Assembly: GCA_045639585.1 (NCBI GenBank) | Contig: JAZUDJ010000088.1 | Span: 562 to 64,561 of the forward strand | DNA length: 64,000 nt | DNA from: Bacteroidales bacterium | Lineage (GTDB): Bacteria > Bacteroidota > Bacteroidia > Bacteroidales > UBA3663 | Direction of reading: 5' to 3' | In this document: in pieces, positions 1 through 64,000 of the stretch | Layout: the number at the start of each line of letters is the position of its first letter | How positions within the stretch are numbered: the stretch's first letter is position 1 | Made by a program: the position numbers and the translations under genes | The notes under the pieces: model-generated | The model's database searches: none | The model's input: the letters and a program-made list of their open reading frames with translations, nothing else | Told to the model about the DNA's origin: nothing

Positions 1-1
1 G

Positions 2-241
2 GTACAGCAGGCCATGATCCAGCAGTACGAAGAGGCTGCCGCCTCGCTCCGCGCGCTTGGATCTCTGCCAAGCCTGCTCCAGCCAATGCAGGATACACTC
101 GATGCGATGAAGGAGATGCCTGTCGCCTCTCCTATCGAGACCGCCATCAGCCAGCTGAGCACCGACATCTTCTACGGCATGATCCTGATGATCCCGATCG
201 CATTCATCGTCCGCAAGAAGGGTGAGGAAAGTAATTTGTAA
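2..241 (+). CDS. 3' end of a CDS that starts upstream of the window; hypothetical protein with a C-terminal hydrophobic anchor
   Basis: The frame is open from base 2 and stops at TAA 239-241. The C-terminal hydrophobic stretch IFYGMILMIPIAFIV is followed by RKKGEE. No family recognised. Confidence 0.4.
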   Translation, partial: VQQAMIQQYEEAAASLRALGSLPSLLQPMQDTLDAMKEMPVASPIETAISQLSTDIFYGMILMIPIAFIVRKKGEESNL

Positions 242-258
242 TTCGTAATTTGTAATTG
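224..258 (+). repeat. heptamer array (GTAATTN variant), 5 units, across a stop/start junction
   Basis: GAGGAAA GTAATTT GTAATTC GTAATTT GTAATTG. TAA occurs at 232, 239, 246 and 253, which covers all three forward frames. The upstream CDS stops at 239-241 and the next ATG is at 264. Confidence 0.8.
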
Positions 259-263
259 TTCTT

Positions 264-1220
264 ATGTCTTTAGATATAAGCGTAATCGTCCCTCTATATA
301 ACGAAGCCGAGTCACTGCCAGAGCTGGCAGCATGGATCGACCGAGTCATGCAAGCCAATGGCTTCTCTTACGAAGTCATCTTCTGTAATGATGGCTCGAC
401 CGATGAGAGCTGGCAGGTGATCCGCCAGTTGCATGAGAAGTATCCGCAGATGCACGGCATGTCGTTCCGCACCAATCACGGCAAGAGCCCGGCTCTTCAT
501 GTCGGTTTCGGCATGGCGCAAGGCAATGTGGTCATCACGATGGATGCAGACCTGCAGGACTCTCCTGACGAGATTCCAGAGCTCTACCGCATGATCACTG
601 AGGATGGGTATGACCTGGTTTCTGGTTGGAAGAAGAAGCGTTTCGACCCGCTGTCGAAGACCATTCCGACCAAGCTTTTTAACGCCACCGTCCGCAAGGT
701 CAGCGGCATCAAGAACCTGCATGACTTCAACTGTGGTCTCAAGGCTTACCGCGGCGAGGTCGTCAAGCACATTGAGCTCTATGGCGATATGCACCGCTAT
801 ATCCCATATCTGGCCAAGAACGCTGGGTTCGGCAAAATCGGTGAGAAAGTTGTGCAGCACCAAGCGCGTAAGTATGGCAAGACCAAGTTCGGCCTCGACC
901 GTTTCGTCAATGGTTACCTCGACCTGATCACCCTCTGGTTCCTCAACCGCTTCGGCTCGAAGCCGATGCTGATCTTCGGTCTCTGGGGTACCGTGGTCTT
1001 CCTGATCGGTTTCGTCGCCGTGCTGAGTATCATCTGCCACAAGATCTATGTGCTCAATACCGTCGGCACCGGCACATTGATCACCAATATGCCAGCCTTC
1101 TACATTGCACTCACCTGCATGCTCCTCGGCGGACAGCTGTTCCTGGCAGGCTTCCTCGGCGAACTCATCTCACGCACCGCACAAGAACGTAATAAGTACG
1201 ATGTTGCAGAAACGATCTAA
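264..1220 (+). CDS. GT2 polyprenyl-phosphate glycosyltransferase (GtrB/DPM1/ArnC-like)
   Basis: Motifs VIVPLYNEAESL, CNDGSTDES and DADLQD (DXD), plus two C-terminal hydrophobic helices typical of GtrB-like enzymes. Confidence 0.85.
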   Translation: MSLDISVIVPLYNEAESLPELAAWIDRVMQANGFSYEVIFCNDGSTDESWQVIRQLHEKYPQMHGMSFRTNHGKSPALHVGFGMAQGNVVITMDADLQDSPDEIPELYRMITEDGYDLVSGWKKKRFDPLSKTIPTKLFNATVRKVSGIKNLHDFNCGLKAYRGEVVKHIELYGDMHRYIPYLAKNAGFGKIGEKVVQHQARKYGKTKFGLDRFVNGYLDLITLWFLNRFGSKPMLIFGLWGTVVFLIGFVAVLSIICHKIYVLNTVGTGTLITNMPAFYIALTCMLLGGQLFLAGFLGELISRTAQERNKYDVAETI

Positions 1221-1713
1221 CATACTCATCCTCCTGATCGGCATGGCGCTGGCCGTGCTGGGTGTAGCGTCGTGCGATAATGGCTGCGAACAGATGCGCG
1301 AGAGCTTTATGCACATCAGCCTCACCGGTACTACCAGCCGTTCGATCCGCAGCCTCAACATTGATGCTCATGGTCGCAAGCAAGGTATGGTGATGAGCGA
1401 CAGCACCACGCTGCAGTATACTCTGCCGGTCAGTAAGTTCGACAATATCGAACTGGAACTCAATCCGAATGACTCGCTCGTGACCTTCGTGCTCCGCAGC
1501 GAATATCAGGATTATGGAGATAAGTTCCAGGCCAATGATACCGTCCGTATCGTCTACAGCGTCAACGGACGATTCCTCGATATGGATTGTGGCTGCACCG
1601 TCGACTATGAGATCAAAAGCGTAAGCCATACCAAGAATCTGCTCGAAGACGTACACATCACCGATCCGAAGATCTTCACTGAGTCTGGTATCAATCTCGA
1701 GTTAACCTACTAA
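1201..1713 (+). CDS. hypothetical lipoprotein
   Basis: ATG at 1201 (MLQKRSNILILLIGMALAVLGVASC) gives a signal peptide with a lipobox Cys. The upstream part of ORF 1105-1713 overlaps the GT2 gene and is not signal-like. Confidence 0.55.
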   Translation: MLQKRSNILILLIGMALAVLGVASCDNGCEQMRESFMHISLTGTTSRSIRSLNIDAHGRKQGMVMSDSTTLQYTLPVSKFDNIELELNPNDSLVTFVLRSEYQDYGDKFQANDTVRIVYSVNGRFLDMDCGCTVDYEIKSVSHTKNLLEDVHITDPKIFTESGINLELTY

Positions 1714-1741
1714 CGATTAGTTGATAATAATCACTTATTAC

Positions 1742-2509
1742 ATGAATAGAATACTTCTGCCTCTCCTCCTCCTGCTGGCCTGCTGCATGCAGACCTTGCC
1801 GTCATGGGCTCAGGGCCGAAGTATCCCGAAAGGATCGCAGGCCAAGGCCGAAGAAGCCGCCGCGCTGATCGATGAAGAACTGCCGGAGGGCCAGACCTAC
1901 CGCTATCCGTTGTTCAATGGCCTTAATGTGAGCATCGACATCTTCGATCCGCTCTACGATCTCTTCTTAAGCGACCATGCCTCCTACGAAGCTCAAGCTA
2001 TGGTCGATCTGCATCATCGCTTTTTCCCACTCGCAGCCTTCGGTATGGGTTACGCGGATGAGAAATCGAATAATGGTATCGAATTCAGCACCGGGCAGAA
2101 GCAGGAGTTTACCTTCAAGTCAGAAATGGCGCCATTCCTCAAACTGGGTATGGCCTACAACCTCCGATACAACAGCACCAAGCCAGACGACCTCTATCTG
2201 ATCTTTGCCCGCTATGGCATTGCTCAGAATAAGGTTAATCTGACCAATCTCTACTACGCTTCGTCGAAATGGGATGACGTCCATCTGCCCGACATCATCG
2301 GCCAGAAGTACACGACCCAATGGATTGAGGCTGGCGTGATGCTCAAGGTGCAGCTTATCAAACACGTCTCACTCGGCTGGGATCTCTATGCGAAGATCAA
2401 GCTCAGCCAGAGTGGTACCGAAAACGGCAAGCCAGCCTTCGTCCCTGGCTACGGCGACTGCAGTTCACTCTTTGGATTCAATTTCAGAGTCTACTATGAT
2501 ATTTTCTAA
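1742..2509 (+). CDS. hypothetical outer-membrane beta-barrel-like protein
   Basis: Signal peptide MNRILLPLLLLLACCMQTLPSWAQ, alternating beta-strand-like composition and a C-terminal aromatic end (YYDIF). Confidence 0.5.
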   Translation: MNRILLPLLLLLACCMQTLPSWAQGRSIPKGSQAKAEEAAALIDEELPEGQTYRYPLFNGLNVSIDIFDPLYDLFLSDHASYEAQAMVDLHHRFFPLAAFGMGYADEKSNNGIEFSTGQKQEFTFKSEMAPFLKLGMAYNLRYNSTKPDDLYLIFARYGIAQNKVNLTNLYYASSKWDDVHLPDIIGQKYTTQWIEAGVMLKVQLIKHVSLGWDLYAKIKLSQSGTENGKPAFVPGYGDCSSLFGFNFRVYYDIF

Positions 2510-3551
2510 AAACACAGCCAAGATCCTGCTCTACCTGAGCACCGCCATCTGCCTCCTGTGCATCGTCCTTTTCCGACAGCACAAGCAGCAGGGAGAGGTG
2601 TCTTCGTCTATTCCATTTACTCGCATTGAGGGTAGCGTCTTCCACACCCTATACCATATCCAATACGCTGATAGCGTTGACTATCACCCACAGATCAAGC
2701 AACTGTTTGCCCAGTTCGACGGTTCGCTTTCCATGTTCAACGACACCTCCATCATCTCACGCATGAATCAGAATGATCCGGAGGTCATTGCCAACTGCTA
2801 CGTCCGCACCGTCTTCGAGAAAGCGCTCGAAGTCAGCAATCGCACCAACGGTGCTTTCGATATCACCGTCGCTCCTCTCGTTAACCTCTGGGGCTTCGGC
2901 TTCAAGAATTCTGACAATGTCAATCAGCAGATGATCGACAGCATCCTGCCTTTCGTCGGTTACCAAGGCGTCTGTCTCGACGTCGAAGGCCATCTGCACA
3001 AGAACGATCCCCGCACCATCCTCGACGCTTCGAGTATCGCCAAAGGCTATATGTGCGATATCGTGGCCGACTTCCTCCAAAGCAAAGGCGTCAATGACTA
3101 TATGATCGAGATCGGTGGCGAACTTGCCATCGGCGGGCACAACGCGCAGGACAAGATCTGGAGCGTGGGTATCAACCAGCCAGTCAATGACAGCCTGCAG
3201 ATCGGCAGCAACGAGCTCCGCGACATCATGCACATCACCGACTGTGGCGTGGCAACCAGCGGCAACTACCGTAACTTCTACTACAAGGACGGTCAGCGTT
3301 ATGCACATACCATCGACCCTAAGACCGGTTATCCTGTACAGCAGGACATCCTCAGCAGCACCGTAATCGCTCCCGACTGCATGACCGCCGATGCCTATGC
3401 CACCGCCTTCATGGTGATGGGTAGCGAGCGTGCACTCCGCGTCCTTGCAGCTGACACCACGCTGATGGCATACTTCATTGTCACCAAGCCTGATAGTGAT
3501 GAAACAAATGTCATTTATTCTCCAGGATTAAAGAAAATGTTAGGTCAATAG
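2496..3551 (+). CDS. apbE: FAD:protein FMN transferase (ApbE family)
   Basis: Motifs AFDITVAPLVNLWGFGF, DASSIAKGY and ATSGNYRNF. I chose ATG 2496 (MIFSKNTAKILLYL, N-terminal TM anchor) rather than 2388, which overlaps the upstream gene. Confidence 0.85.
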   Translation: MIFSKNTAKILLYLSTAICLLCIVLFRQHKQQGEVSSSIPFTRIEGSVFHTLYHIQYADSVDYHPQIKQLFAQFDGSLSMFNDTSIISRMNQNDPEVIANCYVRTVFEKALEVSNRTNGAFDITVAPLVNLWGFGFKNSDNVNQQMIDSILPFVGYQGVCLDVEGHLHKNDPRTILDASSIAKGYMCDIVADFLQSKGVNDYMIEIGGELAIGGHNAQDKIWSVGINQPVNDSLQIGSNELRDIMHITDCGVATSGNYRNFYYKDGQRYAHTIDPKTGYPVQQDILSSTVIAPDCMTADAYATAFMVMGSERALRVLAADTTLMAYFIVTKPDSDETNVIYSPGLKKMLGQ

Positions 3552-3574
3552 TCTCGCGCAACCGAAACTATCGG

Positions 3575-3622
3575 CCCCTAGTATCCCTTAATATCCTTTA
3601 GATTCCCCTAGATATCCCTTAA
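3575..3622 (+). promoter_or_regulatory. tandem ~10-nt pyrimidine-rich repeats in the pyrB leader
   Basis: CCCCTAGTATCCCTTAA (3575-3591) and CCCCTAGATATCCCTTAA (3605-3622) flank TATCCTTTAGATT. Read as ~10-nt units: TATCCCTTAA / TATCCTTTAG / ATTCCCCTAG / ATATCCCTTAA. The array ends 10 nt before the pyrB ATG. Confidence 0.4.
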
Positions 3623-3632
3623 ATAAAATAAT

Positions 3633-4547
3633 ATGGAAAAGAAATTCATTTCCGTTACCGACCTCAGCAAAGACGACATCCTGAGTTTGCTCGAAGATGC
3701 CGCTCAGTTTGAGCAGAACCCTAACCAGCGACTTCTGGAGGGTAAGGTCGTGGCTACGCTGTTCTTTGAGCCAAGTACACGTACCCGCCTTAGTTTCGAA
3801 ACCGCAGCCAACCGCCTCGGTGCTCGTGTCATCGGCTTCAGTGATCCGAATGCCACCTCTACCAGCAAGGGCGAGACGCTGAAAGACACCATCAAGATGG
3901 TCAGCAACTACGCTGACGCCATCGTGATGCGCCACTACCTCGAGGGTGCTGCACGCTATGCCAGCGAGGTGACCAACGTGCCTATCATCAATGCAGGCGA
4001 CGGTGCCAACCAGCATCCATCGCAGACCATGCTCGACCTCTATTCGATCTGGAAGACACAGGGGACACTCGAGAATATCGACATCACTATGGTAGGTGAT
4101 CTCCGCTACGGCCGCACCGTCCACTCACTGGTACAGGCCCTCTCGTTCTTCAATCCACGCTTCCACTTCATCGCACCAGATCTGCTCCGCATGCCACACG
4201 GCTACCGCGACTTCTGCGTACGTCACAACCTCTACTACGATGAGAGCGAGGTATTCGACGAGAATGCCATCAACAATACCGACATCCTCTACATGACCCG
4301 TATCCAGAAGGAGCGCTTTACTGATCTCCGCGAATACGAGCAGGTCAAGAATGTCTATACCCTCCATCGCTCGATGCTTGAGAATGCACGTCCAAACCTC
4401 CGCGTCCTCCATCCGCTCCCACGCGTCAACGAGATCGCATACGATGTGGACGACAGCGATAAGGCTTATTACTTCCAGCAGGCTCAGAATGGTCTCTACG
4501 CCCGTCAGGCCATCATCTGCAAGATGTTAAATATTAAAGTAAGATAA
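3633..4547 (+). CDS. pyrB: aspartate carbamoyltransferase catalytic subunit
   Basis: Motifs [13 protein letters not shown] (STRTR carbamoyl-phosphate motif), HPSQ and HPLPRVNEI. Length 304 aa. Confidence 0.95.
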
Positions 4548-4548
4548 T

Positions 4549-5007
4549 ATGAGCGAGAAAACCGAACTCGAAGTCAGCGCCATCAAGAATGGCACCGTCA
4601 TCGACCATATACCAGCCGACGTAACTTTCAAGATCGTCCAGATCCTGAATCTGTATAACCACCCGGGAGCCATCACCATCGGCACCAACCTGGAGTCAAA
4701 GACCCTGGGCAAGAAGGGTATCATCAAGATTGCTGACCGTTTCATCTCAGACGAGGAGATCGGCCGCCTCTCTGTCGTTGCTCCAAATGTCACACTCAAC
4801 ATCATCAAGGATTACCAGATCGTGCAGAAGAAGTACGTCCAGTACCCTAAGCAGATCATCGGCGTTGTGAAGTGCAGCAATCCTAAGTGCGTCACTAACC
4901 ACCAGCCAATCCCTACCAAGATGGAAGTCTTCGACATGAAATACAAGTCCCTCCGCTGCGTATACTGCGAAAGAGTGATGCAGCATAGTGAGATTGAGCT
5001 TCTGTAA
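4549..5007 (+). CDS. pyrI: aspartate carbamoyltransferase regulatory subunit
   Basis: Lies immediately downstream of pyrB. It has the C-terminal Zn cluster CSNPKC...CVYC and is 152 aa long. Confidence 0.95.
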   Translation: MSEKTELEVSAIKNGTVIDHIPADVTFKIVQILNLYNHPGAITIGTNLESKTLGKKGIIKIADRFISDEEIGRLSVVAPNVTLNIIKDYQIVQKKYVQYPKQIIGVVKCSNPKCVTNHQPIPTKMEVFDMKYKSLRCVYCERVMQHSEIELL

Positions 5008-5060
5008 GCTCAATCTCTTAAATATCAAATCTCAGGGAGCAAATACATTCCCCCTAACGC

Positions 5061-5099
5061 AAGTTTCCCCGCCACGATTCTTTCGTAGCGGGGAAACTT
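5061..5099. terminator. 12-bp perfect hairpin between convergent pyrI and the OMP gene
   Basis: AAGTTTCCCCGC (5061-5072), 15-nt loop, GCGGGGAAACTT (5088-5099). The flanking U-tract is weak. Confidence 0.55.
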
Positions 5100-5136
5100 G
5101 ATATTTGTTACCTGATATTTGTTATTTACGACGAGA

Positions 5137-6111
5137 TCAGATCTCGTTATACAGTTTCTTTTCCTTCAGATTTTTAGCACGCTGCTCCTTATCTTTCTTT
5201 ATCTGCTGCTGAGCCTCTTCCAACGCCTTGGTGCGCTTCTTGAGCTCCTTAGCACGGTTGGCGCGACGCTTCTCGTTCTCCTTTTGAGCTCTCTTCAGCT
5301 TTTCTTCACGCTGCTTGGCTACACGCTGGCGATCTTTCTCTGTATAGCTTGGCTCCCAAGCATCATTCTCATCGGTCGTAAGGCTGACACGATTCACATT
5401 ATTATAACGTGAGCCAGGACGGTTCCATTGACGCTGGTGGAAATGATAAGTGAAACCTGTATGCAGCTTTACGAAACCACTCGTCGCGACACGGCTCTCT
5501 ACACCGTCATATCGGCCATCAGTAATCGTATAACCGCCTTCGAGCATCCAGTCCCAACTTGGAGATATACGGTAAGTGACAAGCAGACCAGCATGGGCGG
5601 CCCAACAGGTCTTGTCCCAGCAATCTACAGGATAGAACTCCCAGTCCTTTACCTTCTCATGATCGAAGTGGAATGACTCAAGACCACCGCCACCGAGGAA
5701 TGCCACCACATCAAAGGATGGACGATACTTCCTGCGAGGAGTGAACAATGTCGTCAAGTCAATCAACATATCACCGAAACCTGTCAGCACATTGAAATTA
5801 TAATGTGTGTCGTAAGTCTCAGGATCGCCCTCACGCTGCGCTCTACCTGGACGTCCTTTCTGGGGATTGAGGCCCAAACTCAATCGGAAACCCAATGCAC
5901 GGTTAACGAAAGTACCTACCTGCAATTCTCCACCAGGATAATTCTTGATGAAGTCATTGCTCGTAGCATTCTCTGCCAAGCTATGCGTCACACCAGCAGA
6001 TATACCAATCCACCAGTCGTTCTTGCGCATCGAGCGCGCCTTCTCCTGACCGAAGACCGTCAGGCATGACATCCATGCCAAAAGCAGAAATATGATTGAT
6101 TTTTTCATCAT
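5137..6111 (-). CDS. outer-membrane beta-barrel (porin/OmpA-N-like) protein with a Lys/Glu-rich C-terminal tail
   Basis: Signal peptide MMKKSIIFLLLAWMSCLTVFGQ and beta-barrel-like repeats. The last ~75 aa are KE-rich (EKLKRAQKENEKRRANRAKELKKRTKALEEAQQQIKKDKEQRAKNLKEKK). Start placed at 6111/6108 because a -7 box covers 6133-6140. Confidence 0.6.
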   Translation of the reverse strand: MMKKSIIFLLLAWMSCLTVFGQEKARSMRKNDWWIGISAGVTHSLAENATSNDFIKNYPGGELQVGTFVNRALGFRLSLGLNPQKGRPGRAQREGDPETYDTHYNFNVLTGFGDMLIDLTTLFTPRRKYRPSFDVVAFLGGGGLESFHFDHEKVKDWEFYPVDCWDKTCWAAHAGLLVTYRISPSWDWMLEGGYTITDGRYDGVESRVATSGFVKLHTGFTYHFHQRQWNRPGSRYNNVNRVSLTTDENDAWEPSYTEKDRQRVAKQREEKLKRAQKENEKRRANRAKELKKRTKALEEAQQQIKKDKEQRAKNLKEKKLYNEI

Positions 6112-6132
6112 AAACAACAAGTTATTCGCGTG

Positions 6133-6164
6133 CAAAAATACAGATTATTTTCGACACATGCAAA
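6133..6164 (-). promoter_or_regulatory. Bacteroidetes-type promoter for the OMP gene
   Basis: On the minus strand: TTTG (6164-6161), 20-nt spacer, then TATTTTTG (6140-6133), which matches TAnnTTTG. It lies 22 nt upstream of ATG 6111. Confidence 0.55.
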
Positions 6165-6213
6165 TTTTCATTCGCTTTTTTGCAATATGAGTGCAAATAA
6201 ATGTCTTGAAGTT

Positions 6214-7362
6214 TCAAGGGCGGAAAGAATTGACCCTCTTCACTACCTCTTCCACTTCTACATCCGCCAGCACGGGACTCATCGGCAGCGAGAGTTCCTG
6301 TGCACAAATCTGTTCTGTGATAAGCAACGACAGATGATGTAATTCCGGGTAACATTCCTGCTGATGAGGAGGTATCGGATAATGAATCTGCGTCTGGATT
6401 CCTTGCGAAGACAAATGCTGCTGCAAGGCGTCTCGATGGGTAGAAAGAACCGGGAAAATATGGTAGACAGAAGAGAGCGACATCTGCTCATACTTCTGCG
6501 AAGGAACAGCGACGAAGCTTTGCTCCATATTCTCATGATAGTATCGAGCGATTTCCTGACGTCGCTGGTTATCATCATCCAGATGGTGGAGCTTGACAGA
6601 AAGTATGGCCGCCTGCAGTTCATCTAATCGGCTATTGCGACCTTTATACTTGAACTCATATTTCTTATGGCTGCCATAGTTGGCCAACGCTCGGATGACC
6701 TCAGCCAACTCGGCATCATCCGTTGTTACCGCACCACCATCGCCTAAAGCTCCGAGGTTCTTGCTCGGATAGAAGCTGTGTGCAGCTGCATGGCCTAACG
6801 CCCCGGTCTTTCGGCAGCACCTCTCAGCACTCCGCACTCCACACTCCGCACTCCCAAGACCATGCGCCTGTGCATTGTCCTCCAGAACTAGCAGGCCATA
6901 TTTCTTAGCCAGTTCCCCAATTCTCTCAGTATAGGAGCATGCACCATAGAGATGCACCAACAGGATAGCTCGAGTGCGAGAACAGATGGACTGTTCTATC
7001 AGCGAGTCATCTATCTGCAGTGTATCGAGACGAGGCTCCACCAGCACCGGAGTCAATCCATTCTCTGAGATTGCCAGAATTGTCGCAATATACGTATTGG
7101 CAGGAACGATCACTTCATCTCCAGGAGCGATCTTTCCCAATTCCATATACGCTCGCAGCATGAGAATCAGTGCATCGAGACCACTAGCACAGGATATACA
7201 GTAACGGGTTCCGATGTATCGCGCATACTCCTCCTCGAAGCGTGTGCACTCCTCTCCAAGCAAATACCAACCTCGATCAATCACCCTGCGAGTTGCCTCA
7301 TGCAGTTCCTCGGCATAGCGTGCATTGATCTTCTGCAAATCCAGGAACTTAACCTCTCTCAC
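6214..7362 (-). CDS. DegT/DnrJ/EryC1/StrS-family sugar aminotransferase (PLP-dependent)
   Basis: Motifs EDNAQAHG and HSFYPSKNLGALGDGG (PLP-Lys region). GTG start at 7362-7360 overlaps the stop of the upstream GT4. A heptamer array sits between the two motifs. Confidence 0.9.
   Translation of the reverse strand: MREVKFLDLQKINARYAEELHEATRRVIDRGWYLLGEECTRFEEEYARYIGTRYCISCASGLDALILMLRAYMELGKIAPGDEVIVPANTYIATILAISENGLTPVLVEPRLDTLQIDDSLIEQSICSRTRAILLVHLYGACSYTERIGELAKKYGLLVLEDNAQAHGLGSAECGVRSAERCCRKTGALGHAAAHSFYPSKNLGALGDGGAVTTDDAELAEVIRALANYGSHKKYEFKYKGRNSRLDELQAAILSVKLHHLDDDNQRRQEIARYYHENMEQSFVAVPSQKYEQMSLSSVYHIFPVLSTHRDALQQHLSSQGIQTQIHYPIPPHQQECYPELHHLSLLITEQICAQELSLPMSPVLADVEVEEVVKRVNSFRP
6827..6854 (-). 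repeat. heptamer tandem array, 4 units, inside the DegT ORF (sense orientation)
   Basis: Plus strand GCACTCC GCACTCC ACACTCC GCACTCC. On the gene strand it is translated as SAECGVRSAE. Confidence 0.85.
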
Positions 7363-8584
7363 TAAGTACTTCTCTATAGAATTCGTAGAGTTTTTCTCTC
7401 ACAAATCCCTGCTCCCAACGCTCCGATATAATCTGACGAGCTCGCTTACCCATCTGCAGGCGCTCCTCCTCATGCTCCATCATCCAGCACATAGCCTCAT
7501 AAAGAGCATCAGCATCCTTCGATGGAACCATGACTCCATTCTCGCGGATACTCATTGTCTCCCCTGGCTGCAGATGCTGCGATACGTATTGTGAATCTAT
7601 CGCTTTAAGAATGATATCCCTGCATCCATTGATATCCGTCACGATCGATGCCAGCTCCATAGCACCAGCTTCGAGCACCGTATTCGGGAAACCTTCACGA
7701 TAGCTAGGGAATACGAAGCAATCAGCAGCGGCATAATATGCCAGCAGGTCTTCTATTGGTTTTGGACCTACCGCCTCAATCTCTGGCATCGTATCAATAA
7801 GGTGGCGTGTCTCTGGAGTAACGGGATCCAGATGATCCTCAATCCATCCGACCAGCACTAGACGACAACTTCTCCCTTCTCCCTTATTCTTTTTACTTTC
7901 AATAAGCTTGTTAAATGCAGCAACAAGCTCATTGATACCCTTATCGCCTACGATACGACCTACAAACAGAAACGTGAAGAGCTTTTTTCCATCAGGGGCA
8001 ATAGCTCCTAACTCCTCACTCCAAACTCCTACCATTTCTGGCTTTTGCCAGAATGAAAGATCTACTCCCTTCACATTACCATAGCCAAGAAGACGCATCG
8101 GCTTTTTGGTAATTCCGTAATTCTTCAGATCGTCGAGAACTCCGAGACTCTCAGGAATCACATGGGTGGCACAGGCGCAGGTTATTCTGTCGGTCATCAT
8201 CAGGATCTTACGCTTGATTCCTGATGTCGTTGGCCATATCAATCCTGTAAATGTATGAATACGATATGGAACTCTTGCCATCCATGCCGCCATCATACAC
8301 AGCAGACCAGCTTTCGGGGTCATGGAGTGCACCATATCCGGTTTCTCAGCGCGGAAGACACGATACAAAGCCCACAAGGCCTTCATATCCTTGACCAAAG
8401 AGATCTTTCTCTCCATCTCCACCCCGATGGTGCGGACATCCTCACGGGCAGCGACCTGCTTCAGATCCTCATCGGGTGAAGACACCGCTACTACCTCATA
8501 TCCTTGATCCTTCAAATCCTGTAAGATACCTTTACAGAAGATATTCAAGGATAGGCCGATCGTTGCACAACGTATAATTTTCAT
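7349..8584 (-). CDS. glycosyltransferase family 4
   Basis: FVFPSYREGFPNTVLEAGAMELASIVTDINGCRD (the E-x7-E region of the GT4/GT1 fold). Length 411 aa. Confidence 0.85.
   Translation of the reverse strand: MKIIRCATIGLSLNIFCKGILQDLKDQGYEVVAVSSPDEDLKQVAAREDVRTIGVEMERKISLVKDMKALWALYRVFRAEKPDMVHSMTPKAGLLCMMAAWMARVPYRIHTFTGLIWPTTSGIKRKILMMTDRITCACATHVIPESLGVLDDLKNYGITKKPMRLLGYGNVKGVDLSFWQKPEMVGVWSEELGAIAPDGKKLFTFLFVGRIVGDKGINELVAAFNKLIESKKNKGEGRSCRLVLVGWIEDHLDPVTPETRHLIDTMPEIEAVGPKPIEDLLAYYAAADCFVFPSYREGFPNTVLEAGAMELASIVTDINGCRDIILKAIDSQYVSQHLQPGETMSIRENGVMVPSKDADALYEAMCWMMEHEEERLQMGKRARQIISERWEQGFVREKLYEFYREVLSERG
8002..8029 (-). repeat. heptamer tandem array, 4 units, inside the GT4 ORF (sense)
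   Basis: Plus strand TAGCTCC TAACTCC TCACTCC AAACTCC. Translated as GVWSEELGA. Confidence 0.8.
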
Positions 8585-9237
8585 CCGAGTACGGTTTCAA
8601 GAATATACTTTATATCCAAAGACAGAGACTGATGGCGATAATACTCCAGATTGATTTTCACCTTATCCGGATAGATCACATAATCATTATACCACAGCGC
8701 AATCTCCTCATCGCTCATCGACGAGAACTCGACAGCAGGGCATTCACTCCTAACTCCTAATTCCTCACTCCTAACTTGATGAAGAAAATCTGCAATCAGA
8801 TTTTCCTCATCTCTGTACTTCAGCGTTGCCGGCCCCGTAATTCCAGGACGAAGCTCTAGCACCAATCGGTCCTCCCCGACCAACTTATCAGCATAGCCTG
8901 GGACATCCGGGCGCGGACCGACAAAACTCATGTCGCCGATAAAGACATTCCACAATTCAGGCAGTTCGTCGAGCTTATATTTGCGAAGCTTTGCGCCCAA
9001 TGGAGTGATACGCGCCTCTCCAGCCACACTCACGCTGCTACCGCCATGGCTCACAGTCATCGAGCGGAACTTATACATCGTGAACAGATCGCCATGCAGC
9101 CCCACTCTCTTCTGCTTGAAAATCGCAGGTCCTCCCGGCATCTTTACCTTTATTAATATAGCTACAACGATCAGCACCGGCCATAACAGCAGTAGCCCGA
9201 TCAGTGCCATCACTCTATCAAATATCCATTTACTCAT
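8581..9237 (-). CDS. small bacterial sugar transferase (PglC/WcfS-type polyprenyl-phosphate hexose-1-phosphate transferase), likely the initiating enzyme
   Basis: N-terminal re-entrant helix, then FTMYKFRSM and DELPELWNVFIGDMSFVGPRP. At 218 aa it is slightly longer than the ~200 aa I expect for this family, and it carries a heptamer array. Confidence 0.9.
   Translation of the reverse strand: MSKWIFDRVMALIGLLLLWPVLIVVAILIKVKMPGGPAIFKQKRVGLHGDLFTMYKFRSMTVSHGGSSVSVAGEARITPLGAKLRKYKLDELPELWNVFIGDMSFVGPRPDVPGYADKLVGEDRLVLELRPGITGPATLKYRDEENLIADFLHQVRSEELGVRSECPAVEFSSMSDEEIALWYNDYVIYPDKVKINLEYYRHQSLSLDIKYILETVLG
8744..8778 (-). repeat. heptamer tandem array, 5 units, inside the sugar-transferase ORF (sense)
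   Basis: Plus strand TCACTCC TAACTCC TAATTCC TCACTCC TAACTTG. Translated as VRSEELGVRSEC. Confidence 0.85.
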
Positions 9238-9260
9238 AGCCTAAGCGTTATCAGCAAAAT

Positions 9261-9274
9261 TCACTCCTCACTAA
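9261..9274 (-). repeat. two heptamer units forming the 3' end and stop codon of the GNAT gene
   Basis: Plus strand TCACTCC TCACTAA. On the gene strand this reads ...CTT AGT GAG GAG TGA (LSEE-stop). Confidence 0.5.
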
Positions 9275-9875
9275 GAGGCAGGTCCTCAATGAGCAGATCT
9301 CCATGCTCCAGTTCCTGCAATATCACCTGCTTCAGCACCGCCCCTGTCGACCGCATCGAAGCCATATTATTCTTATTAATAGACTCGAACATCCTGACTC
9401 CCAGTGTCACAGCCACATCCATCGCAGCCTTGCACATCATCTTGCCGATGCCCTGCCCCTGATGTGCATGATCCACCATCTTGCCAAGATAAGTCTGTCC
9501 ATGCACAAATGATCGCAAGAAGAAATATCCTACAATCTCCTTTTTATCACTTTCCTCATAAGCCTCCGCCACAAACATCATAAACGACGTCCTTTTCAGC
9601 AACACCTTGAGTGATTCGACATCAAATCCATGAGGTCTGAAGAACTCAAAATCCCCCTCCGGCTGTTTCGCAAAAAACTGAGCCAACGCCTCCGCATCCG
9701 CCACCACAGCCTCTCGCAGCAGTACCTTCTCCGTACTGTTCTTCGCCAGCACTCCAGCAATCTTCTTCAGTGATTTGCGATACCTGATCCCGAAAGCAGC
9801 AGAATTCATCCCCTCCGCCACTTCCCAGAGCCATCCCATGTGGTCGCGCAGTAAATGTGCAAGTTTATATAGCAT
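9261..9875 (-). CDS. GNAT-family N-acetyltransferase
   Basis: HAHQGQGIGKMM (the Q/RxxGxG/A acetyl-CoA loop). Lies between the aminotransferase/initiating-transferase genes and the GT genes. Confidence 0.8.
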   Translation of the reverse strand: MLYKLAHLLRDHMGWLWEVAEGMNSAAFGIRYRKSLKKIAGVLAKNSTEKVLLREAVVADAEALAQFFAKQPEGDFEFFRPHGFDVESLKVLLKRTSFMMFVAEAYEESDKKEIVGYFFLRSFVHGQTYLGKMVDHAHQGQGIGKMMCKAAMDVAVTLGVRMFESINKNNMASMRSTGAVLKQVILQELEHGDLLIEDLPLSEE

Positions 9876-9888
9876 AATAATCAGCTGT

Positions 9889-10704
9889 TCAAATACTCAT
9901 TACCTTGATCTGGAGTCCACGCTTCGCCAAAAAACGATTCGCCCACTTAAACAAGTAATAAGTCAAGTTCTTTTTCCTTGGTTTCTCCAACATTCTAAGG
10001 TCGAGACGACCTTGATTGAAAGGCGTCCATGAATGGAAATGGAAATGGATACAAACCACATCATCCATTCCCTCATACTTAGGAGAATCGAAAAATCTGG
10101 CAGGATAGACATGGATGTCCTCTCGAAGCACTTCCTCCTTCCCTACCTCCAGAATTGGACCTCGATATCCATAGTTCTCCGAAGCAATCAATGTCTGAAT
10201 AAATGGCATCGGACGCATATCCATCCGTAACGCCTCAGGAAGCGTTAAGTTCTCCGACCTCACAAAATGACGCTCTCGGTAATAATCGACACATTCTTTG
10301 AGGAACGGATGTCCTTTCTCTGCGCCAAAACAATGAGAAGTCAGCAAGTTGGCATGCTGGCAACATCCTTCCAGCAGAAACTCCTCAGCATGTTCCTTTC
10401 CGATGAACATACGATGATGAAGGAACGAATCGAACGATTTATAAACCGCCACATCACCATCCAACCAGATTCCTCCCTGAGTGTATACAGCATACACACG
10501 TATTGCATCAGCCGCAAATGCCCACTTTCGAGCTGCCGCAGCCTCCTTGGCAAAAAGCAGACCTGAAGCTTCGAGCGCTTCCCGGTCCCAGCATACAAAG
10601 GTATAATCCTTCAGATGCTCCTGCCAGGTAGCCATCATCTCCTTAAATGATGCCGGCATCTCTTCTCCAGAAAACCAGCTATAATGAATGATCTTTGGTA
10701 TCAT
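9889..10704 (-). CDS. GT32-like glycosyltransferase (DXD sugar-binding region)
   Basis: MIPKIIHYSWFSGEEMP and GGIWLDGDV. Clear paralogue of 47211-48029. Confidence 0.8.
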   Translation of the reverse strand: MIPKIIHYSWFSGEEMPASFKEMMATWQEHLKDYTFVCWDREALEASGLLFAKEAAAARKWAFAADAIRVYAVYTQGGIWLDGDVAVYKSFDSFLHHRMFIGKEHAEEFLLEGCCQHANLLTSHCFGAEKGHPFLKECVDYYRERHFVRSENLTLPEALRMDMRPMPFIQTLIASENYGYRGPILEVGKEEVLREDIHVYPARFFDSPKYEGMDDVVCIHFHFHSWTPFNQGRLDLRMLEKPRKKNLTYYLFKWANRFLAKRGLQIKVMSI

Positions 10705-10710
10705 ACGTAG

Positions 10711-11721
10711 TTATGCATTACGTTTCAATCGAGGCAGAATCCACGGCACAAAGACATGCCGATAGCACCAGCCGCCAAGGGAATACCTGCCATAGCCAGC
10801 CATCATCCATCCCATACATTGCCCGACGCGACCTGCTTGGGTCAATGGCAGACCACCTACTTCTTGCATTTTATCTGTAATAGTGCGCCACTCCTGTCGA
10901 CAATAATTTGCCGATAAAGCGCGACTTAGACAAGGAATCATCTGCTGCTGGATATAGGTCTGCATCTTCTGCTGCAGTTCCAGAAGTCGTGTGCCATACT
11001 CTTTCATGCTCGTCATCATCTGCAGATAACTATCGACTATCCGACGCATCTTCTCCGGGTTGCGTGTCGTAGTCATCGAATCTGGCTCCACCACATACCT
11101 ATATATATTAGCGCGCACGGAGATCATCCTCGGATTCGCCATCATCAGATCCAAACAAAAAGCTGCATCATCACAAAGCGTATAGTTTCGGAATCGCACC
11201 TCATGACACATCACAAAGTTCTTTCGGATCAGCAACTGCCACACAAAATACGGCATCATCGTCTGGTAGAATCCATGGCCATCACCCGCATAGTCGATGC
11301 TCAGGTCTATCTCCGTAGGTTCTTTCCAATGCTTTCGGGAGTAGTCATCCATCGTACGCGAGGAGAATCGGATCAAATCAATCTCATCACTCCAGTGCTG
11401 TCGCAGTATAGCAGCATACGCTCCAGCCACCAGATAGTCATCTGCGTCGCAGAACGTTATGATCTCGCCTCGCGCCTCCTCAATGCCACGGTTCCTAGAG
11501 GCCGGACACCCTAAATTCTGAGGATTCTCAATCAGTCTTACCGACGCGCCCGATCTTCCTTCGTAGCTCCTTATGATCTCCTTCGATCCATCCGTCGAAC
11601 CATCGTCTACGCATACGATCTCCATCTCTTCCTCACTCAAACCCTGATTCAGCAACGATTCAAGGCAACGAGGCAAAAACTTCTCGGCATTATAGACAGG
11701 TACAATGACAGACAACAGCAT
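10711..11721 (-). CDS. glycosyltransferase family 2
   Basis: LSVIVPVYNAEKFL, VDDGSTDGS and FCDADDY. I prefer ATG at 11721; the ORF track begins at TTG 11727. Paralogue of 26166-27182. Confidence 0.85.
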   Translation of the reverse strand: MLLSVIVPVYNAEKFLPRCLESLLNQGLSEEEMEIVCVDDGSTDGSKEIIRSYEGRSGASVRLIENPQNLGCPASRNRGIEEARGEIITFCDADDYLVAGAYAAILRQHWSDEIDLIRFSSRTMDDYSRKHWKEPTEIDLSIDYAGDGHGFYQTMMPYFVWQLLIRKNFVMCHEVRFRNYTLCDDAAFCLDLMMANPRMISVRANIYRYVVEPDSMTTTRNPEKMRRIVDSYLQMMTSMKEYGTRLLELQQKMQTYIQQQMIPCLSRALSANYCRQEWRTITDKMQEVGGLPLTQAGRVGQCMGWMMAGYGRYSLGGWCYRHVFVPWILPRLKRNA

Positions 11722-11730
11722 CGGCAATTC

Positions 11731-11765
11731 TACCTTTTCACTATTAACTGTTAACTTTTATCTTA
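11731..11765 (-). repeat. degenerate heptamer array, 5 units, across a gene junction
   Basis: Plus strand TACCTTT TCACTAT TAACTGT TAACTTT TATCTTA. On the gene strand it supplies the C-terminus KIKVNS and three consecutive in-frame stops, TAA TAG TGA (11746-11738). Confidence 0.6.
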
Positions 11766-12880
11766 AGCGCATACCCTGGAATGCTTCTATATTCCTCCGA
11801 ATGCACAAATCGCCATGCATCCACCAATCCCTGCACAAAATAGATCGGTATCCTCAAATCAAGCAGCAGGACGCCAGCAATAATATTGACCAGCAGCAAC
11901 CACACACATTTCAGCACGAAAGCTGTAACAAGAGCGGCTTGAGACGAAGAATTTACTCCAAACTCCTCACTCTTCGAGCCCTCAGCTAAAGCTTCGTCTT
12001 CTCGCCAAGAGCATAAAAATGCTCTTGCTATTGGCTGCGAGGACCTCACTCCTAACTTAATTCTGTACCATATTATCGCAGACATCAGCGACCTGATATA
12101 ATACTTCTTATGCGTATGATGATACACCGAGCTTGCCGTCTTCGCATTGAGGTAATTCACTCCTGCATCATAGTTGAGCATGAGCTTACCTCCATTGACG
12201 AAGCACTTGAATGATTCCACCAGGTCATCACCGTATGCGAACTCCGAGAGCCGGTCCATCCATAGCTCATCCTCCCAGTGGAGTGATAGGAGCGAAGACC
12301 TCTTCCACATCACACACGGGCCATCCAGTTTCTGCGTTGGCAAACATAATCCAGAATCACACTTCTTAGCATCCCGAATCTCTGCAATCTTTCGCTTTGA
12401 GAGATAGCTGAACGCTCCCGTGCGAGTCACCTTATACGCCCACTTAACATCATAATGAGGAGCCACCCAGTTGGTCAGGATAGCAAAAGTCTTCAGACCA
12501 AGACTCATATCCTGATCCTTGAAACAGTCGGCACCCATCGCATCCACATCATGCGCCACCAAGCTCTTGAGCAATCGCTCTGCCGTATCCGGAGCCAGCT
12601 CCACATCGTCATCGAGCAATAGCAGATAAGGCGATGTCAATTCATCGTATGGCAATGCACGCTGTGCCACCATGCCCTTCTTGACATAGCGATACTCCTC
12701 ACGACCGATTGTTCCGTCCACGAACTTCACGCCACATGTCTCCGCCACATATACGATCACCCTCTCCGGCTGTATCGTCTGGCGAGCAATGGACTCCAGC
12801 TCCTGTCTGAACTTTTCTCCTGCCGTACCAAGTGTACGTATCGCTATCGAATATTTAGGTATCAATTCCTCACACCTCAT
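11744..12880 (-). CDS. GT-A fold (GT2-like) glycosyltransferase with a C-terminal membrane segment
   Basis: YSIAIRTLGTAGEKF and LLLLDDDVEL. Paralogue of 17871-18836 but 32 codons longer near the C-terminus. Confidence 0.7.
   Translation of the reverse strand: MRCEELIPKYSIAIRTLGTAGEKFRQELESIARQTIQPERVIVYVAETCGVKFVDGTIGREEYRYVKKGMVAQRALPYDELTSPYLLLLDDDVELAPDTAERLLKSLVAHDVDAMGADCFKDQDMSLGLKTFAILTNWVAPHYDVKWAYKVTRTGAFSYLSKRKIAEIRDAKKCDSGLCLPTQKLDGPCVMWKRSSLLSLHWEDELWMDRLSEFAYGDDLVESFKCFVNGGKLMLNYDAGVNYLNAKTASSVYHHTHKKYYIRSLMSAIIWYRIKLGVRSSQPIARAFLCSWREDEALAEGSKSEEFGVNSSSQAALVTAFVLKCVWLLLVNIIAGVLLLDLRIPIYFVQGLVDAWRFVHSEEYRSIPGYALKIKVNS
11953..12059 (-). repeat. composite insert: heptamer units at both ends plus a 9-bp hairpin
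   Basis: TTACTCC AAACTCC TCACTCT (11953-11973). Hairpin CAAGAGCAT-AAAA-ATGCTCTTG (12006-12027). TCACTCC TAACTTA (12046-12059). This corresponds to the extra peptide SQPIARAFLCSWREDEALAEGSKSEEFGVNSS that the paralogue lacks. Confidence 0.7.
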
Positions 12881-12897
12881 TCCTCGCTCCTAACTAT
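12863..12897 (-). repeat. heptamer array, 5 units, spanning a stop/start junction
   Basis: Plus strand CAATTCC TCACACC TCATTCC TCGCTCC TAACTAT. On the gene strand: AGT TAG GAGCGAGGA ATG AGG TGT GAG GAA TTG. The upstream stop, a 9-nt purine spacer and the downstream ATG all lie inside the array. Confidence 0.8.
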
Positions 12898-13591
12898 ATT
12901 GGGCCATCCCCAACATCTCCTGCACTCTGTGCCATACCTGTGTTATCTTGCTTCGATAGTACGCCATCTTCCCGTGAGGAGACTTCGTAAACCAATGGAT
13001 GCTGAACGTATTCTCCGTCTTCTTCAGCACTCCAGTCAGATCATTATACGGACACATCCAGTCTCGCGGCAGGATCTCCGCCTCCAGCACCTTTTGCCTC
13101 TCGCCATTAGTCTTTAGTCCATTGGCAAGCATGGCTTCCGTATTCAACTGCGGGCAACCCATGATCTCCGTCAAGTTCTCATACATTCCCAGCATCGCTT
13201 GCACAGCCGGATGATGAGCCGCAGCAGCAAAACCCAGACCCGTATTGATATACTCCTTAGTCTCCCAGCCAAACCAGGCCGACACCTCGTCCGACTCCAG
13301 CAGTTCCGTCGGTCTTCGCACCAGCTCTACATCCGTATCGAAGTAGAAACCACCTTCATGCTCCACCACGATCAGTCGTACCACATCGCTCAAATAGGCC
13401 CAACGCCTCTGCTCATACGCCATCTTGGCATACGGGTGGCAATTCACATCGAAGTTCTGCTCATTCCACTCCTTGATTTCAAAGTCTGGCAAGTACTTCT
13501 TCCAGCTCTCGATGCATTTCTTGGCCGATGCTGGTAACGGATTACCACCGAACCAACAATAATGTATTATCTTCGGAATCATCTGAAACAA
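12890..13591 (-). CDS. GT32-like glycosyltransferase (DXD sugar-binding region)
   Basis: MIPKIIHYCWFGGNPLP and FYFDTDVEL. Confidence 0.75.
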   Translation of the reverse strand: MFQMIPKIIHYCWFGGNPLPASAKKCIESWKKYLPDFEIKEWNEQNFDVNCHPYAKMAYEQRRWAYLSDVVRLIVVEHEGGFYFDTDVELVRRPTELLESDEVSAWFGWETKEYINTGLGFAAAAHHPAVQAMLGMYENLTEIMGCPQLNTEAMLANGLKTNGERQKVLEAEILPRDWMCPYNDLTGVLKKTENTFSIHWFTKSPHGKMAYYRSKITQVWHRVQEMLGMAQYS

Positions 13592-14250
13592 ATCGTAAAT
13601 AGGCTCTTGGCGTAGCTATCAGCCAGCAAATAGTAATATCGGACAAGAGACAAGTTGCTCCGGTTCATTCGGATCGCCGTCCTTCCCTGCCTGCGTCTCA
13701 ATAAATATTTCTCCTTATCATACTTCTCTGGTCTTCGATAGATAATCAGCGGTTCCTGCAGGAATCCGAAAGTCGAAATCTTTCGCGTCCTCGTCCACAG
13801 ATCCCAGTCCTCGCACCCATCGCACTCACTCCGGTAAGGATGCTCACGGAACCACTCCGTCCGTCCCATCACCGACGGATGGATGAACGTCCATTCTCCT
13901 GCTCCCGTGCCACACACATCCACCTCGGGATGCTCCTGCAGATACTTTACCTGTAATGCCAGTCGCTCCGGCAGCATCACATCATCTGCATCCATACGCG
14001 CGAAGTACTCTCCCCGCGCCATCGCCACCTGCTGGTTCAGTCGATAAGAAATACCATGATGTTCTCCATCAACCTGCAGAACAATTCGGTCATCCTTCAA
14101 ATACTCCTTAATGATTTCAACCGAACAGTCAGACGAACCATCATCAGTAATGAAGAGTTCCCAATCCTCATACGTCTGAGCCAGAACAGACTCAATTGCC
14201 TCTCCTATCCATTTCTCTGCATTATAAACCGGAAGACCAATTATAATCAT
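13579..14250 (-). CDS. glycosyltransferase family 2 (short form)
   Basis: IIGLPVYNAEKWI, ITDDGSSDCS and ARMDADDV. Confidence 0.8.
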   Translation of the reverse strand: MIIIGLPVYNAEKWIGEAIESVLAQTYEDWELFITDDGSSDCSVEIIKEYLKDDRIVLQVDGEHHGISYRLNQQVAMARGEYFARMDADDVMLPERLALQVKYLQEHPEVDVCGTGAGEWTFIHPSVMGRTEWFREHPYRSECDGCEDWDLWTRTRKISTFGFLQEPLIIYRRPEKYDKEKYLLRRRQGRTAIRMNRSNLSLVRYYYLLADSYAKSLFTICFR

Positions 14251-14301
14251 CAGAAATCTCTATCGGCAAGAAAAATTACAAAAATCGCTTAAAAGCATTT
14301 A

Positions 14302-14323
14302 TTTTTGCCGATACCGGCAAAAA
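14302..14323. terminator. weak A/T-extended hairpin in an 84-bp intergenic gap
   Basis: TTTTTGCCG-ATAC-CGGCAAAAA. Only 4 G:C pairs, so it is a weak candidate. Confidence 0.3.
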
Positions 14324-14334
14324 TCATAGTCGAA

Positions 14335-15600
14335 TTACTCACACAGCTTATAGATCTTCTCGATCTCCGACTCATTGCCATAATCATGCTCTGACAGATA
14401 CTCAGTCAATGAGCTCAGCAACTTCTCATCCTTGATTACCTTAATCATCGCCTCAGCACACGCCTCACGCTCCAATGGCACAATCACTCCATCCACACCA
14501 TCCTGCACCTGCGACGGCGCCGTAGGATAATGCGTCACAATCACCGGCTTGCACAATATCTGCGCCTCCCTCACCGTAATGCTTTTCCCTTCATACCGCG
14601 AAGGCTGTACATAGATATCGCACGTACGGATATATGGATAAGGATTCGACTGCTTGCCAAGTAGAATCACGTGCTCCTCCATCCCTTCCTTGCGAATCTC
14701 ATCCCTCACCTGTTGCTCAATCTCAGGACTTCCGTAGCCGATAATGTACCACTTGACATTCCTACCTCCAAACTCTTCACTCTTACTTATGTCGTCGACC
14801 AATCGCCGACATAAGTAAGGAATGTCTTCCATCTTCTTAGCCTTCGAGTATCGTCCTATCGTCAAGAGCTTTAAATAATGATCCTGCTCAAATATAGGGC
14901 AAGACTCCTGACTTCTCTGACGAATAAAACGCGGAGATAGAATATTCTCGATATCAATAATCTTATTTTTCAAAGAAGGGAATACCTCCACGAACTTAGC
15001 CGATACATCAGGAGAAATAGAAGAGATCACATCCAGACGCTCCCACATGCGCAGCTCCATCTCCCGATTGATGAATACATTCGTATAGTCCGTGTGGATC
15101 CATCCAAGCTTCTTCTTCGCACGGACTTTATCCAGTACAATATAATGAGGTGTCAGAAACGAAATTGCCAGATCATATTCCACCTCAGGATTAATCTTCG
15201 GCAAACACTTCACAGTCCTATGCTGCTGAAACACAACATGCGCATTACTCTCCAGCCCCTTAACATTACGCTTCAGATATCTCTTATCCTCCCATCTACC
15301 CCAAAGTCGAGCAAGAGCCAGTCGCCAGTATCCTTTCTTTATCAGCAACGCTATCGGCTCTTCCAGCATCGCATAAGCCTCCACCTCCGGCAGCAATCTA
15401 AATCTAGGGACAATCTGGCATTCCTCACTCCTCACTCCACACTCCTCACTAATATAATGCATCAACTCCCCTCTATGCGCATAAATAAAAACATCCACCT
15501 CTGAACGAACAGGATCCACACTCTGCAGCAAGCCGAGAAGTGCCATCTCAGCACCACCCAGCTCCATATAATGCATCGCTATAAGAATCTTCGGCCTCAT
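14335..15600 (-). CDS. glycosyltransferase family 4
   Basis: IYVQPSRYEGKSITVREAQILCKPVIVT. Carries two repeat insertions (14763-14819 and 15418-15452). Confidence 0.8.
   Translation of the reverse strand: MRPKILIAMHYMELGGAEMALLGLLQSVDPVRSEVDVFIYAHRGELMHYISEECGVRSEECQIVPRFRLLPEVEAYAMLEEPIALLIKKGYWRLALARLWGRWEDKRYLKRNVKGLESNAHVVFQQHRTVKCLPKINPEVEYDLAISFLTPHYIVLDKVRAKKKLGWIHTDYTNVFINREMELRMWERLDVISSISPDVSAKFVEVFPSLKNKIIDIENILSPRFIRQRSQESCPIFEQDHYLKLLTIGRYSKAKKMEDIPYLCRRLVDDISKSEEFGGRNVKWYIIGYGSPEIEQQVRDEIRKEGMEEHVILLGKQSNPYPYIRTCDIYVQPSRYEGKSITVREAQILCKPVIVTHYPTAPSQVQDGVDGVIVPLEREACAEAMIKVIKDEKLLSSLTEYLSEHDYGNESEIEKIYKLCE
14763..14819 (-). repeat. heptamer units fused to a 13-bp perfect hairpin inside the GT4 ORF
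   Basis: TACCTCC AAACTCT TCACTCT (14763-14783). Hairpin CTTACTTATGTCG (14782-14794) / CGACATAAGTAAG (14807-14819). Translated as PYLCRRLVDDISKSEEFGGRN. Confidence 0.75.
15418..15452 (-). repeat. heptamer tandem array, 5 units, inside the GT4 ORF (sense)
   Basis: Plus strand GCATTCC TCACTCC TCACTCC ACACTCC TCACTAA. Translated as ISEECGVRSEEC. The reverse complement of 15427-15446 equals 23100-23119. Confidence 0.85.
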
Positions 15601-15636
15601 GGAATATTAGTTTTTCTTCGTTATGGGATTATTTAC

Positions 15637-15671
15637 GAACTCCTCACTCCTAGTTCCTCACTCTTCATTAA
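15637..15671 (-). repeat. heptamer tandem array, 5 units, filling an intergenic gap
   Basis: Plus strand GAACTCC TCACTCC TAGTTCC TCACTCT TCATTAA. The reverse complement of 15638-15667 matches 21994-22023 at 28/30. Confidence 0.85.
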
Positions 15672-15672
15672 T

Positions 15673-16794
15673 TTAGAGTTTTCCAATCAAGAACATAAAT
15701 AATGTAAATCCCGCATGCAGCAGCAAGAACAATCCAATCTTGCGATCCTGATCATCCCAAATATGCAAACGGATTAAGCCATACGCTAGCACCAATGGAT
15801 AAAGAAACCAGGAAAGATAAGCAAAACGATTACTGAAATTCACACGAATTACTAAAATCCAAATACTATTAGCCAAAAGATAGGTTACGGCCAAGTAGTC
15901 AAAAATACGTTCTCGGATTTTCTTCTTGATATTAACATAGTATATTAGCAATACTGGCATGGCACTATATAACAAAAAGTCCCAGCGGAAGCCAGTACGA
16001 GAGAACCCCGCCTCTGTAGTATGACCAACTGCATAATCAGCATATTTTGCTTCACCAGCCATCAAACTTCCTAAGTGGCTCGTAAAGAAGCCTCCTGCCA
16101 CAAGTGACAGTCCAATAGATGCCACCCAAATCATCAGAGCATATTTTGGATTCTTTATAATATACAAAGCAGTAACAGCGCAAACAATAGGAATAATTGT
16201 AGACTTATGAATTGACAAAACCAAATATGCGATAATCGCTGCTAATAAAAGTTGCATTTTATTACCATTAGCCCGTATTGCGATTGTCATTGCCGCCATT
16301 ACTATAGCGCAGGCTAAACCATTACGAACGCCATTCACTGCAAACACATAAAACTCAAAAGCAGAAAGAATAAATAGCATCGCTATCCATACATTTTCCC
16401 ATAATAGTTTCCGGCAAGCCCAATATTGCAAATAGATATAGCCAATCGCACAAACTAAAAAAAAGATCTGCTCACTCATCCCCAAATTAATGAGCACTTG
16501 TTGAATCCAGGAAAAGACCCATTCTCCCTTGTCCTCAATAGCCGCTCCAGATATTAATCCTGCTCGATACCCACGCGCATAAGTGACCATATCTCCGAAC
16601 ATCCAATGCGTTGGTCGCAATCCCAAATATAAAATAACCAACACACTTAATAAAAGAGCTGGAACAAAAGTATTTTGCTGAAGTAAAAGCTTATTATTAG
16701 GAGATGCTGAATATCGTATAAACACAAACCCACATAGGGCAAAAGCTACCCAATAATAAACTTGAGAATAAATAAAAGGAGAAATCCCAAACAT
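15673..16794 (-). CDS. EpsG-family / Wzy-like polysaccharide polymerase (polytopic membrane protein)
   Basis: 373 aa and hydrophobic throughout (about 10-11 predicted helices). Positioned among GT genes. The assignment rests on architecture and context only. Confidence 0.6.
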   Translation of the reverse strand: MFGISPFIYSQVYYWVAFALCGFVFIRYSASPNNKLLLQQNTFVPALLLSVLVILYLGLRPTHWMFGDMVTYARGYRAGLISGAAIEDKGEWVFSWIQQVLINLGMSEQIFFLVCAIGYIYLQYWACRKLLWENVWIAMLFILSAFEFYVFAVNGVRNGLACAIVMAAMTIAIRANGNKMQLLLAAIIAYLVLSIHKSTIIPIVCAVTALYIIKNPKYALMIWVASIGLSLVAGGFFTSHLGSLMAGEAKYADYAVGHTTEAGFSRTGFRWDFLLYSAMPVLLIYYVNIKKKIRERIFDYLAVTYLLANSIWILVIRVNFSNRFAYLSWFLYPLVLAYGLIRLHIWDDQDRKIGLFLLLHAGFTLFMFLIGKL

Positions 16795-16806
16795 AGATAG
16801 AATGAA

Positions 16807-17874
16807 TTAATTCGTTTCAGAAATGTACAAGATGGCATATTGCTCTGCCATTTTTCCTATATCAAATTTCTGTGCACGTGCAAAACAGTTAGTACCTACT
16901 TCAACAGCATAGTGTTTATCGGTGCAGCATTGACGAATCTTGAATGCTAAAGAATCCGAGTCTTGGTGCGGGAAAAGGATTCCTGCCCCTGAAACGATAT
17001 CATGAAGTCCCTCGACATCACTAGCGATAAAAGGTTTGCCAGATGCCAACCCCTCTATAGAGGACAAAGATAAACCCTCATAATGAGACGAAAGCACCAC
17101 AACATCGCTACAAGCAAGTATTTCAGGAATATCACTACGATTGCCCAAGAAGAAAATCCTATCACCAGAAGCGAACTGCTTTGCAAATTTTTCCGTTTCG
17201 TTGCGAAGCTCACCTTCTCCGACTAATTGTAAGATATAATCATTAGGCAACAGATCAAAAGCCTTAATCAACGTCTTATGATCTTTCTGTGCTCGAAATG
17301 CAGCCACCATAGTAATGACTTTTTTGCCATCAGTTCTTTTCTCTTGAGGGGTATCCATTTGAAATCGCCTCAAATCAATGCCATTATAAATAGTAACTAT
17401 CTTTTCTGACTCGCCGATGTAGTCCACCAGATTCTTCCGAGCCTGGTCTGAAATGCAGATTATTTTCTTATATTGACAATACATCCACAGATCACCTAGT
17501 TTTAGATACCATTTACCACGCCTACGATTCGTTGTATTATGCTCTGTAGTCAATAATGAAACCTTAGGGAGAAACACACCTGCCATAGCCACAAACAGCT
17601 GACAAGCAGTATTATGAGTATGCACTACATCATAATTCTTGATAAGCGAGAAAAGCGAAAAGATATTGCGTGGATCATAAACACTTCCTCCAAGACGCAA
17701 AGGAATTATCTTTATGCCTTCATTCTCCAGATCTTGATAAAACGCTGTCCTAATACCATCAAACACACAAAGATCCACCTCATGACCCATATCACGAAGC
17801 CTTGGCAGAAGATCTACCATCAATTTTTCTGCACCTCCTGTGCGTAGGGAAGTTATAACGTGCAGGATCTTCAT
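16807..17874 (-). CDS. glycosyltransferase family 4
   Basis: VVVLSSHYEGLSLSSIEGLASGKPFIASDVEG, plus N-terminal ITSLRTGGAEK. Confidence 0.85.
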   Translation of the reverse strand: MKILHVITSLRTGGAEKLMVDLLPRLRDMGHEVDLCVFDGIRTAFYQDLENEGIKIIPLRLGGSVYDPRNIFSLFSLIKNYDVVHTHNTACQLFVAMAGVFLPKVSLLTTEHNTTNRRRGKWYLKLGDLWMYCQYKKIICISDQARKNLVDYIGESEKIVTIYNGIDLRRFQMDTPQEKRTDGKKVITMVAAFRAQKDHKTLIKAFDLLPNDYILQLVGEGELRNETEKFAKQFASGDRIFFLGNRSDIPEILACSDVVVLSSHYEGLSLSSIEGLASGKPFIASDVEGLHDIVSGAGILFPHQDSDSLAFKIRQCCTDKHYAVEVGTNCFARAQKFDIGKMAEQYAILYISETN

Positions 17875-18836
17875 TTTTTATAACTATTAAACAACGGAAT
17901 CTGGCAATATTCTGAAGAATGTACAAATTGCCATGCATCAAGAACTCCTCTTACATATAAATATGGAATTCTAATATTTTTAAATGCAATCGCAGAAATA
18001 CAATTCACAAAAAATAGCCATATAACTTTAGTACAATATATTATAGCAACTACAGTCTTGCATGATCTTACTTGAAAACAAGTTCTCCACCAAAGTATAA
18101 AACTGCTTTTTGACCGAACATAAAACTTCCTTTCATTGCTATGGTATGCCGCACTAGAAGATTTTCCATCTAAATGGTCAATGCCACAATTATAATGAAC
18201 TAACAGCTTAAAACCATTGACATACACCTTGTGGAATTCCAACAAATCGTCCCCATAAGCAAAGCCTAGACTATCAAGGAACAATTCATCCTCAAGATGC
18301 AAATTCAATAATGTATCTTTCCGCCACAAAGAAGCAGGCCCTGCACAAGATTGAGACAGATAATAATCTTTTATTGGATTATTTAGATAGCTGAAACCAC
18401 AGTGGCTATGCATTTTAAATGCCCAATTCTTGTCAGAATGAGGGTAAATCCAATTTGTCAGCAGTGCAAAAACCTTTGACGTCAAAGCCATATTCTGGTT
18501 TTTGAATGTATCTGCACCAACAACATCCGCATTCTCCGTTTTTGCGACTCCCAATAATTTGCTCACACTATCTGGAGCTAATACCACATCATCATCCAGC
18601 AATAAAATGTAATCGGACTCAATCTCCGCATAAGGTAAAGCTCGTTGAGCTACCATTCCCTTTTTTACCCAAACATATTCCTCCTTACCAATCTGAAAAG
18701 ATGGCCGATCATAACCTTCTGCAATATAGATTAAAACCTTATCCGGTTGAATTGTTTGCTTCGATATTGAGTCTAATTCTCGCACAAACTTATCACCAGA
18801 GGTTCCTAATGTTCGTATTGCAATAGAATAACTCAT
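17871..18836 (-). CDS. GT-A fold (GT2-like) glycosyltransferase, paralogue of 11744-12880
   Basis: MSYSIAIRTLGTSGDKF and LLLDDDVVL. ATG at 18836 sits 1 nt from the upstream stop. Confidence 0.7.
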   Translation of the reverse strand: MSYSIAIRTLGTSGDKFVRELDSISKQTIQPDKVLIYIAEGYDRPSFQIGKEEYVWVKKGMVAQRALPYAEIESDYILLLDDDVVLAPDSVSKLLGVAKTENADVVGADTFKNQNMALTSKVFALLTNWIYPHSDKNWAFKMHSHCGFSYLNNPIKDYYLSQSCAGPASLWRKDTLLNLHLEDELFLDSLGFAYGDDLLEFHKVYVNGFKLLVHYNCGIDHLDGKSSSAAYHSNERKFYVRSKSSFILWWRTCFQVRSCKTVVAIIYCTKVIWLFFVNCISAIAFKNIRIPYLYVRGVLDAWQFVHSSEYCQIPLFNSYKK

Positions 18837-18837
18837 A

Positions 18838-19797
18838 TCACTTATCTTCCAATTGTTTTGATATAAAACTATAAACACTAAATGGGAGTATAGTATAAAT
18901 CATTCGCATCACACGGAGAGGAAAAGATGAATATGCTTTCCGTTTAGGAGCATTCTTCCATTCCGTTTTATTATGATACTCTTCATAAATGTAAAGAAGT
19001 GGGTGTTTTGAACTTGATGTCCATGGCCGATCAAACAATCCTGGTGTAAAATGAATTATCTTTGGGTTATTTTTTGCTTGCTCAAACTCTACTTCACTAT
19101 AAAACGGAACAACATTTTTTGAAGCATACTTATATGGATGCGAATAGAAATTAGATGTAGTATTGTATTGTGGATGAAGCATCAATTTCCGTCCTTTGCA
19201 TACACCATTTATTATGCCTTGATCATGATGATATACCACGCCATTGTATTTGTTCATAAATTCAGTTATTTTAGATTCGAGGTCATCCTCACGCCAAGCT
19301 CTCAAATTGATTAACAATACTCCAGAATTGATATATAATTCCGATTCGGATAAACCAACCATTCGCTTCATTTTACTTCCAGGCCAAATATCCGAAACAC
19401 CTGCTACATAATACCCCTGCAAATCTATCTCCCATAAAGAAGAAATATCTCCATTAAATACCACATCGGTATCTACATATAATACTCTGTCAATTTCCCT
19501 CGGCAAAAGATTTTGAACTAATAATCGAGAATATGCAGCTATTGATATTGTTGTCGGCAGGTTTGTATTGAGTTTCTCTCTGGTGTTTGAAATATCATAA
19601 ACCAAAAGCTCTCCTCGATCCTGTGGTACATGTTTCCTTAAGACGGCTATTGTCGATTCTTGGATATTATTTGAAAATAAATGAACACAGATATTATGAT
19701 TCTTATTCGTTTCAAACAAAGAAACTATTACTACAGCTACAAACTCTGCGTAATTTTCATCTGATGATAAAACAATATGAAGAGAATTCTGCATCAT
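18838..19797 (-). CDS. glycosyltransferase family 8 (RfaJ/LgtC-like)
   Basis: LHIVLSSDENYA and LYVDTDVVF (DXD). Confidence 0.85.
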   Translation of the reverse strand: MMQNSLHIVLSSDENYAEFVAVVIVSLFETNKNHNICVHLFSNNIQESTIAVLRKHVPQDRGELLVYDISNTREKLNTNLPTTISIAAYSRLLVQNLLPREIDRVLYVDTDVVFNGDISSLWEIDLQGYYVAGVSDIWPGSKMKRMVGLSESELYINSGVLLINLRAWREDDLESKITEFMNKYNGVVYHHDQGIINGVCKGRKLMLHPQYNTTSNFYSHPYKYASKNVVPFYSEVEFEQAKNNPKIIHFTPGLFDRPWTSSSKHPLLYIYEEYHNKTEWKNAPKRKAYSSFPLRVMRMIYTILPFSVYSFISKQLEDK

Positions 19798-20789
19798 CTT
19801 TTATTTAGGCGATTACGTTTTGTAACTAGATAAAAATACAACAATAGGCCCAAAGGTGCTGCCAGTAGAACAAGAGTTTTACTATTTGCATTAGTTAGCC
19901 AGCTTCCATCTCTTGCAATGAAACTTTCACAAACATAATGAATGGCCGAACGAAACTTATGCTTGAATGAAAAATGGCAAAGTTCCATTTCTTGCAATCT
20001 CATCTTTGCAAAGCTCCGAGGACTATTGAAATACTGATTAATAATTCCGGCAGACATTGAATCAGTGCCTATTTGATACTCCACCCAGCACAAATTTTCA
20101 TTCAAAATTAGCACAGGATATTTATCTCCGACTTTAACTGCAAGATACTGTGGATTAAAATTTTTTTCTCCAGAGAAACCTAATAAAGGGGCAACTTCTT
20201 TCATTAAATCCGTTCTAAAAACTAATTTTGAATCTCCTCTATGAATATTTTTTTCATCCATTTCTATAAAGTTGCCCTCATATAAATCTGTCGGCATATA
20301 GCCTCCAATAGGAGATTTCTTACAAAGATCAAAATCAAGTCCTAAGATTCCGCAATACTTTTTCTTCTCCTCTTCTCTCACCCCACTCCACTTCTTCACA
20401 ATCTTCTCCACCGCATCATCCGGCATATAGTCATCCGAATCAATGCAAACACAGAGATCTGTCTGAATGGTCTGATATGCCACATTATAACCCGTATAAA
20501 GCCCTCCATTGGGCTTGTACACATACTCAATGCGAACATTAGGAGCTTGAATCATAAAATGATTATCATCCTCGCCACCTTTAACTCGTCCCATCCAGTC
20601 AAACCTCTGACCTGAAGAAACAATTTTCTCTCCTAGAGCAGTGATCCACTCGCGCGTTCCATCCGAACTCCCATCATCTATGACGAGCCAATCAAAGTCC
20701 GTGCACGTCTGGCGACATAAAGACTCGTATGTGCGTGGCAACGTATGCTTGCGGTTATAAGTTGGAGTAAATACAGTTAGAGTTTTCAT
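19794..20789 (-). CDS. glycosyltransferase family 2
   Basis: LTVFTPTYNRKHTL, VIDDGSSDGT and CIDSDDYM. The compositional break near 20340 falls inside this gene. Confidence 0.85.
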   Translation of the reverse strand: MKTLTVFTPTYNRKHTLPRTYESLCRQTCTDFDWLVIDDGSSDGTREWITALGEKIVSSGQRFDWMGRVKGGEDDNHFMIQAPNVRIEYVYKPNGGLYTGYNVAYQTIQTDLCVCIDSDDYMPDDAVEKIVKKWSGVREEEKKKYCGILGLDFDLCKKSPIGGYMPTDLYEGNFIEMDEKNIHRGDSKLVFRTDLMKEVAPLLGFSGEKNFNPQYLAVKVGDKYPVLILNENLCWVEYQIGTDSMSAGIINQYFNSPRSFAKMRLQEMELCHFSFKHKFRSAIHYVCESFIARDGSWLTNANSKTLVLLAAPLGLLLYFYLVTKRNRLNKR

Positions 20790-20813
20790 GTTTTGCGTAA
20801 ATTTCTGGATATG

Positions 20814-21053
20814 CTAAAGAAAATTGGACAAAGATACTTGGGCAATCATCGTCCTACAACCCACATTCCACCTAGTATCTTGCCAACAATCCATACAAAC
20901 AGGCTTGTAACAAAGCCCGCAGCGGTAATGTATGATGATCCGCTCAGGAACCAAGCAGGCCCCCCCCATACCCGGACGCTGGGAGTGCATAAATACAATC
21001 ATCACACAGGCGATGATGCGAAGGAGATCAAGATAGAGGATTCGCTGGTTCAT
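20814..21053 (-). pseudogene. 5' remnant of an acyltransferase-3 family gene, frameshifted at a G8 tract and truncated
   Basis: MNQRILYLDLLRIIACVMIVFMHS is a typical family N-terminus. After the G8 run (C8 on plus, 20960-20967) the frame becomes Cys-rich nonsense. With G7 it would read PAWFLSGSSYITAAGFVTSLFVWIVGKILGGMWVVGR before stopping. Only about 80 codons remain of an expected ~330 or more. Confidence 0.6.
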
Positions 21054-21834
21054 GATTGTTCCATCCGGTTTTGAAATTCTCCGTTGCATTCTTTTTATCT
21101 GCTATTTCCTTCTCCATTCGCATGATGGCTGTGCGGAAAAAGAATTCTATGAGAGGCTGCGCATCATTGCGGAAAACTTTCATACAGGAAAGATAATCCT
21201 CTCGCTGCTCCTGCGTAACGATGAGAATGGGGAGATTGTATCGAAGGAGAATCTTATTACAAAGCAGTCGACCCAACCGACCATTACCATCACGGAACGG
21301 ATGAAGCCACTCAAAGTGACCATGGAAGATTGCTGCTGCCTCCATGGGATGCCATCTGCCACCAGCCAGCGCCTGCTCTACCTGAGTCAGGAGCTGTGGC
21401 ACTCTGGCTATAAGTACCTCATGATCGCCGAAGATGGTATCTCCCGCACACATATCATGATCGGTGTATTCACCAGGCAAGGCTCCAGCATGGCGGTATG
21501 CGATGGTGTGCTCGGTGAGCAGGAAATGCAGGTGCTTGATATAGTCTTCGGTCAATGGAACCTCAACGGTTCGTACCATCTCCTCGTATGCACGGAAATG
21601 GTCAAGCATCTCAAAGGCTTCAACCAAAGGTTTACCCTGGGGGATCATTCCAAGGCCTCTCTCTTTCAGCGTGCGTGTCTCATCTACAGTAAAGGAATTA
21701 CCTTCTATAGCACAGCTATGAGCAGAGAACAGAATCTCGTTATAATCCCTGAAGTCTTCGTATGAGAATCTGTCAGATATATACTCGCGATACTCTTGAG
21801 ATAAGGTATCAAATCTTTGGATGAGTTGTTCCAT
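21028..21834 (-). CDS. Fic-family protein (AMPylase-type active site, auto-inhibitory motif present)
   Basis: HPFRDGNGRLGRLL matches HxFx(D/E)GNGRxxR. An N-terminal SCAIEGN matches the (S/T)xxxE(G/N) inhibitory helix. ATG at 21834; the longer ORF to 22098 overlaps the VirE-like gene. Confidence 0.85.
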   Translation of the reverse strand: MEQLIQRFDTLSQEYREYISDRFSYEDFRDYNEILFSAHSCAIEGNSFTVDETRTLKERGLGMIPQGKPLVEAFEMLDHFRAYEEMVRTVEVPLTEDYIKHLHFLLTEHTIAYRHAGALPGEYTDHDMCAGDTIFGDHEVLIARVPQLLTQVEQALAGGRWHPMEAAAIFHGHFEWLHPFRDGNGRLGRLLCNKILLRYNLPILIVTQEQREDYLSCMKVFRNDAQPLIEFFFRTAIMRMEKEIADKKNATENFKTGWNNHEPANPLS

Positions 21835-21849
21835 TTTGAAAATATTCAG

Positions 21850-21986
21850 GTTCCACGGGGTGGAAGGGTGTGTCACTTTTCGAACATTTCGTTCCACCCA
21901 CCAATAATTCCCGACACCTTGCCTACCCCCTCGGGAATTATTTCTTTTCCGCAGAAAGTTTATGAATCCGATACACCCTTCCACCC
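21850..21986. other. highly structured 187-nt spacer between the VirE-like and Fic genes (nested inverted repeats)
   Basis: Outer IR GGGTGGAAGGGTGT (21858-21871) / ACACCCTTCCACCC (21973-21986). Inner 12-bp stem AATAATTCCCGA (21903-21914) / TCGGGAATTATT (21931-21942) with a 16-nt loop. Small hairpin TTCCAC-GGG-GTGGAA (21851-21865). Confidence 0.6.
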
Positions 21987-21996
21987 TTTTTTGTGA

Positions 21997-22024
21997 AGAG
22001 TGAGGAATTAGGAGTGAGCAGTTA
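21997..22024 (+). repeat. heptamer tandem array, 4 units, at the 3' end of the VirE-like gene (antisense to it)
   Basis: AGAGTGA GGAATTA GGAGTGA GCAGTTA. The last TTA is the stop codon (reverse complement TAA) of 22022-24280. Confidence 0.85.
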
Positions 22025-24280
22025 TTCGACGCGAACCAAATATCTTTTGATACCATGAAGAATGCGGCATTCAAAACCCTGACGGCCAAGCGCAGCACCT
22101 AAGGCTCTGACATTCAGCTTTGCCGACGGATTGTAGTAATTGATTCGCGCTGCAATCTCCGCCGCAGTCATCCACTTGCTGTCGCTCAGCGGTTGGCCAT
22201 CCTCTCCAAGATTAGGTTGGTGTACATAGACACTGCACAGTTCCACCTCAACGCTCTGCGACACATACTGCTCATTGTGCTTGTCGAGCTGTCGGATGTC
22301 CTGCTGGCTCATCACAAACATCCCAGCCTCATGCTGCGCCAGATAGAGAGCTTGCGCGTAAATATGTTCGTAGTCGGGACGACACTCGAAAGGATTGACG
22401 GTAAAGCGACGCACCGTAAATGTCAGCCAGCGGCGGTTGCCTGTCGGGTCGGTCAGGAAGTCGGCGCGATTGCCCGTAGCGCAGAACGTAGCGATACGCG
22501 GCATGGTACGTGGCGACTTGTCGTATGGCAAACGTTCGCGGATCACATCGAGCGTGACGAGAGACTTGAGTTGATTGACCTCCACCTCGCTCATCGCATC
22601 GATCTCCTCCAGGTTAATCAATCCGCACTCGGCCAGCTGGATGCGGTCGTCCTTGTCGAGGTTGCGGAAGCGCATCTGCTCCTTATAATAAGCGCGAAGC
22701 TCCGGTGGCATCAGCATACGCATCCACGAGGACTTGCCTATGCCCTGCGCACCGATGAAAGTCAGGATTGTGCCATGGGTGCTCGACATGTGAATCCAGC
22801 CGTGCACCATCGCCACCATCCAGCGCTTGAAGAAGTCGTCGAGCAAGGCGCGCGTCTCCTCGCCACCCTCCACCTCCACCGTCTGGATCAGCTCGTGAAG
22901 GTAGTCCTTATCACCAGGCTTCCACAATCCTTGCAACGGCTGCAGATACGCTATAATAGGATTGTAGGGCAATGAGCAGGTGTCACTCTGAAGGACATTA
23001 TACACGTCGGTCGATGTGGTGGTCAATGCAGTTTCCTCAAAGAACAGGCGCATCAAGGTGGCGACATCCGAGTCGTGCAACTCGTAATAGTGTGGAATTA
23101 GGAGTGTGGAGTGAGGAGTTTTTCCACTCTCGCACAAAGATCCGACCAAAGCCAATGACGACAGGTTACGCTGAGCGTATTGAGCCATTTGCGAGCCTTC
23201 ATTCCACTCGACCTCCAGTCGGTGAGAGATCATATTCTTGCGATACGTTCCCTGACTCAGCAAAAACGCCTCGATGTCAGCCGACGTGGCGCGATGCACC
23301 TTCTTCTCGCTGTTTTTCTGCTGGTTAGGCAATCGAAGTGTACCGAACTCTGCCTGCTTCGACTCGTAAATGCTCTTCACCACGCTCGTGATACCACGCT
23401 CTCCGTCACCATAATAGAAGTAGCGCTCCTTAGCCTCAGCCAGCGCCTCTTCCTGCTCGATGCCATAGCGATTGACCTCATAAATGACGGTGCTAAGGAA
23501 CTTGTTCAACGTGCCATGCTTCGCCTCAAATCCTTGCGTCTTGGCAAAGGCCTCAGCGGCATCAAAGGCTCTGGACAGCTGCGTCTTGACAGGTCGTCCC
23601 ACCGGATTGCCCGTCGCCATATGGGCCTTGCTCTGCTCAAAGTCGAGCAAAGCCTGGCTTAAGATAACGGTATAGGGCTGATAGTTATCCTTAAAATACT
23701 TAGCCTCAGGATCGTATGCCATAGCACTCGGTCGCGCTGCATCCTTACACTGCGTATCGACACGGAGATCCTTCAGCGTCGGAGCATTCGAGAACCACTC
23801 CTCAAACTGGCGGCGCACATCCTCCCAGATGGCATTCCACAGCAGGCGTGAGCGCTGACTCTTCTTCGGATCACGGAAGTCGAGCTCCGCCAAGTCCATC
23901 GGCTGCATATCGTGATAGCACACCTGATAGGCCACGATGACGTGCAGGCCCTTGCCGCTCAACGACCGGTGATAGCCAACGACATGCATCAGCATACCGA
24001 GGTAAGCGACCATGTATTCCATCTGCTTCTCATCCAGATGGTCATAGTCGAAGTAAAGCAATCCAGTGAGCTGCTTGATATTCTCCGTCTTCCTGCCACC
24101 CTCCATGATGGCCGACGGTACGAACACCGGCACGCGCTGCTTTTGCCCCACTCCCTGACGGTGCATCTCTGTCTGCATCCGCAAGTCCTGATCCGTCTTT
24201 ATTTTCGTAAAGACGTCGCCCAGCGACACTATCTGCGGGGGGGTAGACAGTAGATTATTGAAAGTTGAAACGGTTTCCAA
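22022..24280 (-). CDS. VirE-like P-loop NTPase with an N-terminal primase-like (VirE_N/BT4734-like) region
   Basis: Walker A FIGAQGIGKSSW. 752 aa with a large N-terminal domain. TTG start at 24280, 9 nt after the HTH gene stop. The family call comes from remembered architecture, not a search. Confidence 0.75.
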   Translation of the reverse strand: METVSTFNNLLSTPPQIVSLGDVFTKIKTDQDLRMQTEMHRQGVGQKQRVPVFVPSAIMEGGRKTENIKQLTGLLYFDYDHLDEKQMEYMVAYLGMLMHVVGYHRSLSGKGLHVIVAYQVCYHDMQPMDLAELDFRDPKKSQRSRLLWNAIWEDVRRQFEEWFSNAPTLKDLRVDTQCKDAARPSAMAYDPEAKYFKDNYQPYTVILSQALLDFEQSKAHMATGNPVGRPVKTQLSRAFDAAEAFAKTQGFEAKHGTLNKFLSTVIYEVNRYGIEQEEALAEAKERYFYYGDGERGITSVVKSIYESKQAEFGTLRLPNQQKNSEKKVHRATSADIEAFLLSQGTYRKNMISHRLEVEWNEGSQMAQYAQRNLSSLALVGSLCESGKTPHSTLLIPHYYELHDSDVATLMRLFFEETALTTTSTDVYNVLQSDTCSLPYNPIIAYLQPLQGLWKPGDKDYLHELIQTVEVEGGEETRALLDDFFKRWMVAMVHGWIHMSSTHGTILTFIGAQGIGKSSWMRMLMPPELRAYYKEQMRFRNLDKDDRIQLAECGLINLEEIDAMSEVEVNQLKSLVTLDVIRERLPYDKSPRTMPRIATFCATGNRADFLTDPTGNRRWLTFTVRRFTVNPFECRPDYEHIYAQALYLAQHEAGMFVMSQQDIRQLDKHNEQYVSQSVEVELCSVYVHQPNLGEDGQPLSDSKWMTAAEIAARINYYNPSAKLNVRALGAALGRQGFECRILHGIKRYLVRVE
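23094..23121 (+). repeat. heptamer tandem array, 4 units, inside the VirE-like ORF (antisense orientation)
   Basis: GGAATTA GGAGTGT GGAGTGA GGAGTTT. Read on the gene strand as KTPHSTLLIP. Confidence 0.85.
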
Positions 24281-24289
24281 ATTATGGAG

Positions 24290-24766
24290 TTATTTCGAAT
24301 TAAGACTACGGCGCTTCTTAATCTCCTCGCGCATCATGAGCCACAACTCAGGACCGGCATTGCTCTTCTCCCCTCGTACAGTCAAACCGAGTTTGCGCTG
24401 GAATAATCGCCACAAGGTGGAGTCATTCGCATAACCGAAAACCTTGGCGACGTCATCGAGCTTAGCATCCGGATGCACCCCGATATACTCCTCCACCTGA
24501 TGGATACGGTATTGCTGAATCACATCGATCAACCGCATATCCATTTCGAGCTGAATAGCATAAGCCAACTTGCGAGCATCGACAGCGAGATACTCTGCCA
24601 GTTCCTTGCTCTCAATGCACTTCGTATCATAAAGAGCTTCCGCCACCGCATTGACGAGGCGCGACGCTGTGTATGTCTCCGGCTGACCAGGGATATAATC
24701 GAAAACTTGCTGTAAAGTGACAGCAGGAAGATAAGGTTTAGTTTCTTTCATAATAGATTTTGACAT
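24290..24766 (-). CDS. AraC-type helix-turn-helix DNA-binding protein (single HTH_18-like domain)
   Basis: ELAEYLAVDARKLAYAIQ... and LDDVAKVFGYANDSTLWRLFQRKLGLT. ATG at 24766 (MSKSIMKETKPY); 24751 is an alternative. The track ORF to 24934 starts at TTG and only translates the upstream repeats. Confidence 0.7.
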   Translation of the reverse strand: MSKSIMKETKPYLPAVTLQQVFDYIPGQPETYTASRLVNAVAEALYDTKCIESKELAEYLAVDARKLAYAIQLEMDMRLIDVIQQYRIHQVEEYIGVHPDAKLDDVAKVFGYANDSTLWRLFQRKLGLTVRGEKSNAGPELWLMMREEIKKRRSLNSK

Positions 24767-24949
24767 TAGGGACGTGATGTTAGAATAATTGTCTTGTGAG
24801 TCTAACACTGCGGACGTAGTGTTGGTATCTGAGAGCTGCGAGTCTAACACTACGTCCCTAGTGTTAAGTCTCACGGCCTGCGAATCTAACACTACGTCCG
24901 CAGTGTTAGATCCATTCGTGCAAGATATTAACAACGCGAACGTAGTGTT
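24762..24949. repeat. five palindromic sites with exact 42-bp phasing upstream of the HTH gene
   Basis: Cores: 24762-24781 GACATTAGGGACGTGATGTT (degenerate), 24804-24823 AACACTGCGGACGTAGTGTT, 24846-24865 AACACTACGTCCCTAGTGTT, 24888-24907 AACACTACGTCCGCAGTGTT, 24930-24949 AACAACGCGAACGTAGTGTT. Centres fall at 24771.5, 24813.5, 24855.5, 24897.5 and 24939.5. Confidence 0.85.
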
Positions 24950-25035
24950 AACACATAAGCTTCGCTAAGGTCTCCCACGAATCTTTTCGCGACAAACCCC
25001 GCTCAGTTATTGTATAAATAATATATTGCACGCGA

Positions 25036-25043
25036 CAAAGATA
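25036..25043 (-). promoter_or_regulatory. candidate -7 box for the HTH-VirE-Fic unit
   Basis: The minus strand reads TATCTTTG, matching TAnnTTTG. No convincing -33 TTTG. It sits about 270 nt upstream of ATG 24766, so the five palindromes would be in the leader. Confidence 0.3.
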
Positions 25044-25083
25044 ATAATAATTATAATACGTTGGTAAAAAAGGGATAAAAAAA

Positions 25084-25119
25084 GTGAGATTGACACGGGA
25101 AAAGTCGTGTCAACCTCAC
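25084..25119. terminator. bidirectional intrinsic terminator downstream of the last gene of the upstream glycan sub-cluster
   Basis: GTGAGATTGACACG - GGAAAAGT - CGTGTCAACCTCAC (14-bp stem, 1 mismatch). Flanked by A7 on the left and TTTT on the right. Confidence 0.7.
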
Positions 25120-25169
25120 TTTTAATAACGATTTATTATTATTTCGTATATCAAAATATAGAATTCTTC

Positions 25170-26156
25170 CTATCTGCAAGGGCTTAATGAAGCAATCTTG
25201 ATTGCTATTTTCTGATAAAGATTAGGAAAAAAACTAATAATGATGAGACTCATTTTCTTAAAGAGAGGGAAAGATGAAATAAGCAGATCTCTCCTGTATG
25301 AACTAAGGTATGCTTTTGAGTGTTCCTTTGCATAACTATAAAGCTCTGTATTTCGAGACTCACACAAGATATTCAAAATTGTTTTAATGCACTTCTGTAA
25401 ACAGACATTACTCAGCTCAGATCGTTCTGGCTTCAAGATTTTATAACACCTATCATATACATCGATTTGATCTATATACTTTTTTGTAATACCTTGATGA
25501 ATAATCGATCCAGTACGTTGCACATAATAATAGAGTGGAGCATTCACCAGGATTGCCAGATTCATACGCAATGATACTTCTGTATTAAAAATCAAATCTT
25601 CAGAAATTGGACACTCTGCGAATTTAATGGGTTGGATAAAATTCCTTCGATACAACTTATTCCATGCTACAATATAAAAAACGCCATTATCCTTCCATGT
25701 TCCAAACATTCGACTGACCATCTGATCCTTTGAAATCTCTTGTTTAGAGACATCTGAATATTGGAAATGCTGTTGAGTCAAAGTATCCCCATCATGAAAA
25801 GTGGAAAACAAACAGAATGAGAAATTGGCACTAGGATTCTCGGCTAATGCACGATAAAGAAACTCGTACATCAGTGGATGAATGAAGTCATCACCATCAA
25901 CGAATGCAATGTATTCTCCTGTCGCTTGTTCCAGCCCAAAATTCCTTGCTGCAGACAATCCTCCATTCTGTGTATGAAAGGCCTTACATCGAGCATCTAC
26001 AAGGGCAAAATTATCACATATCTGACCACAATCATCAGTTGAGCCATCATCTACTAAGATAATCTCCAGATCCTTAAACGTTGAATCCAAAATACTTTGA
26101 ATACAATCATGCAGATAACTAGACACATTATAAACTGGTACAATGACGCTTATCAT
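25170..26156 (-). CDS. glycosyltransferase family 2
   Basis: MISVIVPVYNVSSYL, LVDDGSTDDC and FVDGDDF. Paralogue of 32480-33475. Confidence 0.85.
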   Translation of the reverse strand: MISVIVPVYNVSSYLHDCIQSILDSTFKDLEIILVDDGSTDDCGQICDNFALVDARCKAFHTQNGGLSAARNFGLEQATGEYIAFVDGDDFIHPLMYEFLYRALAENPSANFSFCLFSTFHDGDTLTQQHFQYSDVSKQEISKDQMVSRMFGTWKDNGVFYIVAWNKLYRRNFIQPIKFAECPISEDLIFNTEVSLRMNLAILVNAPLYYYVQRTGSIIHQGITKKYIDQIDVYDRCYKILKPERSELSNVCLQKCIKTILNILCESRNTELYSYAKEHSKAYLSSYRRDLLISSFPLFKKMSLIIISFFPNLYQKIAIKIASLSPCR

Positions 26157-26165
26157 ATATCAACA

Positions 26166-27182
26166 CTAATTTCTTGATAAGTGTGGTAAAATGAGCTTCA
26201 CAAAAATGTTCTTATAAAAGAATCCAGATATACGGAACAGATAAAAATTCTTTATAGAAAAGTTAATAAATTCCCCCCACAAGCCTAACCCTTTCGCTGG
26301 AATCAGTCCATTCTTGGCTAAAAAATGTCGGAGTTTCAGAAAATCATTTCTAGACAATTTAGCACAAAGGGCTCTACTAATAAATGGAAGCAGTAGTCCT
26401 TGGAGTCTGTTTTTCAACGTTTCGCTAAGATCCGTGTATTGGTGGGAGTATTCTATGTACTTATCAAACGACTGAAGGTAACCATTGACAGACTCGCGCA
26501 TGGACTTTTTTTCCCTAACTCGCGTCAGCTGTGTTTTAGACGTAGTATAGAAATACGCGCAAGTATCGACTTCTCGAACTTTTGGATTTTTCACATAAAC
26601 CTCCAGATTGAATAAATCATCCTCTCCAATAACAATAGACGCAAACTGAATGTTATTTCTTTCGAGAAGCTCTCGTCTATAGAATGTAGTCCATATAAAA
26701 GATGGGAGCCTATTCAATAAGATTGCATCCTGACCATATCCTTCAAAAAGAATGTTGCCAGACAATGGCATCTCTTGCCATTTTCTAAGCATTTTCTTAT
26801 CCAAAGTGACAGACCAAAATTTTAAGATATCTATCCCTTCTTCCCAAAAATGTGTAAAAAGATAATAATATGATCCTTTGGCTAAATAATCATCGGCATC
26901 ACAAAAGGCGATGATTGCACCTTGTGCTAATGCCAAACCTGCATTGCGAGCGGCAGAATGTCCTTGGTTCTCCTGATGATGAAGTTTTATGCGAGAAGGG
27001 AATCTAATCTGGTATTCTGAAAGAATTTGAGCAGAGCTATCTGTAGATCCATCATTTATACATATAATCTCGTATCTGGAATCTTCTTCAGGCCATTGGC
27101 ATAACAAAGAATCCAGACAACGCGAAATGAAATGTTCCGCGTTATAAACTGGAACAATGACAGATAGAATGATTTCTTGCAT
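26166..27182 (-). CDS. glycosyltransferase family 2
   Basis: LSVIVPVYNAEHFI, INDGSTDSS and FCDADDY. Paralogue of 10711-11721. Confidence 0.85.
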   Translation of the reverse strand: MQEIILSVIVPVYNAEHFISRCLDSLLCQWPEEDSRYEIICINDGSTDSSAQILSEYQIRFPSRIKLHHQENQGHSAARNAGLALAQGAIIAFCDADDYLAKGSYYYLFTHFWEEGIDILKFWSVTLDKKMLRKWQEMPLSGNILFEGYGQDAILLNRLPSFIWTTFYRRELLERNNIQFASIVIGEDDLFNLEVYVKNPKVREVDTCAYFYTTSKTQLTRVREKKSMRESVNGYLQSFDKYIEYSHQYTDLSETLKNRLQGLLLPFISRALCAKLSRNDFLKLRHFLAKNGLIPAKGLGLWGEFINFSIKNFYLFRISGFFYKNIFVKLILPHLSRN

Positions 27183-27195
27183 TATTACATGAAAC

Positions 27196-28347
27196 CTATA
27201 ATATCTTACTTACATCAATTCTTGAGATGTATTCTGGCATAAACGCCTGATAATACTCCCGTATAGTTTTCTCATTCTCCATCAGCCATTGGAACGCATT
27301 TGTCAGCTCGTCTGGTTGCGTCATTGACTGCACCGGCAAGACATAATTCTCTTCTGTACCAAAGATGTCTCGGGCAATTCCCCTTGCTTTGACACTATAA
27401 CCCACTACTAAAGTCGGTACCTGCGTGGAATATGCGGCAATCGAAGCATGTGTACGAGCAGCGACCAAGAAGCGACACTTTGAGATAATGTATTTCAATT
27501 CCTCTGCATTCAGTTTTGCCTCAGCATCGATCATAATGACACGACCTGTATCCTTGAACTGCTCATGCAATGCAAGCAAAGGCTTACGGTCATCATTATG
27601 GCTCCACACGACATGCGGGATCAATGCTATCTGCATGTCGGTATGCTTAATAATATATTGGATGAGATTTATGTAATTCTCAAGTGTCATACCTGCAGCC
27701 TTCTCATAGCCGATAATCATCGGGCTCACGTTGATGCCGACAGTGTTACCCTCGGCGAAGCCAGAAGGTAAGAGGACATCCCTTCGAGAAAGTGTAAATG
27801 CCGGATCGGGCATCAAGACAACGTTATTAGCCCCCAACGCGATCAAAGATTTATAGGTCAATGACTCTCTTGTCCAAATGACTTTGTATTTCTTAAGATC
27901 CTGGAGTATAGTATCACTCAATCTGGATGCATCGACAGAACATCCAACCAAAATCGTATCAATCTTTTTTTTTGCGAATATCTGCCGCATAGCAGTCATC
28001 TCTGTCATCATCCCGGAATAACAATAGTTATCTCCTCCAATTGACAGGGCGACATCTCCTATCTGCGCTGTATCTGAAATCCGACTATATAATTTTTTAT
28101 AATAGAATAAATCTTTGTCTTTATGAAATTTACAGCAGATCTGATATAACAATCCAGTATTGACTGCTGTTTGAGATTTCTTAATAGTCAATAAATTATC
28201 TATACCATAGAGTATATCCTCCTCTGGATGATTGGAAATCAATAAATTATTCGTATTATCGCCAATCAGCGCAGATAAACTTCTGACAATAGCTTCACAC
28301 CCGTGGTTCTTGCTACCACCATGAGCGTACAAAATCTTTCTTACCAT
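27196..28347 (-). CDS. polysaccharide pyruvyl transferase family protein
   Basis: The N-terminal AHGGSKNHGCEAIVRS pattern and ~380 aa size are typical of the WcaK/CsaB-like PS_pyruv_trans family. Recognised by resemblance only. Confidence 0.7.
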   Translation of the reverse strand: MVRKILYAHGGSKNHGCEAIVRSLSALIGDNTNNLLISNHPEEDILYGIDNLLTIKKSQTAVNTGLLYQICCKFHKDKDLFYYKKLYSRISDTAQIGDVALSIGGDNYCYSGMMTEMTAMRQIFAKKKIDTILVGCSVDASRLSDTILQDLKKYKVIWTRESLTYKSLIALGANNVVLMPDPAFTLSRRDVLLPSGFAEGNTVGINVSPMIIGYEKAAGMTLENYINLIQYIIKHTDMQIALIPHVVWSHNDDRKPLLALHEQFKDTGRVIMIDAEAKLNAEELKYIISKCRFLVAARTHASIAAYSTQVPTLVVGYSVKARGIARDIFGTEENYVLPVQSMTQPDELTNAFQWLMENEKTIREYYQAFMPEYISRIDVSKIL

Positions 28348-29381
28348 TATTGCAATGGATTTTTATCACTTTTATACCATGAGATAAACTGACGGATGCC
28401 ATCATGTAGCGTCCAATGTGGGTGATACCCGATCTCGGTTTCCAATCTTGTCGTATCTGCATTGGTCTGATAGACATCCCCAGGCTGCATCGGCATATAT
28501 ACCTTCTCAGCCTCTTTGCCCATTGCCGCTTCAATCTCACTAATAAAGTCCATCAATTTCACAGGATGACTACAACCAATATTGTAAATACGATAAGCTA
28601 CATGATTCGGGCAATCCTCTGCTTTTGGCATAGAATCGACGACTTTAATCGTACCTTCTACAATATCATCGATGTAAGTAAAGTCTCGAATCATATCGCC
28701 ATGATTAAATACCTTTATAGGCTTATTATCTCGTATTGCATTGGCAAAAAGGAATGGAGACATATCTGGTCTTCCCCAAGGGCCATAGACCGTAAAGAAT
28801 CGCAAACCGGTAACAGCTATGCCATAAAGCTTGCTATAGCAATGAGCCATCAGTTCATTGCTTTTCTTGCTTGCTGCATAAAGACTCACGGGAGTGTCGA
28901 CCTTATCATCCTCACAATATGGCACTTTTTCATTTAGTCCATAAACAGAAGAGGATGAAGCAAAAATCAGATGCTTCACGCCACGATGTCGACAAGCTTC
29001 AAGTATATTCAAAAAACCGACAAGGTTGCTCTGCATGTAACTATATGGATTTGTGATGCTATAACGGACACCTGCCTGTGCTGCCAAATTAACAACCTTA
29101 TCAAATTTCTCATTTTCAAAAAGATAATCAAGCAATTCTTTCTCTTCTATGCTCATGCGGACAAAACGCAAATTAGGGAAGGACTTGCTAATATAGTTTT
29201 TGCAAGAAATAAACTCTCCATCAGTAGTTATTCCATTTTCTGCTAAACGTCCATATTTGAGACGTACATCATAATAATCATTCAGATTGTCTACACCAAC
29301 GACGTCATCTCCCCGTTCTGCCAGACAACGAGAAAGTTTAGATCCAATAAAGCCTGCTGCTCCTGTTACTAATATTTTCAT
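28347..29381 (-). CDS. NAD-dependent epimerase/dehydratase (UDP-glucuronate 4-epimerase-like)
   Basis: MKILVTGAAGFIGSKL Rossmann motif and YAASKKSNE (YxxxK). Length 344 aa. Confidence 0.85.
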   Translation of the reverse strand: MKILVTGAAGFIGSKLSRCLAERGDDVVGVDNLNDYYDVRLKYGRLAENGITTDGEFISCKNYISKSFPNLRFVRMSIEEKELLDYLFENEKFDKVVNLAAQAGVRYSITNPYSYMQSNLVGFLNILEACRHRGVKHLIFASSSSVYGLNEKVPYCEDDKVDTPVSLYAASKKSNELMAHCYSKLYGIAVTGLRFFTVYGPWGRPDMSPFLFANAIRDNKPIKVFNHGDMIRDFTYIDDIVEGTIKVVDSMPKAEDCPNHVAYRIYNIGCSHPVKLMDFISEIEAAMGKEAEKVYMPMQPGDVYQTNADTTRLETEIGYHPHWTLHDGIRQFISWYKSDKNPLQ

Positions 29382-29388
29382 TATAAAT

Positions 29389-30477
29389 TTATTTTTGAGT
29401 AAGCAATTTCAAAATTGTACGTACATACCATCTTAACCGATCTATAGCGACATTCATATAGTGATAAATCATAAAAAGAATATATGATTCTTCCTCAATT
29501 GCTTTCCAATTAGTGAGTTCATAACGTCCTGTGGGGACAAGATCATGACTACGCATATAATCCATACAAGAGCGAGTATCTGATTCCTGCATGATCTGTA
29601 GTATCTTTGCTTTCCTTTCTGATTTATTTAATCCTGAATTCGGATGGAAAGTATTAAAATTCAATACAGTCAGAATATTTGAATAAAAACGCTTATAGAC
29701 ATAACTCAGCATACGATCGTCTTCAAGCCCCCAATATGAATATAAAGACAGAAATTCGTCTTTGATAGTGCTATATAATTCATAACGGTTAGGAATATAT
29801 TTCGATCGGTTATTGCCTGTATTATATGTATAATAATGATAGAGCACATCTGGGATCAACTCGACTCGCTCGGCATGACGATATGCCTTCAAATTGAACA
29901 GTTCATCCTGCTGGATGCGGAAAGCATCTCCAAACCGGATATTGTTCTGCTCAATGAAACTACGCTTGTATATCTTATTCCACATGAATCCATTCTGATA
30001 CTGAAGTCCAAGAAGGTAATCGACATAATTATCGGCAATCTTACGGTTTGAAGACATTGACTTGCGCTCATATTCAACTTTGGTCAAAGAATTATACTTC
30101 ACATCATAATCATCATAGCCAAAAATAGTAATATCATTATCATTGATTGTGGCATTATGCATTGCAGTTTCAAGAAGCGTCGTTTCACACTCATCATCCA
30201 CATCATAGAACCAAAGATAATCTCCTGTGGCAACTGCTAAGCCAGCATTCCTTGCACTACCTAACCCACCATTCTCTTTGTTAATAATAATAATTCTCTG
30301 GTCTTTGACCCTTAACTCTTCACAGAGAGCAGGAGTTTCATCCGTAGAGCCATCATTGACCAAAATAATCTCCAAATTTCGATAAGACTGGTTAAGAATG
30401 CACGAAAGGTGCTTGTCTCGCAAGTATTTGGCTACATTGTAGAGTCCGATAATAATACTAACCTTCCACTTCTCCAT
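29389..30477 (-). CDS. glycosyltransferase family 2
   Basis: VSIIIGLYNVAKYL, VNDGSTDET and FYDVDDE. Confidence 0.85.
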   Translation of the reverse strand: MEKWKVSIIIGLYNVAKYLRDKHLSCILNQSYRNLEIILVNDGSTDETPALCEELRVKDQRIIIINKENGGLGSARNAGLAVATGDYLWFYDVDDECETTLLETAMHNATINDNDITIFGYDDYDVKYNSLTKVEYERKSMSSNRKIADNYVDYLLGLQYQNGFMWNKIYKRSFIEQNNIRFGDAFRIQQDELFNLKAYRHAERVELIPDVLYHYYTYNTGNNRSKYIPNRYELYSTIKDEFLSLYSYWGLEDDRMLSYVYKRFYSNILTVLNFNTFHPNSGLNKSERKAKILQIMQESDTRSCMDYMRSHDLVPTGRYELTNWKAIEEESYILFMIYHYMNVAIDRLRWYVRTILKLLTQK

Positions 30478-30480
30478 ATC

Positions 30481-31476
30481 TTACGACTGATATTTCTTTC
30501 CAAAAAGATAGTTAAACCTACGATTACCCCAATATATTATAGGGAGTTCAAATAATAAAACAATCAATGTTAACATTATTGCGCCACCAAATCCCATCAT
30601 TTTAATTCTGTCATCAAACAACTTATAATCAATTAGACGAATTATCTCAATAAGAATATTATGAGTACAGAGTACGATAATAGAGTTCATCCCCCAGAAT
30701 GAAATCTTTTGTAATATATTATGCCACCTATCGCTATTTGAAAGAGATTTCAGTACGGACAAAAAACCGACATTAATCAAAGCAAAACTGATTGTATAAA
30801 AAGCGACATTATTTAATTGGAGCGTACACATATCCACTTGATTATTAAGAAGACCAAGTATCGATCCGATTATTATCAACAATATCCCATATAAAATTTT
30901 TAAATCACAAAGGCGATATTTTCCAATTATGAGACCGACATAAGCTATCATGAAGCCCAAAAGCCCCCTTGCAAATACATTGAATCCATAGGCTTTCATT
31001 TCCTCGTAAGAGAATAATGAATAGATAGCAGCAAACACTCCTAAACCTAGTATTACCAGCAAGTGTTTTGTTTTTATGCTGAGCAATAATAAAAGTTCAG
31101 AAATAAAGAAACATGGCAAGAACCATAGTGCTCCAATTCCTCGCAATAGCAATGATTGCTTCAAAAGATCTTGCCAATCACAAGTCTCATTGGCAGCAAA
31201 AGCGAGAAGAAAATAAAACAAAATTTTGATTAAACAAAAGGAAAGATACGGTACTCCTAACTGAAAAAGTCGTTTCTTAAACACTACTATTAACGATACA
31301 TCCTCCACATTGCCTTTTACTGACCATAGAACACCACAAACAATAAAAAACAAAGGCATGTGAAAGGCATAAATCCAATGGGTCAATAAATTCTGGGAAA
31401 GATCCAGATGACCAAATACCATTAGAATAATACCAATGCCCTTTAAGCAATCAAGGTAAAGCAATCGCTCTTTCAT
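30481..31476 (-). CDS. acyltransferase family 3 (membrane O-acyltransferase)
   Basis: ERLLYLDCLKGIGIILMVFGH N-terminus, and about 10 hydrophobic helices. Confidence 0.85.
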   Translation of the reverse strand: MKERLLYLDCLKGIGIILMVFGHLDLSQNLLTHWIYAFHMPLFFIVCGVLWSVKGNVEDVSLIVVFKKRLFQLGVPYLSFCLIKILFYFLLAFAANETCDWQDLLKQSLLLRGIGALWFLPCFFISELLLLLSIKTKHLLVILGLGVFAAIYSLFSYEEMKAYGFNVFARGLLGFMIAYVGLIIGKYRLCDLKILYGILLIIIGSILGLLNNQVDMCTLQLNNVAFYTISFALINVGFLSVLKSLSNSDRWHNILQKISFWGMNSIIVLCTHNILIEIIRLIDYKLFDDRIKMMGFGGAIMLTLIVLLFELPIIYWGNRRFNYLFGKKYQS

Positions 31477-32483
31477 CAGTGTTGTCTAAACGATAAATAC
31501 AGTCGCCAAAAGGTAAGATATGCTTTAGTGAGATACTTATTTTTTGATACGACTAAAAACTTGAGTACTCTATACGGAGTTTTTATTCTAGAAAGAGCTC
31601 CAGTCGCTTCTGTGCTTGAAGACAAGAAATCAAACAATTCTTCAATCTTGGCAGTACTTACTGGATTCATTTCCAAAAAACCTGAAATAAGCAGATTCGC
31701 GCAAGTATTCTCTAATCTTTCAATACTAGACAATGGCACTCCATTATCTTTGGCGATACTCTGGCACTTACTAGCAATGCCATATAATTGGATATAATTT
31801 ACATTTCCTGATTTACGCTGGCATTGTGGAGCAACGTCTATGATATAATGGTAGCCACAAGCACCGAAACAAAAAAAAGATTCAGCATGACGATAACATT
31901 CGAGGAAAAAGTCATAGTCTTCCTGAAGTTTTAACTGAGGATTAAACTTAATTCCATTTTTTATGATCAAATCCCTACGGATTGCTTTATTGCAGATATA
32001 TCCATAAAGACCTTCGTTGCTGCCATATTGTTCTTCAACCATATTACTCATGAAATCTTGCCGACAATAAACTCCATCCATAACTGGTATTTGAACTTTT
32101 GATCTATCTGAATAATCTTTTGTGAGTCCCCAAATGTAGATATCAGCAGACTTCTGGAAAATCGCATTATTAATCTTCTCTAAATAATCAGCCTCAATCC
32201 AATCATCTGCATCAATGAACAAAACAAATTCCCCTTGCGCTAACTCAATTCCTCGGTTACGAGCAATAGAAACTCCGGCATTATCAAATCGCTTATATAC
32301 GATTCTAGAATCATGTGCCGCCAGTTCCTCTACAATAATTGAAGATCCATCAGTTGATCCATCGTCGATAACAATAATCTCAAAATCCTTGAAAGTCTGA
32401 GAAATTATTGATCGAAGACCCCGATCTATATAATCTTTTTTGTTATATAGTGGAATAATAATACTAAATAAGCAAGAGGTCAT
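31476..32483 (-). CDS. glycosyltransferase family 2
   Basis: FSIIIPLYNKKDYI, IDDGSTDGS and FIDADDW. Confidence 0.85.
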   Translation of the reverse strand: MTSCLFSIIIPLYNKKDYIDRGLRSIISQTFKDFEIIVIDDGSTDGSSIIVEELAAHDSRIVYKRFDNAGVSIARNRGIELAQGEFVLFIDADDWIEADYLEKINNAIFQKSADIYIWGLTKDYSDRSKVQIPVMDGVYCRQDFMSNMVEEQYGSNEGLYGYICNKAIRRDLIIKNGIKFNPQLKLQEDYDFFLECYRHAESFFCFGACGYHYIIDVAPQCQRKSGNVNYIQLYGIASKCQSIAKDNGVPLSSIERLENTCANLLISGFLEMNPVSTAKIEELFDFLSSSTEATGALSRIKTPYRVLKFLVVSKNKYLTKAYLTFWRLYLSFRQH

Positions 32484-33475
32484 TTCTTAAGCATAGCATA
32501 TAATGTATTACAGCCCTTATATGTTTTTTCTCCAATCGAAGCTGATAGCATCAAAAATTTCAAACCGTAAGGAAGTGCTTTTGATGATAAAATTCGAGCC
32601 CTATGCTGTCGCAGGAAAGAGAGTTCATGCTTGTAAGCTGTGAAAAAAGATTGAGACTGTTCTTTCTGATATCTAGTAGTAAACGCACTTATATTTCCCA
32701 TTAAAATATTGAAAGCATAACTTGCACTATCAGGGTATTTTTCATCAATAAACGAAGAAACCAAATGAGCATTTACCACAGCATCATGAAGATTCTTGAG
32801 TTTTGGAGCAGTAGAAATACTTCCTTCTCTTTTACAATAGTTATATAATTTATTATAATTTACTGCTATCGTATCGCTCTTATCATATACCATCAGCATA
32901 ATGGCAAAATCTTCATTTGTTCTTCCTTCTGGGAAATGAACGACATCCTTTAATGTACGATGATATAATTTAGTACAGGCGCTGAACCAGATAACATCCT
33001 TCAAACATATATTAATTAATTCTTTCTTTGTAAATAATTCAGTTCTTTCACAGGGCTGATTATAAGATATTTTACCATAATAGCACATATTGGGCTGACA
33101 GAATGCCAAATTGGTCCCGTATGTTTTTATATCATTGTACAAAAGCTCATACATTTGCGGATGAATGCAATCATCACTATCCACAAAGCCGAAGTATTCT
33201 CCTCTGGCAATGGATAATCCTGCATTACGCGCAGAAGATAAACCACCATTTTCTTTGTGAATTACTTTAATTCGAGCATCTACTGTGGCAAGGTTATCAC
33301 AAATCTGACCACAATTATCTGGAGATCCGTCATCAACAAGAATAATCTCAATATTCTTATATGTCTGATTCTGGATACTCTTAACGCAATTCTCCAGGTA
33401 TTGTTCGACTTTAAATATAGGTACAATAATTGATATAAGAGGTTTGTTAACGATTTCCATACAAAAATTATCCAC
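32480..33475 (-). CDS. glycosyltransferase family 2
   Basis: ISIIVPIFKVEQYL, VDDGSPDNC and FVDSDDC. Confidence 0.85.
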   Translation of the reverse strand: MDNFCMEIVNKPLISIIVPIFKVEQYLENCVKSIQNQTYKNIEIILVDDGSPDNCGQICDNLATVDARIKVIHKENGGLSSARNAGLSIARGEYFGFVDSDDCIHPQMYELLYNDIKTYGTNLAFCQPNMCYYGKISYNQPCERTELFTKKELINICLKDVIWFSACTKLYHRTLKDVVHFPEGRTNEDFAIMLMVYDKSDTIAVNYNKLYNYCKREGSISTAPKLKNLHDAVVNAHLVSSFIDEKYPDSASYAFNILMGNISAFTTRYQKEQSQSFFTAYKHELSFLRQHRARILSSKALPYGLKFLMLSASIGEKTYKGCNTLYAMLKK

Positions 33476-34256
33476 GAATCTTCTTGATTAACTTAAATAA
33501 CCTATAAACGACATTGATTGGCCAAACTCTTTGAACAAATAAGAACTCATCCTCAATGGAAAGAAGGCGATCTATATCTTTTGATACTTGATCTGAGTAT
33601 AGTTCTTTTTTGATTGCCGAGAATTGTCTTCGCCTCTCTTCTATTGTTTTAGGCGAAGAGCCAATTCCTTCAGTATCAAAGAATACTATTGGGAGAGGAA
33701 GATATTCAAATTTACACTCTTTTTTATACAACTCTAAATAAAATGCTCTATCTGCAGAAATAGTATACTTCTCCCGATAAGGATTATCTTTGATGCACCG
33801 AGTACGGAAAAATGACGCCTGATGACCCAGTGGAGCCTTAAATAAATAAGAAAGATTCATTACCTCAGGATATGTCCTTTTCTCTATGACAATACCATCT
33901 TTCACACACCACTGTTGGCCATAATAAACATCCGAATCGGATAGCAATGGGATAACAGAAGACAATACATGATTATCAATAAAAGAATCTCCCGAATTAA
34001 GGAACTGACAGAATTCTCCAGTTACGTTCTGAATTCCTTTATTCATAGCATTGTAAATGCCATTATCTTTTTCTGAGACCCAATAACTAATCCTATGCTC
34101 GTTTTCTTTTATTAATTCAATGGATCCATCTGTACTACCGCCATCAATAATTACCCATTCGAAATCTTGATAGTCTTGTTCAGTTACGCTCTTAATCGTT
34201 TTACGAAGACCATCAGCATTGTTGTAATTAATGGTTATAATCGATAATTTTTTCAT
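33468..34256 (-). CDS. glycosyltransferase family 2
   Basis: LSIITINYNNADGL and IDGGSTDGS. Confidence 0.8.
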   Translation of the reverse strand: MKKLSIITINYNNADGLRKTIKSVTEQDYQDFEWVIIDGGSTDGSIELIKENEHRISYWVSEKDNGIYNAMNKGIQNVTGEFCQFLNSGDSFIDNHVLSSVIPLLSDSDVYYGQQWCVKDGIVIEKRTYPEVMNLSYLFKAPLGHQASFFRTRCIKDNPYREKYTISADRAFYLELYKKECKFEYLPLPIVFFDTEGIGSSPKTIEERRRQFSAIKKELYSDQVSKDIDRLLSIEDEFLFVQRVWPINVVYRLFKLIKKIRG

Positions 34257-34262
34257 AAACTT

Positions 34263-35153
34263 TTATTTCAAAACTTTATGTTTTATGGTAGACAATAATC
34301 GTTTCCTATTATGATAGTAGATTTTGAGAACACTATTGACAGACCTTCCATTTCCTTTAGTTATCTCCATCATAGAAGCCCTATTTCCTTGCATCAAACC
34401 AATGCTTGTCTTGCTTTCATCAAAAGCGCTAAAATATAGTTTATATCCAGAACAATCCTTAATTAATGAGCTTCTATATAATCCATCAGAATAGAATGAC
34501 CCATAAACCAAAGAAGGGCTTAATATCTCCTTAATATACTCAAAAGAAATACCATCTTTACTTCCCCAAAGAGTAAGATTCCAAAGATCATATATAGTCA
34601 AATAATAAATATCATCTATTTTTGAAACGTCAATATGCCATGGTTTAATCTCTTTTCCTGACAAAACACAGGTTTTTCGGTTTTGCCATGTGCGTCCATC
34701 TGGACTCTCTGAATAGCATATATTGCGAAGACCGACATTCCTTTTATTGTCAACATACCACATTCTATATTTACCACTATTATATAAGACCGCCTGGCTA
34801 CGAACCATATCGCCCAATGTGGAGGCTATAAACGGATCTTCAGGATTAGCCAATATTTCTCTTTCGCTCCAACTGATACCATCTAAAGTTTTCTTGCGAA
34901 TTAATATTGTATTAGCATCATCCTGTGTCTTCTTTGTAATTCTATACCAACACTCTAGCTGTCCATCCTTAACAACCAAATGAGGATCAGAGAAGAAATT
35001 CTTGGCTTTTATATCTTCTGTAGATAAATCGTCAATAGGATTAACTAAACCCGATGGTGATTCCCATTTGATGCCATCATTTGAAGCATAAATACAAGGA
35101 CATTCCCATCGGTCTTTATATTCGACATGCATGGGATATGGAGTCACAACCAT
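34263..35153 (-). CDS. beta-propeller (GH43/GH32/GH130-like fold) protein, apparently 5'-truncated
   Basis: Repeated S-x-DG-x-x-W blades (SNDGIKW, TLDGISW, SPDGRTW, SKDGISF). The in-frame sequence upstream of the ATG still reads NGWNGYKYW before a TAG that abuts a T9 tract. No signal peptide or earlier start found. Confidence 0.5.
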   Translation of the reverse strand: MVVTPYPMHVEYKDRWECPCIYASNDGIKWESPSGLVNPIDDLSTEDIKAKNFFSDPHLVVKDGQLECWYRITKKTQDDANTILIRKKTLDGISWSEREILANPEDPFIASTLGDMVRSQAVLYNSGKYRMWYVDNKRNVGLRNICYSESPDGRTWQNRKTCVLSGKEIKPWHIDVSKIDDIYYLTIYDLWNLTLWGSKDGISFEYIKEILSPSLVYGSFYSDGLYRSSLIKDCSGYKLYFSAFDESKTSIGLMQGNRASMMEITKGNGRSVNSVLKIYYHNRKRLLSTIKHKVLK

Positions 35154-35336
35154 CCAATATTTATATCCATTCCAACCATTCTAAAAAAAAAGAACTGACG
35201 GATGATATGGCTGATTGCTCCTTCAGAGGTTTTAATATCTAATGGAGATTGAGCATATATATAGAATAGCAGATGAAATCTAGAATGGCAAGAACTATAA
35301 TAAAGAAAGAAACATATATTACAAACATAGCATCAA

Positions 35337-37121
35337 TTATAAACAATTTATGACCTCATCATAGTTTATAGTCCCTCTAAGCAATCTAGGACGTTTATCA
35401 TTATAAAAAGGACTAAGGATATCATTCTTGGGATTATATGATTCTGTTGTAATACCTCCAAGAGATAATAATAAATGTGGTATATTATCAGTCATATAAG
35501 CGTTATCTTTCACCTCTTTAATCCGCTCCCATATAGAAGGATTTGCCCTAATGAATTCTGACGATCCCCAAATCCAGAATGGTATTTCAAATTGTTGCTT
35601 GATTGAATTAGGTTCTTCTGAATAAGAACGGCCAAACATTTTGTTACCATCAAAACATTGTTCTCCATGATCTGGACAATAAACTACGATAGCATTTTTA
35701 TCTTTATATAAAGTCAAAATATCACACAGGATTTTGTCATTATACAATGTGGCATTATCATAGTCTGCCAATATCTCTATTTGATCAGGGGTAAGTTCAT
35801 TCCTGTCATACACATCTGGAGTAAACAATCTTTCATGCTCTGGATAACGCTGTCGATAATCAACATGCTGACCATAAAGGTGGAATATCGTGAGATTATT
35901 ATCAGTTTCAAATACTTTCAAAGAATCATAATCACAAATAAGACCATCATCATACTTATGAGATCCTGTATTGCGACAATCAAACTGAGCTGAAGAAAGC
36001 TTTGGAGTGTTGAATATAATCCCAGCACTATAATCCCATCGATTCTCGGCGATTGTTTTTACGAATTGGTTTGTAATAAAAGTAACATGATAACCTGATT
36101 TCTTAAATAACGATGGAAATAAAGGATAATCATACCAGTCTCCTTCATCGCCTATGCTATAGGTCGAAAACATTCTAGTGAATGACTCGTATGTATAATT
36201 CCATGATGACACGACATTTGTAAATGGAATCAAGGATCCTTCTGTTTTATATCTGACTTGATTGGGAGTTGTATGCAGTTTATACCCGTACAACTCGGAA
36301 TGTTGTTTATTATACGATTCTCCAATAATAAAAACGATATGAGGTAATCCCCTCCCCATTATTTTTGAAGAAGCTTCTAGTGTCGACGTTTCTAGTCTTT
36401 CGATATTTTCATTTGCCAATTGAACCGCTTTTATAGAATACATCAATTTGTATTCAGGAGAATAAAAACCAGTTACAAGTATATCATTGGACAGGTGTTG
36501 AAATTCACTAGAATTTGCACTCAGAAATCGATAAATTCCTTCTTTGTTTCTTAAGCTACAGAAAAAAGAGATTATTAATAAGGGGCCAATAGAAAAACAA
36601 AAAAATGAGTTCCACTTTCTTCTATATACATATTCCTGAATAGACTGCTTACACTTTCTATAGATAACAAAATGAGATACGGCAATAACAAATACCCACC
36701 ATATATTATTAATGACATCGCAAATTGGGAAATACGTTTGGAATGCTTCTGTTGCCTCTTGCGTATTAGTTTGTATAAACAATTGCAACAAAGACGGACT
36801 TATTCCCTGGCCTGTTATTCTCAAACTTTCTAACTCAACTATAACCAGGAGATATGCAATGAATGAAAACAAACAAGATAAAATATAGCGAAAAGAATCT
36901 GGGATTAGAGAGAGTATAAATGACATCATATAGACGTCAAGAATAATTTCCATAATCAGTCGGAAAAAGATTGTCCCTTCTATCGTAGATAAAGCAATTT
37001 GAAGAATGCACATCATTACAAAAAAAGTAGCATTCTTCAAGATAGGATTTATTATTAACCGAAAGACGCACTTCATTACTATTTTCTTGTCTGTTACCGA
37101 TGCAGCTTGTCTATAACCCAT
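35337..37121 (-). CDS. sulfatase-fold hydrolase/transferase with an N-terminal membrane domain (phosphoethanolamine-transferase/LTA-synthase-like)
   Basis: An N-terminal region of about 5 TM helices, then PHIVFIIGESYNKQHSELYGY and YCPDHGEQ. The start may be ATG 37076 (MKCVFRL). Confidence 0.75.
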   Translation of the reverse strand: MGYRQAASVTDKKIVMKCVFRLIINPILKNATFFVMMCILQIALSTIEGTIFFRLIMEIILDVYMMSFILSLIPDSFRYILSCLFSFIAYLLVIVELESLRITGQGISPSLLQLFIQTNTQEATEAFQTYFPICDVINNIWWVFVIAVSHFVIYRKCKQSIQEYVYRRKWNSFFCFSIGPLLIISFFCSLRNKEGIYRFLSANSSEFQHLSNDILVTGFYSPEYKLMYSIKAVQLANENIERLETSTLEASSKIMGRGLPHIVFIIGESYNKQHSELYGYKLHTTPNQVRYKTEGSLIPFTNVVSSWNYTYESFTRMFSTYSIGDEGDWYDYPLFPSLFKKSGYHVTFITNQFVKTIAENRWDYSAGIIFNTPKLSSAQFDCRNTGSHKYDDGLICDYDSLKVFETDNNLTIFHLYGQHVDYRQRYPEHERLFTPDVYDRNELTPDQIEILADYDNATLYNDKILCDILTLYKDKNAIVVYCPDHGEQCFDGNKMFGRSYSEEPNSIKQQFEIPFWIWGSSEFIRANPSIWERIKEVKDNAYMTDNIPHLLLSLGGITTESYNPKNDILSPFYNDKRPRLLRGTINYDEVINCL

Positions 37122-38617
37122 CCTTTAATTGCCAATTTAGTATCTTTTGTAAATCCTAAATTGTAAGCGAAGAAAGAAACAGATAATATGGAGGATATAG
37201 TTACGGCACATAATCGAATAAAACCCTCTTCCATCACATTATGAATATAAAATGGCAATACAAATGAAAGTAATGAAACTGAAATATTCCGTCCGTATAC
37301 ATTGAAAAAGTAGTCACAGATGGAGTAATCCAAAGATCTACGCAGTACGAAACATGCACACAATTCAGCAATGACTGTCATTACGATCGTTACCCAAAAC
37401 ACAGATGTTGGAGAATAACCGAAATATAAAAAAAGATATGCTACAGGCAATGTGGCACAAAGAATAACGCCAACAGTAAGATTAGATAACTTAATATGAC
37501 CCGTTGCATGCTGCATGGTAACTCTTTGTGTTTTAATACTCCATATTAAGCTGTTTCCAATTATTAATATGGTAAAAATCTCTGTATATGCAGGAAATTC
37601 GACTAACCATAATGTAAGCACGTAGTGAATCTCTAAACACAATGGCAACGCAAAGATATATAATAGGAAATAAGAAAGTGTACTAGTATTATAGACCAAC
37701 CTAAGCATATCCTGTATTTGTCCTTGGGCATAAAGTTTTATAATTTGTGGTTTAGATGCAACAACGAAATTACCAGAGAACTGGGCAACGGCACCCTGTA
37801 CGGTCATTGCTATTCCTCTTGCGGAGTTGATTGCAGGACCGAAAAACATGTTTAATAAAACATTCAGACCTTGTCCTTGTGCCAAAGAAGACAAACTGCC
37901 CAAAAAATCCCAAAAAGAATAGGAGAACATTTTCTGATAATAGGTGCGCTCCTTGTGAAAAGAAAACGCAGTTTCTTCAAATGCCCGATGGCAATAGATT
38001 CTATAAAAAAAGAAACTGATGAAAGAGCTTGCTAATCCTGCAACTGCCCAATATTTCAATTTGTCGAATGAAATGTATTGTAATGCAATAACTAATACGA
38101 ACTTCAATGCTACATCAAGAATAGAAAGATATGCATATACACCCATCTTCTCATGTGCAATTATTAGCGAGTTATAAGGTACAAGTGTGATAGAAATGAC
38201 TGCACTAATAATAGCACACTGATATATCCATAAAGCTGCATCTATTCTGGGTGCCGGAATAACCATTTTATTATATAGGAACCATAGCCCTATAGTTTCT
38301 GACAAAAGTATAATAACAAAAGCCAAAAACCAATGGTTCACTACTGCTGCAGAAAATGTTTTTCGCATTCTATCAAGATTTCCTAAACCTAATTCAAAAG
38401 TTAAGAATCTTGAAGTTGCGCCACTTAATGCCCCATTCAAAAAAGTAAACATAGAAAGTATGCCACCTACAACACTATATAGGCCATAATCGACCTCTCC
38501 TAATTGCTGTAATACGATTCTTGATGTGTACAATGAAACTAACATTGTCACACCCATACGTATGTACAACATAATAGTATTCTTTGCTATACGCTTGTTC
38601 CCTGACGATTCTGACAT
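37094..38617 (-). CDS. wzx: Wzx-type polysaccharide flippase (MOP/PST family)
   Basis: 507 aa with about 12-14 hydrophobic helices. The N-terminus NKRIAKNTIMLYIRMGVTMLVSLYTSRIVLQQLG is typical of PST flippases. Confidence 0.8.
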   Translation of the reverse strand: MSESSGNKRIAKNTIMLYIRMGVTMLVSLYTSRIVLQQLGEVDYGLYSVVGGILSMFTFLNGALSGATSRFLTFELGLGNLDRMRKTFSAAVVNHWFLAFVIILLSETIGLWFLYNKMVIPAPRIDAALWIYQCAIISAVISITLVPYNSLIIAHEKMGVYAYLSILDVALKFVLVIALQYISFDKLKYWAVAGLASSFISFFFYRIYCHRAFEETAFSFHKERTYYQKMFSYSFWDFLGSLSSLAQGQGLNVLLNMFFGPAINSARGIAMTVQGAVAQFSGNFVVASKPQIIKLYAQGQIQDMLRLVYNTSTLSYFLLYIFALPLCLEIHYVLTLWLVEFPAYTEIFTILIIGNSLIWSIKTQRVTMQHATGHIKLSNLTVGVILCATLPVAYLFLYFGYSPTSVFWVTIVMTVIAELCACFVLRRSLDYSICDYFFNVYGRNISVSLLSFVLPFYIHNVMEEGFIRLCAVTISSILSVSFFAYNLGFTKDTKLAIKGWVIDKLHR

Positions 38618-38645
38618 AATAATATGCTTATTTCCCTATACCAAT

Positions 38646-39488
38646 CTATACGGTATCCATAAAGTTGCGCTCGGTATGAGAAAAGACAATGACGCTTAGG
38701 AAGAGGCCGACAAACATGAAGATGGTGCTGTAGAGGAGTCCTCCCCAATCAAGAGTGCCACATCCGAGGCTGGAGTATTTGAAAGCCTCGAAAATAGGAG
38801 TCAAAGGATTTAGGGCAATGATTTCGCGATACTTCTCTGGAGCGGCGCTCAGTGGATAGATGACTGGGGTGGCATACATGAATAGCTGGATGCCAAACTG
38901 AATGAGAAACTTGAGGTCGCGATACTTTGTGGTCAGCGAGGAGATGATCAGACCCCAGCTCATAGAATGGAGAGCGAGCAATACCACTAAAAGTGGGAGA
39001 ATGAGGAGTGAGGAATGAGGAGTAAGGAATTGACCTGCTTGGGTAAAGAACTTGAAATAGAGATATACCATTATGAAGAGGACGAGCTGAATGAGCATCT
39101 TCAGCAGGTTGCTCGTAGCAATGCTGAGGGGCACCACCAAACGTGGGAAATAGACCTTACCAAACACGTTGGCATTAGCAGAGAAGATATCAGAGCAAAG
39201 GGTGAAGGTCTCACTGAAATAATTCCAGAGCAAGATGCCAGCCATGTAAAAAAGTGGTTGAGGTGCCCCATCGGTACTGATGCCGGCTAGTCCACCAAAC
39301 ACAAACATGTACATAATGGTGGTAAAGACGGGCTGGATGACATACCATAACGGTCCAAGGATAGTCTGCTTGTACTTGGTGACGATATCACGCTTGACAT
39401 ACATGACATAAAGGTCGCGATAGCGCCATAAACCTTTGATATCAATATCCAATAGGCCTCGACGTGGGGTGATTACATGTTCCTGCAT
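38646..39488 (-). CDS. wzm: ABC-2 type polysaccharide exporter permease (Wzm/TagG/KpsM-like)
   Basis: 280 aa with six hydrophobic helices and an ABC-2 pattern (KYKQTILGPLWYVIQP). The ATPase partner lies 8.5 kb upstream at 48037-49317. Confidence 0.8.
   Translation of the reverse strand: MQEHVITPRRGLLDIDIKGLWRYRDLYVMYVKRDIVTKYKQTILGPLWYVIQPVFTTIMYMFVFGGLAGISTDGAPQPLFYMAGILLWNYFSETFTLCSDIFSANANVFGKVYFPRLVVPLSIATSNLLKMLIQLVLFIMVYLYFKFFTQAGQFLTPHSSLLILPLLVVLLALHSMSWGLIISSLTTKYRDLKFLIQFGIQLFMYATPVIYPLSAAPEKYREIIALNPLTPIFEAFKYSSLGCGTLDWGGLLYSTIFMFVGLFLSVIVFSHTERNFMDTV
38998..39032 (+). repeat. heptamer tandem array, 5 units, inside the wzm ORF (antisense orientation)
   Basis: AGAATGA GGAGTGA GGAATGA GGAGTAA GGAATTG. 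Read on the gene strand as FLTPHSSLLIL. Confidence 0.85.
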
Positions 39489-39556
39489 AATAAAAGCTTC
39501 GCTAGAGCCACATCCATAATGGATATGGTTCTACCGTATGTCTAAAATATCTTGTG

Positions 39557-39564
39557 CAAATATA
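39557..39564 (-). promoter_or_regulatory. candidate -7 box for a wzm-led transcription unit
   Basis: The minus strand reads TATATTTG (TAnnTTTG), about 70 nt upstream of the wzm ATG. No clear -33 box. Confidence 0.3.
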
Positions 39565-39659
39565 ATAATATTTAATGATATTGGTAATTTATTGGATAAA
39601 AAAAAGCAAAAATCAATTGATTTTCGAACGTTTTAAATGAATAATATGTTTTATAACAT

Positions 39660-39687
39660 AAAAAACGCAGCCACTTATGTGACTGCG
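39660..39687 (-). terminator. intrinsic terminator directly after glf
   Basis: CGCAGCCAC-TTAT-GTGACTGCG (39666-39687, 9-bp stem with 1 mismatch). On the minus strand it is followed by TTTTTT (A6 at 39660-39665 on plus). It lies 5 nt from the glf stop. Confidence 0.6.
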
Positions 39688-39691
39688 CGAT

Positions 39692-40822
39692 TTATATCTT
39701 AAAATAGCTCATTGCTTTCTCTATCACCGGAGCCATATCATAATATCGATATTCTGCCAACCGGCCACCAAAGATGACGTCCGTCTCTTGTTCGACTAGC
39801 CGTCGATAGGCAGCTGCTAATTCATTATTGCGATTATCATTGACTGGATAATAAGGCTCCATCCCTAGCGAATACTCCTCTGAATATTCCTCACTGATTA
39901 CGGTCTTTGGACAATTATACAATTCCTGCCCGAACATCTCGAAGTGCTTATGCTCTATGACGCGGGTATATGGGATCTCATGGCTGGTGAAGTTGATGAC
40001 TGCATTGTTCTGATAATTCGGAGTATCCTCTACTCGTGTTCTGAAAGATACTGTACGCCAATCCAAACGACCTAAACTGTAACCAAAATATTCATCAATG
40101 GGTCCTGTATAAATTAATTGAGAGGCCATGTCCTGCCAATGGTCTTTGAAACGATCGAAGAAATCACATTCTGTAACACACTCAATGCCGCAAAGAAGAC
40201 CTTCGATAAGCTTATTATAACCTCCGATTGGGATGCCTTGATACTTATCGTTGAAATAGTTATTGTCAAATGTCATGCGTACCGGGAGCCGGCGAATGAT
40301 GAAGGCGGGCAGCTCTTTGCATTTACGCCCCCATTGCTTCTCTGTATATTCTTTAATCAGTTTCTCAAAGATATCTTTACCGACCATACAAAGCGCCTGT
40401 TCCTCCAGGTTCTGCGGGCCACGCCCATTCAATGCTGCTATAGCGTTAGCCTTTTGTTCCTCGATTCGCTTCTGGGCCTCTTCTGGGGAATGTACGTCTG
40501 GCCACATCTGGATGAATGTATTCATATTGAATGGCAGATTGAACAATTCTCCCTTGTAATTCGCTAATGGGCAATTGATAAAACTATTAAATTCGACGAT
40601 GGAATTGACGAAGTCCCAAACTTGCTTGTTAGAGGTATGGAAGATGTGAGGACCATATTTATGGACGTGGATGCCCTCGATATTCTCACAATAGACATTG
40701 CCGCCAAGATGAGAGCGCTTGTCGATGACCAGACATTTCTTCCCCTCTTTATTTGCTAGATGGGCAAAGGTGGCGCCAAAAAGGCCAGAACCGACAATGA
40801 GGTAGTCGTATCTTTGAGGCAT
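39692..40822 (-). CDS. glf: UDP-galactopyranose mutase
   Basis: YDYLIVGSGLFGATFA FAD fold. 376 aa. Characteristic ...HKYGPHIFHT... and the C-terminal FGGRLAEYRYYDM. Confidence 0.95.
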   Translation of the reverse strand: MPQRYDYLIVGSGLFGATFAHLANKEGKKCLVIDKRSHLGGNVYCENIEGIHVHKYGPHIFHTSNKQVWDFVNSIVEFNSFINCPLANYKGELFNLPFNMNTFIQMWPDVHSPEEAQKRIEEQKANAIAALNGRGPQNLEEQALCMVGKDIFEKLIKEYTEKQWGRKCKELPAFIIRRLPVRMTFDNNYFNDKYQGIPIGGYNKLIEGLLCGIECVTECDFFDRFKDHWQDMASQLIYTGPIDEYFGYSLGRLDWRTVSFRTRVEDTPNYQNNAVINFTSHEIPYTRVIEHKHFEMFGQELYNCPKTVISEEYSEEYSLGMEPYYPVNDNRNNELAAAYRRLVEQETDVIFGGRLAEYRYYDMAPVIEKAMSYFKI

Positions 40823-40824
40823 AT

Positions 40825-41931
40825 TTACTTCAGTTTCTGGAAGAATTCGTCATGACAATAAAGCATCTGTTCCTTGCGGAATCGTCGGATGCTATCCTGC
40901 GATCGTTGTGCATAATGCTGAAGAAGGCCAGAGGTGGTGAGCATTTGGCTCAAACCGTCATAAAGGCCCTGTTCTGAGTTATCGACAACCAACCCATATT
41001 CGTTCGCCTTGCCTAACAGTTCCTCTGCACCGCTGCATCGCGTACTCACGACGGGGGTACCGAGTAGCAATGACTCGATAACGGTGGTGGAAAGGCCTTC
41101 GTTATGCGAAGAGCAGACATATAGATCGGCCTGCGCCATATAGGGATAAGGATTGTTCCGAAAACCGAGGAGATGTACAGTGTCTTGTAATTGTAATTCT
41201 CTCACTAGCGGCTTCAGTTCGGACTCTTGAGGCCCTGTCCCGATGAGATACAGATGGTGTAAAATGCCCGAATCCAAGAGTTGTCGATGAACACGAATCA
41301 ATCGATCATAACCTTTGACTGGAGCTAAGCAGCCGACACTGATAACATTACAGGAGGTGGGAAAAGGAAGATCCGCCATCGACGATTGTGATAAACGGAG
41401 TACTCGTTCGCTATCGATGATATTATAAAGCAAATCACACTTTCTGTCTAAAAGCTTCTCTATATGCTGACGGATAGTATCAGAGACGGCCACTACCCTA
41501 TCAAATTTGGCATAACAGCTGATGGTCTCCTGCTCGCTGCGAAAACAATAAGAAAGTGACGACATGTCTGGTTGGTCGATATGTATCCAAGCCACTTTCT
41601 TTGAGTCAGGATAGGGGCAACCAGAGATAATACGTGTAGTGGAGCCTTCCAGATAAGCAACCGCCACATCATATTTTTTTTTGACAATGAGACGATAGAG
41701 CCACTGCGGAGAGAAAAACTTCATCAACTGTACATAGCCGCGAAGGAGGAACGGCAGGCCGGGACGATACTCTACCTTAGAACTGAGGTCTTTCCGCAAC
41801 TCTCCCACATCAAACAATGTCTGCACTGTGATGCGATACTCGTTCTTGTCAAGGCCATTAACCAGGTTGACAAGGACTCGCTCTGCACCACGAGTAGCAA
41901 GGGAAGGAATGAGGAAGAGAAGGGACTTCAT
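40825..41931 (-). CDS. glycosyltransferase family 4
   Basis: LYVCSSHNEGLSTTVIESLLLGTPVVSTRCSGAEELL. ATG at 41931 (MKSLLFLIPSLATRGAERV) preferred over 41994. Confidence 0.85.
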   Translation of the reverse strand: MKSLLFLIPSLATRGAERVLVNLVNGLDKNEYRITVQTLFDVGELRKDLSSKVEYRPGLPFLLRGYVQLMKFFSPQWLYRLIVKKKYDVAVAYLEGSTTRIISGCPYPDSKKVAWIHIDQPDMSSLSYCFRSEQETISCYAKFDRVVAVSDTIRQHIEKLLDRKCDLLYNIIDSERVLRLSQSSMADLPFPTSCNVISVGCLAPVKGYDRLIRVHRQLLDSGILHHLYLIGTGPQESELKPLVRELQLQDTVHLLGFRNNPYPYMAQADLYVCSSHNEGLSTTVIESLLLGTPVVSTRCSGAEELLGKANEYGLVVDNSEQGLYDGLSQMLTTSGLLQHYAQRSQDSIRRFRKEQMLYCHDEFFQKLK

Positions 41932-41978
41932 GAAGGGAAAAAGGAGAAGGATGAAGGGAAAAATGATAGACAAGAAGG

Positions 41979-42884
41979 CTACAGAAGAAGCCAAGAAGGT
42001 GCGTAAAGGGCGACGGGGGTGCTATCGTTCATCCAGCGACGTGGAGCAATGACAAGTTGGTCATTACTATGGGCAAGGTACTGCATCCACCAAGAGAAGG
42101 AACTATTGGATAGAATATGATGACGGCAAAGAGTACCAAGATAAAGGGACTGTTGATCGGTGAATGACGATGGGACGATGGTAATCTGGTGATCAGGAAC
42201 CAGATGATTGTGTATTATCTGGATGGCCAGCTCGGGGTCATCGGAGAAGAGGAAGAAATGGGCATCAGGATGATATTGAAGCATCTGACTGATGGCTTGC
42301 TGATAGTATTCTGCATCACAGACATGATGGCGAAGAGAGGACAGATAATCTCCAAGACGGACATGAAGGCAGACGGCATTGCAAGACTGAATCTGTGAAG
42401 CAAGAGACTCACAAGAACAGACTATATCTTTTGAGAAAGAAAAGTCCTGACGAATCTGGTCTTGATAGTCCTCAAAGTATTGCTCCGACTGGAAGTACCC
42501 GCTGCAATAGAGTTTCTGTCCACGGAGTCTTTTTTCTCGAAATGGCAGGTAGCCATCGAGGCAGAAAAATACTCCACAAAAGTTAATTAGCGGCTGAACG
42601 AATCGCTCGGCCTTATATAATGATACGGGATGGTTGGCTAATAGTTTTGCCAGTTTGCCCATAAATCTGGCAGCGAATTTTGTCAGAAAAGGCAGATCAT
42701 CAAAACTATCTTTGTATTGTATGCTTTCTGCTAAAGCAAAACAGTCCAAGCGAGATTCCTCCTGTCCGACCAAATAACATTGAGTGATATTCATCCGCAA
42801 CATTACAGTTCGGGCAAAGGCATACTGAAACATTTGGTTCCCGAGGCGGTTGTTGTGACGAACGAACAAGATACGCGAGGTCAT
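41979..42884 (-). CDS. GT11 alpha-1,2-fucosyltransferase
   Basis: NRLGNQMFQYAFA and LHVRLGDY (the GT11 signature motifs). Confidence 0.85.
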   Translation of the reverse strand: MTSRILFVRHNNRLGNQMFQYAFARTVMLRMNITQCYLVGQEESRLDCFALAESIQYKDSFDDLPFLTKFAARFMGKLAKLLANHPVSLYKAERFVQPLINFCGVFFCLDGYLPFREKRLRGQKLYCSGYFQSEQYFEDYQDQIRQDFSFSKDIVCSCESLASQIQSCNAVCLHVRLGDYLSSLRHHVCDAEYYQQAISQMLQYHPDAHFFLFSDDPELAIQIIHNHLVPDHQITIVPSSFTDQQSLYLGTLCRHHILSNSSFSWWMQYLAHSNDQLVIAPRRWMNDSTPVALYAPSWLLL

Positions 42885-44347
42885 AAAACACGTTTGTATA
42901 GAGAGAGATTATGACGATGCTCAGAATGAGTACATGCCACAGACTGATAATGCTGTAATAGGAAATGAGTCTCAGCTTTCTGCGGATCTAAATCATTTTC
43001 ATCCACAATCACCCAAAGAGGTTGTTGATCAACGAATGATGGCTGCGGATATGTGTCAACAGTAAGACTAGGACGGTCGACACGATTGACGGGGAACAAA
43101 CGATGACAATAAGCGACATCTACAAAATGATAGATCATCGCATTCAAATTCCAGAGCTGATTACGTTTTGCAGGAGAGAGCATATCAATAACCTGTGCGA
43201 ACTCCTGCTGAAATTCAGTGTTTATAGAATTCTCCTGATAATACTTCCACTCATTGCCGACAACATATTTACACATGTAAATACTTGTCAATAGCAATAC
43301 CGATAATGCAAGATGCAGATGATTCTTGGACAAAAGGCAAAATGACACCAAGAAGGTAGGCATCAAGATCATCTGATAATGTGCATACCACGATTGTCCG
43401 ATAGTCAGATAGGTCAATAGAAAGGTCAAGACTAAAGATAATACAAGTCGAGACTGAGATGGCCTGTGGTATTTATACAAACACAAGCAGATAAAGATAA
43501 CGTGGAAGAAAACTGCAGGAAGAATTTTCCACAATGGGATCTCTGATGGAGTTGTGGCCTGATACTTAAAGAAATCAAAATTTACAATAATTGTAGCATA
43601 AATCCATTCGTAGATACCATATAGTCCTGCTTTCTGATAGAACCATAATGCTGCGGCAACAACAGGCAACAGGAATCCGATGGAAGCAAAGGCAATAAAG
43701 CGAGCAAGTGACACAAATTGCTTACGTTGGATTAAATCAATCAGCCACAATAACAATATCGCTAGCAACGGAACTGCGTTATTCAATCGAAGTAAAGAAA
43801 GAAATCCGATGCACAAGCCATAAAAAAAAGAATGAGATGGATGGATATCTGTTCTATCTCCCTGATATAAAGGGATGATATAAAACAATGGAATGATCAG
43901 CAGCAACAGACTCCACTCTTCGGTCAAACCACCATCGCCCAGATACCGAACAATAAATGTAACAAGTAATGGAAGAACCCAAGAATAGAAATGACATGAA
44001 TGAAGCAACAGATGCAAACGAAAGCAGAGGTAGAAAAAAATACTTAAGTGCAACCACTGTAACCCCAGGATTCCGTATTCTTCATCAAGTAAAAAAGCAA
44101 TATAGTTGATAAAATAGAGAAAGGGACCTTTATTATCAAAAACATCGACATAAGGAATCCTACCCTCTGCAATAGCCATACCGACGTACTGAAAGACACG
44201 TCCATCGGAATATGCCAGATTATAAATAGGTGATGTGGTAGCAGAAAAAAACAGAAGAACAATCGCTGAGACTACCACGCTAATAAGGAAAGGATAAATA
44301 TGCTCTCTCCTGACCCGTGAATCAAACATATCGAGCCTTAATGCCAT
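42881..44347 (-). CDS. polytopic membrane protein, GT-C (ArnT/PMT-like) glycosyltransferase or polymerase
   Basis: 488 aa with more than 10 helices. The first periplasmic loop, RIPYVDVFDNKGPFLYFINY, resembles the GT-C D/E loop motif. Confidence 0.5.
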   Translation of the reverse strand: MALRLDMFDSRVRREHIYPFLISVVVSAIVLLFFSATTSPIYNLAYSDGRVFQYVGMAIAEGRIPYVDVFDNKGPFLYFINYIAFLLDEEYGILGLQWLHLSIFFYLCFRLHLLLHSCHFYSWVLPLLVTFIVRYLGDGGLTEEWSLLLLIIPLFYIIPLYQGDRTDIHPSHSFFYGLCIGFLSLLRLNNAVPLLAILLLWLIDLIQRKQFVSLARFIAFASIGFLLPVVAAALWFYQKAGLYGIYEWIYATIIVNFDFFKYQATTPSEIPLWKILPAVFFHVIFICLCLYKYHRPSQSRLVLSLVLTFLLTYLTIGQSWYAHYQMILMPTFLVSFCLLSKNHLHLALSVLLLTSIYMCKYVVGNEWKYYQENSINTEFQQEFAQVIDMLSPAKRNQLWNLNAMIYHFVDVAYCHRLFPVNRVDRPSLTVDTYPQPSFVDQQPLWVIVDENDLDPQKAETHFLLQHYQSVACTHSEHRHNLSLYKRVL

Positions 44348-45329
44348 AACGAATAAATGCCAATCTCACCAAAAGAAGATACAAACGATAATGGCGATGG
44401 ACAATGGCCCACTTCAAGGATCTGGTGAATTTTGTCCAAGGCCGATAATTCAGAGCATATTCATCGAGGAATTTGCATTCAATCTCTGCAATATTCTGTT
44501 TTTGATATTTTTTGTTTATGGGATGAGTCAGTCCAGAAAATACTAAACGATGCAAGTATGGTCCATAAAAAGAACCAAAGGAAGCCTGGAGTGCAGGACA
44601 AGGGTTAGTGGAGAATAAACGATCCCATACTTTTCTTAATTCGAAGAAACTCTGTCGCTCCGTCTCATAATCCCAATAACGAGTAGACATGCTTTCTCCA
44701 TGGGCAATGTAATGGTAGTTATTTGCTGAGGAGAGCAATAAGTTTCGACAAAATGAGATATAGGATACAACAAAATACATATCCTCACACATGTAAACAT
44801 GAGGAGAAAACAAAAGATGATGATCCTGAATGATGCTTCTACGATAAAGTTTTGCGAAAACATTACTTAAACTGGAAACATCGAAAGAAGAAAAAGCTGC
44901 CTGTGCGGACTCAATCAAATCGAAAAATCCAGGAGTGTATACAGACATCACTTCCTGACGGTCTTTCCTAATACGGGTAAAGCCTTGCACAACCAAATCT
45001 GCATCTGTCTGCTGAATATCTGTGTAAAGACCAGACAGATAATCCGGAAGTAATTCATCATCGGCATCGAGAAAGCAGATATACTCACCTCGTGCTTCTG
45101 CCAACGCCTTATTTCGAGCATGAAACAAGCCTTTCTGCTCATTCTGTATCAAACGAAAACGTTCGTCTCCGTGTGTAAGTTGTTCTGCTAAGGCATAGGA
45201 TCCATCGGTCGAAAGGTCATTGACAAGCAGCACCTCATAATCAGCAAAGGCCTGTTGCTGTATGGAGCGGATGCTACGAGATAGATGTTGCTCCTCGTTA
45301 TAAAAAGGGACGATGAGGGTAATCAGCAT
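44322..45329 (-). CDS. glycosyltransferase family 2
   Basis: MLITLIVPFYNEEQHL, VNDLSTDGS and FLDADDE. Confidence 0.85.
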   Translation of the reverse strand: MLITLIVPFYNEEQHLSRSIRSIQQQAFADYEVLLVNDLSTDGSYALAEQLTHGDERFRLIQNEQKGLFHARNKALAEARGEYICFLDADDELLPDYLSGLYTDIQQTDADLVVQGFTRIRKDRQEVMSVYTPGFFDLIESAQAAFSSFDVSSLSNVFAKLYRRSIIQDHHLLFSPHVYMCEDMYFVVSYISFCRNLLLSSANNYHYIAHGESMSTRYWDYETERQSFFELRKVWDRLFSTNPCPALQASFGSFYGPYLHRLVFSGLTHPINKKYQKQNIAEIECKFLDEYALNYRPWTKFTRSLKWAIVHRHYRLYLLLVRLAFIRYGIKARYV

Positions 45330-46273
45330 GACTTACGAGCGATTGACAAAAGAGAGCGCATAGGCCAAATGATGTGATAGGATCCGAGCAGATAGCAGAA
45401 ACGGTAAGCAAAACTCAAGTGATGATTCTTCCAAATAAGAGGCCAAGTTTCGGGATAATTACGACTCCATGCTTCATAATCTGGATGTTCTCCTTCGAGA
45501 TATAGGTCTCTTGCAGCTCGTTTCAGCAAGTTTAGTGCAGTTAAATGCTGCGGTGCATAAGTCTGGAAATAGGAAGTGAGATGACCGATTACTCTCTGGC
45601 ACTGAATAAAACCTTTAGTTCCTTTATTTTGATGGACAGTTGATTGTTCATGTGTCCTATCATAATGATATAAAGGTACTGATAGATATGCAACGGTCTT
45701 AACATGAACAAATACACGCATCAAAAGATCCAGATCTTCCCAAAAAGTGATTTCCTCGAAAGGATAAATATTATATTGCTCTATCAAAGAGCGTCGTACA
45801 GCATGTGTGCAGAGACTCCACCAACGCTGGTCGCCAAGACATGCTGCTGGAGGCAATTCCCGATAGGCCTCAACATATTGATAGGCTGAAAACTCATGGA
45901 TGAAAGAGCAGATTACGACATCGGCCTGTGTTTCAGATATCTTTTCACAAAAAGACTGATAGGCAGTCGGTTCCACCCAATCATCCGCATCACAATGAAT
46001 CAGATAGTCTCCGGAAGCTTCCTCCATGCCTCGCTTTCTAGCTCTTCCTATCCCTTCATGCCCCTGCAAAGTGATCATCTTGATCTGATCGTGACGCTCT
46101 GGGTATTCGCCGAGAGTCTGCTGAAGAATCTGCTCAGAATCATCATTGGATCCGTCATTTACAAAGATATATTCCAATCCTTCTCTCTGTATCTGCGCCA
46201 TCAAACTTCTAGCACATCGTTCAATGTATGTTGACACATTATAATAAGGAATGATGACTGAAAGCTGGATCAT
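45323..46273 (-). CDS. glycosyltransferase family 2
   Basis: LSVIIPYYNVSTYI, VNDGSNDDS and HCDADDW. Confidence 0.85.
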   Translation of the reverse strand: MIQLSVIIPYYNVSTYIERCARSLMAQIQREGLEYIFVNDGSNDDSEQILQQTLGEYPERHDQIKMITLQGHEGIGRARKRGMEEASGDYLIHCDADDWVEPTAYQSFCEKISETQADVVICSFIHEFSAYQYVEAYRELPPAACLGDQRWWSLCTHAVRRSLIEQYNIYPFEEITFWEDLDLLMRVFVHVKTVAYLSVPLYHYDRTHEQSTVHQNKGTKGFIQCQRVIGHLTSYFQTYAPQHLTALNLLKRAARDLYLEGEHPDYEAWSRNYPETWPLIWKNHHLSFAYRFCYLLGSYHIIWPMRSLLSIARKSC

Positions 46274-47208
46274 GAAAAGAATCGATACAGATTGTAGTGA
46301 TCAAACAAGGCTTTGAGCTGAATGTCGTTGCCTCCACAATCGACATTCTCTTTACTAAGTGCGATATCCTGAACAGACTCATCGCGGTAGATATCATACC
46401 ATAAATCAGTTGAGTTATGCAGGCGAAGAATAGGAATCCCAGCCAAGAGACTCATGGCTTTGAACCAAAGATCATCGGCAGTTGGGGACAGGCGCATAAA
46501 CAGGTCTTCATTGAAGACCTCCTCTGGCAAAGAATGAGGGGGATAAAGCACTCCATTAAAGCCTTCAGGAAGATAGCTATTAGAGATAGAATCTTCATAG
46601 GATGGAATCCCATAGCTGAATGTACTAAAAGGCTGTAACTGATGATCTGGAGTAAAAGATAGTGTTAATGAGGTGCGGCAGCAGATTGCTTCAGGATGTG
46701 ACTGATGCCCCTTGACAAGTTGCTCCACCAAGTAGGGAGGATACAACAAATCATCATCGACCGTAATGATACAGGCTTCAGGATATTCTTTGAGTGCGGG
46801 CAACAACTTAGTATAGGAACGCTGATCCTTAACAAATCGAATAGTCAAGCCCCGTTCTGTCTGCTTCTGCAAGACAGACGGAAGTTGATCTATGGACTGG
46901 TATTCTTCCTCTCCTATATATAATATAATATGATTAGGACGAAGTGTCTGCAGGAGCAATGACTCAATTGTTAAGTAGACAGTATCAATCCTCTTGCCAT
47001 GGGTAGTCAATGATACGACAATAGGCTTATCAGATACGAGGCCTTCTGTCACACCATATTGAGTAGAATGAAGAGCAGACTTCTGGAGCCTTTCTTTTAG
47101 CTCTTTATACTCTTTCTGACGCTGACACTTCTTGCGATAAGCATCAGGGAATCTCAAATACCAAAGGAATGTCCGAAGACTATGGTACAACGATCGAAAA
47201 GATATCAT
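46270..47208 (-). CDS. GT-A fold glycosyltransferase (unclassified)
   Basis: IVVSLTTHGKRIDTVYLTIESLLLQT and ITVDDDLLY. Confidence 0.6.
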   Translation of the reverse strand: MISFRSLYHSLRTFLWYLRFPDAYRKKCQRQKEYKELKERLQKSALHSTQYGVTEGLVSDKPIVVSLTTHGKRIDTVYLTIESLLLQTLRPNHIILYIGEEEYQSIDQLPSVLQKQTERGLTIRFVKDQRSYTKLLPALKEYPEACIITVDDDLLYPPYLVEQLVKGHQSHPEAICCRTSLTLSFTPDHQLQPFSTFSYGIPSYEDSISNSYLPEGFNGVLYPPHSLPEEVFNEDLFMRLSPTADDLWFKAMSLLAGIPILRLHNSTDLWYDIYRDESVQDIALSKENVDCGGNDIQLKALFDHYNLYRFFS

Positions 47209-47210
47209 AC

Positions 47211-48029
47211 TTATTGACGTCTATCAGGATGTATATGGACCAACTTATAGTCAAACTTTTCGAGAATCTTATTGATAAAAGCGACAATTCTCCACCCTAT
47301 CTTATAAGTAATTGTATATGGTTTACGGGTATGGCTCTTCCAGTATTCAGGTTCACGCCAACTACCTTGGCCTAGATGTTCTGCATAATGAAGTGTTTCT
47401 TCCCCAAATTTTTCCTTTTTCCAACTAAAGAAATGAGGAGGATATATAGTTATTCCATCTACTAGAGCCTGAGTTTTTGTGATTAATGGAGCAGGATCAT
47501 AGCCTATACTCTCTGCTAATTTACTTTGAATATATGGCATCATAAGCATATCATATCGCAGGGATTTTGGAACTTCAAGAGAAGAACAAGTCTGAAAATG
47601 CCTATCCTGATAATAAGAAAGATTCAATTTCAAGAATGGATGACCTTCTTCTGCACCAAAACAATGAGACGTAAGAAATACTTGTTCACCATCATCAAAT
47701 GTATGATATGGTGTGTCTTCTCGTCCAATAAAAAAACGGTCTTTCAGAAATGGGTCAAATGGTTGGAAAACCAAGACATCACTATCAAGATATACACCAC
47801 CCTCATGATATACGGCCCATAGACGAATATAATCGGCTGCAAATGCCCATTTTCGGGCAGCAATACACTCTTTCAGCCAAATTGAATCAATATCTTTGAT
47901 TCTTTCATAGTCCCAAAGAATGAATTCCCAGTCCGGCATGACCAGTTTCCATGAAGCAATGCATCGCTTAACGAGCTCTGGATAAGGTTCATTGCTAAAC
48001 CAACAATAATGAATTCTTTTCGGAATCAT
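47211..48029 (-). CDS. GT32-like glycosyltransferase, paralogue of 9889-10704
   Basis: MIPKRIHYCWFSNEPYP, ARKWAFAADYIR and GGVYLDSDV. Confidence 0.8.
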   Translation of the reverse strand: MIPKRIHYCWFSNEPYPELVKRCIASWKLVMPDWEFILWDYERIKDIDSIWLKECIAARKWAFAADYIRLWAVYHEGGVYLDSDVLVFQPFDPFLKDRFFIGREDTPYHTFDDGEQVFLTSHCFGAEEGHPFLKLNLSYYQDRHFQTCSSLEVPKSLRYDMLMMPYIQSKLAESIGYDPAPLITKTQALVDGITIYPPHFFSWKKEKFGEETLHYAEHLGQGSWREPEYWKSHTRKPYTITYKIGWRIVAFINKILEKFDYKLVHIHPDRRQ

Positions 48030-48036
48030 GATCGCC

Positions 48037-49317
48037 TTACAGTTCTATATTGTCCGTAGAAACTAACCCAATGATTCCATCCCTATCGCATATTAATGGC
48101 TGTCCAAATTGAGCTACTCCACCATCGACATGGATGACAGCACAATGAGGTGCATGCATATAATGACAAACATTGGGTTGGTGTAAGAAAATATCTATCA
48201 AATAATCACCACTACTAAGAAAACGCGGCAACTTGATCGTTTTTTTTATTGTAAATACTTTTGTAGTAATTGTCTTTGTGATGCCTCTATAATGTCCTTC
48301 GGCAAGGATAGCCATCGGTATTCCTTGCATATTCCGAAATTCAATGCGGACGTCCAGATCTGGAATAATTTCTGTCGTAATACCCTCCAAGAAAAACTCT
48401 AGAGTGGTCTGATTAGAAGTGATTATGCTTTCGGAAAATGGAGTACCATTCAGCTCTATTCGTGAAATTTTCAGAAAAGAACTCGTCCAGGCAATTCCAT
48501 CTATGATTTTTGGAGACGTGGGGGAAACTAACCCACTCATATATTTGAGGATTAGACTATCTACATCACCATCAAAGACTAAATGTCCATTGTCTAATAA
48601 CAGTCCTCGTGTACAGAGATTTTTTACAGCAGCCATATTGTGACTGACAAAAAGGACTGTTCGGCCCTCGCCTTTAGCCACATCCTGCATCTTGCCGAGA
48701 GCCTTTTTCTGAAACTCGGCATCACCAACTGCCAGGACCTCATCAACGACAAGAATCTCTGGTTCAAGGAATGCAGCAACGGCAAAACCGAGACGGACAG
48801 TCATGCCAGAAGAGTAGCGCTTAACTGGGGTATCGAGATAGCGCTCTATACCAGCAAAATCAACAATAGCATCAAGTTTTCGGCTAATCTCATGACGGGT
48901 CATTCCCATGATCGATCCGTTCATAAAGATATTTTCACGGCCGGTCATCTCGGGATGAAAACCCGTACCGACTTCGAGAAGGCTGGCTACGCGCCCCTGA
49001 TAGCGGATGCGTCCCGTGGTGGGACTGGTAATGTTAGAAAGCAGTTTGAGCAAGGTGCTCTTGCCTGCACCATTTTTACCAATGATGCCAACAACTTCAC
49101 CCTGCTCAACCTGAAAGGAGATATCCTTGAGTGCCCAAACGTAGTCAGAAGAACCTCGTACAGAACGATCGTTGACCTCTCCAATCTTTAGATAAGGATC
49201 TTCACGATGCAGAATACGAGTCTGCCACCAACGATTCAGGTCATGACTTAAAGTACCTGTACCGACTCGGCCGAGTCGGTACATTTTTCCTACATTATTA
49301 AATTCTATAGAACTCAC
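48037..49317 (-). CDS. wzt: polysaccharide ABC exporter ATP-binding protein with a C-terminal extension (Wzt-like)
   Basis: Walker A GIIGKNGAGKSTLLK, signature YSSGMTVRL, Walker B ILVVDEVLAVGD. About 180 extra C-terminal residues, as in glycan-binding Wzt proteins. Confidence 0.85.
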   Translation of the reverse strand: MSSIEFNNVGKMYRLGRVGTGTLSHDLNRWWQTRILHREDPYLKIGEVNDRSVRGSSDYVWALKDISFQVEQGEVVGIIGKNGAGKSTLLKLLSNITSPTTGRIRYQGRVASLLEVGTGFHPEMTGRENIFMNGSIMGMTRHEISRKLDAIVDFAGIERYLDTPVKRYSSGMTVRLGFAVAAFLEPEILVVDEVLAVGDAEFQKKALGKMQDVAKGEGRTVLFVSHNMAAVKNLCTRGLLLDNGHLVFDGDVDSLILKYMSGLVSPTSPKIIDGIAWTSSFLKISRIELNGTPFSESIITSNQTTLEFFLEGITTEIIPDLDVRIEFRNMQGIPMAILAEGHYRGITKTITTKVFTIKKTIKLPRFLSSGDYLIDIFLHQPNVCHYMHAPHCAVIHVDGGVAQFGQPLICDRDGIIGLVSTDNIEL

Positions 49318-51812
49318 TTTTTCTTCTTAGAAGTCTCCTTCTCGTCATCATCCTCGCCATATCCGTATGAAGAATACTGACTACCAGATCCGTATGCATA
49401 ACCATAACGTGCACCATAACGGTGGTTGCCATAGCGAGAGAAGGCGTCGGTAGTACCATTGAGAAGGACTGTCATCTTTGGCAAGCGCTTCTCGTCATAG
49501 TACTTCTGTACATCAGGCAACGCGGTACGCTGGAGAGCCTCTGCTCGGATAACAAAGAGGGTCATTGTAGCCAATCGTGCACAGATAGTTGCATCAGCAA
49601 CGATCTCGAGTGGAGGACAGTCGATAAAGATATAATCGTACTCCTTCTTCAACTCATTGATCATCGTATCGAGACGCTCCTCAAACAACAACTCGGTCGG
49701 GTTTGGTGGAATCTTACCGGCTGGAAGGACATCCAGATGATCGTTTAATCCGCTTGGCTTAATCAATGAGTGGAAATCATCGACATGACCAGCGAGATAG
49801 TTAGAAAGACCGATACTACGCTTTCCGACCATGGCCGAGAGGGAACGCTTGCGCATATCGATATCAACCACAAGAACACGCTTATTCTTTAATGCCAAAG
49901 CCATAGAGAGGTTGGTCACAACGAAAGTCTTACCAGAGTTCGGATTGAATGAGGTAAGCATAATGACTTGACCCTCTTCTGTGCGACCAGCCACGAATTC
50001 GAGGTTAGTACGAACCACTCGGAAAGCCTCATTCATGACATCGGTCTTTCCATCTCGGACCATAATATGCAATGTCTTGTCCTCCTTAGGCTGCTTACCG
50101 AAATGGAATCGCATACGAAGATTACGGAAGAAACGGACAAAAGCACCATCCGGATTGGTCATTGGAATCTCACCAAGGAATGGAATAGAGAGCACATCCA
50201 GATCCTTACGGCCACGAACAGAAGTGTTGACCATTTCACTTAGGATAATGATAACACATGGCAACAGGAAGCCGATCAAAAGACAGAGGATATAGACATT
50301 CTTTGCGACTGGGAAGGTAGGCCAATTGCTACCTGACGGAGGAGTCACAACGCGGCTATTATAAGCGGTGAAGGCCTGCGAAAGCTCATTCTCCTCACGC
50401 TTCTGAAGCAGGAAAAGATAAAGCGACTCCTTGACCTTCTGCTGACGCTCTACAGATAGCAAATATCGACTCTGTCCTGGAGCAGAAGCCACGCGGCTAT
50501 TACTGATAGCTTGTACACTCTGAGAACTACGAACCAAAAGGGAGACCTCACTGATGTAGCTGTCAATAGAACTGAGCATAGACGAGCGGAGACCCGCCAA
50601 CTGCATATCCATATCCTGGACCAAAGGGTTCTGAAGGGAGGATGCAGAAACCAAGTTGTTACGGCGAAGAAGCATCTCATTGTAAGCAGAGACCTGACCA
50701 CCTACCGATCCACCAAGACCCTCACTGGTAGGAATCAATTGATTATGGCTGGACTCATTGGTCAGATAGCTACGAATAGTACGGGCCATATACAACTGGT
50801 TGTTGAGCTTGACCTGCTCCTCACTGGCACTCTGGGCCTTACCCATATAGGCGCCTGCAGTTGCCTCAGCATCACCAATGATCAAGTGCTCAGACTTGTA
50901 GCTGGAAATATCACCTTCGACATTTCCCAACTCATTCTCAATAATCTTAAGTCGTTCACTGATGAAGTTATTGGTGCTGATGCTGACTTGGTTCTTCTCC
51001 TTCATCCACTGCTCATTGTAGATGTTAATGACATTATAAAGAATGTCTTCGGCCTTCTGGGGATTAAAGTCATTTACCACGAGGTTGATGACAGATGAAC
51101 CATTCTCAGGAGAAACAATCAACTCATTGACATAGAACGCCAAGGTGCTCTGCAAACTATGCTGTTCGACTACAATCGGACGATCGGTCTGATAATAGAA
51201 ATCAGTAGCATAGATCTTTACTTTGCCGACAGGGGTCTCAATCGTAGTACCCAATCGACCTTTCAAAGATTTATCGCTCCATTCCTGATCGTTAAGATAG
51301 ATGTTATGCAGAAGGAAGGCTGAATCTGGCAGTAACTCAAGGTTAAAACCGGCAGCCTTATTATCTGGAACATCAAGGAATTCAACCTTGACAGGGAGCG
51401 AGCTTCCATAAAGTGTACTGCGATAGAATCGACCTTGCACGAAATACTCCATCTGAAGACCTAAACGCTTGATAGCCTCAGTCATAATGACAGGTGACTT
51501 GAGCGTAAAGATCTCATTGTTCATATCGACATTGCTCTGGAACAGTTTATCATCAGACAAGACACCCAAATCCTGACTCTTTGCCACATCCTTGATCATA
51601 ATAGAGGATGTACGAGTATAAATAGGACGAGTATACTGAAGGTACAACTCGGCAGCTCCCCATCCCAGCAAAAGGCAAAGGATAATCCAAGGCCAATGGG
51701 AAACCAGAAGAAGAAGAATGTCGAGAGGACGCAAAGAAGGTCCTGCAGGCACCTGTGTCTGTTGAGCCGGCTGAGTTGCCTGAGTCTGTGTGGTTTGTGA
51801 TTCTGGTAACAT
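49314..51812 (-). CDS. wzc: polysaccharide co-polymerase / tyrosine autokinase (Wzc/GumC-like)
   Basis: Two TM segments flank a large periplasmic region. Motifs TSFNPNSGKTFV, VLVVDIDMRKRS and YIFIDCPP. Tyr-rich tail RYGNHRYGARYGYAYGSGSQYSSYGYG. Confidence 0.9.
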   Translation of the reverse strand: MLPESQTTQTQATQPAQQTQVPAGPSLRPLDILLLLVSHWPWIILCLLLGWGAAELYLQYTRPIYTRTSSIMIKDVAKSQDLGVLSDDKLFQSNVDMNNEIFTLKSPVIMTEAIKRLGLQMEYFVQGRFYRSTLYGSSLPVKVEFLDVPDNKAAGFNLELLPDSAFLLHNIYLNDQEWSDKSLKGRLGTTIETPVGKVKIYATDFYYQTDRPIVVEQHSLQSTLAFYVNELIVSPENGSSVINLVVNDFNPQKAEDILYNVINIYNEQWMKEKNQVSISTNNFISERLKIIENELGNVEGDISSYKSEHLIIGDAEATAGAYMGKAQSASEEQVKLNNQLYMARTIRSYLTNESSHNQLIPTSEGLGGSVGGQVSAYNEMLLRRNNLVSASSLQNPLVQDMDMQLAGLRSSMLSSIDSYISEVSLLVRSSQSVQAISNSRVASAPGQSRYLLSVERQQKVKESLYLFLLQKREENELSQAFTAYNSRVVTPPSGSNWPTFPVAKNVYILCLLIGFLLPCVIIILSEMVNTSVRGRKDLDVLSIPFLGEIPMTNPDGAFVRFFRNLRMRFHFGKQPKEDKTLHIMVRDGKTDVMNEAFRVVRTNLEFVAGRTEEGQVIMLTSFNPNSGKTFVVTNLSMALALKNKRVLVVDIDMRKRSLSAMVGKRSIGLSNYLAGHVDDFHSLIKPSGLNDHLDVLPAGKIPPNPTELLFEERLDTMINELKKEYDYIFIDCPPLEIVADATICARLATMTLFVIRAEALQRTALPDVQKYYDEKRLPKMTVLLNGTTDAFSRYGNHRYGARYGYAYGSGSQYSSYGYGEDDDEKETSKKKK

Positions 51813-51854
51813 ATAAGGATAATTACGAATTACAAAACTCTGGTTACAAATTAT
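51813..51854 (-). repeat. heptamer array (GTAATTN variant), 6 units, filling the wza-wzc gap
   Basis: Plus strand ATAAGGA TAATTAC GAATTAC AAAACTC TGGTTAC AAATTAT. The reverse complement of 51821-51836 equals 235-250 (TTTGTAATTCGTAATT). Confidence 0.8.
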
Positions 51855-52684
51855 TTGAAGATTGCGATGACAGTAAGAGCGCTGGTGAGAAGACCGACCC
51901 AGAAGGTATAATTAACCATGCTGCTACCATACTCTGTAGTGGTACGCTTCACCTTATCACTTGGCTCTACATAAACGATGTCATTCTGCTGGAGATAATA
52001 AGCAGGAGAATTATAAAGTTCCTCTGCGGAACAGAGATTTACCTCGTATGCAATACGCTGATTGGCACCGCTCTCACGGATAACTCGCACATTCTCACGC
52101 TGGCCAGTGATATCCAAGTCTCCTGCCTGAGTGATGGCATCAAGAATAGTGAACTGGTCGCGATCGATAGGAATACGACGTACACCAGTTGCACCCATCA
52201 TCAAAACGTTAAGATTAACAAATTCAACAGTAATGATAGGATCTTTCACCAAATTCTGAGCAATCAGCTCTTCCTTGATATATTCCTGTAGTTCTTCACG
52301 CGTCTTATTAAGGACATTCAAACGGCCCAAAATAGGGAAATTAATGTAGCCATCCGATCCTACTGTATACTCAGAAGGTTGAGTACCAGTATTTGTTGTC
52401 ATAGCATTACCAGCACTATTGATAGAATAATTACTGTGCAAGCTGAACAACTGCGACAATGATGCATCACGGGTACTAACAAGGATACTCACCTTATCTG
52501 CTGGGTGCAGGCGAATGCTCTGTGGCTTAACGATAGGGACTCGCTTCTCAAGTGGCATATCCTGGAAATAAGCCACGTTGTAAGGTGTAGAGCAAGATGA
52601 TAGCGCTACAAGTAAGAGCATCAGTGAGAACAAGAATGACCGATGAGAGGTCATGTGACTGAATGAGTTACTAAGAATTTTCAT
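51851..52684 (-). CDS. wza: polysaccharide export outer-membrane protein (Wza/Poly_export + SLBB)
   Basis: Signal/lipobox LLLVALSSCS. Size and position immediately upstream of wzc fit Wza. Has the PADKVSI and GAxGVRRIPI-type SLBB pattern. Confidence 0.85.
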   Translation of the reverse strand: MKILSNSFSHMTSHRSFLFSLMLLLVALSSCSTPYNVAYFQDMPLEKRVPIVKPQSIRLHPADKVSILVSTRDASLSQLFSLHSNYSINSAGNAMTTNTGTQPSEYTVGSDGYINFPILGRLNVLNKTREELQEYIKEELIAQNLVKDPIITVEFVNLNVLMMGATGVRRIPIDRDQFTILDAITQAGDLDITGQRENVRVIRESGANQRIAYEVNLCSAEELYNSPAYYLQQNDIVYVEPSDKVKRTTTEYGSSMVNYTFWVGLLTSALTVIAIFK

Positions 52685-52721
52685 ATCAGGAGTTATTTTA
52701 TATTTGGCAAAAAAGATTTGG

Positions 52722-52729
52722 CAAAGGTA
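52722..52729 (-). promoter_or_regulatory. candidate -7 box upstream of wza
   Basis: The minus strand reads TACCTTTG (TAnnTTTG), 38 nt upstream of the wza ATG. No clear -33. Adjacent direct repeat ATTTGGCAAA x2 (52702-52711 and 52717-52726). Confidence 0.3.
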
Positions 52730-52823
52730 TACATTTCTAGAGAGACATGCCTACGGCGGTGGTCACCACACGGAGCGTACGGCAATCACACTATACGTCG
52801 CGCAAATATATAAATAAATAATG

Positions 52824-52866
52824 ACTCCTCAAAATCTCAGCGAAAAAAAATGAGATTTTGAGGAGT
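52824..52866. terminator. 16-bp perfect hairpin terminating the ABC-2 transporter operon
   Basis: ACTCCTCAAAATCTCA (52824-52839), 11-nt loop, TGAGATTTTGAGGAGT (52851-52866). T-rich on both outer flanks. About 100 nt downstream of the stop at 52969. Confidence 0.65.
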
Positions 52867-52968
52867 TTTCGTGGGTTTATTGCACAAAAAAGCAAAAATA
52901 AACGATTTTTTGATGTTGTTTTATGTTTATTTATCAGTTTTCTCTATGACTATGATAATATGTTGTAA

Positions 52969-54315
52969 TTACTGACGAATCCACTTAAGAATATCTTTCC
53001 AGCTGAACTTCTTGCCATACATCAGGATACCCGTGCGATAGATACGAGCAGCAAGCCAAAGGATAAGAAAGGCTGTAACATAGAGAATGAGCAGCGAGAG
53101 GGCAATCTCATATACGGGGACGTCGAACGGGAGACGGACCATCATGGTGATGGGCGAAGTGAAAGGAACCATGCTGCACCACCAGGCCAGAGGGCCATCA
53201 GGATTCTGCATGCTGAACATACCCGCATACAGAGCAAAGACCATAAAGAACATGATCGGTGCCATGAACTGTGATGTATCCTGCTGCTGATCGACAGCCG
53301 AACCGAAGGCGGCAAAGAGACTAGCATAAAGCAGATAACCTCCGACGAAATAGAGCAAGAAACAAGTGAGAATAAGTGGATAGTTGACACTCATGATCAT
53401 CTGGAAAATCTCTCCAGCCTGACTAGGAGCCATTGCAGCAGCCTCCACAAGAGCAGCATCGGCAGAGAGTGAAGAAGGATCAGGGACACTACCTAAACCG
53501 AATGTCACAGTGGCAATAATACCGGAAACGCCCAATAGTACTCCCCACACTGCAAATTGTGTGAGTCCGACGAGTGCCACGCCGATGATTTTGCCGAGCA
53601 TCAGTTCGATCGGTTTGCAAGAAGAGATGATGACCTCGACGATACGGTTGGTCTTCTCCTCCACTACTCCACTCATGATCATGGCACCATAAGTCAGCAC
53701 GAACATATAGGTCAGGAAGGCAAGACAGAGGCCGACAATCTCAGACACCATGGCCGACGAGACGGTCTCCTTGCCATCCTCTCCCCATTTGATGGTGCGG
53801 ACGTCGAGGTTAACGTCACAGTCCTGCAGGATCTCTTCAAGGCCCTCGATGTCATGTGCTGCGATCTTAAGACTGCGCATAGGACGATACAGGATGCTTC
53901 GGATATCCGATTCGAGACTTCCGCTCAGGGACTGTTCACTAAGAATAGACAACTGCTGAGTAGATACAATATCCTGCGGAATAATCACGATAGCATAAAG
54001 CGCATCATTCTGCTTATAAAAGTCATAATAGGAATCATCGGACGCAGACTGTAAGTCAGATGAAGTGCAAGTAACGAATTGATACTCATCAGTAGCCGAA
54101 AACAATGGCAGGAATTGCTCGCCGTCTGTCTGATCGACCACTGCCACGACCTTTTTTTCGTCGCTCTTGACATTTGACAACATGATTGGCAGCACGCCAC
54201 AGAGCAGGATGCTGAGGATAGGTACAAGAATGGTGGTGACGATAAAGGACTTCTTGGCCACCATCTGCAGGTACTCACGCTGAATGATCAGACCTAACTT
54301 ATTCATAGACTTCAT
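52969..54315 (-). CDS. ABC-2 family transporter permease (NatB-like)
   Basis: 448 aa: an N-terminal TM helix, a large extracytoplasmic loop, then 5-6 C-terminal helices. Overlaps its ATPase partner. Confidence 0.75.
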   Translation of the reverse strand: MKSMNKLGLIIQREYLQMVAKKSFIVTTILVPILSILLCGVLPIMLSNVKSDEKKVVAVVDQTDGEQFLPLFSATDEYQFVTCTSSDLQSASDDSYYDFYKQNDALYAIVIIPQDIVSTQQLSILSEQSLSGSLESDIRSILYRPMRSLKIAAHDIEGLEEILQDCDVNLDVRTIKWGEDGKETVSSAMVSEIVGLCLAFLTYMFVLTYGAMIMSGVVEEKTNRIVEVIISSCKPIELMLGKIIGVALVGLTQFAVWGVLLGVSGIIATVTFGLGSVPDPSSLSADAALVEAAAMAPSQAGEIFQMIMSVNYPLILTCFLLYFVGGYLLYASLFAAFGSAVDQQQDTSQFMAPIMFFMVFALYAGMFSMQNPDGPLAWWCSMVPFTSPITMMVRLPFDVPVYEIALSLLILYVTAFLILWLAARIYRTGILMYGKKFSWKDILKWIRQ

Positions 54316-55153
54316 TCGAATTTACGGTCTCTACGAAGATCTCGTGCATGGATGGCAAGATCTCGCGGAAACCGGTGAGTGAGTACTTGTCGTTGAGTGA
54401 TGCGATGGCATCGTGCATAGTCTGACCATGGTCGAGGCGGTAGTCGAAGCGCTGTCCGTCAGCTGTAGTGACTTCGAGGATATTCTTCTTAAAACGCTGG
54501 CGCACCTCCTCAACTTTGCCTTGCAGCACGGCCTTACTATGGTTGATGAGGGTGATCTCCTGGCACACCTCCTCGACCGACGACATGTTGTGTGTAGAGA
54601 AGAGAATGGCTGCACCTTCGTCACGAAGGCGCAGGATCTCACGCTTCAGCTGGTCGGCATTGACGGGATCGAAGCCGGAGAAAGGTTCATCGAAGATCAG
54701 AAGCGGTGGTCGATGGATGACGGTGGTGATGAACTGCACCTTCTGCGCCATGCCCTTGCTGAGCTGCTCGACCTTCTTCTTGCGCCACTCTGTGAGGTCG
54801 AAGCGCTCGAGCCATTCGGTCATGGCATGCAATGCATCCGAGCGCGACATGCCACGAAGGCGGGCGAGATAGACGATTTCGTCCTCGACGGTCATCTTCT
54901 TATACAAGCCACGCTCCTCAGGGAGGTAGCCGATGTGGTGCACGTCCTCATCGGTCATCGGACGACCATGAAGCAGAACTTCGCCACTATCGGCATGCGT
55001 AATACGATTGATGATACGTATTAAAGAAGTCTTGCCGGCTCCGTTAGGACCCAGCAAGCCATAGATTGAACCGTCAGGAACATTGAGACTCACGTGGCTC
55101 AGAGCCACGTGGTCTCCGTATTGTTTGCTGACGTCTTTTACTTCGATGAACAT
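54299..55153 (-). CDS. ABC transporter ATP-binding protein (NatA-like)
   Basis: GLLGPNGAGKTSL, LSKGMAQKV and LLIFDEPFSGFD. Confidence 0.9.
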   Translation of the reverse strand: MFIEVKDVSKQYGDHVALSHVSLNVPDGSIYGLLGPNGAGKTSLIRIINRITHADSGEVLLHGRPMTDEDVHHIGYLPEERGLYKKMTVEDEIVYLARLRGMSRSDALHAMTEWLERFDLTEWRKKKVEQLSKGMAQKVQFITTVIHRPPLLIFDEPFSGFDPVNADQLKREILRLRDEGAAILFSTHNMSSVEEVCQEITLINHSKAVLQGKVEEVRQRFKKNILEVTTADGQRFDYRLDHGQTMHDAIASLNDKYSLTGFREILPSMHEIFVETVNSNEVYE

Positions 55154-55157
55154 AATT

Positions 55158-56585
55158 TTATGCTTTCCTCTTCAGCTGCTCGATAGAAGCCGCGATCTTC
55201 TCCAACTGCTGTGGGATGCGGATGTTCTGAGGGCAGTGAGGTGAACACTGGTTACAGTTGATACAGTGATCGGCCTGACGGAGCGTAGGGATGGCGCGAT
55301 TGTAGCTGATGAGATAGTTACGACGGAGCTCACTGTAGTTAGCATCCTCCTCGCCACCAGGGAGCACACCTTCATTGACACATTTATTATAATGTACGAA
55401 GATACCCGGGATGTCGAGGCCGTAAGGACATGGCATGCAGTACTTACAGTCGTTACATGGGATGAGCGGATATTTGATCAGCTGCTTGGCTGCACCCTCG
55501 AGGTAATCGAGCTCCTCCTGTGTCAGTGGCACGAGAGGAGAGAAGCTGCGGAGGTTGTCCTGCAGGTGCTCCATGTAGGTCATACCCGACAGGGCGCTGA
55601 GTACGCGTGGATAGGTACCGCAGAAACGGAAGGCCCATGAAGCAGCACTCATCTCTGGCAGACGCGCCTTGAGGTGAGCGATGACGTGGTTTGGCAGGTT
55701 GCTGAGTCGGCCGCCGAGCAATGGTTCCATGATGACAACAGGGATCTCGCGCTTGTCGAGTTCATCGTAGAGCCATTCGGCATTGATGCTTCGGCCCTCC
55801 TGCTTATCACCGTTGTTCCAGTCAAGGTAGTTCATCTGGATCTGCACGAAGTCCCAGTGATACTTACCCTCATCGTGCCACTTAAGCATGGTCTCAAAGA
55901 CTTCAGCCTCGCCATGGAAAGAGAAGCCGAGGTTGCGGATGACGCCTTTCTGCTTCTGCTCGACGAGCCAGTCGAGGATGCCATTGTCCATGTAGCGACG
56001 GTTGAAGTTGGCCATACCGCCACCGCCGATGCTGTGCAGAAGGAGGTAGTCGATATAGTCGGTCTGCAGGTACTTGAGCGAATTGCGCAACATCTCCTGC
56101 GAAGCCTCACGGGTCTGCTGCTGGACAGCGAAGTTTGAGAGCTTGGTTGCAATATAATATGACTCACGTGGACGGCCGGTAGCCTTCAAGGCGATACCGA
56201 CAGAACGCTCAGAGAAGCCCTTGAGGTAAGCAGGGCTCGTATCGTAATAGTTAACACCATGATCCATGGCGTATTTGATCAGTTCGTTGATCTTCTCCTG
56301 GTCGAGGTCATTGCCATCAGGGCCTTTCTGGCCATCGGTACGCTGAGGAAAGCGCATACAGCCATAGCCGAGGATACTTACCTTATCACCATTGGCAGGA
56401 TTGACACGGTAGGTCATCTCACCCAACTGGTCTTCGCTGAATGGTCCACCCTTAGGATTGAAGTCGCCCTCCTCTGATGGTTTAGGGGCAGAGATGCACG
56501 ATGGCAAAGTGGCAGCGGCAGCAACGGCAGCCGAACCCATGCCAAGGCGCTGTAGGAACTCGCGACGATTGATTATCTTTTTCAT
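55158..56585 (-). CDS. Tat-signal aldo/keto reductase with a C-terminal 4Fe-4S domain
   Basis: MKKIINRREFLQRLGMGSAAVAAAA twin-arginine signal, an AKR core (GVNYYDTSPAYLKG), and C-terminal CNDCKYCMPCP and CINCNQCSPHCP. Confidence 0.8.
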   Translation of the reverse strand: MKKIINRREFLQRLGMGSAAVAAAATLPSCISAPKPSEEGDFNPKGGPFSEDQLGEMTYRVNPANGDKVSILGYGCMRFPQRTDGQKGPDGNDLDQEKINELIKYAMDHGVNYYDTSPAYLKGFSERSVGIALKATGRPRESYYIATKLSNFAVQQQTREASQEMLRNSLKYLQTDYIDYLLLHSIGGGGMANFNRRYMDNGILDWLVEQKQKGVIRNLGFSFHGEAEVFETMLKWHDEGKYHWDFVQIQMNYLDWNNGDKQEGRSINAEWLYDELDKREIPVVIMEPLLGGRLSNLPNHVIAHLKARLPEMSAASWAFRFCGTYPRVLSALSGMTYMEHLQDNLRSFSPLVPLTQEELDYLEGAAKQLIKYPLIPCNDCKYCMPCPYGLDIPGIFVHYNKCVNEGVLPGGEEDANYSELRRNYLISYNRAIPTLRQADHCINCNQCSPHCPQNIRIPQQLEKIAASIEQLKRKA

Positions 56586-56639
56586 TGTTTTTCTAAGAGA
56601 ATTTAAGAGATCACAAAGGACTCTAAAAGACACTAAGGG

Positions 56640-58181
56640 TTAAATCTCACGCTGGGTATCGACACCCTCTACATAGATAGCAGAGAATGGACGCGATGGA
56701 CAGAGATTCTCACAGGCACCACAACCGATGCACTTCTCCTCGTCGACCACAGGAATCTTGGCAGACTTAGGATCCTCAGCATCGACTGGAACCATCTGGA
56801 TGGCGTTCTGAGGACAGCGACGAGCACAGAGACCACAGTTGACGCCATCATTGAGAACGACACAATTGTCCTTGATCCAGTGAGCGGTACCAATCTTGGT
56901 GCTGGCCTTGACAGCCTGACGCTCCTCGGCATCGCCCTTGAACTTGATGATCGCACCAGCTGGACAGACATCCGAGCAGCGGGTACACTCTGGACGACAA
57001 TAGCCATGCTCATAGCTGACCTCTGGCACCATCATGTGCAACAAGTCGCTGCTAGGACGAAGCACACCATTAGGACACTCGCTGACACAGAGCTGGCAAC
57101 CCGTACAATGCTGCTGGAGATGCTTGAGGCTGATAGCGCCTGGAGGGCAGATGGTGTTCTTGCGCTCTGGAACCTGCTTGTCGAGGATGGTAGCAAAGCC
57201 GCCATCGGTAGTCTTCTCCTGCGCCTTGATAGCGGTAGCGCCAAGGACAGCTGCGGTGGCGGTCAGGAAGGCGCGGCGAGAAGGCTCCTTGCTCTCTGAG
57301 TTAGGAGTCTGGAGTGGGGAGTTAGGAGTATTTGTCTTCTTGGCGATTGAGTAAGTCAATGCACCATGATTACAGGTATCGAGACAGTCGAAGCAATCGA
57401 CACAGCGTGAACCATCGACGGTGTGATTCTTGAAGTCGATAGCTGCACCCTTACACTTACGAGCGCAGAGACCACAGTTCTTACACTTATCAGCATCGAT
57501 CTGCACACGGAAGAGGCTGCGACGTGAGAGAAAACCGAGCAAGGTACCTACTGGACAGATGTTATTGCAATAAGCACGACCTCCTACCCAAGCCATGATA
57601 GCCACGATAAGGAAGGTGCAGCCAGCCAGGATGGTGAGAGGCAGTGAGCGTTGCCATATGTCGATCGTATAATACTGGAACGATCCAACCGATTCAGCCT
57701 TAGCAGCCAGGACGTTATTGCCCATCTCATAGAGTGGCTTGAGCAGCATGGTGACCATACGACCGAATGAGCTGTAAGGAGCAAGCAGCTGTACGAAGAA
57801 GCCGAAGCCTGCGAGCAATGAGACGACAAAGAGGGCAAAGACAACGATACGTGCCAGCTGATGCCACTTGGTGTCATCGTAAGAGAAGCGTCCGAACTTG
57901 CGCTTGTTCTTGTTGAGATTCAACTTGCCAGCAATCCACGAGATGGCATCCTGCAAGATACCCAATGGACAGATGACGGAGCAATAGATGCGGCCGAAGA
58001 GCCAGGTGATGACCAATAAGGCCACGACCACCACCCAGTTGAGCGCCAGGATCGATGGCAAGAGCTGTAACTTAGCCATCCAGCCTAACATGGACTGTGC
58101 TGTACCCGTGAAGTCAAGGAACAGCCAGGTGAGACCCAACAAAAAGATGAGGGCCACGATGCGGCGTGTCAGTTTTAACAT
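56640..58181 (-). CDS. membrane polyferredoxin (NapH-like N-terminal half plus multi-4Fe-4S C-terminal half)
   Basis: GRIYCSVICPLG, GRAYCNNICPVG, CKNCGLCARKC, CTGCQLCVSECP, CGLCARRCP and CIGCGACENLCP. An internal SRRAFLTATAAVLGATA motif follows a heptamer-encoded linker. Confidence 0.8.
   Translation of the reverse strand: MLKLTRRIVALIFLLGLTWLFLDFTGTAQSMLGWMAKLQLLPSILALNWVVVVALLVITWLFGRIYCSVICPLGILQDAISWIAGKLNLNKNKRKFGRFSYDDTKWHQLARIVVFALFVVSLLAGFGFFVQLLAPYSSFGRMVTMLLKPLYEMGNNVLAAKAESVGSFQYYTIDIWQRSLPLTILAGCTFLIVAIMAWVGGRAYCNNICPVGTLLGFLSRRSLFRVQIDADKCKNCGLCARKCKGAAIDFKNHTVDGSRCVDCFDCLDTCNHGALTYSIAKKTNTPNSPLQTPNSESKEPSRRAFLTATAAVLGATAIKAQEKTTDGGFATILDKQVPERKNTICPPGAISLKHLQQHCTGCQLCVSECPNGVLRPSSDLLHMMVPEVSYEHGYCRPECTRCSDVCPAGAIIKFKGDAEERQAVKASTKIGTAHWIKDNCVVLNDGVNCGLCARRCPQNAIQMVPVDAEDPKSAKIPVVDEEKCIGCGACENLCPSRPFSAIYVEGVDTQREI
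57297..57331 (+). repeat. heptamer tandem array, 5 units, inside the polyferredoxin ORF (antisense orientation)
   Basis: TGAGTTA GGAGTCT GGAGTGG GGAGTTA GGAGTAT. Read on the gene strand as NTPNSPLQTPNSE. Confidence 0.85.
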
Positions 58182-58216
58182 AGATTAGGGGTATTAAAAT
58201 GAATTGATTATTCTGT

Positions 58217-59368
58217 TTATGAGAAGAGGTTCTTGACCTGCTCCTTGAAGCGGGCAAAGGCCGATGCAGGAGCCTCGAAGGCCTTGGTCTCTCGCATCTG
58301 CTCGACGAGACTGCGCTGAGAATCAGTGAGACGCTCTGGTACATAGACTCCGATGTTGACCACCAGATCGCCACGGTGCGAAGAGACGCGGCCATAATGA
58401 TCGACCACTGGCAGACCCTCGCCATGGATACGCATCTGGGTATCTGGCTGTGTACCTGGCTTGATAGTGATGGTCTTCTTACCCTGCACGAGCGGAATCT
58501 CCACTTCGCCACCGAGAGCGGCGGTCGGGAAGTCGATGAGCAGGTTGTAGATGAGGGTATCCTCCTGACGGATGAAGTCTGGATGTGGCTCCTCCTCGAT
58601 CACGACGTAGAGATCGCCGGCAGGACCACCCATCTTGCCAGCATGACCATAACCGCTCATATTGAGCTGCATGCCGTCGGCCACACCTGCAGGGATCTTG
58701 ATATCTACGACCTGTTCGCCGAGGATGACACCCTCGCCGTGGCAATGTGTACACTTGTTCTTGATCTTCTTGCCAGTACCGTGGCAATCCGGACAGACGG
58801 TCTCGGTCTGCATGCGGCCGAAGAGGCTGTTGACCACCTGTACTACGCGGCCACGACCCTTACACTTCGGACAGGTATCGAAGTCCTTACCATCCTTGGC
58901 ACCCGTGCCATGACAATGCTGGCACTCGACATATTTCTTAATTTTGATATGCTTCTCAACACCATAGACGACGTCGGCCAAGCTGACCTTGACACGGACA
59001 CGGATATTCGATCCGCGTTGACCAGCAGGTTCGTCATCGCCACTGAAGAAAGAGCTAAAGCCGCCTCCGCTGCTACCACCTCCGAAGAAGCTGTTGAAGA
59101 TATCGAATGGATTGAAACCTGCTCCTCCGCCGAAGCCACCCATGCCAGGATCGTTGAAACCGAACTGGTCATAACGCTGGCGTTTCTGTGGGTCGCTGAG
59201 TACCTCATAGGCCTCAGCACATTGCTTGAATTTCTCCTCGGCGGTCTTGTCGCCAGGATTCTTATCTGGATGATATTTGATGGCGAGCTTACGATAGGCT
59301 CGCTTGATTTCGTCGTCTGAAGCGTCTTTCTTGACGCCTAATACCTCGTAGTAATCTTGCTTTTCCAT
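58217..59368 (-). CDS. dnaJ: molecular chaperone DnaJ
   Basis: J-domain [10 protein letters not shown], a G/F-rich linker, and four CxxCxGxG repeats ([32 protein letters not shown]). Confidence 0.95.
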
Positions 59369-59390
59369 TGTTTACGTTAAAAATCGGGCG

Positions 59391-59422
59391 CAAAGATACT
59401 CAATTGTAGGCATAAAAGCAAA
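59391..59422 (-). promoter_or_regulatory. Bacteroidetes-type promoter for dnaJ
   Basis: On the minus strand: TTTG (59422-59419), 20-nt spacer, TATCTTTG (59398-59391). It lies 22 nt upstream of the ATG. Confidence 0.6.
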
Positions 59423-59488
59423 TAAATGGCCGAAAAGTTGGCTATATTTTATAAGGTTCGCGTAGAAAACTCCGATTTTCGCCTATTT

Positions 59489-60100
59489 TTATACATAAAA
59501 CTGAGTACAGAGAGCTTCGAAACGCTCAATACTATCTGCTCCGAATTTCTGCATGGATCGACGGACACGATCAATATCTTTTTCCTTCGACGGATTGCCT
59601 GATTTGCTATAAAACTTGTCGGCCAGACAAACCAGTTGTTCCTCCGGAGTCTCAGGCAAAAGGTCTCGGACAGGAGAGATTGGCAACCGTTGATCGAGGA
59701 TGTTTTGAGCGGTCAGACCAGCTCCTGTATGACGTTCACAGATACGAGCGCAAGCTTCGAAGTCAACTCCCGAAGAATCTTTCCCTTCAAGCTCTAATTC
59801 AGCACGATACTCTCGTAGCATCTGCGCACCGATGGTACCGTGACAGATGTAAGGTTCAGTTCCTTCACAAAGGATACCACGAGCATCGCAGCGACAGATA
59901 CCGATGTCATGCAGCATGGCTCCATCAACAACGAGTTGATGGTCGACACGGAGCGGAGTCACACCTTTAGGAAGGGACTCCTCATAATGATGCAGAATAG
60001 CCATGACCTTGTCGGCTACACACTTACTGTGAAGAAACAATAACTGTCGCAAAGGAGTGTCCTCTGGATAGAAATGATAGATGATATCGAGTGCAGTCAT
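59489..60100 (-). CDS. HD-domain phosphohydrolase
   Basis: AMLHDIGICR (HD motif) and CERHTGAG. ATG at 60100 (MTALDIIYHFYPED) preferred over 60166. Confidence 0.7.
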   Translation of the reverse strand: MTALDIIYHFYPEDTPLRQLLFLHSKCVADKVMAILHHYEESLPKGVTPLRVDHQLVVDGAMLHDIGICRCDARGILCEGTEPYICHGTIGAQMLREYRAELELEGKDSSGVDFEACARICERHTGAGLTAQNILDQRLPISPVRDLLPETPEEQLVCLADKFYSKSGNPSKEKDIDRVRRSMQKFGADSIERFEALCTQFYV

Positions 60101-60126
60101 TTTTTCAAAGAAAAAAGAGTCCGAAA

Positions 60127-60158
60127 TTTGGACTTTTAGAGAATTATAATTATATTTG
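60127..60158 (+). promoter_or_regulatory. Bacteroidetes-type promoter for the DUF1343 gene
   Basis: TTTG (60127-60130), 20-nt spacer, TATATTTG (60151-60158). It lies 38 nt upstream of ATG 60197. Confidence 0.6.
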
Positions 60159-60163
60159 CCGCG

Positions 60164-60171
60164 CAAAATTA
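60164..60171 (-). promoter_or_regulatory. candidate -7 box for the HD gene
   Basis: The minus strand reads TAATTTTG (TAnnTTTG), 64 nt upstream of ATG 60100. No -33 seen. Confidence 0.3.
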
Positions 60172-60196
60172 AATATTTTTTCTTGCAACTCCAACA

Positions 60197-61306
60197 ATGA
60201 AGCGCATTTTCTTGCTATTATTGGTCTTAATCGCCACTTTTTCCTCCTCAAAATACAATCTTTGCGTAGCCAAAGTCCTTACAGGCGCCGAAAGTATGTC
60301 GGCTTACCTACCATTGCTCGAAGGCAAGCGAGTGGGTCTCGTCGTCAACCAGACGGCCGTGGTCACCCGGCCTTCTGACGGCGCGTTGATTCCCTTACCA
60401 GATACACTGATGGCTCGTGGCGTCAATGTGCGATGCATCATGGCTCCAGAACACGGTTACAAAGGGACGGCCGAAGCCGGTGCACACATCACCAATGGCA
60501 AGGACGAAACTACAGGTCTGAACATCTACAGTCTTTACGGCAACAACAAGAAGCCAAAACCGGAATGGTTGAAAGAGGTGGACGTCTTGGTGTTTGACAT
60601 TCAGGATGTCGGCTGCCGCTTCTATACCTACCTATCGACGCTTTATTATGTCATGCAGGCCTGCAGTGAGCAGCACGTCGACCTGATCATCCTGGATCGT
60701 CCGAACCCGAAGGACGAGGTCGATGGACCGACGCTCGACATAAAATTCTCTTCCTTTGTCGGTATCATCCCTATCCCATTGCTACATGGCTGCACACTCG
60801 GCGAACTGGCTCGCATCATGGTAGAACAAGACTGGTTGAAGGAACAGCAGCAGCCAGGTCAAGCCGCGCCATCGCTCAACTATACAGTCATTCCTTGCAC
60901 TGGCTGGAAGCATGGACAACCATACTCTTTGCCGATAGGTCCGTCGAAGAATCTGCAGAACGACCATGCCATCGCGCTTTACCCAAGCCTCTGTCTGTTT
61001 GAGGGAAGCGAGGTCAGCGTGGGTCGTGGCACCGATCATCCATTTGAGATGTTCGGCAAACATGACCTGCGTCAGACCGAGGCGCCTAAGGGGTTCAGCC
61101 TGCGCTTCTACCTGCAGCACCAGAAAGAAAAAGGATGGGGATGGATCACCCGTCGGCAATTCTTCAATCAATTAGCAGGATCGGACAAACTTTATAACCA
61201 ACTCAAAGCCGGCATGACCGAAGAACAGATCCGCGCCACCTGGCAGGACGACCTGAAACGGTTCCGTGCCATTCGAGCCAAATACGCCATCTATCCCATA
61301 GAATAA
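60197..61306 (+). CDS. DUF1343-family protein (NamZ-like exo-beta-N-acetylmuramidase)
   Basis: Signal peptide, then VGLVVNQTAVV and LVFDIQDVGCRFYTYLST. Confidence 0.8.
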   Translation: MKRIFLLLLVLIATFSSSKYNLCVAKVLTGAESMSAYLPLLEGKRVGLVVNQTAVVTRPSDGALIPLPDTLMARGVNVRCIMAPEHGYKGTAEAGAHITNGKDETTGLNIYSLYGNNKKPKPEWLKEVDVLVFDIQDVGCRFYTYLSTLYYVMQACSEQHVDLIILDRPNPKDEVDGPTLDIKFSSFVGIIPIPLLHGCTLGELARIMVEQDWLKEQQQPGQAAPSLNYTVIPCTGWKHGQPYSLPIGPSKNLQNDHAIALYPSLCLFEGSEVSVGRGTDHPFEMFGKHDLRQTEAPKGFSLRFYLQHQKEKGWGWITRRQFFNQLAGSDKLYNQLKAGMTEEQIRATWQDDLKRFRAIRAKYAIYPIE

Positions 61307-61309
61307 GTC

Positions 61310-64000
61310 TTGAAACGATTATCGACCATCATACGACGCAGTCTGCACACCATCGTCTATTCGGTGGTGCTGCTGATTGTGGCCTTATATCTGGCCACCC
61401 GCTTCAACCTGGTGGGGCTGACGGTCGATAAATCTTTGACGACAATTCTTAGCGACAAATTAGGGACACGTGTGGAGATTGATGGAGACGTAGAAGTAGA
61501 TTGGCGCAACCAGGTCGTACTGAACCGATTGACCATTTATGACCAGCAAGACGACACTCTCCTCTATGCCCGTCGCGTGATGATGGCCTATGATGTCTGG
61601 CCTCTGCTAAGTCATCATCTGGTACTCAATACCTGCCAGCTTATTGACTTCGATCTCAGAGGAAAGAAACAAGAAGGTGACAGCGTGGCAAACTTCCAGT
61701 TTGTCATCGATGCTCTCCGGAACTCGGATGATGATAGTCCTTCATTCATCCAGCAGCTCGACCTCAACGCAATCCTCCTACGACAAGGACATATTTCTTA
61801 TAATCAATATGCTGTAACCGATCTCAGTGCCAACCTGCATCTACACGACAATCACCTGCAGATTAAGAAGATGCACTTCGAGAGTATGGATGCACTGGTT
61901 AAAGCAAACCGTTGTGACCTATTCGTCGATCGCCTGCAGTATCTCCGAAAGAAACCACAGGAAGTCCAGGACATCTTCGAACTAAAAGGCTTACAGATTG
62001 AACATAAGGACCTTCTCTGTAAAGCAATCGCCAAAGGTTCATCGGAAGGGATCGCAGTGGAATTGCAACAGCTGCAGTTACCTCATGGACACAGCAAGAT
62101 CCGAGGCTTGCGTAGTGCACAGATACAGTCCTCGCTTTTCGTTTCTCGTCTCAATGCACCGCTGGACAGTTTGCTGGTCAGCATGGATATCCATGAGAGC
62201 TCTTTCCGCACCGATACACTCGGAGACCTCAGCATCAAAGCGCATCTGGAGGGCATGCCGTGTGATGCCGACTTCCAAGGTGCAATCTCTACCAGCCTTG
62301 GCAACGTCACATTGGAGGGTCATGCGATCTCGAACCTCCAGCAACGCGCCTTCCAGTTCGCAGGCCATTGTCTGACTTCTGGATTCCAACTGGCGACGCT
62401 CCTACCAGCCTCAGCGCAGGTCGGCACAATAGCGGCAAATACCGATTTTGAGATCCGATATGCACAGGACTCAACTCTTTTCTTGGCGATGGATGGCAAG
62501 ATCGACCGACTGGATTTCCGACAGCATACCTATCATGATATCCAGATCAAAGGCGAAGGATCGAAAAAGGATGGACTGAAGGGAAGCATAGCCCTGAATG
62601 ATTCCTTGGGCAATATTGACCTGAACTTTGACCTGAACATGGCCAATGTTCAAAAGAGATATAAGATAGATGGCATGCTGCATCAGCTGCAGCCCAACGC
62701 GTTACACCTGACCGACTATGAACTGACCGACAGTCTGACCATCTCTGCCAAAATTCATGCCGACCTTTTAGCCAGCAGTTGGCAGGACACAGAGGGAGAA
62801 GTCCAGCTCACGAATCTTAAGCTGCAACGTAATGAGAAGCAACTGGAGATGGAGCCGATCTATTTCGAAGGAACAGCTGATCGTGGCCAGTTGAGCAGTC
62901 AGATGCTACAGATGCAGTATCGACGAAACAGAAAACAGAAATCATATAATATCCAAGGACGTATCCCTGTCCAAAACGATCTGGCGAACTTATTGAATCG
63001 TCCGGAGCGAATGACCAACGAGGCTCATTTCGCACTGGATGTCGACTCTTTACAGCAGCTCAGAAGCCTGACACTTGACCTTCCTACCGTCTTCTTTGAT
63101 GCCAAGACTCGTTTGTCGCTTTATGCGGAGATGGAGAAAGACAAGCATGGCACGCTGCTGCCAATCCTCGACTTCAGCGCTGGCAATGGTTCTCATGGTC
63201 TTAGCGGCACCTTGAAAGGAGAGGTTGATCTCGATCCATTGGAGATCACGCTCTACCCTACCACCTTATTATATAATAATGAGGACGAGCTGACCCTGCA
63301 TGGTGGCCATCTGGCACAGACTGACGACGGCAGCTTTGCCCTCCAGAACTTCAGCTTGGAAGGTGCAGATCAATCCGTGTCCGCCTCAGGTATCTTAGGA
63401 AAGAATGGAGACAAGGACTTTATCGTCCAGCTCGATCGCTTCGAGCTCGGACAAGTATTCCGCAACTTCGACAAAGGCTATCTCCAGTTCACCGGCAAAG
63501 CCAGCGGCGACCTGGTGTTCTCAAGTGAACCAGAGAATAAACTCCACACTGAAGGCCTGAAGATTGAGAACTTTGCCTATATTGACACTCTTTTAGGCGA
63601 CGCAGACATCAATCTCGACTTTGTATTTGACAAAAAGAAGATCGATGTCGAGGCCAATTTCCTGTCCGACCATCGCTATCATACCCATGCTTATGGTGAT
63701 ATCAGACTCGGCAAGCGAGACTCCCTCGATCTCTATTTCGATACCGATCACCTGCCATTAGGCTTCATCAACTATTGGACGGGCAACATTCTTCAGAAGT
63801 TCACTGGCACTATCACTGGTCCAGCGCGCCTCTTTGGCGACGCCAAGCGACTGGAACTGGCAGGCCATCCCGTGGTCGATGGCCGCTTCACCCACAAGCT
63901 GCTCGACGCTCATTTCCATCTGAACGACACGGTTCATCTGGAACATAACTTACTATATCTTACTGACGTGACCGTTGACGACTGCCATGGACATACTATG
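61310..64000 (+). CDS. 5' part of a very large TamB/AsmA-like translocation-and-assembly protein (continues past the window end)
   Basis: Not in the ORF track because it never closes. The frame is open from TTG 61310 to base 64000 by my own translation. It has an N-terminal TM helix TIVYSVVLLIVALYLA, then long repetitive beta-rich sequence. The first in-frame ATG lies after the TM helix, hence the TTG call. Confidence 0.6.
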   Translation, partial: MKRLSTIIRRSLHTIVYSVVLLIVALYLATRFNLVGLTVDKSLTTILSDKLGTRVEIDGDVEVDWRNQVVLNRLTIYDQQDDTLLYARRVMMAYDVWPLLSHHLVLNTCQLIDFDLRGKKQEGDSVANFQFVIDALRNSDDDSPSFIQQLDLNAILLRQGHISYNQYAVTDLSANLHLHDNHLQIKKMHFESMDALVKANRCDLFVDRLQYLRKKPQEVQDIFELKGLQIEHKDLLCKAIAKGSSEGIAVELQQLQLPHGHSKIRGLRSAQIQSSLFVSRLNAPLDSLLVSMDIHESSFRTDTLGDLSIKAHLEGMPCDADFQGAISTSLGNVTLEGHAISNLQQRAFQFAGHCLTSGFQLATLLPASAQVGTIAANTDFEIRYAQDSTLFLAMDGKIDRLDFRQHTYHDIQIKGEGSKKDGLKGSIALNDSLGNIDLNFDLNMANVQKRYKIDGMLHQLQPNALHLTDYELTDSLTISAKIHADLLASSWQDTEGEVQLTNLKLQRNEKQLEMEPIYFEGTADRGQLSSQMLQMQYRRNRKQKSYNIQGRIPVQNDLANLLNRPERMTNEAHFALDVDSLQQLRSLTLDLPTVFFDAKTRLSLYAEMEKDKHGTLLPILDFSAGNGSHGLSGTLKGEVDLDPLEITLYPTTLLYNNEDELTLHGGHLAQTDDGSFALQNFSLEGADQSVSASGILGKNGDKDFIVQLDRFELGQVFRNFDKGYLQFTGKASGDLVFSSEPENKLHTEGLKIENFAYIDTLLGDADINLDFVFDKKKIDVEANFLSDHRYHTHAYGDIRLGKRDSLDLYFDTDHLPLGFINYWTGNILQKFTGTITGPARLFGDAKRLELAGHPVVDGRFTHKLLDAHFHLNDTVHLEHNLLYLTDVTVDDCHGHTM

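Follow-up and report, generated by a model that had tools for sequence, protein, structure and literature searches.

Heptanucleotide arrays at a Bacteroidales polysaccharide locus

The stretch analysed here (the window, 64 kb of Bacteroidales DNA) carries a surface-polysaccharide locus with several glycosyltransferase genes, and short arrays of contiguous, head-to-tail 7-nt units lie within and between its genes (Table 1). The units are GGAGTGA, GGAGTTA, GGAATTA and GGAATGA, summarised as GGARTKA; the reverse complement, TMAYTCC, consists of a module, TMAYT, and a 2-nt spacer. The arrays at 224 and 51813 are distinct from the rest and form an AT-rich subfamily, GTAATTY (TAATT plus NG; TAATT-NN).

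Table 1. Heptanucleotide arrays of the window, with the insertion nested in one of them
Feature	Position	Strand	Description
Leader-type array	224..258	+	GTAATTT GTAATTC GTAATTT GTAATTG; holds TAA stop of upstream DUF4199-like ORF
DegT aminotransferase array	6827..6854	-	Sense, in frame; peptide GSAECGVRSA
GT4 glycosyltransferase array	8002..8029	-	Sense, in frame, between its two Pfam domains; peptide GVWSEELGAI
Bac_transf sugar transferase array	8744..8778	-	Sense, in frame; QVRSEELGVRSE; within hypervariable insertion
GNAT gene-end array	9261..9274	-	Two units; gives last codons (LSEE) and TGA stop; 24 nt before next ATG
ORF 11744..12880 C-terminal array	11731..11765	-	Degenerate, A-rich; residues KIKVNS and stop; just ahead of next gene start
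GT2-like ORF 11744..12880 array, right half	11953..11973	-	In frame, KSEEFGVN; downstream of nested 72-nt insertion
Nested insertion in GT2-like ORF array	11972..12043	-	72 nt, 24 codons; hairpin CAAGAGCAT/ATGCTCTTG
GT2-like ORF array, left half	12046..12059	-	IKLGVR; same array as 11953..11973
Junction array	12863..12897	-	TAG stop of ORF 12890..13591; ATG and first codons (MRCEEL) of ORF 11744..12880
GT1 glycosyltransferase array	14756..14783	-	Sense, in frame, SKSEEFGGRN
Second array of same GT1	15418..15452	-	Sense, in frame, SEECGVRSEEC
Intergenic array, EpsG-like gene / GT1	15630..15671	-	G-rich strand sense; 36 nt before ATG 15600
VapE-like gene-end array	21990..22024	+	C-rich strand sense; gives TAA stop of VapE-like gene
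Array in BT4734-like/VapE inter-domain linker	23087..23121	+	In frame, C-rich strand read; KTPHSTLLIPH
ABC-2 polysaccharide-export permease array	38998..39032	+	In frame, C-rich strand read; QFLTPHSSLLIL
Leader-type array	51813..51854	-	ATAATTT GTAACCA GAGTTTT GTAATTC GTAATTA TCCTTAT; includes upstream ORF's stop
4Fe-4S cluster protein linker array	57297..57331	+	In frame, C-rich strand read; NTPNSPLQTPNS

The original prediction had listed 17 intervals, and 7-nt-periodic arrays were recovered in all of them with the same coordinates and strands. Its label of 'G-rich' strand is doubtful for the 224 and 51813 arrays, because GTAATTY resembles the family's C-rich strand more than its G-rich one. 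The long strings said to be shared between separate copies were reproduced on recount: 23100-23119 equals the reverse complement of 15427-15446 (20/20), 21998-22015 that of 8753-8770 (18/18) and 235-250 that of 51821-51836 (16/16), while 21994-22023 matches that of 15638-15667 at 28/30. Copies in intergenic gaps and across stop/start junctions, in both orientations, were also confirmed, and the dispersed, DNA-level family is genuine.

The arrays far exceed shuffled controls. Searching for (GGARTKA)x3 with up to three mismatches returned 11 arrays, compared to 0.04 expected from 100 dinucleotide shuffles; with up to four mismatches, 12 arrays were found in 64 kb compared to 0.56 in block shuffles. 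A period scan of the window gave eight periodic regions at period 7 and zero to three at each other period from 4 to 15. Period 7 also dominates this range in three syntenic loci, where further arrays are present, and 2 Mb of other loci yielded 328 and 296 period-7 arrays, with at most 40 at any other period. TRF lists the arrays independently at period 7.

Twelve arrays are robust, eight of them concentrated within 9 kb of one locus. The arrays at 9261, 12046 and 11731 consist of two units or are degenerate, and are credible only through their context, namely an orthologous array in the syntenic relative L243 or the flank of the nested insertion. Units are imperfect throughout, with at most two to three identical neighbours per array, and beyond either end of an array the information content falls to zero.

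Coding copies and their change between relatives

At least nine unrelated ORFs had been predicted to carry copies, and this holds for the DegT, GT4, Bac_transf, GNAT (C-terminus), GT2-like, GT1, VapE-like, ABC-2 permease and 4Fe-4S protein genes. The copy at 21997, which had been placed in a Fic ORF, is a real array, but its more probable position is ahead of the true Fic start (the probable start is ~160 nt away). It supplies the VapE-like stop. Mid-protein copies occur in at least eight genes, mostly with the G-rich strand read. It is this number of arrays within real polysaccharide-locus genes that is unusual in the window.

The coding copies keep the reading frame in whichever orientation they are read, and are located in loops, linkers or termini of polysaccharide-locus genes. 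Codon choice inside them departs from that elsewhere: serine is AGT in 11/11 cases (15% elsewhere), arginine AGG in 5/6 (15%) and leucine TTA in 3/4 (7%). The arrays are DNA-level, rather than protein-level, entities. Sense arrays obey a frame rule in which K may be any, TGA is read as GAG, and TKA is replaced by TTA, TGT, TGC or TTT; the removal of stop codons from sense copies explains the 'imperfect' units. The result is a hydrophilic heptad, SEE[L/C/F]GVR, or SLLTPHS from the other strand.

The array in DegT forms a 10-residue insertion, with an alignment gap against PDB 7n63_A exactly at the array, and residues 168-184 of the predicted structure have pLDDT <50 (mean pLDDT 84.9). Similarly, the ABC-2 permease shows a 7-residue gap against TarG (6jbh_C) at the array position, and the GT4 and VapE copies fall between Pfam domains. 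Taken together, the coding copies show that genic arrays survive only with a frame-keeping length, with stops mutated away, and with the heptad in a disordered loop, inter-domain linker or terminus. They reveal how a repeat rich in stops is edited by selection into a peptide that the protein tolerates. Were this process frequent, it would furnish the capsule and O-antigen enzymes of gut Bacteroidales with loop insertions and with new termini, stops and starts, and would in practice hamper gene calling, assembly and homology inference.

The relatives of the locus are Bacteroidales metagenome-assembled genomes (MAGs), and comparison with them shows arrays gaining or losing whole units and acquiring point mutations. 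In GT1 orthologues at 87% identity, the window is 21 nt (three units) shorter than the relative L001 at 14756..14783; at 15418..15452, the L001 orthologue is 27 nt longer, which is not a whole number of units. The junction array at 12863..12897 is kept in L001 with four substitutions. L243 holds an A-rich variant at the GT4 site, a degenerate heptamer run at that of the 9261 array (weak when taken alone), and GTTAACA-type units at 11731..11765, where the window has TAACTGT/TAACT modules on the + strand. Conversely, the lengths of 14 Bac_transf clusters at 97–99% identity are identical (218 aa in all), which indicates that slippage is slow at such imperfect arrays; two DegT variants at 95% identity are also equal in length.

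Close relatives are, moreover, shown to differ in whether an equivalent site holds an array, and the same tolerant protein loops are reused in either orientation. The intergenic 224 array exists as a variant in L243 and is absent in L001, and for 15630..15671 an orthologous segment was not found in L001, L242 or L243. The Bac_transf insert is missing from homologues at 75–77% identity and replaced by variant arrays in others. In DegT genes ~90% identical, a clean 45-nt block is present or absent, and across homologues this loop carries sense arrays, antisense arrays, other heptamers (AACTCTC, GAAAATK, AGTTCAA and CGTTCCT, as deduced from peptides) or no array; additional sites with arrays are located around residues ~275 and ~306. 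The locus and its syntenic relatives thus provide an unusually clean natural experiment.

The copies at 11953 and 12046 had been counted as two arrays, but they are a single array split by the 72-nt insertion. This insertion is 70/72 identical to a copy nested within the DegT-loop array of L242. The 72-nt core is therefore found in two unrelated genes, inside an array both times, and is missing at the orthologous site. It alone shows a hairpin and weak terminal symmetry, the arrays themselves being without terminal inverted repeats (TIRs). Rickettsia palindromic elements and cyanobacterial small dispersed repeats insert in frame into protein-coding genes and are tolerated in surface regions. 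Their nesting in other repeats resembles the 72-nt insertion, but they are 20–150-nt unique or palindromic sequences rather than tandem heptamers.

Relation to known repeats

The short tandemly repeated repetitive (STRR) heptanucleotides of heterocystous cyanobacteria were reportedly described by Mazel et al. in 1990 (cited in PMC4692102), the classic units being CCCCAGT, TTGGTCA and CAACAGT; STRRs can sit within functional genes, for example that of RNase P RNA. The window shares with STRRs the short tandem 7-nt arrays, the many dispersed copies and the lack of a palindrome. However, STRRs were described as intergenic and cyanobacterial, whereas the window's host belongs to the Bacteroidales and most of its copies are in frame in protein-coding genes. 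The classic STRR1-3 of Calothrix were rejected, since the units differ and the relatives of the locus are Bacteroidales MAGs, not heterocystous cyanobacteria.

The original view that the arrays match no named repeat class is wrong, as tandem heptanucleotide repeats scattered in many copies already form a recognised class (PMC4692102, PMC4679880). Examples are the STRR of Calothrix and Nostoc, GGGAATC of Xanthomonas and GGGGAYT of Nostoc (PMC4692102), and the TAACTGA repeats of Beggiatoaceae, cyanobacteria and five Bacteroidetes (PMC4679880). Despite a reported over-representation of heptamers among bacterial simple-sequence repeats (SSRs; work cited in PMC4692102), their origin and role are barely understood. 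The window arrays have 7-nt head-to-tail units, are dispersed far above chance and differ by three units between GT1 orthologues. They are heptanucleotide SSRs of the same kind as cyanobacterial STRR and TAACTGA repeats, and the GGARTKA arrays are a new family within this known, poorly understood class, not a new kind of element. No name for the unit family was found in the searchable literature.

A close likeness is to the TAACTGA repeats (MacGregor 2015, PMC4679880), which also form 2-6-unit heptamer arrays, are unstructured as RNA, vary by 7-nt-step indels and spread patchily across phyla with no evident vector; their forward copies have stops in all frames and abut start codons, a placement seen in the window for the 224 and 51813 arrays and not for most other copies. 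The module TAACT is common to TAACTCC, and 11738-11756 reads TCACTAT TAACTGT TAACT. The spacer, however, is GA there and CC (or CG/TG) in the window family, and intragenic copies are rare and peripheral in PMC4679880 whereas they are mid-protein in at least eight window genes. Membership in the TAACTGA family was rejected: the closest readings are TAACTCC, TCACTCC, TAATTCC and TAATTCG, with a single TAACTGT unit. GGGAATC and GGGGAYT (Rehm et al. 2015, PMC4692102) are likewise G-rich heptamers with heterogeneous units, and vary widely in length and sequence at the same sites between close relatives, but they are intergenic, with G3-4 tracts and G-quadruplexes, whereas the window units have GG only.

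Other classes had been correctly set aside in the original prediction. The imperfect palindrome or stem-loop of REP/BIME elements is not found by folding: three GGARTKA arrays have a minimum free energy of 0 kcal/mol on both strands, and two GTAATTY arrays of -0.8 and -2.0, no better than shuffles. The units are contiguous and 7 nt long, with none of the identical 24-48-nt repeats and unique spacers of a CRISPR. Neither TIRs nor target-site duplications (TSDs) of a MITE are present. The family is absent from Rfam, with no Rfam 15 match at gathering score anywhere in the window.

Specificity to Prevotella or the Bacteroidales did not hold. GGARTKA-type units occur in many phyla, including Nostoc, Clostridiales, Planctomycetes, Acidobacteria and others, and in viral contigs, and GGAGTTA arrays are abundant in Nostoc, Calothrix and Rivularia contigs. 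In viral contigs, GGARTKA is only ~2-4x commoner than scrambled units, so any sequence specificity is modest.

Origin and possible roles

We favour, at a probability of roughly 0.6, the reading that the arrays are heptamer repeat DNA prone to slippage, on which selection acts as a filter, and that start-proximal copies possibly serve as leaders. Units would be gained and lost by replication slippage, which the literature proposes to be favoured for 7-nt units. Pure in-situ slippage is insufficient, since no heptamer seed was found in the array-less DegT loop. Block-wise copying from site to site, possibly through recombination of one array with another, may contribute as well; the occurrence of the 72-nt insertion within arrays of two genes that are unrelated points this way. 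Selection keeps genic copies only at tolerant, frame-preserving sites, and most intragenic copies are probably functionless. The TAATT-NN arrays abutting starts (224, 51813) may be unstructured AU-rich leaders. The clustering of eight of the 12 robust arrays in 9 kb is a counter-point that neutral scatter does not explain.

A function for the arrays as a whole is an unlikely alternative: they would be cis-acting unstructured RNA that recruits ribosomal protein S1 or cold-shock proteins, or holds leaders open, tuning translation initiation or coupling without reliance on a Shine-Dalgarno sequence. The null folding of GGARTKA arrays fits this proposal, as do their positions: the arrays at 224 and 51813 end 5 nt before ATG 264 of a GT2 gene and 0 nt before ATG 51812 of an 832-aa ORF, and no more than ~40 nt separate those at 9261, 11731, 12863 and 15630 from the next start downstream. 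Operon gaps are so short, however, that any intergenic array adjoins a start, and most window copies are mid-gene with the G-rich strand sense, which is not the start-proximal orientation. Among 405 arrays in other genomes, a long-ORF ATG lies within 30 nt of 79 in the C-rich reading and 38 in the G-rich reading; this bias, obtained with crude gene calls, hints at a function for part of the family. TAACTGA repeats are reported with the same placement, and S1, Csp and CsrA have been proposed as partners (PMC4679880); in Nostoc, deletion of heptamer repeats altered recO reporter activity (bioRxiv 10.1101/2022.06.06.494920). Orientation-specific placement ahead of starts, seen across many phyla, offers a testable lead towards Shine-Dalgarno-independent initiation.

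It is improbable that TMAYT-NN arrays (TAACTCC, TAATTCC, TAACTGA and relatives) constitute one cross-phylum system with a trans-acting partner, either a protein that binds single-stranded nucleic acid at translation starts, with each domain taking one 7-nt unit, or an array-writing enzyme. If they did, the in-frame copies in Bacteroidales polysaccharide genes would be a by-product and a steady supply of capsule-enzyme surface loops.

Rather improbable, too, is a true mobile element, in which dedicated machinery (a transposase, a recombinase or a polymerase copying a repeat template) inserts the arrays. Block presence and absence with no local seed and both orientations at one DegT loop would suit it, as would the 72-nt passenger moved between arrays and the same units across many phyla and viral contigs. 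Nevertheless, there are no conserved flanks or target motif, no TIR and no TSD; an unsystematic look at the loci revealed no associated gene; and scrambled heptamers form arrays too, which better fits a generic mutational process.

Very improbably, the intragenic arrays are contingency loci in which one 7-nt unit more or less shifts the frame, switching glycosyltransferases and varying the capsule. Seven is not a multiple of three, several glycosyltransferase genes carry arrays, and arrays do change unit-wise over evolutionary time. We rejected a phase-variable SSR on the imperfect units and on the equal lengths of the 14 near-identical Bac_transf and two DegT variants; further, orthologues differ by multiples of three, and copies also occur in non-surface genes and intergenic DNA. 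Hardly credible is regulation of transcription or translation by G-quadruplexes of the G-rich strand, as proposed for Xanthomonas GGGAATC (PMC4692102): typical arrays do have four GG tracts with 5-nt loops, but ViennaRNA with quadruplex energies forms none (0 kcal/mol, compared to -8.4 kcal/mol for GGGAAUC x4), the apparent modal array length is an ascertainment effect, and the G tracts are lost in AT-rich members (GGAATTA, GTAATTY) as well as in the A-rich variants at orthologous sites.

A period-7 repeat family

The original prediction described 17 imperfect 7-nt arrays as a dispersed family. We find 7-nt periodicity at 17 of the 17 intervals, and the four long strings common to separate arrays are reproduced exactly on recount. 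Arrays were also picked up independently by TRF. The unit reads GGARTKA on the G-rich strand and TMAYTCC on the C-rich strand, with the arrays starting at 224 and 51813 constituting an AT-rich subfamily (GTAATTY). Searching for (GGARTKA)x3 with up to three mismatches returns 11 arrays compared to 0.04 in dinucleotide shuffles. At up to four mismatches the window yields 12 arrays, all of them already listed, whereas block shuffles that preserve composition give 0.56.

Without recourse to a consensus, a test of s[i]=s[i+p] over periods 4–15 finds period 7 eight times in the window compared to at most three for any other period, and period 7 is also dominant in three syntenic loci. Twelve arrays are robust; those at 9261, 12046 and 11731 are short or degenerate and their case rests on context. 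The arrays are a real, non-random repeat family belonging to the known class of heptanucleotide simple sequence repeats (SSRs). A five-unit modal length could have indicated a module of defined size. We dropped this reading because the smallest class open to detection, three exact units flanked by a partial unit at either end, already amounts to five.

Arrays crowd into 6.8–15.7 kb. This array-dense region is overlapped by a GC skew far stronger than that of other minus-strand gene blocks (see table).

Beyond the window, exact searches for (GGARTKA)x3 gave at least 120 matches in viral contigs and at least 120 in contigs taken at one genome per species. Hosts among the matches listed include Nostoc, Calothrix, Rivularia, many Bacteroidales, Clostridiales, Selenomonadaceae, Planctomycetes, Acidobacteria, Anaerolineae, Verrucomicrobia and Proteobacteria. 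Period-7 arrays number 328 and 296 in the loci listed, where no other period exceeds 40. In viral contigs, scrambled units, one of which partly overlaps the GGARTKA family, gave 56 and 59 stretches compared to at least 120 for GGARTKA, and 18 five-unit arrays compared to 32. Because scrambled units also form arrays, heptamer arrays are generic; the GGARTKA family is only about 2–4 times commoner and its specificity is modest.

Arrays as DNA-level entities within genes

The window comprises surface-polysaccharide loci of Bacteroidales type, with genes mainly on the minus strand, interrupted at 21–24 kb by a Fic/VapE-like insert that looks like the remnant of an integrated mobile element. Relatives are labelled Bacteroidales or Prevotella. 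The loci form a GC mosaic, which suggests imported gene cassettes. The GGARTKA family stands out for how densely it occupies polysaccharide-biosynthesis genes in frame. Eight listed arrays, read with their G-rich strand as sense, are in frame within six real genes and encode peptides of the SEE[L/C/F]GVR type. Three others are in frame with the C-rich strand as sense (peptides such as TPHSTLLIPH), and some arrays span gene junctions, providing stop or start codons.

Features of the window (arrays by start position)
Feature	Position	Sense strand	Observation
DegT aminotransferase		G-rich	in-frame array
GT4		G-rich	in-frame array
Bac_transf		G-rich	in-frame array
GNAT		G-rich	in-frame array at C-terminus
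GT2-like ORF		G-rich	two in-frame arrays
GT1		G-rich	two in-frame arrays
VapE-like protein		C-rich	in-frame array
ABC-2 permease		C-rich	in-frame array
4Fe-4S protein		C-rich	in-frame array
Junction array	12863		TAG of one gene and ATG of the next
Junction arrays	9261, 11731		C-termini and stops
Junction array	21990		VapE stop
Nested insertion	11972-12043 (-)		72 nt, 24 codons, in frame, 9-bp hairpin
GC-skewed region	8000-16000		+ strand GC skew -0.22 to -0.30; coding strand strongly G-rich
Low-GC blocks	16000-20000, 25000-38000		34-40% GC vs 48-54% elsewhere; 0/17 arrays
Fic/VapE segment	21028-24934		between two polysaccharide loci; Fic-domain gene, VapE/primase-like gene (BT4734-like N domain + VapE domain), small ORF; two arrays
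Pyrimidine-rich repeat	3575-3625 (+)		~10-nt period, CCCCTAGATAT-like, about 4 copies; in leader directly upstream of pyrB start 3633
Purine-rich repeat	41932-41978		21-nt period, 2.2 copies; junction of two minus-strand ORFs

Codon choice within arrays departs from that elsewhere in the same genes: Ser is AGT in 11/11 cases (15% elsewhere), Arg is AGG in 5/6 (15%), Leu is TTA in 3/4 (7%) and Gly is GGA in 8/9 (38%). Protein-level selection for a heptad peptide is ruled out by this codon identity, by the occurrence of both orientations and by the non-coding copies; the arrays are DNA-level entities.

Since 7 = 1 mod 3, the reading phase shifts from one unit to the next through all three phases. 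In sense arrays, the phase that would otherwise read TKA reads TTA, TGT, TGC or TTT, and the phase that would otherwise read KAG reads GAG. The units of the window sense arrays that had been called imperfect fit this stop-avoiding frame rule exactly. Stop codons in arrays are thus selected against, and the imperfection is largely the signature of their removal.

Arrays are confined to disordered regions of the proteins. The DegT array corresponds to a 10-residue gap relative to PDB 7n63_A, and in the AlphaFold model (mean pLDDT 84.9) no long stretch apart from its residues 168–184 falls below pLDDT 50. Likewise, the ABC-2 permease array is a 7-residue gap relative to TarG, and the arrays of GT4 and VapE are located between Pfam domains.

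Variation among relatives and a nested insertion

Arrays change by units and by blocks. The syntenic locus L001 has arrays at both GT1 sites, longer by 27 nt and exactly 21 nt, and lacks array 224; in a second related locus, L243, the DegT, GT4 and Bac_transf sites hold A-rich variants. Arrays were also considered as cassette recombination joints, a role rejected at the junction of GT1 with the EpsG-like gene, where the array is present in the window only and missing from L001 and L243.

Some Bac_transf homologues at 75–77% identity lack the whole insert and others have variant arrays. In clusters of 97–99% identity the protein is 218 aa in 14/14, so on short timescales the arrays are not hypermutable. 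Across 120 homologues, the DegT loop is occupied by arrays in sense or antisense orientation or by other heptamers, or it is empty; the other heptamers are deduced from period-7 peptides (NSQLSTLNSQL, IENGKLKIEN, SSKFKVQSS, SSFLVPRSSF). DegT homologues have additional arrays near residues ~275 and ~306. Of two DegT genes of about 90% identity, one has a clean 45-nt block (five TMACTCC units) that the other lacks, and no heptamer seed was found in the empty site of this pair. Some close DegT homologues (P0209, P0234, P0237) are ~500 aa long and are fusions of the aminotransferase with two extra Pfam domains, PF04480 and PF18741.

Units also switch within single arrays on contigs of other genomes (L237, L172, L125), for example from ACAGTGA x5 to GGAGTTA x4 or from GGAGTGA x4 to GGAGATA x10, indicating that heptamer families interconvert or abut. 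Copying from one array to another probably also takes place.

Arrays 11953 and 12046, originally counted as separate copies, belong to a single array that a 72-nt insertion interrupts. A second copy, matching this core at 70/72 positions, lies within the DegT-loop array of another genome (L242, 10550–10621), such that the two copies occupy arrays of two unrelated genes. Both L001 and L243 lack the insertion at the orthologous site. No further copies were found in a JGI metagenome scan or in 3.3 Mb of loci, an exhaustive search of representatives gave one weak match, and a word-indexed protein search gave no candidate for its peptide. The insertion could be a tiny array-targeting element or the product of array-mediated gene conversion of intervening DNA.

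Relation to described repeats

Heptamers are reported to be over-represented among bacterial SSRs, and PMC4692102 carries the proposal that slippage is related to the active site of the polymerase. Slippage is the probable engine of the arrays. No G-quadruplex formation is predicted by ViennaRNA with G4 energies.

In the literature searched, GGARTKA unit strings were not found as a bacterial repeat, nor were heptamer repeats linked to Prevotella or Bacteroidales, and Rfam holds no match. Families already described include STRR, GGGAATC/GGGGAYT and TAACTGA repeats. The last have in common with the present family a TAACT module, indels in steps of 7 nt, a patchy distribution across phyla and, for arrays 224 and 51813, a position next to start codons. 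TAACTGA repeats, however, are rarely intragenic, and then peripheral, whereas the window arrays lie densely in frame inside genes.

Outside the window, arrays among the loci listed are mainly intergenic or at junctions. An ATG of a long ORF lies within 30 nt downstream of 79/405 arrays in the C-rich reading compared to 38 in the G-rich reading, in agreement with the placement of arrays 224 and 51813. Such start-proximal arrays may have a leader role.

Two other short-period repeats were noted in the window: the purine-rich repeat is not clearly related to the heptamer family, and the repeat upstream of pyrB is possibly a pyrimidine-responsive leader.

Follow-up and report, generated by a model that had tools for sequence, protein, structure and literature searches.

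The heptamer arrays at four gene junctions in a 64-kb window (the whole stretch of 64,000 nucleotides analyzed) of a Bacteroidales genome are probably members of a lineage-specific population of heptanucleotide mini-arrays that are spread across the genome, turn over fast and are filtered by translation, and not dedicated punctuation. Such arrays are abundant in the genome, have preferred positions and follow strand rules relative to genes; they also occur in frame inside coding regions, turn over between relatives, and are patchily distributed. The positional pattern described in the earlier note is supported, whereas the punctuation function is not.

Heptamer arrays in the window

All four arrays that had been placed at gene boundaries are real, although two are weak. 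The first (231..257, plus strand) comprises 3.9 GTAATTY units with 90% matches according to TRF, which called the unit as GTAATTT x3.9 and also called a period of 14 with 100% matches; its TAATT strand is the sense strand. The upstream DUF4199-like ORF terminates as AGT AAT TTG TAA, so that its stop (TAA, 239-241) lies within the array as claimed, and 6 nt separate the array from the downstream ATG (264) of a GT2 gene, in which the Pfam GT2 domain begins at residue 6. The reading of the second site, with stop, spacer, and start all supplied by repeat units, was also borne out. This GGAG-sense array (TTAGGAG CGAGGAA TGAGGTG TGAGGAA; 12863..12897, minus strand) reads ...TAT AGT TAG GAGCGAGGA ATG AGG TGT GAG GAA TTG... 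on the gene strand and contains both the stop of the upstream gene (TAG, 12890-12892) and the ATG of the next one (12878-12880). It is a degenerate member of the GGAG class with a TRF score below 30, yet it is picked up by the strict unit regular expression.

At the third site, the 3' end of gene 11744-12880, the three consecutive in-frame stops were found as described (gene strand: ...AAC AGT TAA TAG TGA AAA GG); however, the weak GTTAAYA-type array (11731..11765, minus strand) consists of about three loosely alike units (GTTAACA GTTAATA GTGAAAA) and received no TRF call. The array lies 17 nt before the ATG (11721) of the GT2 gene that follows. The spacer between the wza-like and wzc-like genes (51813..51854, minus strand, TAATT strand in sense) was said to be filled entirely by an array. 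The 38-nt gap, bounded by the wza-like stop (51851-51853) and the wzc-like ATG (51812), does hold spacer repeats, but only two of them are clean GTAATTN units (CGTAATT/TGTAATT), and the others are degenerate.

The window contains at least 10 more heptamer arrays beyond those listed in the earlier note, 8 of which are located within ORFs; those described here are on the minus strand. A TGCGGAG/TGTGGAG array (6823..6854), read in frame as GSAECGVRSAERC, forms a 10-residue insertion in a DegT/DnrJ aminotransferase compared with the solved homologues PDB 7n63 and 5u1z. One GT4 glycosyltransferase gene harbors two in-frame arrays, namely a short GGGAGAA x2.4 array (7869..7885), which is kept in the closest relative, G031, and a GGAGTTN array (8005..8031, VGVWSEELG), at whose site G031 has a CTTTTAA-type array instead. 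A GGAGTKA array (8746..8776), in frame as QVRSEELGVRSE in a Bac_transf sugar transferase, is interrupted in G031 by a 33-nt insert with GTTACGCGATGC. The N-terminal part of the GT1 gene 14335-15600 contains an in-frame GGAGTGA array (15422..15450, SEECGVRSEEC), and a GGAG-sense array (15639..15667) lies immediately 3' of the TAA (15673-15675) of an EpsG-family gene, 38 nt from the next ATG (15600). The CTCC-sense arrays include one immediately 3' of the TAA stop of a VapE-like gene (CTGCTCACTCCTAATTCCTCACTCTTCAC; 21991..22022) and three in frame: between the N-terminal domain of a 752-aa protein and its VapE domain (23089..23119, as KTPHSTLLIPHY), inside an ABC-2 permease (39002..39028, LTPHSSLLILP), and in the variable linker of a 4Fe-4S protein (57298..57329, TPNSPLQTPNS). 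The last is kept in the two closest relatives, and other repeats occupy the linker in more distant ones.

In-frame copies are common in the genome as a whole: 41 of the 83 strict GGAG-class arrays are in frame and flanked on either side by sequence with coding potential, and their hosts include gyrA (GyrA), ileS (IleS), thrA, and DegT. The net insert sizes relative to orthologues (24, 27, 30, 33, and 42 nt) are all multiples of 3. In other relatives, the insert sites hold unrelated sequence or other repeats, which marks them as permissive loops.

Abundance, position, and strand across the genome

Among the tandem repeats of the genome, period 7 predominates. At a TRF score of 40 or more, 224 period-7 arrays were called and none in two third-order Markov simulations used as the chance control, while the neighboring periods 6 and 8 gave 3 and 10 arrays, respectively; at a score of 30 or more, there were 381 period-7 arrays compared with about 45 expected. 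The vocabulary of units is small (GTAATTN/GATAATT, GGAGTGA/GGAGTTA, and ACATTNT), the commonest being GAGGAGT, GTAATTT, GATAATT, AGTAATT, and ACATTTT. The mode of array length is 4 units (27–34 nt), with a steep fall above 5, and only 5 of 167 four-unit arrays are homogeneous. Arrays arising in place from one unit would have alike units and broadly distributed lengths; the heterogeneous units and narrow mode observed here do not fit that picture, and the four-unit mode, together with the common vocabulary, argues against a simple slippage prediction. Per kb, arrays are about 19 times scarcer in coding DNA than outside it (109 arrays fully coding and 272 other, in a genome that is 88% coding). 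A search of Rfam 15 with six period-42 array loci from other parts of the genome returned nothing near the gathering score.

The claim that arrays are found at junctions more often than expected from intergenic abundance held when genome-wide statistics were run. Array density is 1.20 per kb at same-strand junctions compared with 0.33–0.35 per kb in divergent and convergent gaps. Arrays are present at about 12% of same-strand junctions, a proportion that is flat across residual spacer lengths, and in 5.6% of convergent and 9.2% of divergent gaps. The flat rate and its excess over the approximately 7% predicted from convergent and divergent gaps fit an association with stop-start junctions better than neutral accumulation.

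The sense orientation of the arrays was likewise confirmed. Near start codons the sense strand is the one with TAATT, CTCC, or ACATT; the TAATT preference relative to genes is 57:11 (p=1e-8) and 35:5 within 12 nt of starts. The bias peaks at 12 nt or less from the start and is gone beyond 40 nt, these distances carrying some error from our own gene caller. Both orientations occur within coding regions and at a distance from starts.

The idea that arrays supply codons found support for stops but not for starts. Of the 219 junction arrays, 64 (29%) include the stop codon of the upstream gene, whereas only 10 (about 5%) contain a start codon, and the sense strand is poorer in ATG (23 vs. 51 antisense). 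Similarly, an all-frame stop signal could be recognized among the junction arrays, with stops in all three frames in 71 sense-only vs. 37 antisense-only cases (p=0.0014), but it is confined to the TAATT class and lacking in the ACATT and CTCCTCA classes. The suggestion of a GGAG purine tract before ATG was contradicted: 0 of 8 GGAG-sense arrays lie within 40 nt 5' of a start, compared with 17 of 22 CTCC-sense arrays (p=0.0002), and in the strict set 19 CTCC-sense vs. 3 GGAG-sense arrays adjoin an ATG. The second site is thus an exception, and a Shine-Dalgarno reading was rejected, since there is no general GGAG sense tract and the 40-nt stretch preceding starts excludes GGAG-sense arrays.

Turnover between related genomes

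A total of 97 orthologous array sites were compared with G031, whose nucleotide identity to this genome is about 86–90%. The length was unchanged at 40 sites, and 23 had an array of another length, differing at 9 or more of them by about a multiple of 7 nt; one side was empty at 11 sites, and 23 had no clear array. The differences include ±7, 21, and 28 nt, with examples such as 1.7 vs. 4.7 units and a clean 28-nt presence/absence. Thus, copy number shifts in unit steps between related genomes, as in slippage of simple sequence repeats (SSRs). Arrays that persist are no better conserved than their flanks (92% vs. 90%).

The junctions in the window changed in the same comparison. The first site has 7 units in G031, compared with 4 here. 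At the second, the G031 array is 11 nt shorter and lacks the 12878-12880 ATG, the start being an ATG 12 nt downstream. The entire 51-nt segment of the third site is missing from G031 and the two genes overlap instead, which indicates that junctions function without arrays. The wza-wzc gap holds other AT-rich repeats in both G031 and G032, and at two junctions with tight spacing here, G032 carries inserted arrays. Within the genus, the number of TAATT arrays per genome ranges from 0 to more than 240, and some congeners have none. With arrays missing or altered at G031 junctions, TAATT arrays lacking altogether in some congeners, and like arrays also lying in frame inside genes, intercistronic punctuation is not needed to account for them.

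Origin of the arrays and known heptamer repeats

According to the explanation we favor, the arrays would be generated and remodeled at the DNA level, by slippage or copying. Units of 7 nt are gained and lost in a manner resembling strand slippage, and whole arrays of about 28–45 nt come and go; the one-sided non-repeat tails of some arrays and the inverted pairs that others form around a GCTACGCG-like core may point to cassette copying. The arrays would persist where harm is small, namely in same-strand spacers and in in-frame protein loops or linkers. Close to starts, the surviving strand is probably picked by selection that acts on the mRNA leader: AUG- or GGAG-bearing strands would be lost, and TAATT, CTCC, and ACATT strands retained. 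Such selection would make the arrays resemble deliberately "sense-oriented" elements. Stop codons and occasional start codons may be by-products, as an ORF entering a stop-rich array would terminate there and an array ATG could be adopted if it is the first usable one. The fallback offered in the earlier note, that arrays simply accumulate where tolerated, comes closer to the evidence once this translation-related strand filter is added. Counting against the favored explanation, no generating enzyme or template was found, and the length of about 40% of orthologous arrays is exactly preserved, with 92% identity.

The sense arrays may instead be functional intercistronic elements, kept for all-frame termination and for an unstructured leader that aids the next cistron of a polycistronic mRNA in a Shine-Dalgarno-independent organism. 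The excess and flat rate at co-directional junctions, the strong strand bias close to starts, and the sense enrichment in all-frame stops are consistent with this, as are the 84 of 219 junction arrays that end 2–12 nt 5' of an ATG and the 89 of 219 that hug stops. The array RNA is also unstructured, single junction arrays folding no better than shuffles (z-scores -0.7 to +1.0), and a translational role has been proposed for TAACTGA repeats of equal layout (PMC4679880). However, the array is missing from 88% of same-strand junctions, orthologous junctions of close relatives lack it or have it changed or swapped, and some congeners have no TAATT arrays; moreover, two of the three main classes carry no all-frame stops on the sense strand, like arrays occur inside genes, and the conservation of persisting arrays does not exceed that of the flanks. 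We therefore consider a functional role unlikely.

A preferred size of about four units, a small genome-specific vocabulary, and a fixed strand near starts would also be expected if a sequence-specific single-strand nucleic-acid binding protein (with cold-shock, S1, or other multiple domains) read about four heptamers in a post-transcriptional regulon, as already proposed for TAACTGA repeats (PMC4679880). The several unrelated unit families would require several binders, though, and no candidate protein was found; both orientations away from starts and neighboring genes without a common theme (glycan genes, glycosidases, and housekeeping genes) make such a regulon quite improbable. The heterogeneous units and fixed size could alternatively reflect a non-autonomous mobile cassette (MITE-/REP-like or a templated insertion) copied by a putative enzyme, the periodicity then coming from the cassette and not from slippage. 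This is in line with the one-sided tail motif 3' of GGAG arrays (23/80 vs. 10.8% background, p=9e-6), the 32 inverted array pairs flanking variable cores that often contain GCTACGCG, the discrete 28–33 nt presence/absence, and the patchy, genome-specific array load. Nevertheless, the Y1 (IS200/IS605-like) transposase PF01797 had no match in this genome (G000, 87% complete) or in the array-rich relatives G004, G035, G037, G009, G041, and G044, and single arrays showed no target-site duplications or terminal inverted repeats. The sharing of exact 24-mers is accounted for by the small vocabulary, and the 7-nt steps show that ordinary slippage also acts. This reading is very unlikely.

Membership in the REP/REPIN elements with RAYT was rejected because of the missing PF01797 match and because single arrays have no hairpin, hairpin potential being limited to the 32 inverted pairs. 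Rickettsia palindromic elements (RPEs; Ogata et al. 2000) are reportedly palindromes of about 100–150 bp that occur in frame in protein genes. As in RPEs, repeat DNA is tolerated here in frame in conserved proteins, housekeeping ones included; unlike RPEs, the arrays are tandem heptamers of about 30 nt and not palindromes. The cyanobacterial STRR heptamers are said to have small dispersed repeats nested inside them (Mazel et al. 1990; Elhai et al. 2008, cited in PMC3116915). The arrays share with the STRR dispersed intergenic tandem heptamers and embedded or adjacent modules, here the GTTACGCGATGC-type core and the tail; the phylum and the unit sequences differ, and the likeness serves as a lead only.

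Closer parallels are found among SSRs. The arrays consist of head-to-tail units far above chance with period 7 predominant, and heptanucleotides are the most frequent among long SSRs with 5–11 nt units (Mrazek, Guo and Shah 2007, as reported in PMC4679880). Together with these and the heptamer repeats of Xanthomonas and Nostoc (Rehm et al. 2015, PMC4692102), they show a period-7 excess, sporadic taxa, mostly non-coding location, and unit-step copy number. However, the arrays are short, with about 4 units preferred, instead of long and variable; their units are heterogeneous within an array, and their strand and position rules are strong.

TAACTGA heptamer direct repeats are known from marine Beggiatoaceae, some cyanobacteria, and five Bacteroidetes (MacGregor 2015, PMC4679880). 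Phylogenetically patchy, they form mainly intergenic sets of 2–6 tandem copies, "forward" and a few nt 5' of start codons; forward copies provide three-frame stops and may overlap the end of the upstream ORF, and reverse copies occur within ORFs (PMC4679880). The arrays here are placed in the same way, forward, near starts, and in some cases over the upstream stop, and they have short tandem heptamers and patchiness in common with the TAACTGA repeats. They differ in having several unit families (GTAATTN, GATAATT, GGAGTGA, and ACATTNT) and not one, TAACTG-like units being rare and AACTGTT-type units limited to 9 arrays. Further differences are the many copies in frame within essential genes, the strand rule of the GGAG type, with CTCC before starts and GGAG only after stops, and the host, an uncultured gut Bacteroidales. 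The arrays are a variant of the heptamer repeats already known from bacteria.

Period-7 arrays in the genome and at four junctions of the window

The window (contig C88:562–64561) derives from a 2.83-Mb metagenome-assembled genome (G000; 87% complete), an incomplete MAG on which the genome-wide counts rest and whose nearest named relatives are uncultured Bacteroidales MAGs. Genes were predicted with our own purpose-written caller (2162 genes, 88% coding), on which the distances to start codons depend. The TRF search revealed 381 period-7 arrays at a score of ≥30, against ~45 expected, and 224 at a score of ≥40, against 0 in two third-order Markov simulations; neighbouring periods were scarce at the latter threshold (3 arrays of period 6 and 10 of period 8). 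Exact-core runs at period 7 had a mode of four units and hardly ever exceeded five, and runs of three or more units did not occur in the simulations. The unit vocabulary was small (GAGGAGT/AGGAGTT; GTAATTT/AGTAATT/GATAATT/CATAATT; ACATTTT/ATACATT), and the arrays were classed as TAATT, GGAG (CTCC on the complementary strand) or ACATT. A strict set of GGAG-class arrays was found by a unit regular expression.

All four arrays described in the earlier note at gene junctions were found. At site (a), 231–257, TRF reported a clean array (GTAATTY, 3.9 copies, 90% matches), which contains the stop codon TAA (239–241) of the upstream DUF4199-like ORF; the following GT2 gene has its ATG at 264 and its Pfam domain from residue 6 onwards. 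Site (b), 12863–12897, reads TAT AGT TAG GAGCGAGGA ATG AGG TGT GAG GAA TTG on the gene strand and is a degenerate GGAGTGA-class array in which both the upstream stop codon and the next gene's first in-frame ATG lie. Site (c), 11731–11765, has the in-frame TAA TAG TGA and merely about three loosely alike units, which TRF did not report. Site (d), 51813–51854, has two clean GTAATTN units in the 38-nt spacer between the Poly_export (wza-like) and Wzz/GNVR/AAA_31 (wzc-like) genes. The original observation is therefore correct. At least 10 further heptamer arrays were present in the window, 8 of them within ORFs.

Other repeats were also seen in the window. A period-10/11 array (CCCCTAGATAT-like, 4.3 copies, TAG or TAA in each unit) occupies the spacer directly before ATG 3633 (3575–3618) and resembles the junction repeats in style without being a heptamer. 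Two near-identical, inverted GGAG-class arrays (15639–15667 and 21991–22022) flank ~6.3 kb of glycan-synthesis genes, which may be a coincidence, since the genome holds ~100 such arrays. A perfect 16–17 bp hairpin (GACTCCTCAAAATCTCA ... TGAGATTTTGAGGAGT; ~52823–52870), followed by T residues, stands in the long gap that separates the wza-like gene from the gene whose end is at 52969; it is kept in the close relatives G031 and G032 and is probably a terminator.

Position and strand of the arrays at gene junctions

Among the 381 arrays, 226 were intergenic, 46 straddled a gene end, and 109 lay fully within ORFs; per kb, arrays were ~19 times rarer in coding than in non-coding DNA. An array was present in ~12% of co-directional gaps, 5.6% of convergent gaps, and 9.2% of divergent gaps (Fisher p = 0.006), and the co-directional rate was flat across remaining spacer lengths. 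The proposal that arrays are enriched at junctions beyond intergenic abundance thus stands on both these per-junction shares and the gap densities (1.20 arrays per kb in co-directional gaps, 0.35 in convergent and 0.33 in divergent ones). The 219 arrays of co-directional gaps contained the upstream stop codon in 64 cases, lay ≤3 nt from it in 89, and ended 2–12 nt ahead of a predicted ATG in 84. The suggestion that arrays also supply start codons applied to only 10 of the 219. Genome-wide, ~3% of genes have their stop codon within a repeat array, and a few start at one.

The arrays also followed strand rules. TAATT arrays in co-directional gaps were mostly in sense orientation, i.e., on the mRNA strand of the adjoining genes (57 vs. 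11, p = 1e-8). For arrays wholly within the spacer, the sense bias was 35:13 for TAATT, 17:2 for CTCC, and 18:3 for ACATT; it peaked ≤12 nt from the start (35:5, 14:0, and 14:2, respectively) and was gone beyond 40 nt. The idea of an all-frame stop signal was borne out in part: stops in all frames occurred on the sense strand only in 71 arrays and on the antisense strand only in 37 (p = 0.0014), whereas two of the three classes have no all-frame stops. ATG was scarcer on the sense strand (23 vs. 51, p = 0.0015), and no G vs. C skew was found there (102 vs. 100).

The phylum is not known to use Shine-Dalgarno pairing. The GGAG tracts before ATG had been considered Shine-Dalgarno-like; as a rule, this reading was rejected because of the opposite orientation across the genome. 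None of the 8 GGAG-sense arrays lay within 40 nt of the start that followed, as compared with 17 of 22 CTCC-sense ones (p = 0.0002), and in the strict set the mRNA strand of arrays abutting ATG was CTCC in 19 cases and GGAG in 3. In co-directional gaps, GGAG-sense arrays were seen only adjoining stops. Site (b) is thus a rare exception to the exclusion of GGAG before starts. A terminator or hairpin role of single junction arrays was also rejected, as their RNA folding at best equalled that of shuffled controls. On inspection, GTAATTTG arrays lack one T of the Bacteroidetes -7 promoter box, TAnnTTTG.

Arrays within genes and in related genomes

Of 83 strict GGAG-class arrays, 41 were in open frames flanked on either side by sequence with coding potential (sense strand CTCC in 24, GGAG in 17). 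The host proteins in the window were a DegT aminotransferase, GT4, Bac_transf, GT1, a VapE-like protein, an ABC-2 permease, and a 4Fe-4S protein, with Pfam domains spanning or flanking each array; hosts beyond the window included gyrA, ileS, and thrA (all over NCBIfam cut-offs) and several glycosidases. In GGAG-sense coding arrays, TGA was replaced by TTA or GGA in precisely the unit that falls in frame, and net inserts relative to orthologues were 24, 27, 33, and 42 nt, and 30 nt in DegT, a 10-residue insertion compared with the solved homologues 7n63 and 5u1z. These substitutions and insert sizes show that the coding arrays are translated, giving repeat-encoded inserts of 8–14 residues in dozens of proteins, GyrA, IleS, and ThrA included. 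Other relatives have unrelated sequence of varying length or different tandem repeats at these positions, so the sites are permissive loops. At the in-frame GT4 site (8005–8031), CTCCTAA-type units correspond to CTTTTAA-type units in the same register in G031 (contig C39), reflecting either a concerted change of the whole array or its replacement. In the G031 orthologue of the Bac_transf gene, the array is split in frame by a 33-nt piece with GTTACGCGATGC.

Window positions 49300–64000 are colinear with both G031 and G032 at ~79–90% nucleotide identity. The comparison with G031 covered 754 kb of that genome and yielded 53 own arrays with an orthologous site: 20 had the same length, 9 deviated by roughly a multiple of 7 nt, 7 were matched by an array of different length, 3 had an empty site, and 14 lacked a clear array. 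The same-length arrays were 92% identical against 90% in their flanks, which gives no clear signal of extra conservation. In the reverse direction, 20 of 44 G031 arrays were kept here, 7 had another length, 8 sites were empty, and 9 were unclear. Among the differences were 1.7 vs. 4.7 units at one site and a clean 28-nt presence/absence.

The four junctions in the window changed in the same manner. Site (a) has 7 units in G031 vs. 4 here, with stop and start unchanged. At site (b), the G031 array is 11 nt shorter and lacks the array ATG, and the gene starts at an ATG 12 nt downstream, where the own genome reads ATA. The whole 51 nt of site (c) are absent from G031, where the two genes overlap, and the AT-rich repeats of site (d) differ among all three genomes. 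Two junctions that measure only 4–6 nt here hold array insertions in G032. Opposite 55153–55158 and 56633–56640, where the own genome and G031 have only a few nucleotides, the G032 stretches L094/L096 carry repeat insertions of 66 nt and ~110 nt, the longer of which is made of GGGGAGTAAAA-type arrays as an inverted pair. Among the 61 genomes examined, roughly 50 of them belonging to the genus, TAATT arrays numbered from 0 to more than 240 per genome within the genus and were lacking in most other families of the order.

Origin and significance of the repeats

The pattern of position and strand is genuine. A punctuation function was one of the options raised in the earlier note, beside mere accumulation where arrays are tolerated, and the junction enrichment and the sense-strand excess of all-frame stops agree with such a function. 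Against a dedicated function of this kind, orthologous junctions do without arrays, the load is patchy within the genus, all-frame stops are missing from two of the three classes, ATG and GGAG become scarce near starts, and copies occur inside essential genes. We therefore favour a repeat population that would be generated at the DNA level and then filtered by selection, with the strand near starts set by the constraints of translation initiation.

As to how such repeats would arise, simple slippage does not explain the constant 12% share of junctions, the mode at four units, the heterogeneous units, the one-sided tail, or the inverted pairs. The tail was found behind 23 of 80 GGAG arrays, against a background of 10.8%. 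Inverted heptamer-array pairs numbered 32 genome-wide, with cores of 4–115 nt that frequently included GCTACGCG/CGCGTAGC or TTGTTAGT (e.g., G000 C109:117088–117188, C21:14447–14551, C27:691–806, and C102:3216–3318). The GCWGC head/tail, which may belong to the insert or to its target, is partly shared by empty sites in relatives. Exact 24-mers were common to up to 11 loci; they are not decisive proof of copy-paste, since such sharing is expected from a vocabulary of 2–3 variants per unit. A RAYT/REP-type mechanism is excluded, because the Y1 transposase gene (PF01797) is absent from G000 (87% complete) and several array-rich relatives, and array counts did not correlate with it. It is conceivable, though improbable, that a still active process, new to description, writes or copies polar ~30–45 nt cassettes in this Bacteroidales lineage. 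Each cassette would consist of a four-unit heptamer array joined to a short tail or core outside the repeat, and some cassettes would form inverted pairs; a genome-specific template and an enzyme other than a Y1 transposase would place them in spacers and coding loops alike, and slippage and selection would act only afterwards.

Outside the window, the genome also contains dispersed tandem arrays in intergenic DNA, 61 in number, whose period is exactly 42 nt (2–6.4 copies; e.g., G000 C10:2062–2247, C79:30861–31130, and C138:13737–13976). Their unit comprises two hairpins, TTCC...GGAA and another stem showing covariation between loci; a search of six of these loci against Rfam gave only sub-threshold noise.

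The arrays amount to a natural experiment of insertion into translation initiation regions, in which AU-rich or CU-rich strands are kept in the last 12–40 nt before starts and GGAG-rich or AUG-containing ones are depleted. In practice, a change by one unit will lead gene callers and orthology pipelines to misplace gene ends or misjudge frameshifts. The mutational process has a 7-nt register, and its vocabulary and load vary greatly among species of one genus; this contrast makes the genus well suited for tracing the cause of the bacterial heptamer excess. The positional and strand pattern closely resembles that of the TAACTGA repeats (MacGregor, PMC4679880), and the arrays fall within the general heptanucleotide excess in bacteria (Mrazek et al., as cited in PMC4679880; Rehm et al., PMC4692102).

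Follow-up and report, generated by a model that had tools for sequence, protein, structure and literature searches.

The 64,000-nt stretch of Bacteroidales DNA analysed here (the window) carries 16 short arrays of one heptamer family with the unit GGARTKA. The arrays are probably a lineage-specific dispersed heptanucleotide repeat, tolerated as a passenger in coding loops and used also as insertion sites by a 72-nt hairpin element. They are indels, those within genes are filtered by reading frame and stop codons and are stable at the level of strains, the loop occupied in a DegT aminotransferase is permissive, and the 72-nt element is polymorphic, with filled and empty sites in close relatives.

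A search with the pattern GGARTKN ×3 (at most two mismatches) found 12 arrays with a total of 30 matches, whereas dinucleotide-shuffled sequence predicts 0.15. The arrays comprise two to five units each, usually four or five (≈ 28–35 nt), and TRF (period 7) and an autocorrelation scan agree on the head-to-tail arrangement of the 7-nt units. Seven is the dominant short period of the window, with 7 arrays vs. 2, 2, 0, and 0 for periods 5, 6, 8, and 9, and every period-7 array recovered by autocorrelation is of the NNARTKA type. The units are mixtures of GGAGTGA, GGAGTTA, GGAATKA, GGAGTGC, and GGAGTGT with at most two identical neighbors, and the flanks of the 16 arrays are unrelated, the unit family being common to all. 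Structure prediction gives the arrays almost no secondary structure and no G-quadruplex. The arrays and the inserted element are as follows:

231..258, plus strand: (GTAATTN)4, its unit a variant within the family; between genes, 5 nt ahead of the start codon (ATG) of a GT2 gene (264..1220)
6827..6854, minus strand: GGAGTGC GGAGTGT GGAGTGC GGAGTGC; array in DegT aminotransferase 6214..7362, in sense orientation and in frame, aa 170–179, GSAECGVRSA
8002..8029, minus strand: array in GT4 glycosyltransferase 7349..8584, aa 186–195, GVWSEELGAI; empty site of the 72-nt element, filled in L436
8744..8778, minus strand: array in the PglC-like Bac_transf protein 8581..9237, aa 154–165, QVRSEELGVRSE
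9258..9276, minus strand: two-unit array at the junction of GNAT (9261..9875) and Bac_transf, with the GNAT stop codon; 2, 2, 6, and 7 units in the strains
11737..11764, minus strand: AAGTTAA-type heptamers overlapping the stop of ORF 11744..12880
11953..11973, minus strand: right half of a split array in ORF 11744..12880, KSEEFGVN; interrupted by the 72-nt element
11973..12044, minus strand: 72-nt hairpin element within that array, boundary ambiguous by 1 nt, putative in-frame reading SSQPIARAFLCSWREDEALAEGSK
12045..12061, minus strand: left half of the split array in ORF 11744..12880, IKLGVR
12863..12890, minus strand: junction array containing both the stop codon (TAG) of gene 12890..13591 and the start codon (ATG) of ORF 11744..12880; orthologous array in L001
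14756..14783, minus strand: degenerate array in GT4 14335..15600, KSEEFGGRNV; L441 is 8 aa longer
15418..15452, minus strand: array in GT4 14335..15600, ISEECGVRSEEC
15637..15664, minus strand: intergenic array in the 72-nt spacer from an EpsG-like gene (15673..16794) to the GT4 start, at the edge of strain-level homology
21997..22024, plus strand: array at the 3' end of a VapE-like gene, upstream of a Fic gene, antisense to both
23094..23121, plus strand: antisense array in the VapE-like primase 22022..24280, KTPHSTLLIP
38998..39032, plus strand: antisense array in ABC-2 permease 38646..39488, QFLTPHSSLLIL; aligns to a gap of ≈ 7 aa in comparison with the TarG and Wzm structures
57297..57331, plus strand: antisense array in the 4Fe-4S protein 56640..58181, NTPNSPLQTPNS; kept, with substitutions only, in 8 aligned members of a 33-member cluster

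The original prediction had placed ten arrays between 6.8 and 15.7 kb, all oriented like the genes. This region is indeed dense in heptamer arrays, although the count is 11, and all of these lie on the minus strand, which is the gene strand; the co-orientation does not extend to four arrays elsewhere (21997, 23094, 38998, and 57297), which are on the plus strand and antisense. Seven of the 11 are intragenic, in frame, and free of stops, and encode peptides of the S-E-E-L-G-V-R type: the four quoted originally, found in place with their peptides (DegT 6827–6854, GT4 8002–8029, sugar transferase 8744–8778, and GT4 15418–15452), together with 11953–11973, 12045–12061, and 14756–14783. The perfect duplicates GCACTCC GCACTCC (6827–6840) and TCACTCC TCACTCC (15425–15438) are likewise exact. 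Of the other four, three (9258–9276, 11737–11764, and 12863–12890) overlap gene ends and provide a stop and/or start codon, and one (15637–15664) is intergenic. Three of the four antisense arrays fall inside minus-strand genes, in which they are read as T-P-H-S-S-L-L-type peptides. For the whole window, ten of the 16 arrays are fully intragenic and three overlap gene ends.

The orientation of the arrays is non-random, sense in 11/11 cases between 6.8 and 15.7 kb and antisense in 4/4 cases elsewhere, a pattern that a pure passenger model does not predict.

The GGARTKA family is also present in the related strains or species L001, L002, L123, L124, L436, L440, and L441. Such arrays are taxonomically widespread, but this spread is little informative because their frequency in IMG/VR is just at least 2.4–4 times that of permuted control heptamers, which are common there too.

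Reading frames, gene spacers, and a possible cis function

It can be rationalized that arrays of this lineage, found between genes and, unusually, within them, would persist inside a gene only if their net length is a multiple of three, if their unit variants give no stop in the frame used, and if the protein tolerates ≈ 7–12 extra residues, as at the tip of the DegT β-hairpin that precedes the strand of the Schiff-base lysine. The avoidance of stop codons noted in the original prediction is without exception, only stop-free unit variants surviving in the ORFs. Where bases 6 and 7 and the next base form one codon (KAG), the sixth base is G in 9/9 units; where bases 5–7 form one codon (TKA), TGA occurs in 0/7 units, with TTA, TTT, TGT, or TGC used instead. 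Alignment confirmed that the arrays are insertions in comparison with orthologues and solved structures. For the PglC-like protein, the array does account for extra length, as had been proposed, but for ≈ 12 of the ≈ 25 residues by which it exceeds short orthologues. Fully intragenic positions, at 10/16 in the window, compare with 0/42 for cyanobacterial GGARTKA arrays and 2/21 for those of other Bacteroidales, groups that differ in their sampling.

In gene spacers the arrays would be free in unit number and would often supply a stop or start codon, and they may be functional there. A more general proposal holds that the arrays are cis elements, purine-rich unstructured spacers acting at the RNA level (translation initiation or coupling, binding of S1 or of cold-shock proteins) or at the DNA level, with the intragenic copies as spill-over. 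Five arrays lie in or fill short spacers of co-directional genes, and three of them give stop or start codons; furthermore, the predicted lack of structure, the uniform sense orientation (11/11) in an operon-like stretch, and the varying copy number of the spacer array 9258..9276 would fit such a role, and TAACTGA repeats with a like placement have been proposed to bind a post-transcriptional regulator (PMC4679880). On the other hand, ten of the 16 arrays are fully intragenic, three of these being antisense, and strain L436 manages with a 3-nt spacer where the window has the 72-nt spacer with its array, so that a cis function is unlikely as the general explanation. The GGAG motif itself is unlikely to be a ribosome-binding site, because Bacteroidetes are not known to use Shine-Dalgarno pairing.

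The 72-nt element and the spread of the arrays

Four copies of the 72-nt element, 92–100% identical, were seen in three different genes: in ORF 11744..12880 (window), in GT4 (L436), in DegT (L123), and, inverted, in DegT (L438). All are inside heptamer arrays and in an identical heptamer register (4/4). In the window the element occupies ORF 11744..12880 but not GT4 7349..8584; in L436 the occupancy is the reverse, and ORF 11744..12880 is empty in L440 and L441 as well. The element is also missing from P0275, a 17-member cluster with 354 aa vs. 378. The copies of the window and L436 are identical over a core of 71/71 nt and 99% identical over 102 nt including flanks, against a background of ≈ 95%, and the third and fourth copies, in the DegT loops of L123 and L438, are 97% and 92% identical. 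The combination of near-identical copies, unrelated sites, and presence/absence polymorphism is that of RPE-like elements, as would be the in-frame insertion with host ORFs that appear to be read through. The 72 nt correspond to 24 codons with a predicted open frame in all four hosts, three in sense and one in antisense. An internal hairpin (−14.2 kcal/mol, z = −2.2) is accompanied by a weak terminal inverted repeat (≈ 7/11 by eye). The junction, defined to within 1 nt, shows no target-site duplication. The 64-kb window contains neither a transposase nor any other candidate enzyme, and the peptide has no real match among 1.84 billion representative proteins. A translatable 72-nt element residing in heptamer arrays is new here.

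The hairpin element would move between arrays and would itself be translatable. Co-variation of the flanking heptamers suggests homology-driven copying, and the element probably moves by making use of the heptamers, in a process dependent on homology or register. The arrays themselves may likewise have spread by copying from other arrays, via template switching or gene conversion plus local slippage, and not by independent origin at each site. In a bolder proposal the arrays are no passive microsatellites but serve a copy-and-paste system specific to this lineage as its dedicated sites of attachment or homology, one machinery placing the GGARTKA arrays at new positions and shuttling small translatable cassettes such as the 72-nt element between them. 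This is improbable; if true, gut Bacteroidales would possess a repeat-guided mobile system, without a described equivalent, that diversifies proteins in frame and keeps reshaping the surface loops and gene junctions of their glycan enzymes.

Copying from other arrays has to be weighed against the view that each array is an independent microsatellite that began as a chance proto-repeat and was extended on the spot by polymerase slippage, without any exchange between sites. Heptanucleotides are reported to be the most abundant long simple-sequence repeats of prokaryotes, and slippage has been invoked as their source (Mrazek 2007, as cited in PMC4679880). Differences of 21 and 35 nt between relatives and the abundance of the permuted control heptamers point the same way, and part of the GTAATTN-type array of L440 and L441 resembles a local expansion that prolongs the native coding sequence, so that some arrays may indeed arise in place. 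As an account of the whole family this view is distinctly unlikely: one unit family is present in 16/16 arrays of the window despite unrelated flanks, array length is narrow (four to five units), and both the DegT loop and the GT2 protein of L436 have a GGAGTKA array in place of unrelated sequence that lacks a proto-repeat. Other lineages, moreover, have other families, as L125 with its four AAAATTG-type arrays. No clean filled/empty pair for a whole array was found between near-identical strains. With four close strains that differ at their arrays, and an element that moves between them, the locus is a tractable case for the spread of heptanucleotide repeat families.

Strain variation, switching, and the DegT loop

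Four strains that are ≈ 95% identical (the window, L436, L440, and L441) were compared. The arrays of DegT (three strains), of PglC, and the first of GT4 14335..15600 differ by substitutions only, as does that of GT4 7349..8584 in L441, L436 having in addition the 72-nt element. Identity within the arrays is 265/275, vs. ≈ 95.4% outside. Most intragenic arrays would be as stable between strains as their flanks, their longer-term fate being growth or shrinkage in 21-nt steps, replacement by other arrays, or loss. The sole copy-number variant between strains is the intergenic array 9258..9276 (2, 2, 6, and 7 units), which may therefore affect expression of the downstream gene.

The original prediction had regarded the intragenic arrays as candidate slipped-strand contingency switches, in which surface-glycan genes are toggled by the frameshift that follows when a single 7-nt unit is added or lost. 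The unit length is not divisible by three, the DegT, GT4, Bac_transf, and GT2 genes of the polysaccharide locus are of the variable-surface kind, two arrays each have two identical neighboring units, one intergenic array differs by four to five units across strains, and heptanucleotide-driven phase variation does occur in Neisseria pilin-glycosylation genes. The data do not bear the proposal out, and it is very unlikely. The units are imperfect, with no long tract of identical copies, and neither a frameshifted nor a split gene was found in the four strains across ≈ 8 intragenic arrays, where every length difference is frame-preserving (replacement of the GT2 array, +8 aa in GT4, the 72-nt element). 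In clusters of ≥ 90% identity, the 20 DegT members have 382 aa and the 33 Fer4 members 513 or 514 aa (15 listed in each case), and length is also constant in the listed members of the 17-member cluster, at the protein level, where frameshifted alleles would escape the search. Antisense arrays also lie outside the surface-glycan genes (primase, ABC-2 permease, 4Fe-4S protein), and orthologous arrays persist and drift between species (L001). For annotators and predictors of phase variation it follows that non-triplet repeats in glycan genes are not necessarily switches.

The array in DegT is a 10-residue insertion in comparison with the solved homologues 7n63 and 5u1z, and structure mapping placed it at a permissive hairpin tip, in line with the loop position originally proposed. 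The AF2 model has a pLDDT of 86 overall and of < 50 at residues 173–181, between strands 158–163 and 192–197. The ancestral loop has six residues in 37 of 57 unbiased metagenomic orthologues, and among 118 relatives 14 have sense arrays, 15 antisense arrays, at least 14 other inserts with 7-aa periodicity, and 31 short loops. At the DNA level, the reverse-complement array was found in L124 and other heptamers in L125 and L126. The loops of L369, L380, and L407 contain unrelated repeats; between species, loop length changes in steps of 21 nt (7 aa). Because orthologues have nothing, sense arrays, antisense arrays, or unrelated repeats here, the loop is, on these alignments, a permissive site and not a conserved peptide. 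The notion that G-V-R-S-E-E is a selected linker or motif draws on the similar peptides in four enzymes of one locus and is hardly credible, as the similarity resides in the DNA (same heptamers), relatives read the reverse complement at the same DegT site, and the segment is missing from most orthologues and all solved structures and is modeled with low confidence. The G-V-R-S-E-E (sense) and T-P-H-S-S-L-L (antisense) peptides would then be by-products of repeat translation, and the array positions would chart loops that naturally accept insertions, the DegT hairpin tip being one. In the capsule and O-antigen loci of this abundant group of gut bacteria, the arrays may also act as recombination seams.

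Relation to known repeat systems

Simple-sequence contingency loci are exemplified by the tetranucleotide repeats of LOS genes in Haemophilus and the heptanucleotide repeats of pgl genes in Neisseria. They share with the present arrays a unit that is not a multiple of three and a location in surface-glycan genes; the arrays described here differ in that identical units do not form long runs, close strains show no length variation that shifts the frame, and copies also occur in antisense and in housekeeping genes. Dispersed repeats are targets of mobile elements too, such as IS1397 and ISKpn1 in BIMEs and IS110-family elements in REP sequences. The 72-nt element was likewise seen only within a dispersed repeat and at one fixed unit position (4/4), but it encodes no transposase, has none nearby, and leaves no target-site duplication.

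The closest kin are two known kinds, the STRR/LSSR repeats and the RPE-like in-frame elements of Rickettsia, of which the GGARTKA arrays are a new variant. Heptanucleotide tandem repeats are an established prokaryotic class, with LSSR (long simple-sequence repeats; Mrazek 2007), STRR in cyanobacteria, TAACTGA repeats in Beggiatoaceae, Cyanobacteria, and Bacteroidetes, situated just upstream of starts, overlapping stops, or reversed within ORFs (MacGregor 2015, PMC4679880), and GGGNATC repeats in Xanthomonas and Nostoc (PMC4692102). Dispersed 7-nt tandem units in short arrays, often of about four units, are common to this class and the present family, as are positions in spacers just 5' of start codons, the overlap with stop codons, and forward units with stops next to reverse units that can be read through. 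The unit GGARTKA is different, and a literature search found no paper describing such arrays. The main departure is a placement that is not mainly intergenic (10/16 inside genes, in either orientation), with intragenic sense copies that mix units and avoid stops.

Rickettsia RPEs are MITEs inserted in frame within protein-coding genes (PMC10969869). Both systems consist of short selfish repeats, in frame in many unrelated genes and at positions tolerated by the fold, and the 72-nt element also has a hairpin and, apparently, a conserved-peptide reading. The heptamer arrays are tandem and of 28–35 nt, whereas RPEs are palindromes of 100–150 nt; the 72-nt element has half the length of an RPE, and all copies seen lie within heptamer arrays. 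The host here is a free-living gut Bacteroidales, that of the RPEs an obligate intracellular alphaproteobacterium. If the pattern holds genome-wide, enzymes of this Bacteroidales lineage would contain hundreds of translated repeat insertions, a phenomenon documented so far mainly for the Rickettsia RPEs.

Heptamer arrays and their relation to genes

The best explanation of the arrays is a lineage-specific, dispersed heptamer family, tolerated in coding loops, reused as gene punctuation in spacers, and in turn host to a small, translatable mobile element of 72 nt. The window has a GC content of 44.4% and carries two polysaccharide loci with genes almost all on the minus strand; related contigs are labelled 'Bacteroidales bacterium', 'Prevotella sp.' or 'Prevotellaceae' only. 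Three methods, Tandem Repeats Finder, autocorrelation at period 7 and a scan that scores the units, each recovered every array of the original prediction, and the peptides that the prediction had read from them were exact. Between 6.8 and 15.7 kb, the minus strand bears 11 GGARTKA arrays of 2-5 units each. Three consecutive GGARTKN units, with up to two mismatches, gave 30 matches in 12 arrays versus 0.15 expected from dinucleotide shuffles. Period 7 is the sole over-represented short period in the window (7 arrays versus 2, 2, 0 and 0 at periods 5, 6, 8 and 9), and all period-7 arrays belong to one heptamer family.

Heptamer arrays of the window and the genes that they touch
Intragenic, sense: DegT aminotransferase 6214..7362; GT4 7349..8584; PglC-like Bac_transf 8581..9237; ORF 11744..12880 (two arrays); GT4 14335..15600 (two arrays)
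Intragenic, antisense: VapE-like primase; ABC-2 permease; 4Fe-4S protein
9258-9276: supplies the stop of GNAT 9261..9875
11737-11764: supplies the stop of ORF 11744..12880
12863-12890: supplies a TAG stop to the gene upstream and an ATG start to the one that follows
21997, 23094, 38998 and 57297, plus strand: four GGARTKA arrays
231-258: variant array (GTAATTN)4, separated by 5 nt from the ATG of the downstream GT2 gene 264..1220

Ten arrays lie wholly within genes with homologues or Pfam support, and three overlap gene ends. Sense arrays are read as S-E-E-L-G-V-R-type peptides and antisense arrays as T-P-H-S-S-L-L-type peptides. A pure (GGAGTGA)3 or (GGAGTTA)3 places a stop in each of the three forward frames. 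Inside genes the choice of unit tracks the reading frame with no exceptions: where bases 6 and 7 and the following base form a KAG codon, the sixth base is G in 9/9 units, and where bases 5-7 form a TKA codon, TGA occurs in 0/7, its place being taken by TTA, TTT, TGT or TGC. This invariably stop-free choice, along with indels relative to orthologues, supports the earlier reading of the arrays as insertions shaped by purifying selection. Selection would keep array insertions only where they are tolerated, with the frame preserved.

No Rfam family matched anywhere in the window at gathering thresholds, and no tRNA was found in it. A G-quadruplex, considered because of the four-unit preference of GGGNATC repeats, was predicted in none of the arrays by ViennaRNA with G-quadruplex folding.

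Three further features of the window concern its composition and architecture. The low-GC islands at 16000-21000 and 25000-38000 (34-40% GC versus 47-52% elsewhere) are rich in glycosyltransferases and free of GGARTKA arrays, which is consistent with their recent acquisition and with arrays building up during residence in the lineage. The plus-strand GC skew is unusually strong over the array-rich 6000-16000 (-0.21 to -0.27) and about 0 at 36-58 kb, although the genes lie on the minus strand in both regions. At 24760-24951, three 31-nt direct repeats (24794, 24836, 24878) with 42-nt spacing sit inside 64-nt inverted arms and overlap HTH_18 ORF 24290..24934 at its 5' end, beside the VapE-like primase and Fic genes; an integrated element may have its iterons, its operator or its attachment region here.

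Insertion sites and variation between strains

The insertion at the DegT array is evident from the full-length alignment with 7n63 (E = 9e-114), which lacks exactly ten residues at this position. In an AlphaFold2 model with a mean pLDDT of 86, the residues of the array fall within a loop of low confidence (173-181), with strands 158-163 and 192-197 on either side. Among 118 close relatives, the segment from AQAHG to RTGSLG is short in 31. A GGARTKA array occupies it in sense in 14 relatives and in antisense in 15 (FTPHSSLLIPHSS and similar), and at least 14 have other inserts with a period of 7 aa (NSQLSTLNSQL, SSQLSALSSQL; IENGKLKIEN, classed as 'other'). The heptamer nature of these inserts was checked in the DNA of four relatives, which showed a reverse-complement array (L124), (AACTCTC)4 (L126), (ATTGAAA)n (L125) and a composite insert (L123). 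Among 57 loops from 80 unbiased metagenomic orthologues, 37 loci show the 6-residue turn that is the ancestral state, and 10 have very different inserts of 12-53 aa. The DegT loop as a specific target is rejected, because unrelated repeats fill the same loop in other lineages; it is tolerant rather than specifically targeted. The repeats seen there at four loci of other lineages (L369, L380, L407, L439) include a 63-nt unit that contains a palindrome and is present in 2.5 copies (53 aa), a 38-aa insert rich in Ser, Val and Pro, and a tandem pair of 37-nt units with CAAGTTC heptamers at the flanks.

The array of the ABC-2 permease falls opposite a gap of about 7 residues when aligned with TarG and Wzm. 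The PglC-like family has a 25-residue variable segment, missing in the forms of 191-194 aa, which in a 68%-identical relative contains two arrays close to the consensus, one of 5 units and one of 4. The AlphaFold2 model of the PglC-like protein (pLDDT 54) was too poor to be of use, and a search of the PDB gave no homologue of GT4 7349..8584.

Close strains were compared through three syntenic contigs, L436, L440 and L441, which are about 95-96% identical to 3.7-15.6 kb of the window. Substitutions are the only differences between strains in the arrays of DegT and the PglC-like gene and in the first array of GT4 14335..15600; the same holds for the GT4 7349..8584 array in L441, while L436 carries the 72-nt element there. 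Identity within arrays is 265/275, versus about 95.4% outside. Clusters at ≥90% identity contained 20 DegT proteins of 382 aa (15 listed), 33 4Fe-4S proteins of 513 or 514 aa (15 listed) and 17 copies of ORF 11744..12880 in its 354-aa form. Length varies at the spacer array between GNAT and Bac_transf, with 2, 2, 6 and 7 units across the four strains and a shifting GNAT stop; at the second array of GT4 14335..15600, where L441 has 8 additional residues; and in GT2, where L436 has about nine sense units in place of the antisense GTAATTN-type array of L440 and L441, and the window allele retains the canonical DDGSSD motif. Between species, steps of 7 aa (21 nt) occur, as in the protein relatives P0129 and P0130.

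It had been proposed that slipped-strand gain or loss of units turns the host genes on and off. This was not borne out for the intragenic arrays, every variant being in frame and no gene being split in the four strains. Variation confined to in-frame changes is as selection on tolerated insertions predicts, unlike a frameshifting contingency tract, and a role of the intragenic arrays as switches is, as far as sequence comparison goes, not supported.

Between GT4 and GT2, all three contigs carry a gene with a Fic domain (L436 5818-6702, L440 4149-5033, L441 4231-5115) that is absent from the window (14251-14334). The GT2 N-terminus beside this gene is a different allele (78% versus 96% nucleotide identity). 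The GTAATTN unit, found upstream of GT2 264..1220 and antisense within GT2 of L440 and L441, grades into GGAGTTG units inside single cyanobacterial arrays (L115).

A 72-nt element within the arrays

ORF 11744..12880 encodes 378 aa in the window versus 354 aa in its closest relatives, and the difference of 24 aa corresponds to a precise 72-nt insertion halfway along a four-unit array, with 1-nt ambiguity in its ends. Four copies were found.

Copies of the 72-nt element
Window 11973-12044, minus strand: array of ORF 11744..12880; site empty in L436
L436 12934-13004: array of GT4 7349..8584; site empty in the window
L123 about 8551-8622: DegT loop array; 97%
L438, DegT loop of another DegT: inverted, in an antisense array; 92%

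All four are in frame and share one heptamer register, GGAGTKAGG ^ AGTGAGGAG. The element folds as a hairpin and lacks a target-site duplication. Together with its flanks it leaves three frames open, one sense and two antisense, the predicted peptide being SSQPIARAFLCSWREDEALAEGSK in sense and SEPSAKASSSRQEHKNALSYGCED in inverted orientation. The cores of the window and L436 copies are identical (71/71), and over 102 nt with flanks identity is 99% versus a background of about 95%. Compared with the empty allele, the flanks of the L436 copy have four changed bases, 4/4 toward the flanks of the window copy, a hint that the flanking heptamers may travel with the element by homology-driven copying. 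The arrays are not excision scars of the element, since direct-repeat recombination would remove 79 nt and the observed difference is 72.

The core had 0 matches in a JGI metagenome scan, only chance matches to the palindrome in IMG/VR and none among plasmids. Its peptide had no real match among 1.84 billion representative proteins, Rfam returned only a chance RtT match around the element (E = 0.63), and no transposase was found in the window.

Distribution beyond the lineage and known heptamer systems

When 185,579 species genomes were scanned, GGARTKA arrays turned up across many phyla, including Nostocales, Bacteroidales, rumen Firmicutes and even genomes of 72% GC; outside the lineage they are longer, purer and nearly all intergenic. 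In IMG/VR, permuted control heptamers gave 32-50 matches versus more than 120 among the matches listed for the real pattern, thus being at least 2.4-4 times rarer, with a third permuted control that overlaps the real family and is not clean. Because permuted heptamers are also common, this broad distribution is treated as background.

Two viral or proviral contigs hold 13-15 arrays in 31-46 kb, IMGVR_UViG_2820209022_000004 (L172, L174, L188) and IMGVR_UViG_3300021256_000006 (L138-L187); one has 60-66% GC, so that the AT-rich units are compositionally out of place. Outside the lineage the arrays often form close, hairpin-forming inverted pairs like REP/BIME (L004, L009, L015, L037, L109, L116, L117), a pairing seen among none of the window arrays.

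A literature search found no paper with GGAGTGA- or GGAGTTA-type arrays or the array peptides, and heptamers and Bacteroidetes are both absent from a 2024 review of prokaryotic MITEs (PMC10969869). Heptanucleotide repeats as such are a recognised, unexplained class that comprises Mrazek's long simple-sequence repeats, the Nostocales STRR, the TAACTGA repeats and the GGGNATC repeats (PMC4679880, PMC4692102). Like the GGARTKA arrays, the TAACTGA repeats lie just upstream of starts, overlap stops, carry stops in all forward frames and occur occasionally as reverse copies within ORFs (PMC4679880). For the in-frame arrays and the 72-nt element, the closest functional analogue is the Rickettsia palindromic element.

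Follow-up and report, generated by a model that had tools for sequence, protein, structure and literature searches.

Introduction

Rickettsia palindromic elements (RPEs), reportedly described by Ogata and co-workers in 2000, are said to be short, hairpin-forming, multicopy repeats that lie in frame within genes. Intragenic MITEs are known from Coxiella (PMC5896051), and modular intergenic repeats such as the pneumococcal BOX and the Neisseria Correia elements are treated in a review by Delihas (PMC2229807).

The locus analysed here is a stretch of 64,000 nt (the window, to which all coordinates refer unless an L-numbered contig is named). In one of its glycosyltransferase genes a short tandem array of heptamers is interrupted by a structured 72-bp sequence, which we call the core.

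The host gene and its paralogue

The gene at 11744-12880 (minus strand) belongs to a capsule/polysaccharide locus and encodes a GT2-type glycosyltransferase of 378 aa, PF00535 being found in its homologues. The product has no exact match on a protein record, and its closest orthologues in the homologue search are 350-354 aa long. A preliminary description of this DNA had paired the gene with that at 17871-18836, also on the minus strand, and had located 32 extra residues between the conserved WxR and RIP anchors. We confirm both points: the two GT2-type proteins are paralogues (44% identity, E 2e-107), and their alignment has a single 32-residue gap in the WxR-RIP interval, with 12 more gap residues outside it. 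The gap is made of two layers, an array-coded, disordered linker (the heptamer array of the host gene codes for GVRSEEFGV) and a 72-bp insertion. In the AlphaFold2 model of the 378-aa product (pTM 0.73) residues 277-312, that is, array plus insert, have a pLDDT below 50 and are flanked by helices 258-277 and 311-338; the prediction is consistent with a tolerant linker.

A 72-bp insert in a heptamer array

The boundaries of the insert were read from orthologues. Contigs L001, L002 and L003 are 93-95% identical to the window over the gene, carry an intact array at this position (site A), TTA GGAGTGA GGAGTGA GGAGTTT GGAGTAA, and show an exact 72-bp gap. The core thus occupies 11972-12043 or, since one G is ambiguous, 11973-12044 (minus strand), equal to 24 codons (SQPIARAFLCSWREDEALAEGSK plus one residue). 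On the gene strand it reads TCCTCGCAGCCAATAG-CAAGAGCAT-TTTT-ATGCTCTTG-GCGAGAAGACGA-AGCTTTAGCT-GAGGGCTCGAAG, and the residues that it encodes on read-through include SSQPIARAFLCSWREDEALAEGSK. It lies at GG^AGTGA within the second unit of (GGAGTNA)4, TTAGGAGTGAGG^AGTGAGGAGTTTGGAGTAA, and separates a 5' part of the target array, TAAGTTA GGAGTGA GG (12044-12059, minus strand), from a 3' part, AGTGA GGAGTTT GGAGTAA (11953-11971, minus strand); the two parts are contiguous in the empty alleles. Filled and empty alleles differ by exactly 72 bp, without target-site duplication. A search by eye for terminal inverted repeats gave a weak match only: CCTCGCAGC on the left can be set against GCTGAGG close to the right side if a 2-nt indel is allowed, and the match lies inside the 72-bp unit.

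The proteins agree with the DNA. The closest homologues, P0001 and P0002, are 97% and 95% identical at aligned positions, lack the 24 residues and read ...KLGVR|SEEFGV(K/N)SSSQ..., so that the heptamer-coded peptide is kept. All 18 aligned homologues (of 120 listed) lack the segment, and all are shorter than the 378-aa query. From these comparisons we take the insertion into the host gene to be genuine and recent.

The preliminary description had proposed an in-frame element of about 96 bp with heptamer ends and a 9-bp hairpin. That an in-frame insertion exists is borne out, the heptamer units are present at 11953-11973 and 12046-12059, and the hairpin at 12006-12027 is perfect; the 107-nt stretch folds better than its shuffles (z = -3.3). 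What was inserted, however, is the hairpin-bearing core of exactly 72 bp and not the heptamer repeat: because the orthologous contigs hold an intact array and no duplication, the heptamers are the pre-existing target rather than the ends of the element. The pair GGAGTGAGGTCCTCG...GGAGTAAATTCTTCG, an imperfect direct repeat that had been read as a duplicated target or a recombination scar, does not stand either: the empty alleles already contain its right copy, and TCCTCG in the left copy, GGAGTGAGGTCCTCG, represents the first six insert bases. Nor can the gene serve as an internal control for the heptamer family behaving as an inserted element, heptamer periodicity being already present at the orthologous position of the more distant contig L035.

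Copies at other sites

L001 is syntenic with window positions 5851-15601 at 94-96% identity and has the reciprocal arrangement. Its site A is empty, and a second site about 4 kb from A (site B) is filled by 100% identical 72 bp (L001 10824-10895), whereas in the window A is filled and B is empty. Site B is a heptamer array at 8004-8031 (minus strand) in a GT4 gene (7349-8584), with the equivalent insertion point between 8021 and 8020; the GT4 protein has 411 aa in the window versus 435 or 438 aa in filled alleles. A second filled allele of site B, with an identical core, is found in L037 (P0140, 438 aa), which comes from an unrelated ENA study. Site C is a heptamer array at 15420-15450 (minus strand) in a GT1 gene (14335-15600); empty in the window, it is filled in L034 by a variant of 69 bp that keeps both ends but has another hairpin, AAGGCTT-GATA-AGCCTT, the arms of which still pair. 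Past the site C array and core, in L034 1102-1371, homology to the GT1 gene, the window and L001 all ends, and the GT1 frame runs on into unrelated sequence and stops after 131 aa. Since homology to the GT1 gene is lost past that copy, array and core mark a rearrangement breakpoint.

The three in-gene copies share the junctions GGAGT(G/T)AGG|TCCTCGCAGCC...GGGCTCGAAG|AGTGAGGAGT. Inserted into GT2, GT4 and GT1 genes with lengths of 72, 72 and 69 bp, they have the same orientation and the same reading frame; in all three genes the insertion is thus in frame, free of stops and polymorphic between relatives, the pattern by which RPE-like repeats are recognised. The core is open in three of its six reading frames. 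Its length being a multiple of three, with no stop in frame, the host gene of site A would gain 24 extra linker residues by read-through, and we infer that the insert is tolerated because it is translated in this way. From one heptamer to the next, the reading frame of an array moves by one; together with the open frames this means that the choice of unit needs no cause beyond selection for read-through.

The core is 100% identical in window site A, L001 site B and L037 site B, in genes that differ by about 4.4%; the probability that 72 nt remain unchanged is about 0.04 per pair and about 0.009 for three lineages. The 72-bp core is, then, a small mobile module that was recently acquired at site A.

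Direct searches with the insert returned little. A scan of genome contigs with the 22-nt hairpin gave just two unrelated terminator hairpins from other Bacteroidota, and the insert had no match in viral contigs or in a plasmid collection. Peptides from the three open insert frames retrieved only P0121 and two sense-frame variants retrieved nothing; such short queries are too insensitive to speak for rarity, as both searches missed P0139, which holds the exact peptide.

The core family

A 24-nt core query against metagenome contigs returned 28 loci. Derived from these and from additional copies located by pattern, the family consensus is (A/G)GGTCCTCGCAGC, a short linker, a variable hairpin and then GCGAGAAGACGAAGCTTTAGCTGAGGG (GCGAGAAGACGA-AGCTTTAGCT-GAGGG). 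A covariance model built from 27 copies (R1) has 44 matches in 254 kb of metagenome loci, and the core is accordingly small, non-coding and multicopy, as a MITE is. In the 64-kb window R1 finds one copy only (68.6 bits, E 6e-19), the next best match scoring 11.8 bits.

Three helices are predicted, all on the minus strand. The variable hairpin P2 (12006-12027) has a 9-bp stem and a 4-nt loop, supported by folding and covariation: among 30 distinct sequences, seven of eight pairs have changed on both sides and still pair, and 97% are paired, counts that lean towards the model structure because the alignment was fitted to that of R1. The small hairpin P3 (11984-11993, AGC-UUUA-GCU) covaries too, AGC/GCU becoming GGC/GCC (A-U to G-C) in five sequences. 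The outer helix P1 (11996-12045), taken from the RNAalifold consensus, pairs GGUCCUCGC (12037-12045) with GCGAG (12001-12005) and GAC (11996-11998); its first G belongs to the heptamer array and its second G is the ambiguous boundary base. P1 is invariant across the family and so lacks support from covariation, which speaks neither for nor against it. About 25 invariant nucleotides surround the covarying hairpin.

The contexts of the family vary. Many metagenome copies lie within units of about 250-300 bp (type 1) bounded by inverted GGAGTTAA-type arrays. Others sit within an outer helix of the CCCCCT/AGGGGG type, sometimes followed by a run of T, and have no heptamer array. In one context an arm whose sequence is otherwise CATGG|AGTTAACGG has the junction CATGG|TCCTCGC where it takes up the core, and 5 nt of it are replaced; the left junction is here again GG^AGT, in an array of another type. 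The left junction GG|TCCTCGC is common to the three in-gene copies and to the type 1, type 2 and type 5 metagenome copies, and these three types have GGAGT- or GAAGT-type repeats on the 5' side.

Several single loci deserve mention in their own right. L031 4231-4303 is a family copy without the entire variable hairpin, and in L028 2849-2983 a degenerate copy lies inverted about 30 bp from an intact one, as a REPIN-like doublet. L025 and L030 differ by a 29-bp deletion that ends exactly at the 5' boundary of the core. TGAAAAT-type heptamer runs follow type 1 cores in metagenome loci, e.g. in L017. The core-carrying metagenome contig L010 also holds a copy of the Bacteroidetes FopS sRNA (239-306; RF04319, 69 bits), which supports an origin of this contig in Bacteroidota.

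We find no description of the family in the resources searched. Queried with the core in three to four contexts and with E up to 10, Rfam 15, which covers ribozymes and Bacteroides sRNAs, gave no family match, the overlaps being chance-level only (at most 17 bits), and no Rfam family reached its gathering score anywhere in the window. In the literature, searched with sequence strings as well as topics, we found no description of the core motif or of Prevotella heptamer arrays. An intrinsic terminator was rejected, as no T-run follows the hairpin and the terminator scan was empty. An HDV-like fold, prompted by UCCUCGC and checked by eye, was likewise rejected, its P3 and P1.1 pairings not being conserved.

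Heptamer arrays as landing sites

The window holds eight arrays of at least three NNACTCC units, versus none in each of 20 shuffles, and all eight lie within long ORFs. The imperfect (GGAGTNA)n arrays of 3-5 units inside ORFs are located at 6829-6854, 8004-8031, 8746-8776, 14763-14783, 15420-15450, 23089-23119, 38999-39030 and 57298-57329; one more, at 15639-15667, lies between ORFs. At least two polysaccharide loci contain them. The arrays run with or against the host gene, and translate as GVRSEE(F/L/C)-type peptides in the sense orientation and as NSSLHTPNS-type peptides in the opposite one.

In L035, a syntenic and more distant contig whose GT4 gene is 87% identical, degenerate purine-rich sequence of heptamer periodicity is already present at sites A and B, and for these two sites we reject the idea that the arrays are fresh insertions or excision footprints. 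Phase variation at a simple-sequence contingency locus was rejected as well: the arrays consist of 3-5 imperfect units and do not change in length between the window and L001. Outside the A and B sites, the arrays of these two sequences show 2 differences in about 130 nt.

Some neighbouring features were recorded. The array at 8746-8776 adjoins a hairpin at 8778-8811 with a 15-nt stem, GATGAAGAAAATCTG / CAGATTTTCCTCATC (93% complementary, 4-nt loop), which lies in a sugar-transferase ORF (8581-9237), is conserved in L001 and falls outside the core family. Just upstream of the site B array is a 7-bp hairpin (8036-8053; TTCTGGC-AAAA-GCCAGAA on the gene strand), beside which 9 bp (AAGCCAGAA) are duplicated in L037, adding an extra KPE to the protein. 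A different heptamer array, (GTAATTT)3.9 at 231-257, is found just upstream of a GT2 gene (264-1220), and window positions 61306-64000 contain very few long ORFs.

Routes of spread

The explanation that we favour, and to which we would give an even chance of being right, has two layers, in which a structured module resides in a pre-existing array and combines spread in trans with local, array-guided copying. A structure-dependent step at the DNA level, carried out on a short target by an enzyme acting in trans, would take the family to unrelated places. Within a locus, gene conversion or template switching, assisted by homology, would then copy the module from one heptamer array to a near-identical one 4 kb away. 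Such an event would have brought 15 and 17 nt of array flank along with the core and overwritten the recipient's native flanks, for a net gain of 72 bp. Inside genes, the surviving copies would be those that are in frame and stop-free.

The evidence for the local layer comes from the A/B pair. Window site A and L037 site B share an identical block of 104 nt (15 + 72 + 17 nt). Relative to the native empty allele, the flanks of the filled site B differ at 4 of 45 positions, in all four cases towards the sequence of site A; a net gain of exactly 72 bp means that the flanks were exchanged for other sequence rather than lengthened. At site A, filled and empty alleles have the same flanks, a pattern that suggests A as the donor and B as the recipient that was converted. 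The surplus of flank changes at site B reaches only marginal significance, and a pull towards the array consensus could also produce it; the homology of 12-17 nt per side is short for RecA-dependent conversion. On these modest statistics, the sequences lean towards copying guided by array similarity as the best fit for the A/B pair. Family members in unrelated contexts, such as the CCCCCT/AGGGGG copies that have no array, indicate that a short-target step with an enzyme in trans would be needed as well. The nine ORFs scanned at both window ends include no transposase. In the metagenome loci, no cognate Y1 (HUH) transposase was found beside a core repeat. The only Y1_Tnp gene seen there (PF01797, E 1.4e-24; 147 aa, L019 6562-7006, minus strand; IS200-like/RAYT-like) is flanked on both sides, within L019 6200-7600, by its own repeats, GACCGCAACGCGGTCACCCCGTCAATAGCCGTGGGT, which differ from the core. 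L019, which carries two cores, thus also carries a separate system of the REP/RAYT type.

A strong rival, which we consider possible and yet somewhat unlikely, is site-specific transposition pure and simple. The core would then be a minimal, non-autonomous single-stranded DNA transposon moved in trans by a Y1/HUH-like enzyme, inserting 3' of GG without duplication and excising precisely, and the A/B pattern would be a local hop. The clean empty site, the single orientation and the one GG|TCCTCGC junction of the in-gene and type 1, 2 and 5 copies are what such a transposon would leave. Between its hairpins and its ends there are 16 nt on the left and 12 nt on the right, a spacing comparable to that at the ends of IS608; covarying structure next to invariant flanking sequence is expected of a site recognised by a protein; and genomes that carry the family encode Y1 transposases. 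The empty site B of the window, however, is not a product of precise excision, given its four flank differences, the second hairpin has just 3 bp, the sole Y1 gene seen has another REP on its flanks, and no full-length parent element was found. Orientation bears on this reading and on the one that follows. At the nine intergenic loci inspected, some copies are co-oriented with the neighbouring genes and several are opposite to them, a mixture that favours a role at the DNA level over a cis-acting RNA. That the core is in the first place a functional RNA (a self-cleaving ribozyme, a processing or stability element, or a protein-binding motif), with its spread secondary, is improbable in our view, even though about 25 invariant nucleotides around a covarying hairpin, a covarying 3-bp helix, several G-U pairs on the strand as drawn and those copies in which an outer helix is followed by a T run, like the 3' end of an RNA, would all suit it. 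Against it also stand the lack of a match in Rfam 15, the absence of covariation in P1, the failure of the HDV-like fold by eye and the fact that the in-gene copies all keep frame, which would be needless if the RNA were cut or removed.

The opposite polarity, an ancestral segment deleted in other strains, is effectively refuted, as is an assembly artefact. Deletion between direct heptamer repeats is conceivable in principle, but the 18 homologues that lack the segment range from 97% to 49% identity at aligned positions, and a deletion between the flanking AGTGAGG repeats would take 79 bp and leave three units, where the empty alleles have four. The occurrence of the same sequence at two other loci, in independent ENA assemblies, argues against an artefact. 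A more far-reaching proposal, of which we are doubtful, is that the core represents a hitherto undescribed kind of minimal mobile module, one that would find GGAGT-type short tandem repeats by base-pairing and use the arrays as landing pads. The GG of the target would complete the P1 helix of the module (GGUCCUCGC/GCGAG..GAC), so that the target would be recognised by base-pairing within a folded single strand; arrays in capsule glycosyltransferase genes would let the module add or remove loops of 23-24 residues and, as in L034, mark breakpoints.

If confirmed, this would be a clean case from gut Bacteroidota of a small structured repeat that enters protein genes without breaking them, at an unusually specific target, one position of a 7-bp tandem repeat, for which empty and filled alleles are both known. 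The core defines a multicopy motif of about 70 nt that is strongly conserved, has covarying helices and lies outside Rfam 15; it could be the substrate of a recombinase or a functional RNA. As all three in-gene copies are in capsule/polysaccharide glycosyltransferase genes, the system may add to the diversity of surface-polysaccharide loci. For annotators there is a caution, namely that 'extra loops' in glycosyltransferases can be selfish DNA.

Comparison with known systems

By analogy, the behaviour of the core appears closest to that of RPEs and other in-gene MITE-like repeats. Like RPEs and, reportedly, the intragenic MITEs of Coxiella, it is at most about 100 bp long, non-coding, hairpin-forming and multicopy, stands in frame, is translated as extra loop residues and varies in presence among close relatives. 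The likeness to RPEs is one of behaviour, and no sequence similarity is expected. Unlike these elements, the core resides in another phylum, in a Prevotellaceae-like Bacteroidota (a label taken from the name of one 44%-identical homologue), and consists of about 25 invariant nucleotides plus a covarying hairpin instead of one long palindrome. It is also set apart from them by its target, a specific point, GG^AGT, in a short tandem heptamer array; from a classical MITE, by the absence of target-site duplication and apparently by the want of clear terminal inverted repeats, for which the search by eye gave that weak match.

With REP/REPIN plus RAYT and the palindrome-associated elements of the IS200/IS605 type the core shares insertion without duplication, in fixed orientation, 3' of a short specific target, as well as hairpins next to conserved single-stranded sequence and a minimal size of tens of nucleotides. 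It departs from them in that no linked Y1 transposase was found, in that its second hairpin has 3 bp, and in its evidence of flank co-conversion, which those systems are not known to produce. To the BOX and Correia repeats the family is similar in being modular (the units of about 250-300 bp with inverted GGAGTTAA-type arrays) and in occurring both between and within genes. The window copy differs from them as a bare 72-bp core with direct and not inverted heptamer flanks, apparently without the usual terminal inverted repeats, and without a duplication of TA or of any other sequence. What is distinctive of the core is the combination of homing to one heptamer position, a target base that completes an invariant helix and signs of array co-conversion.
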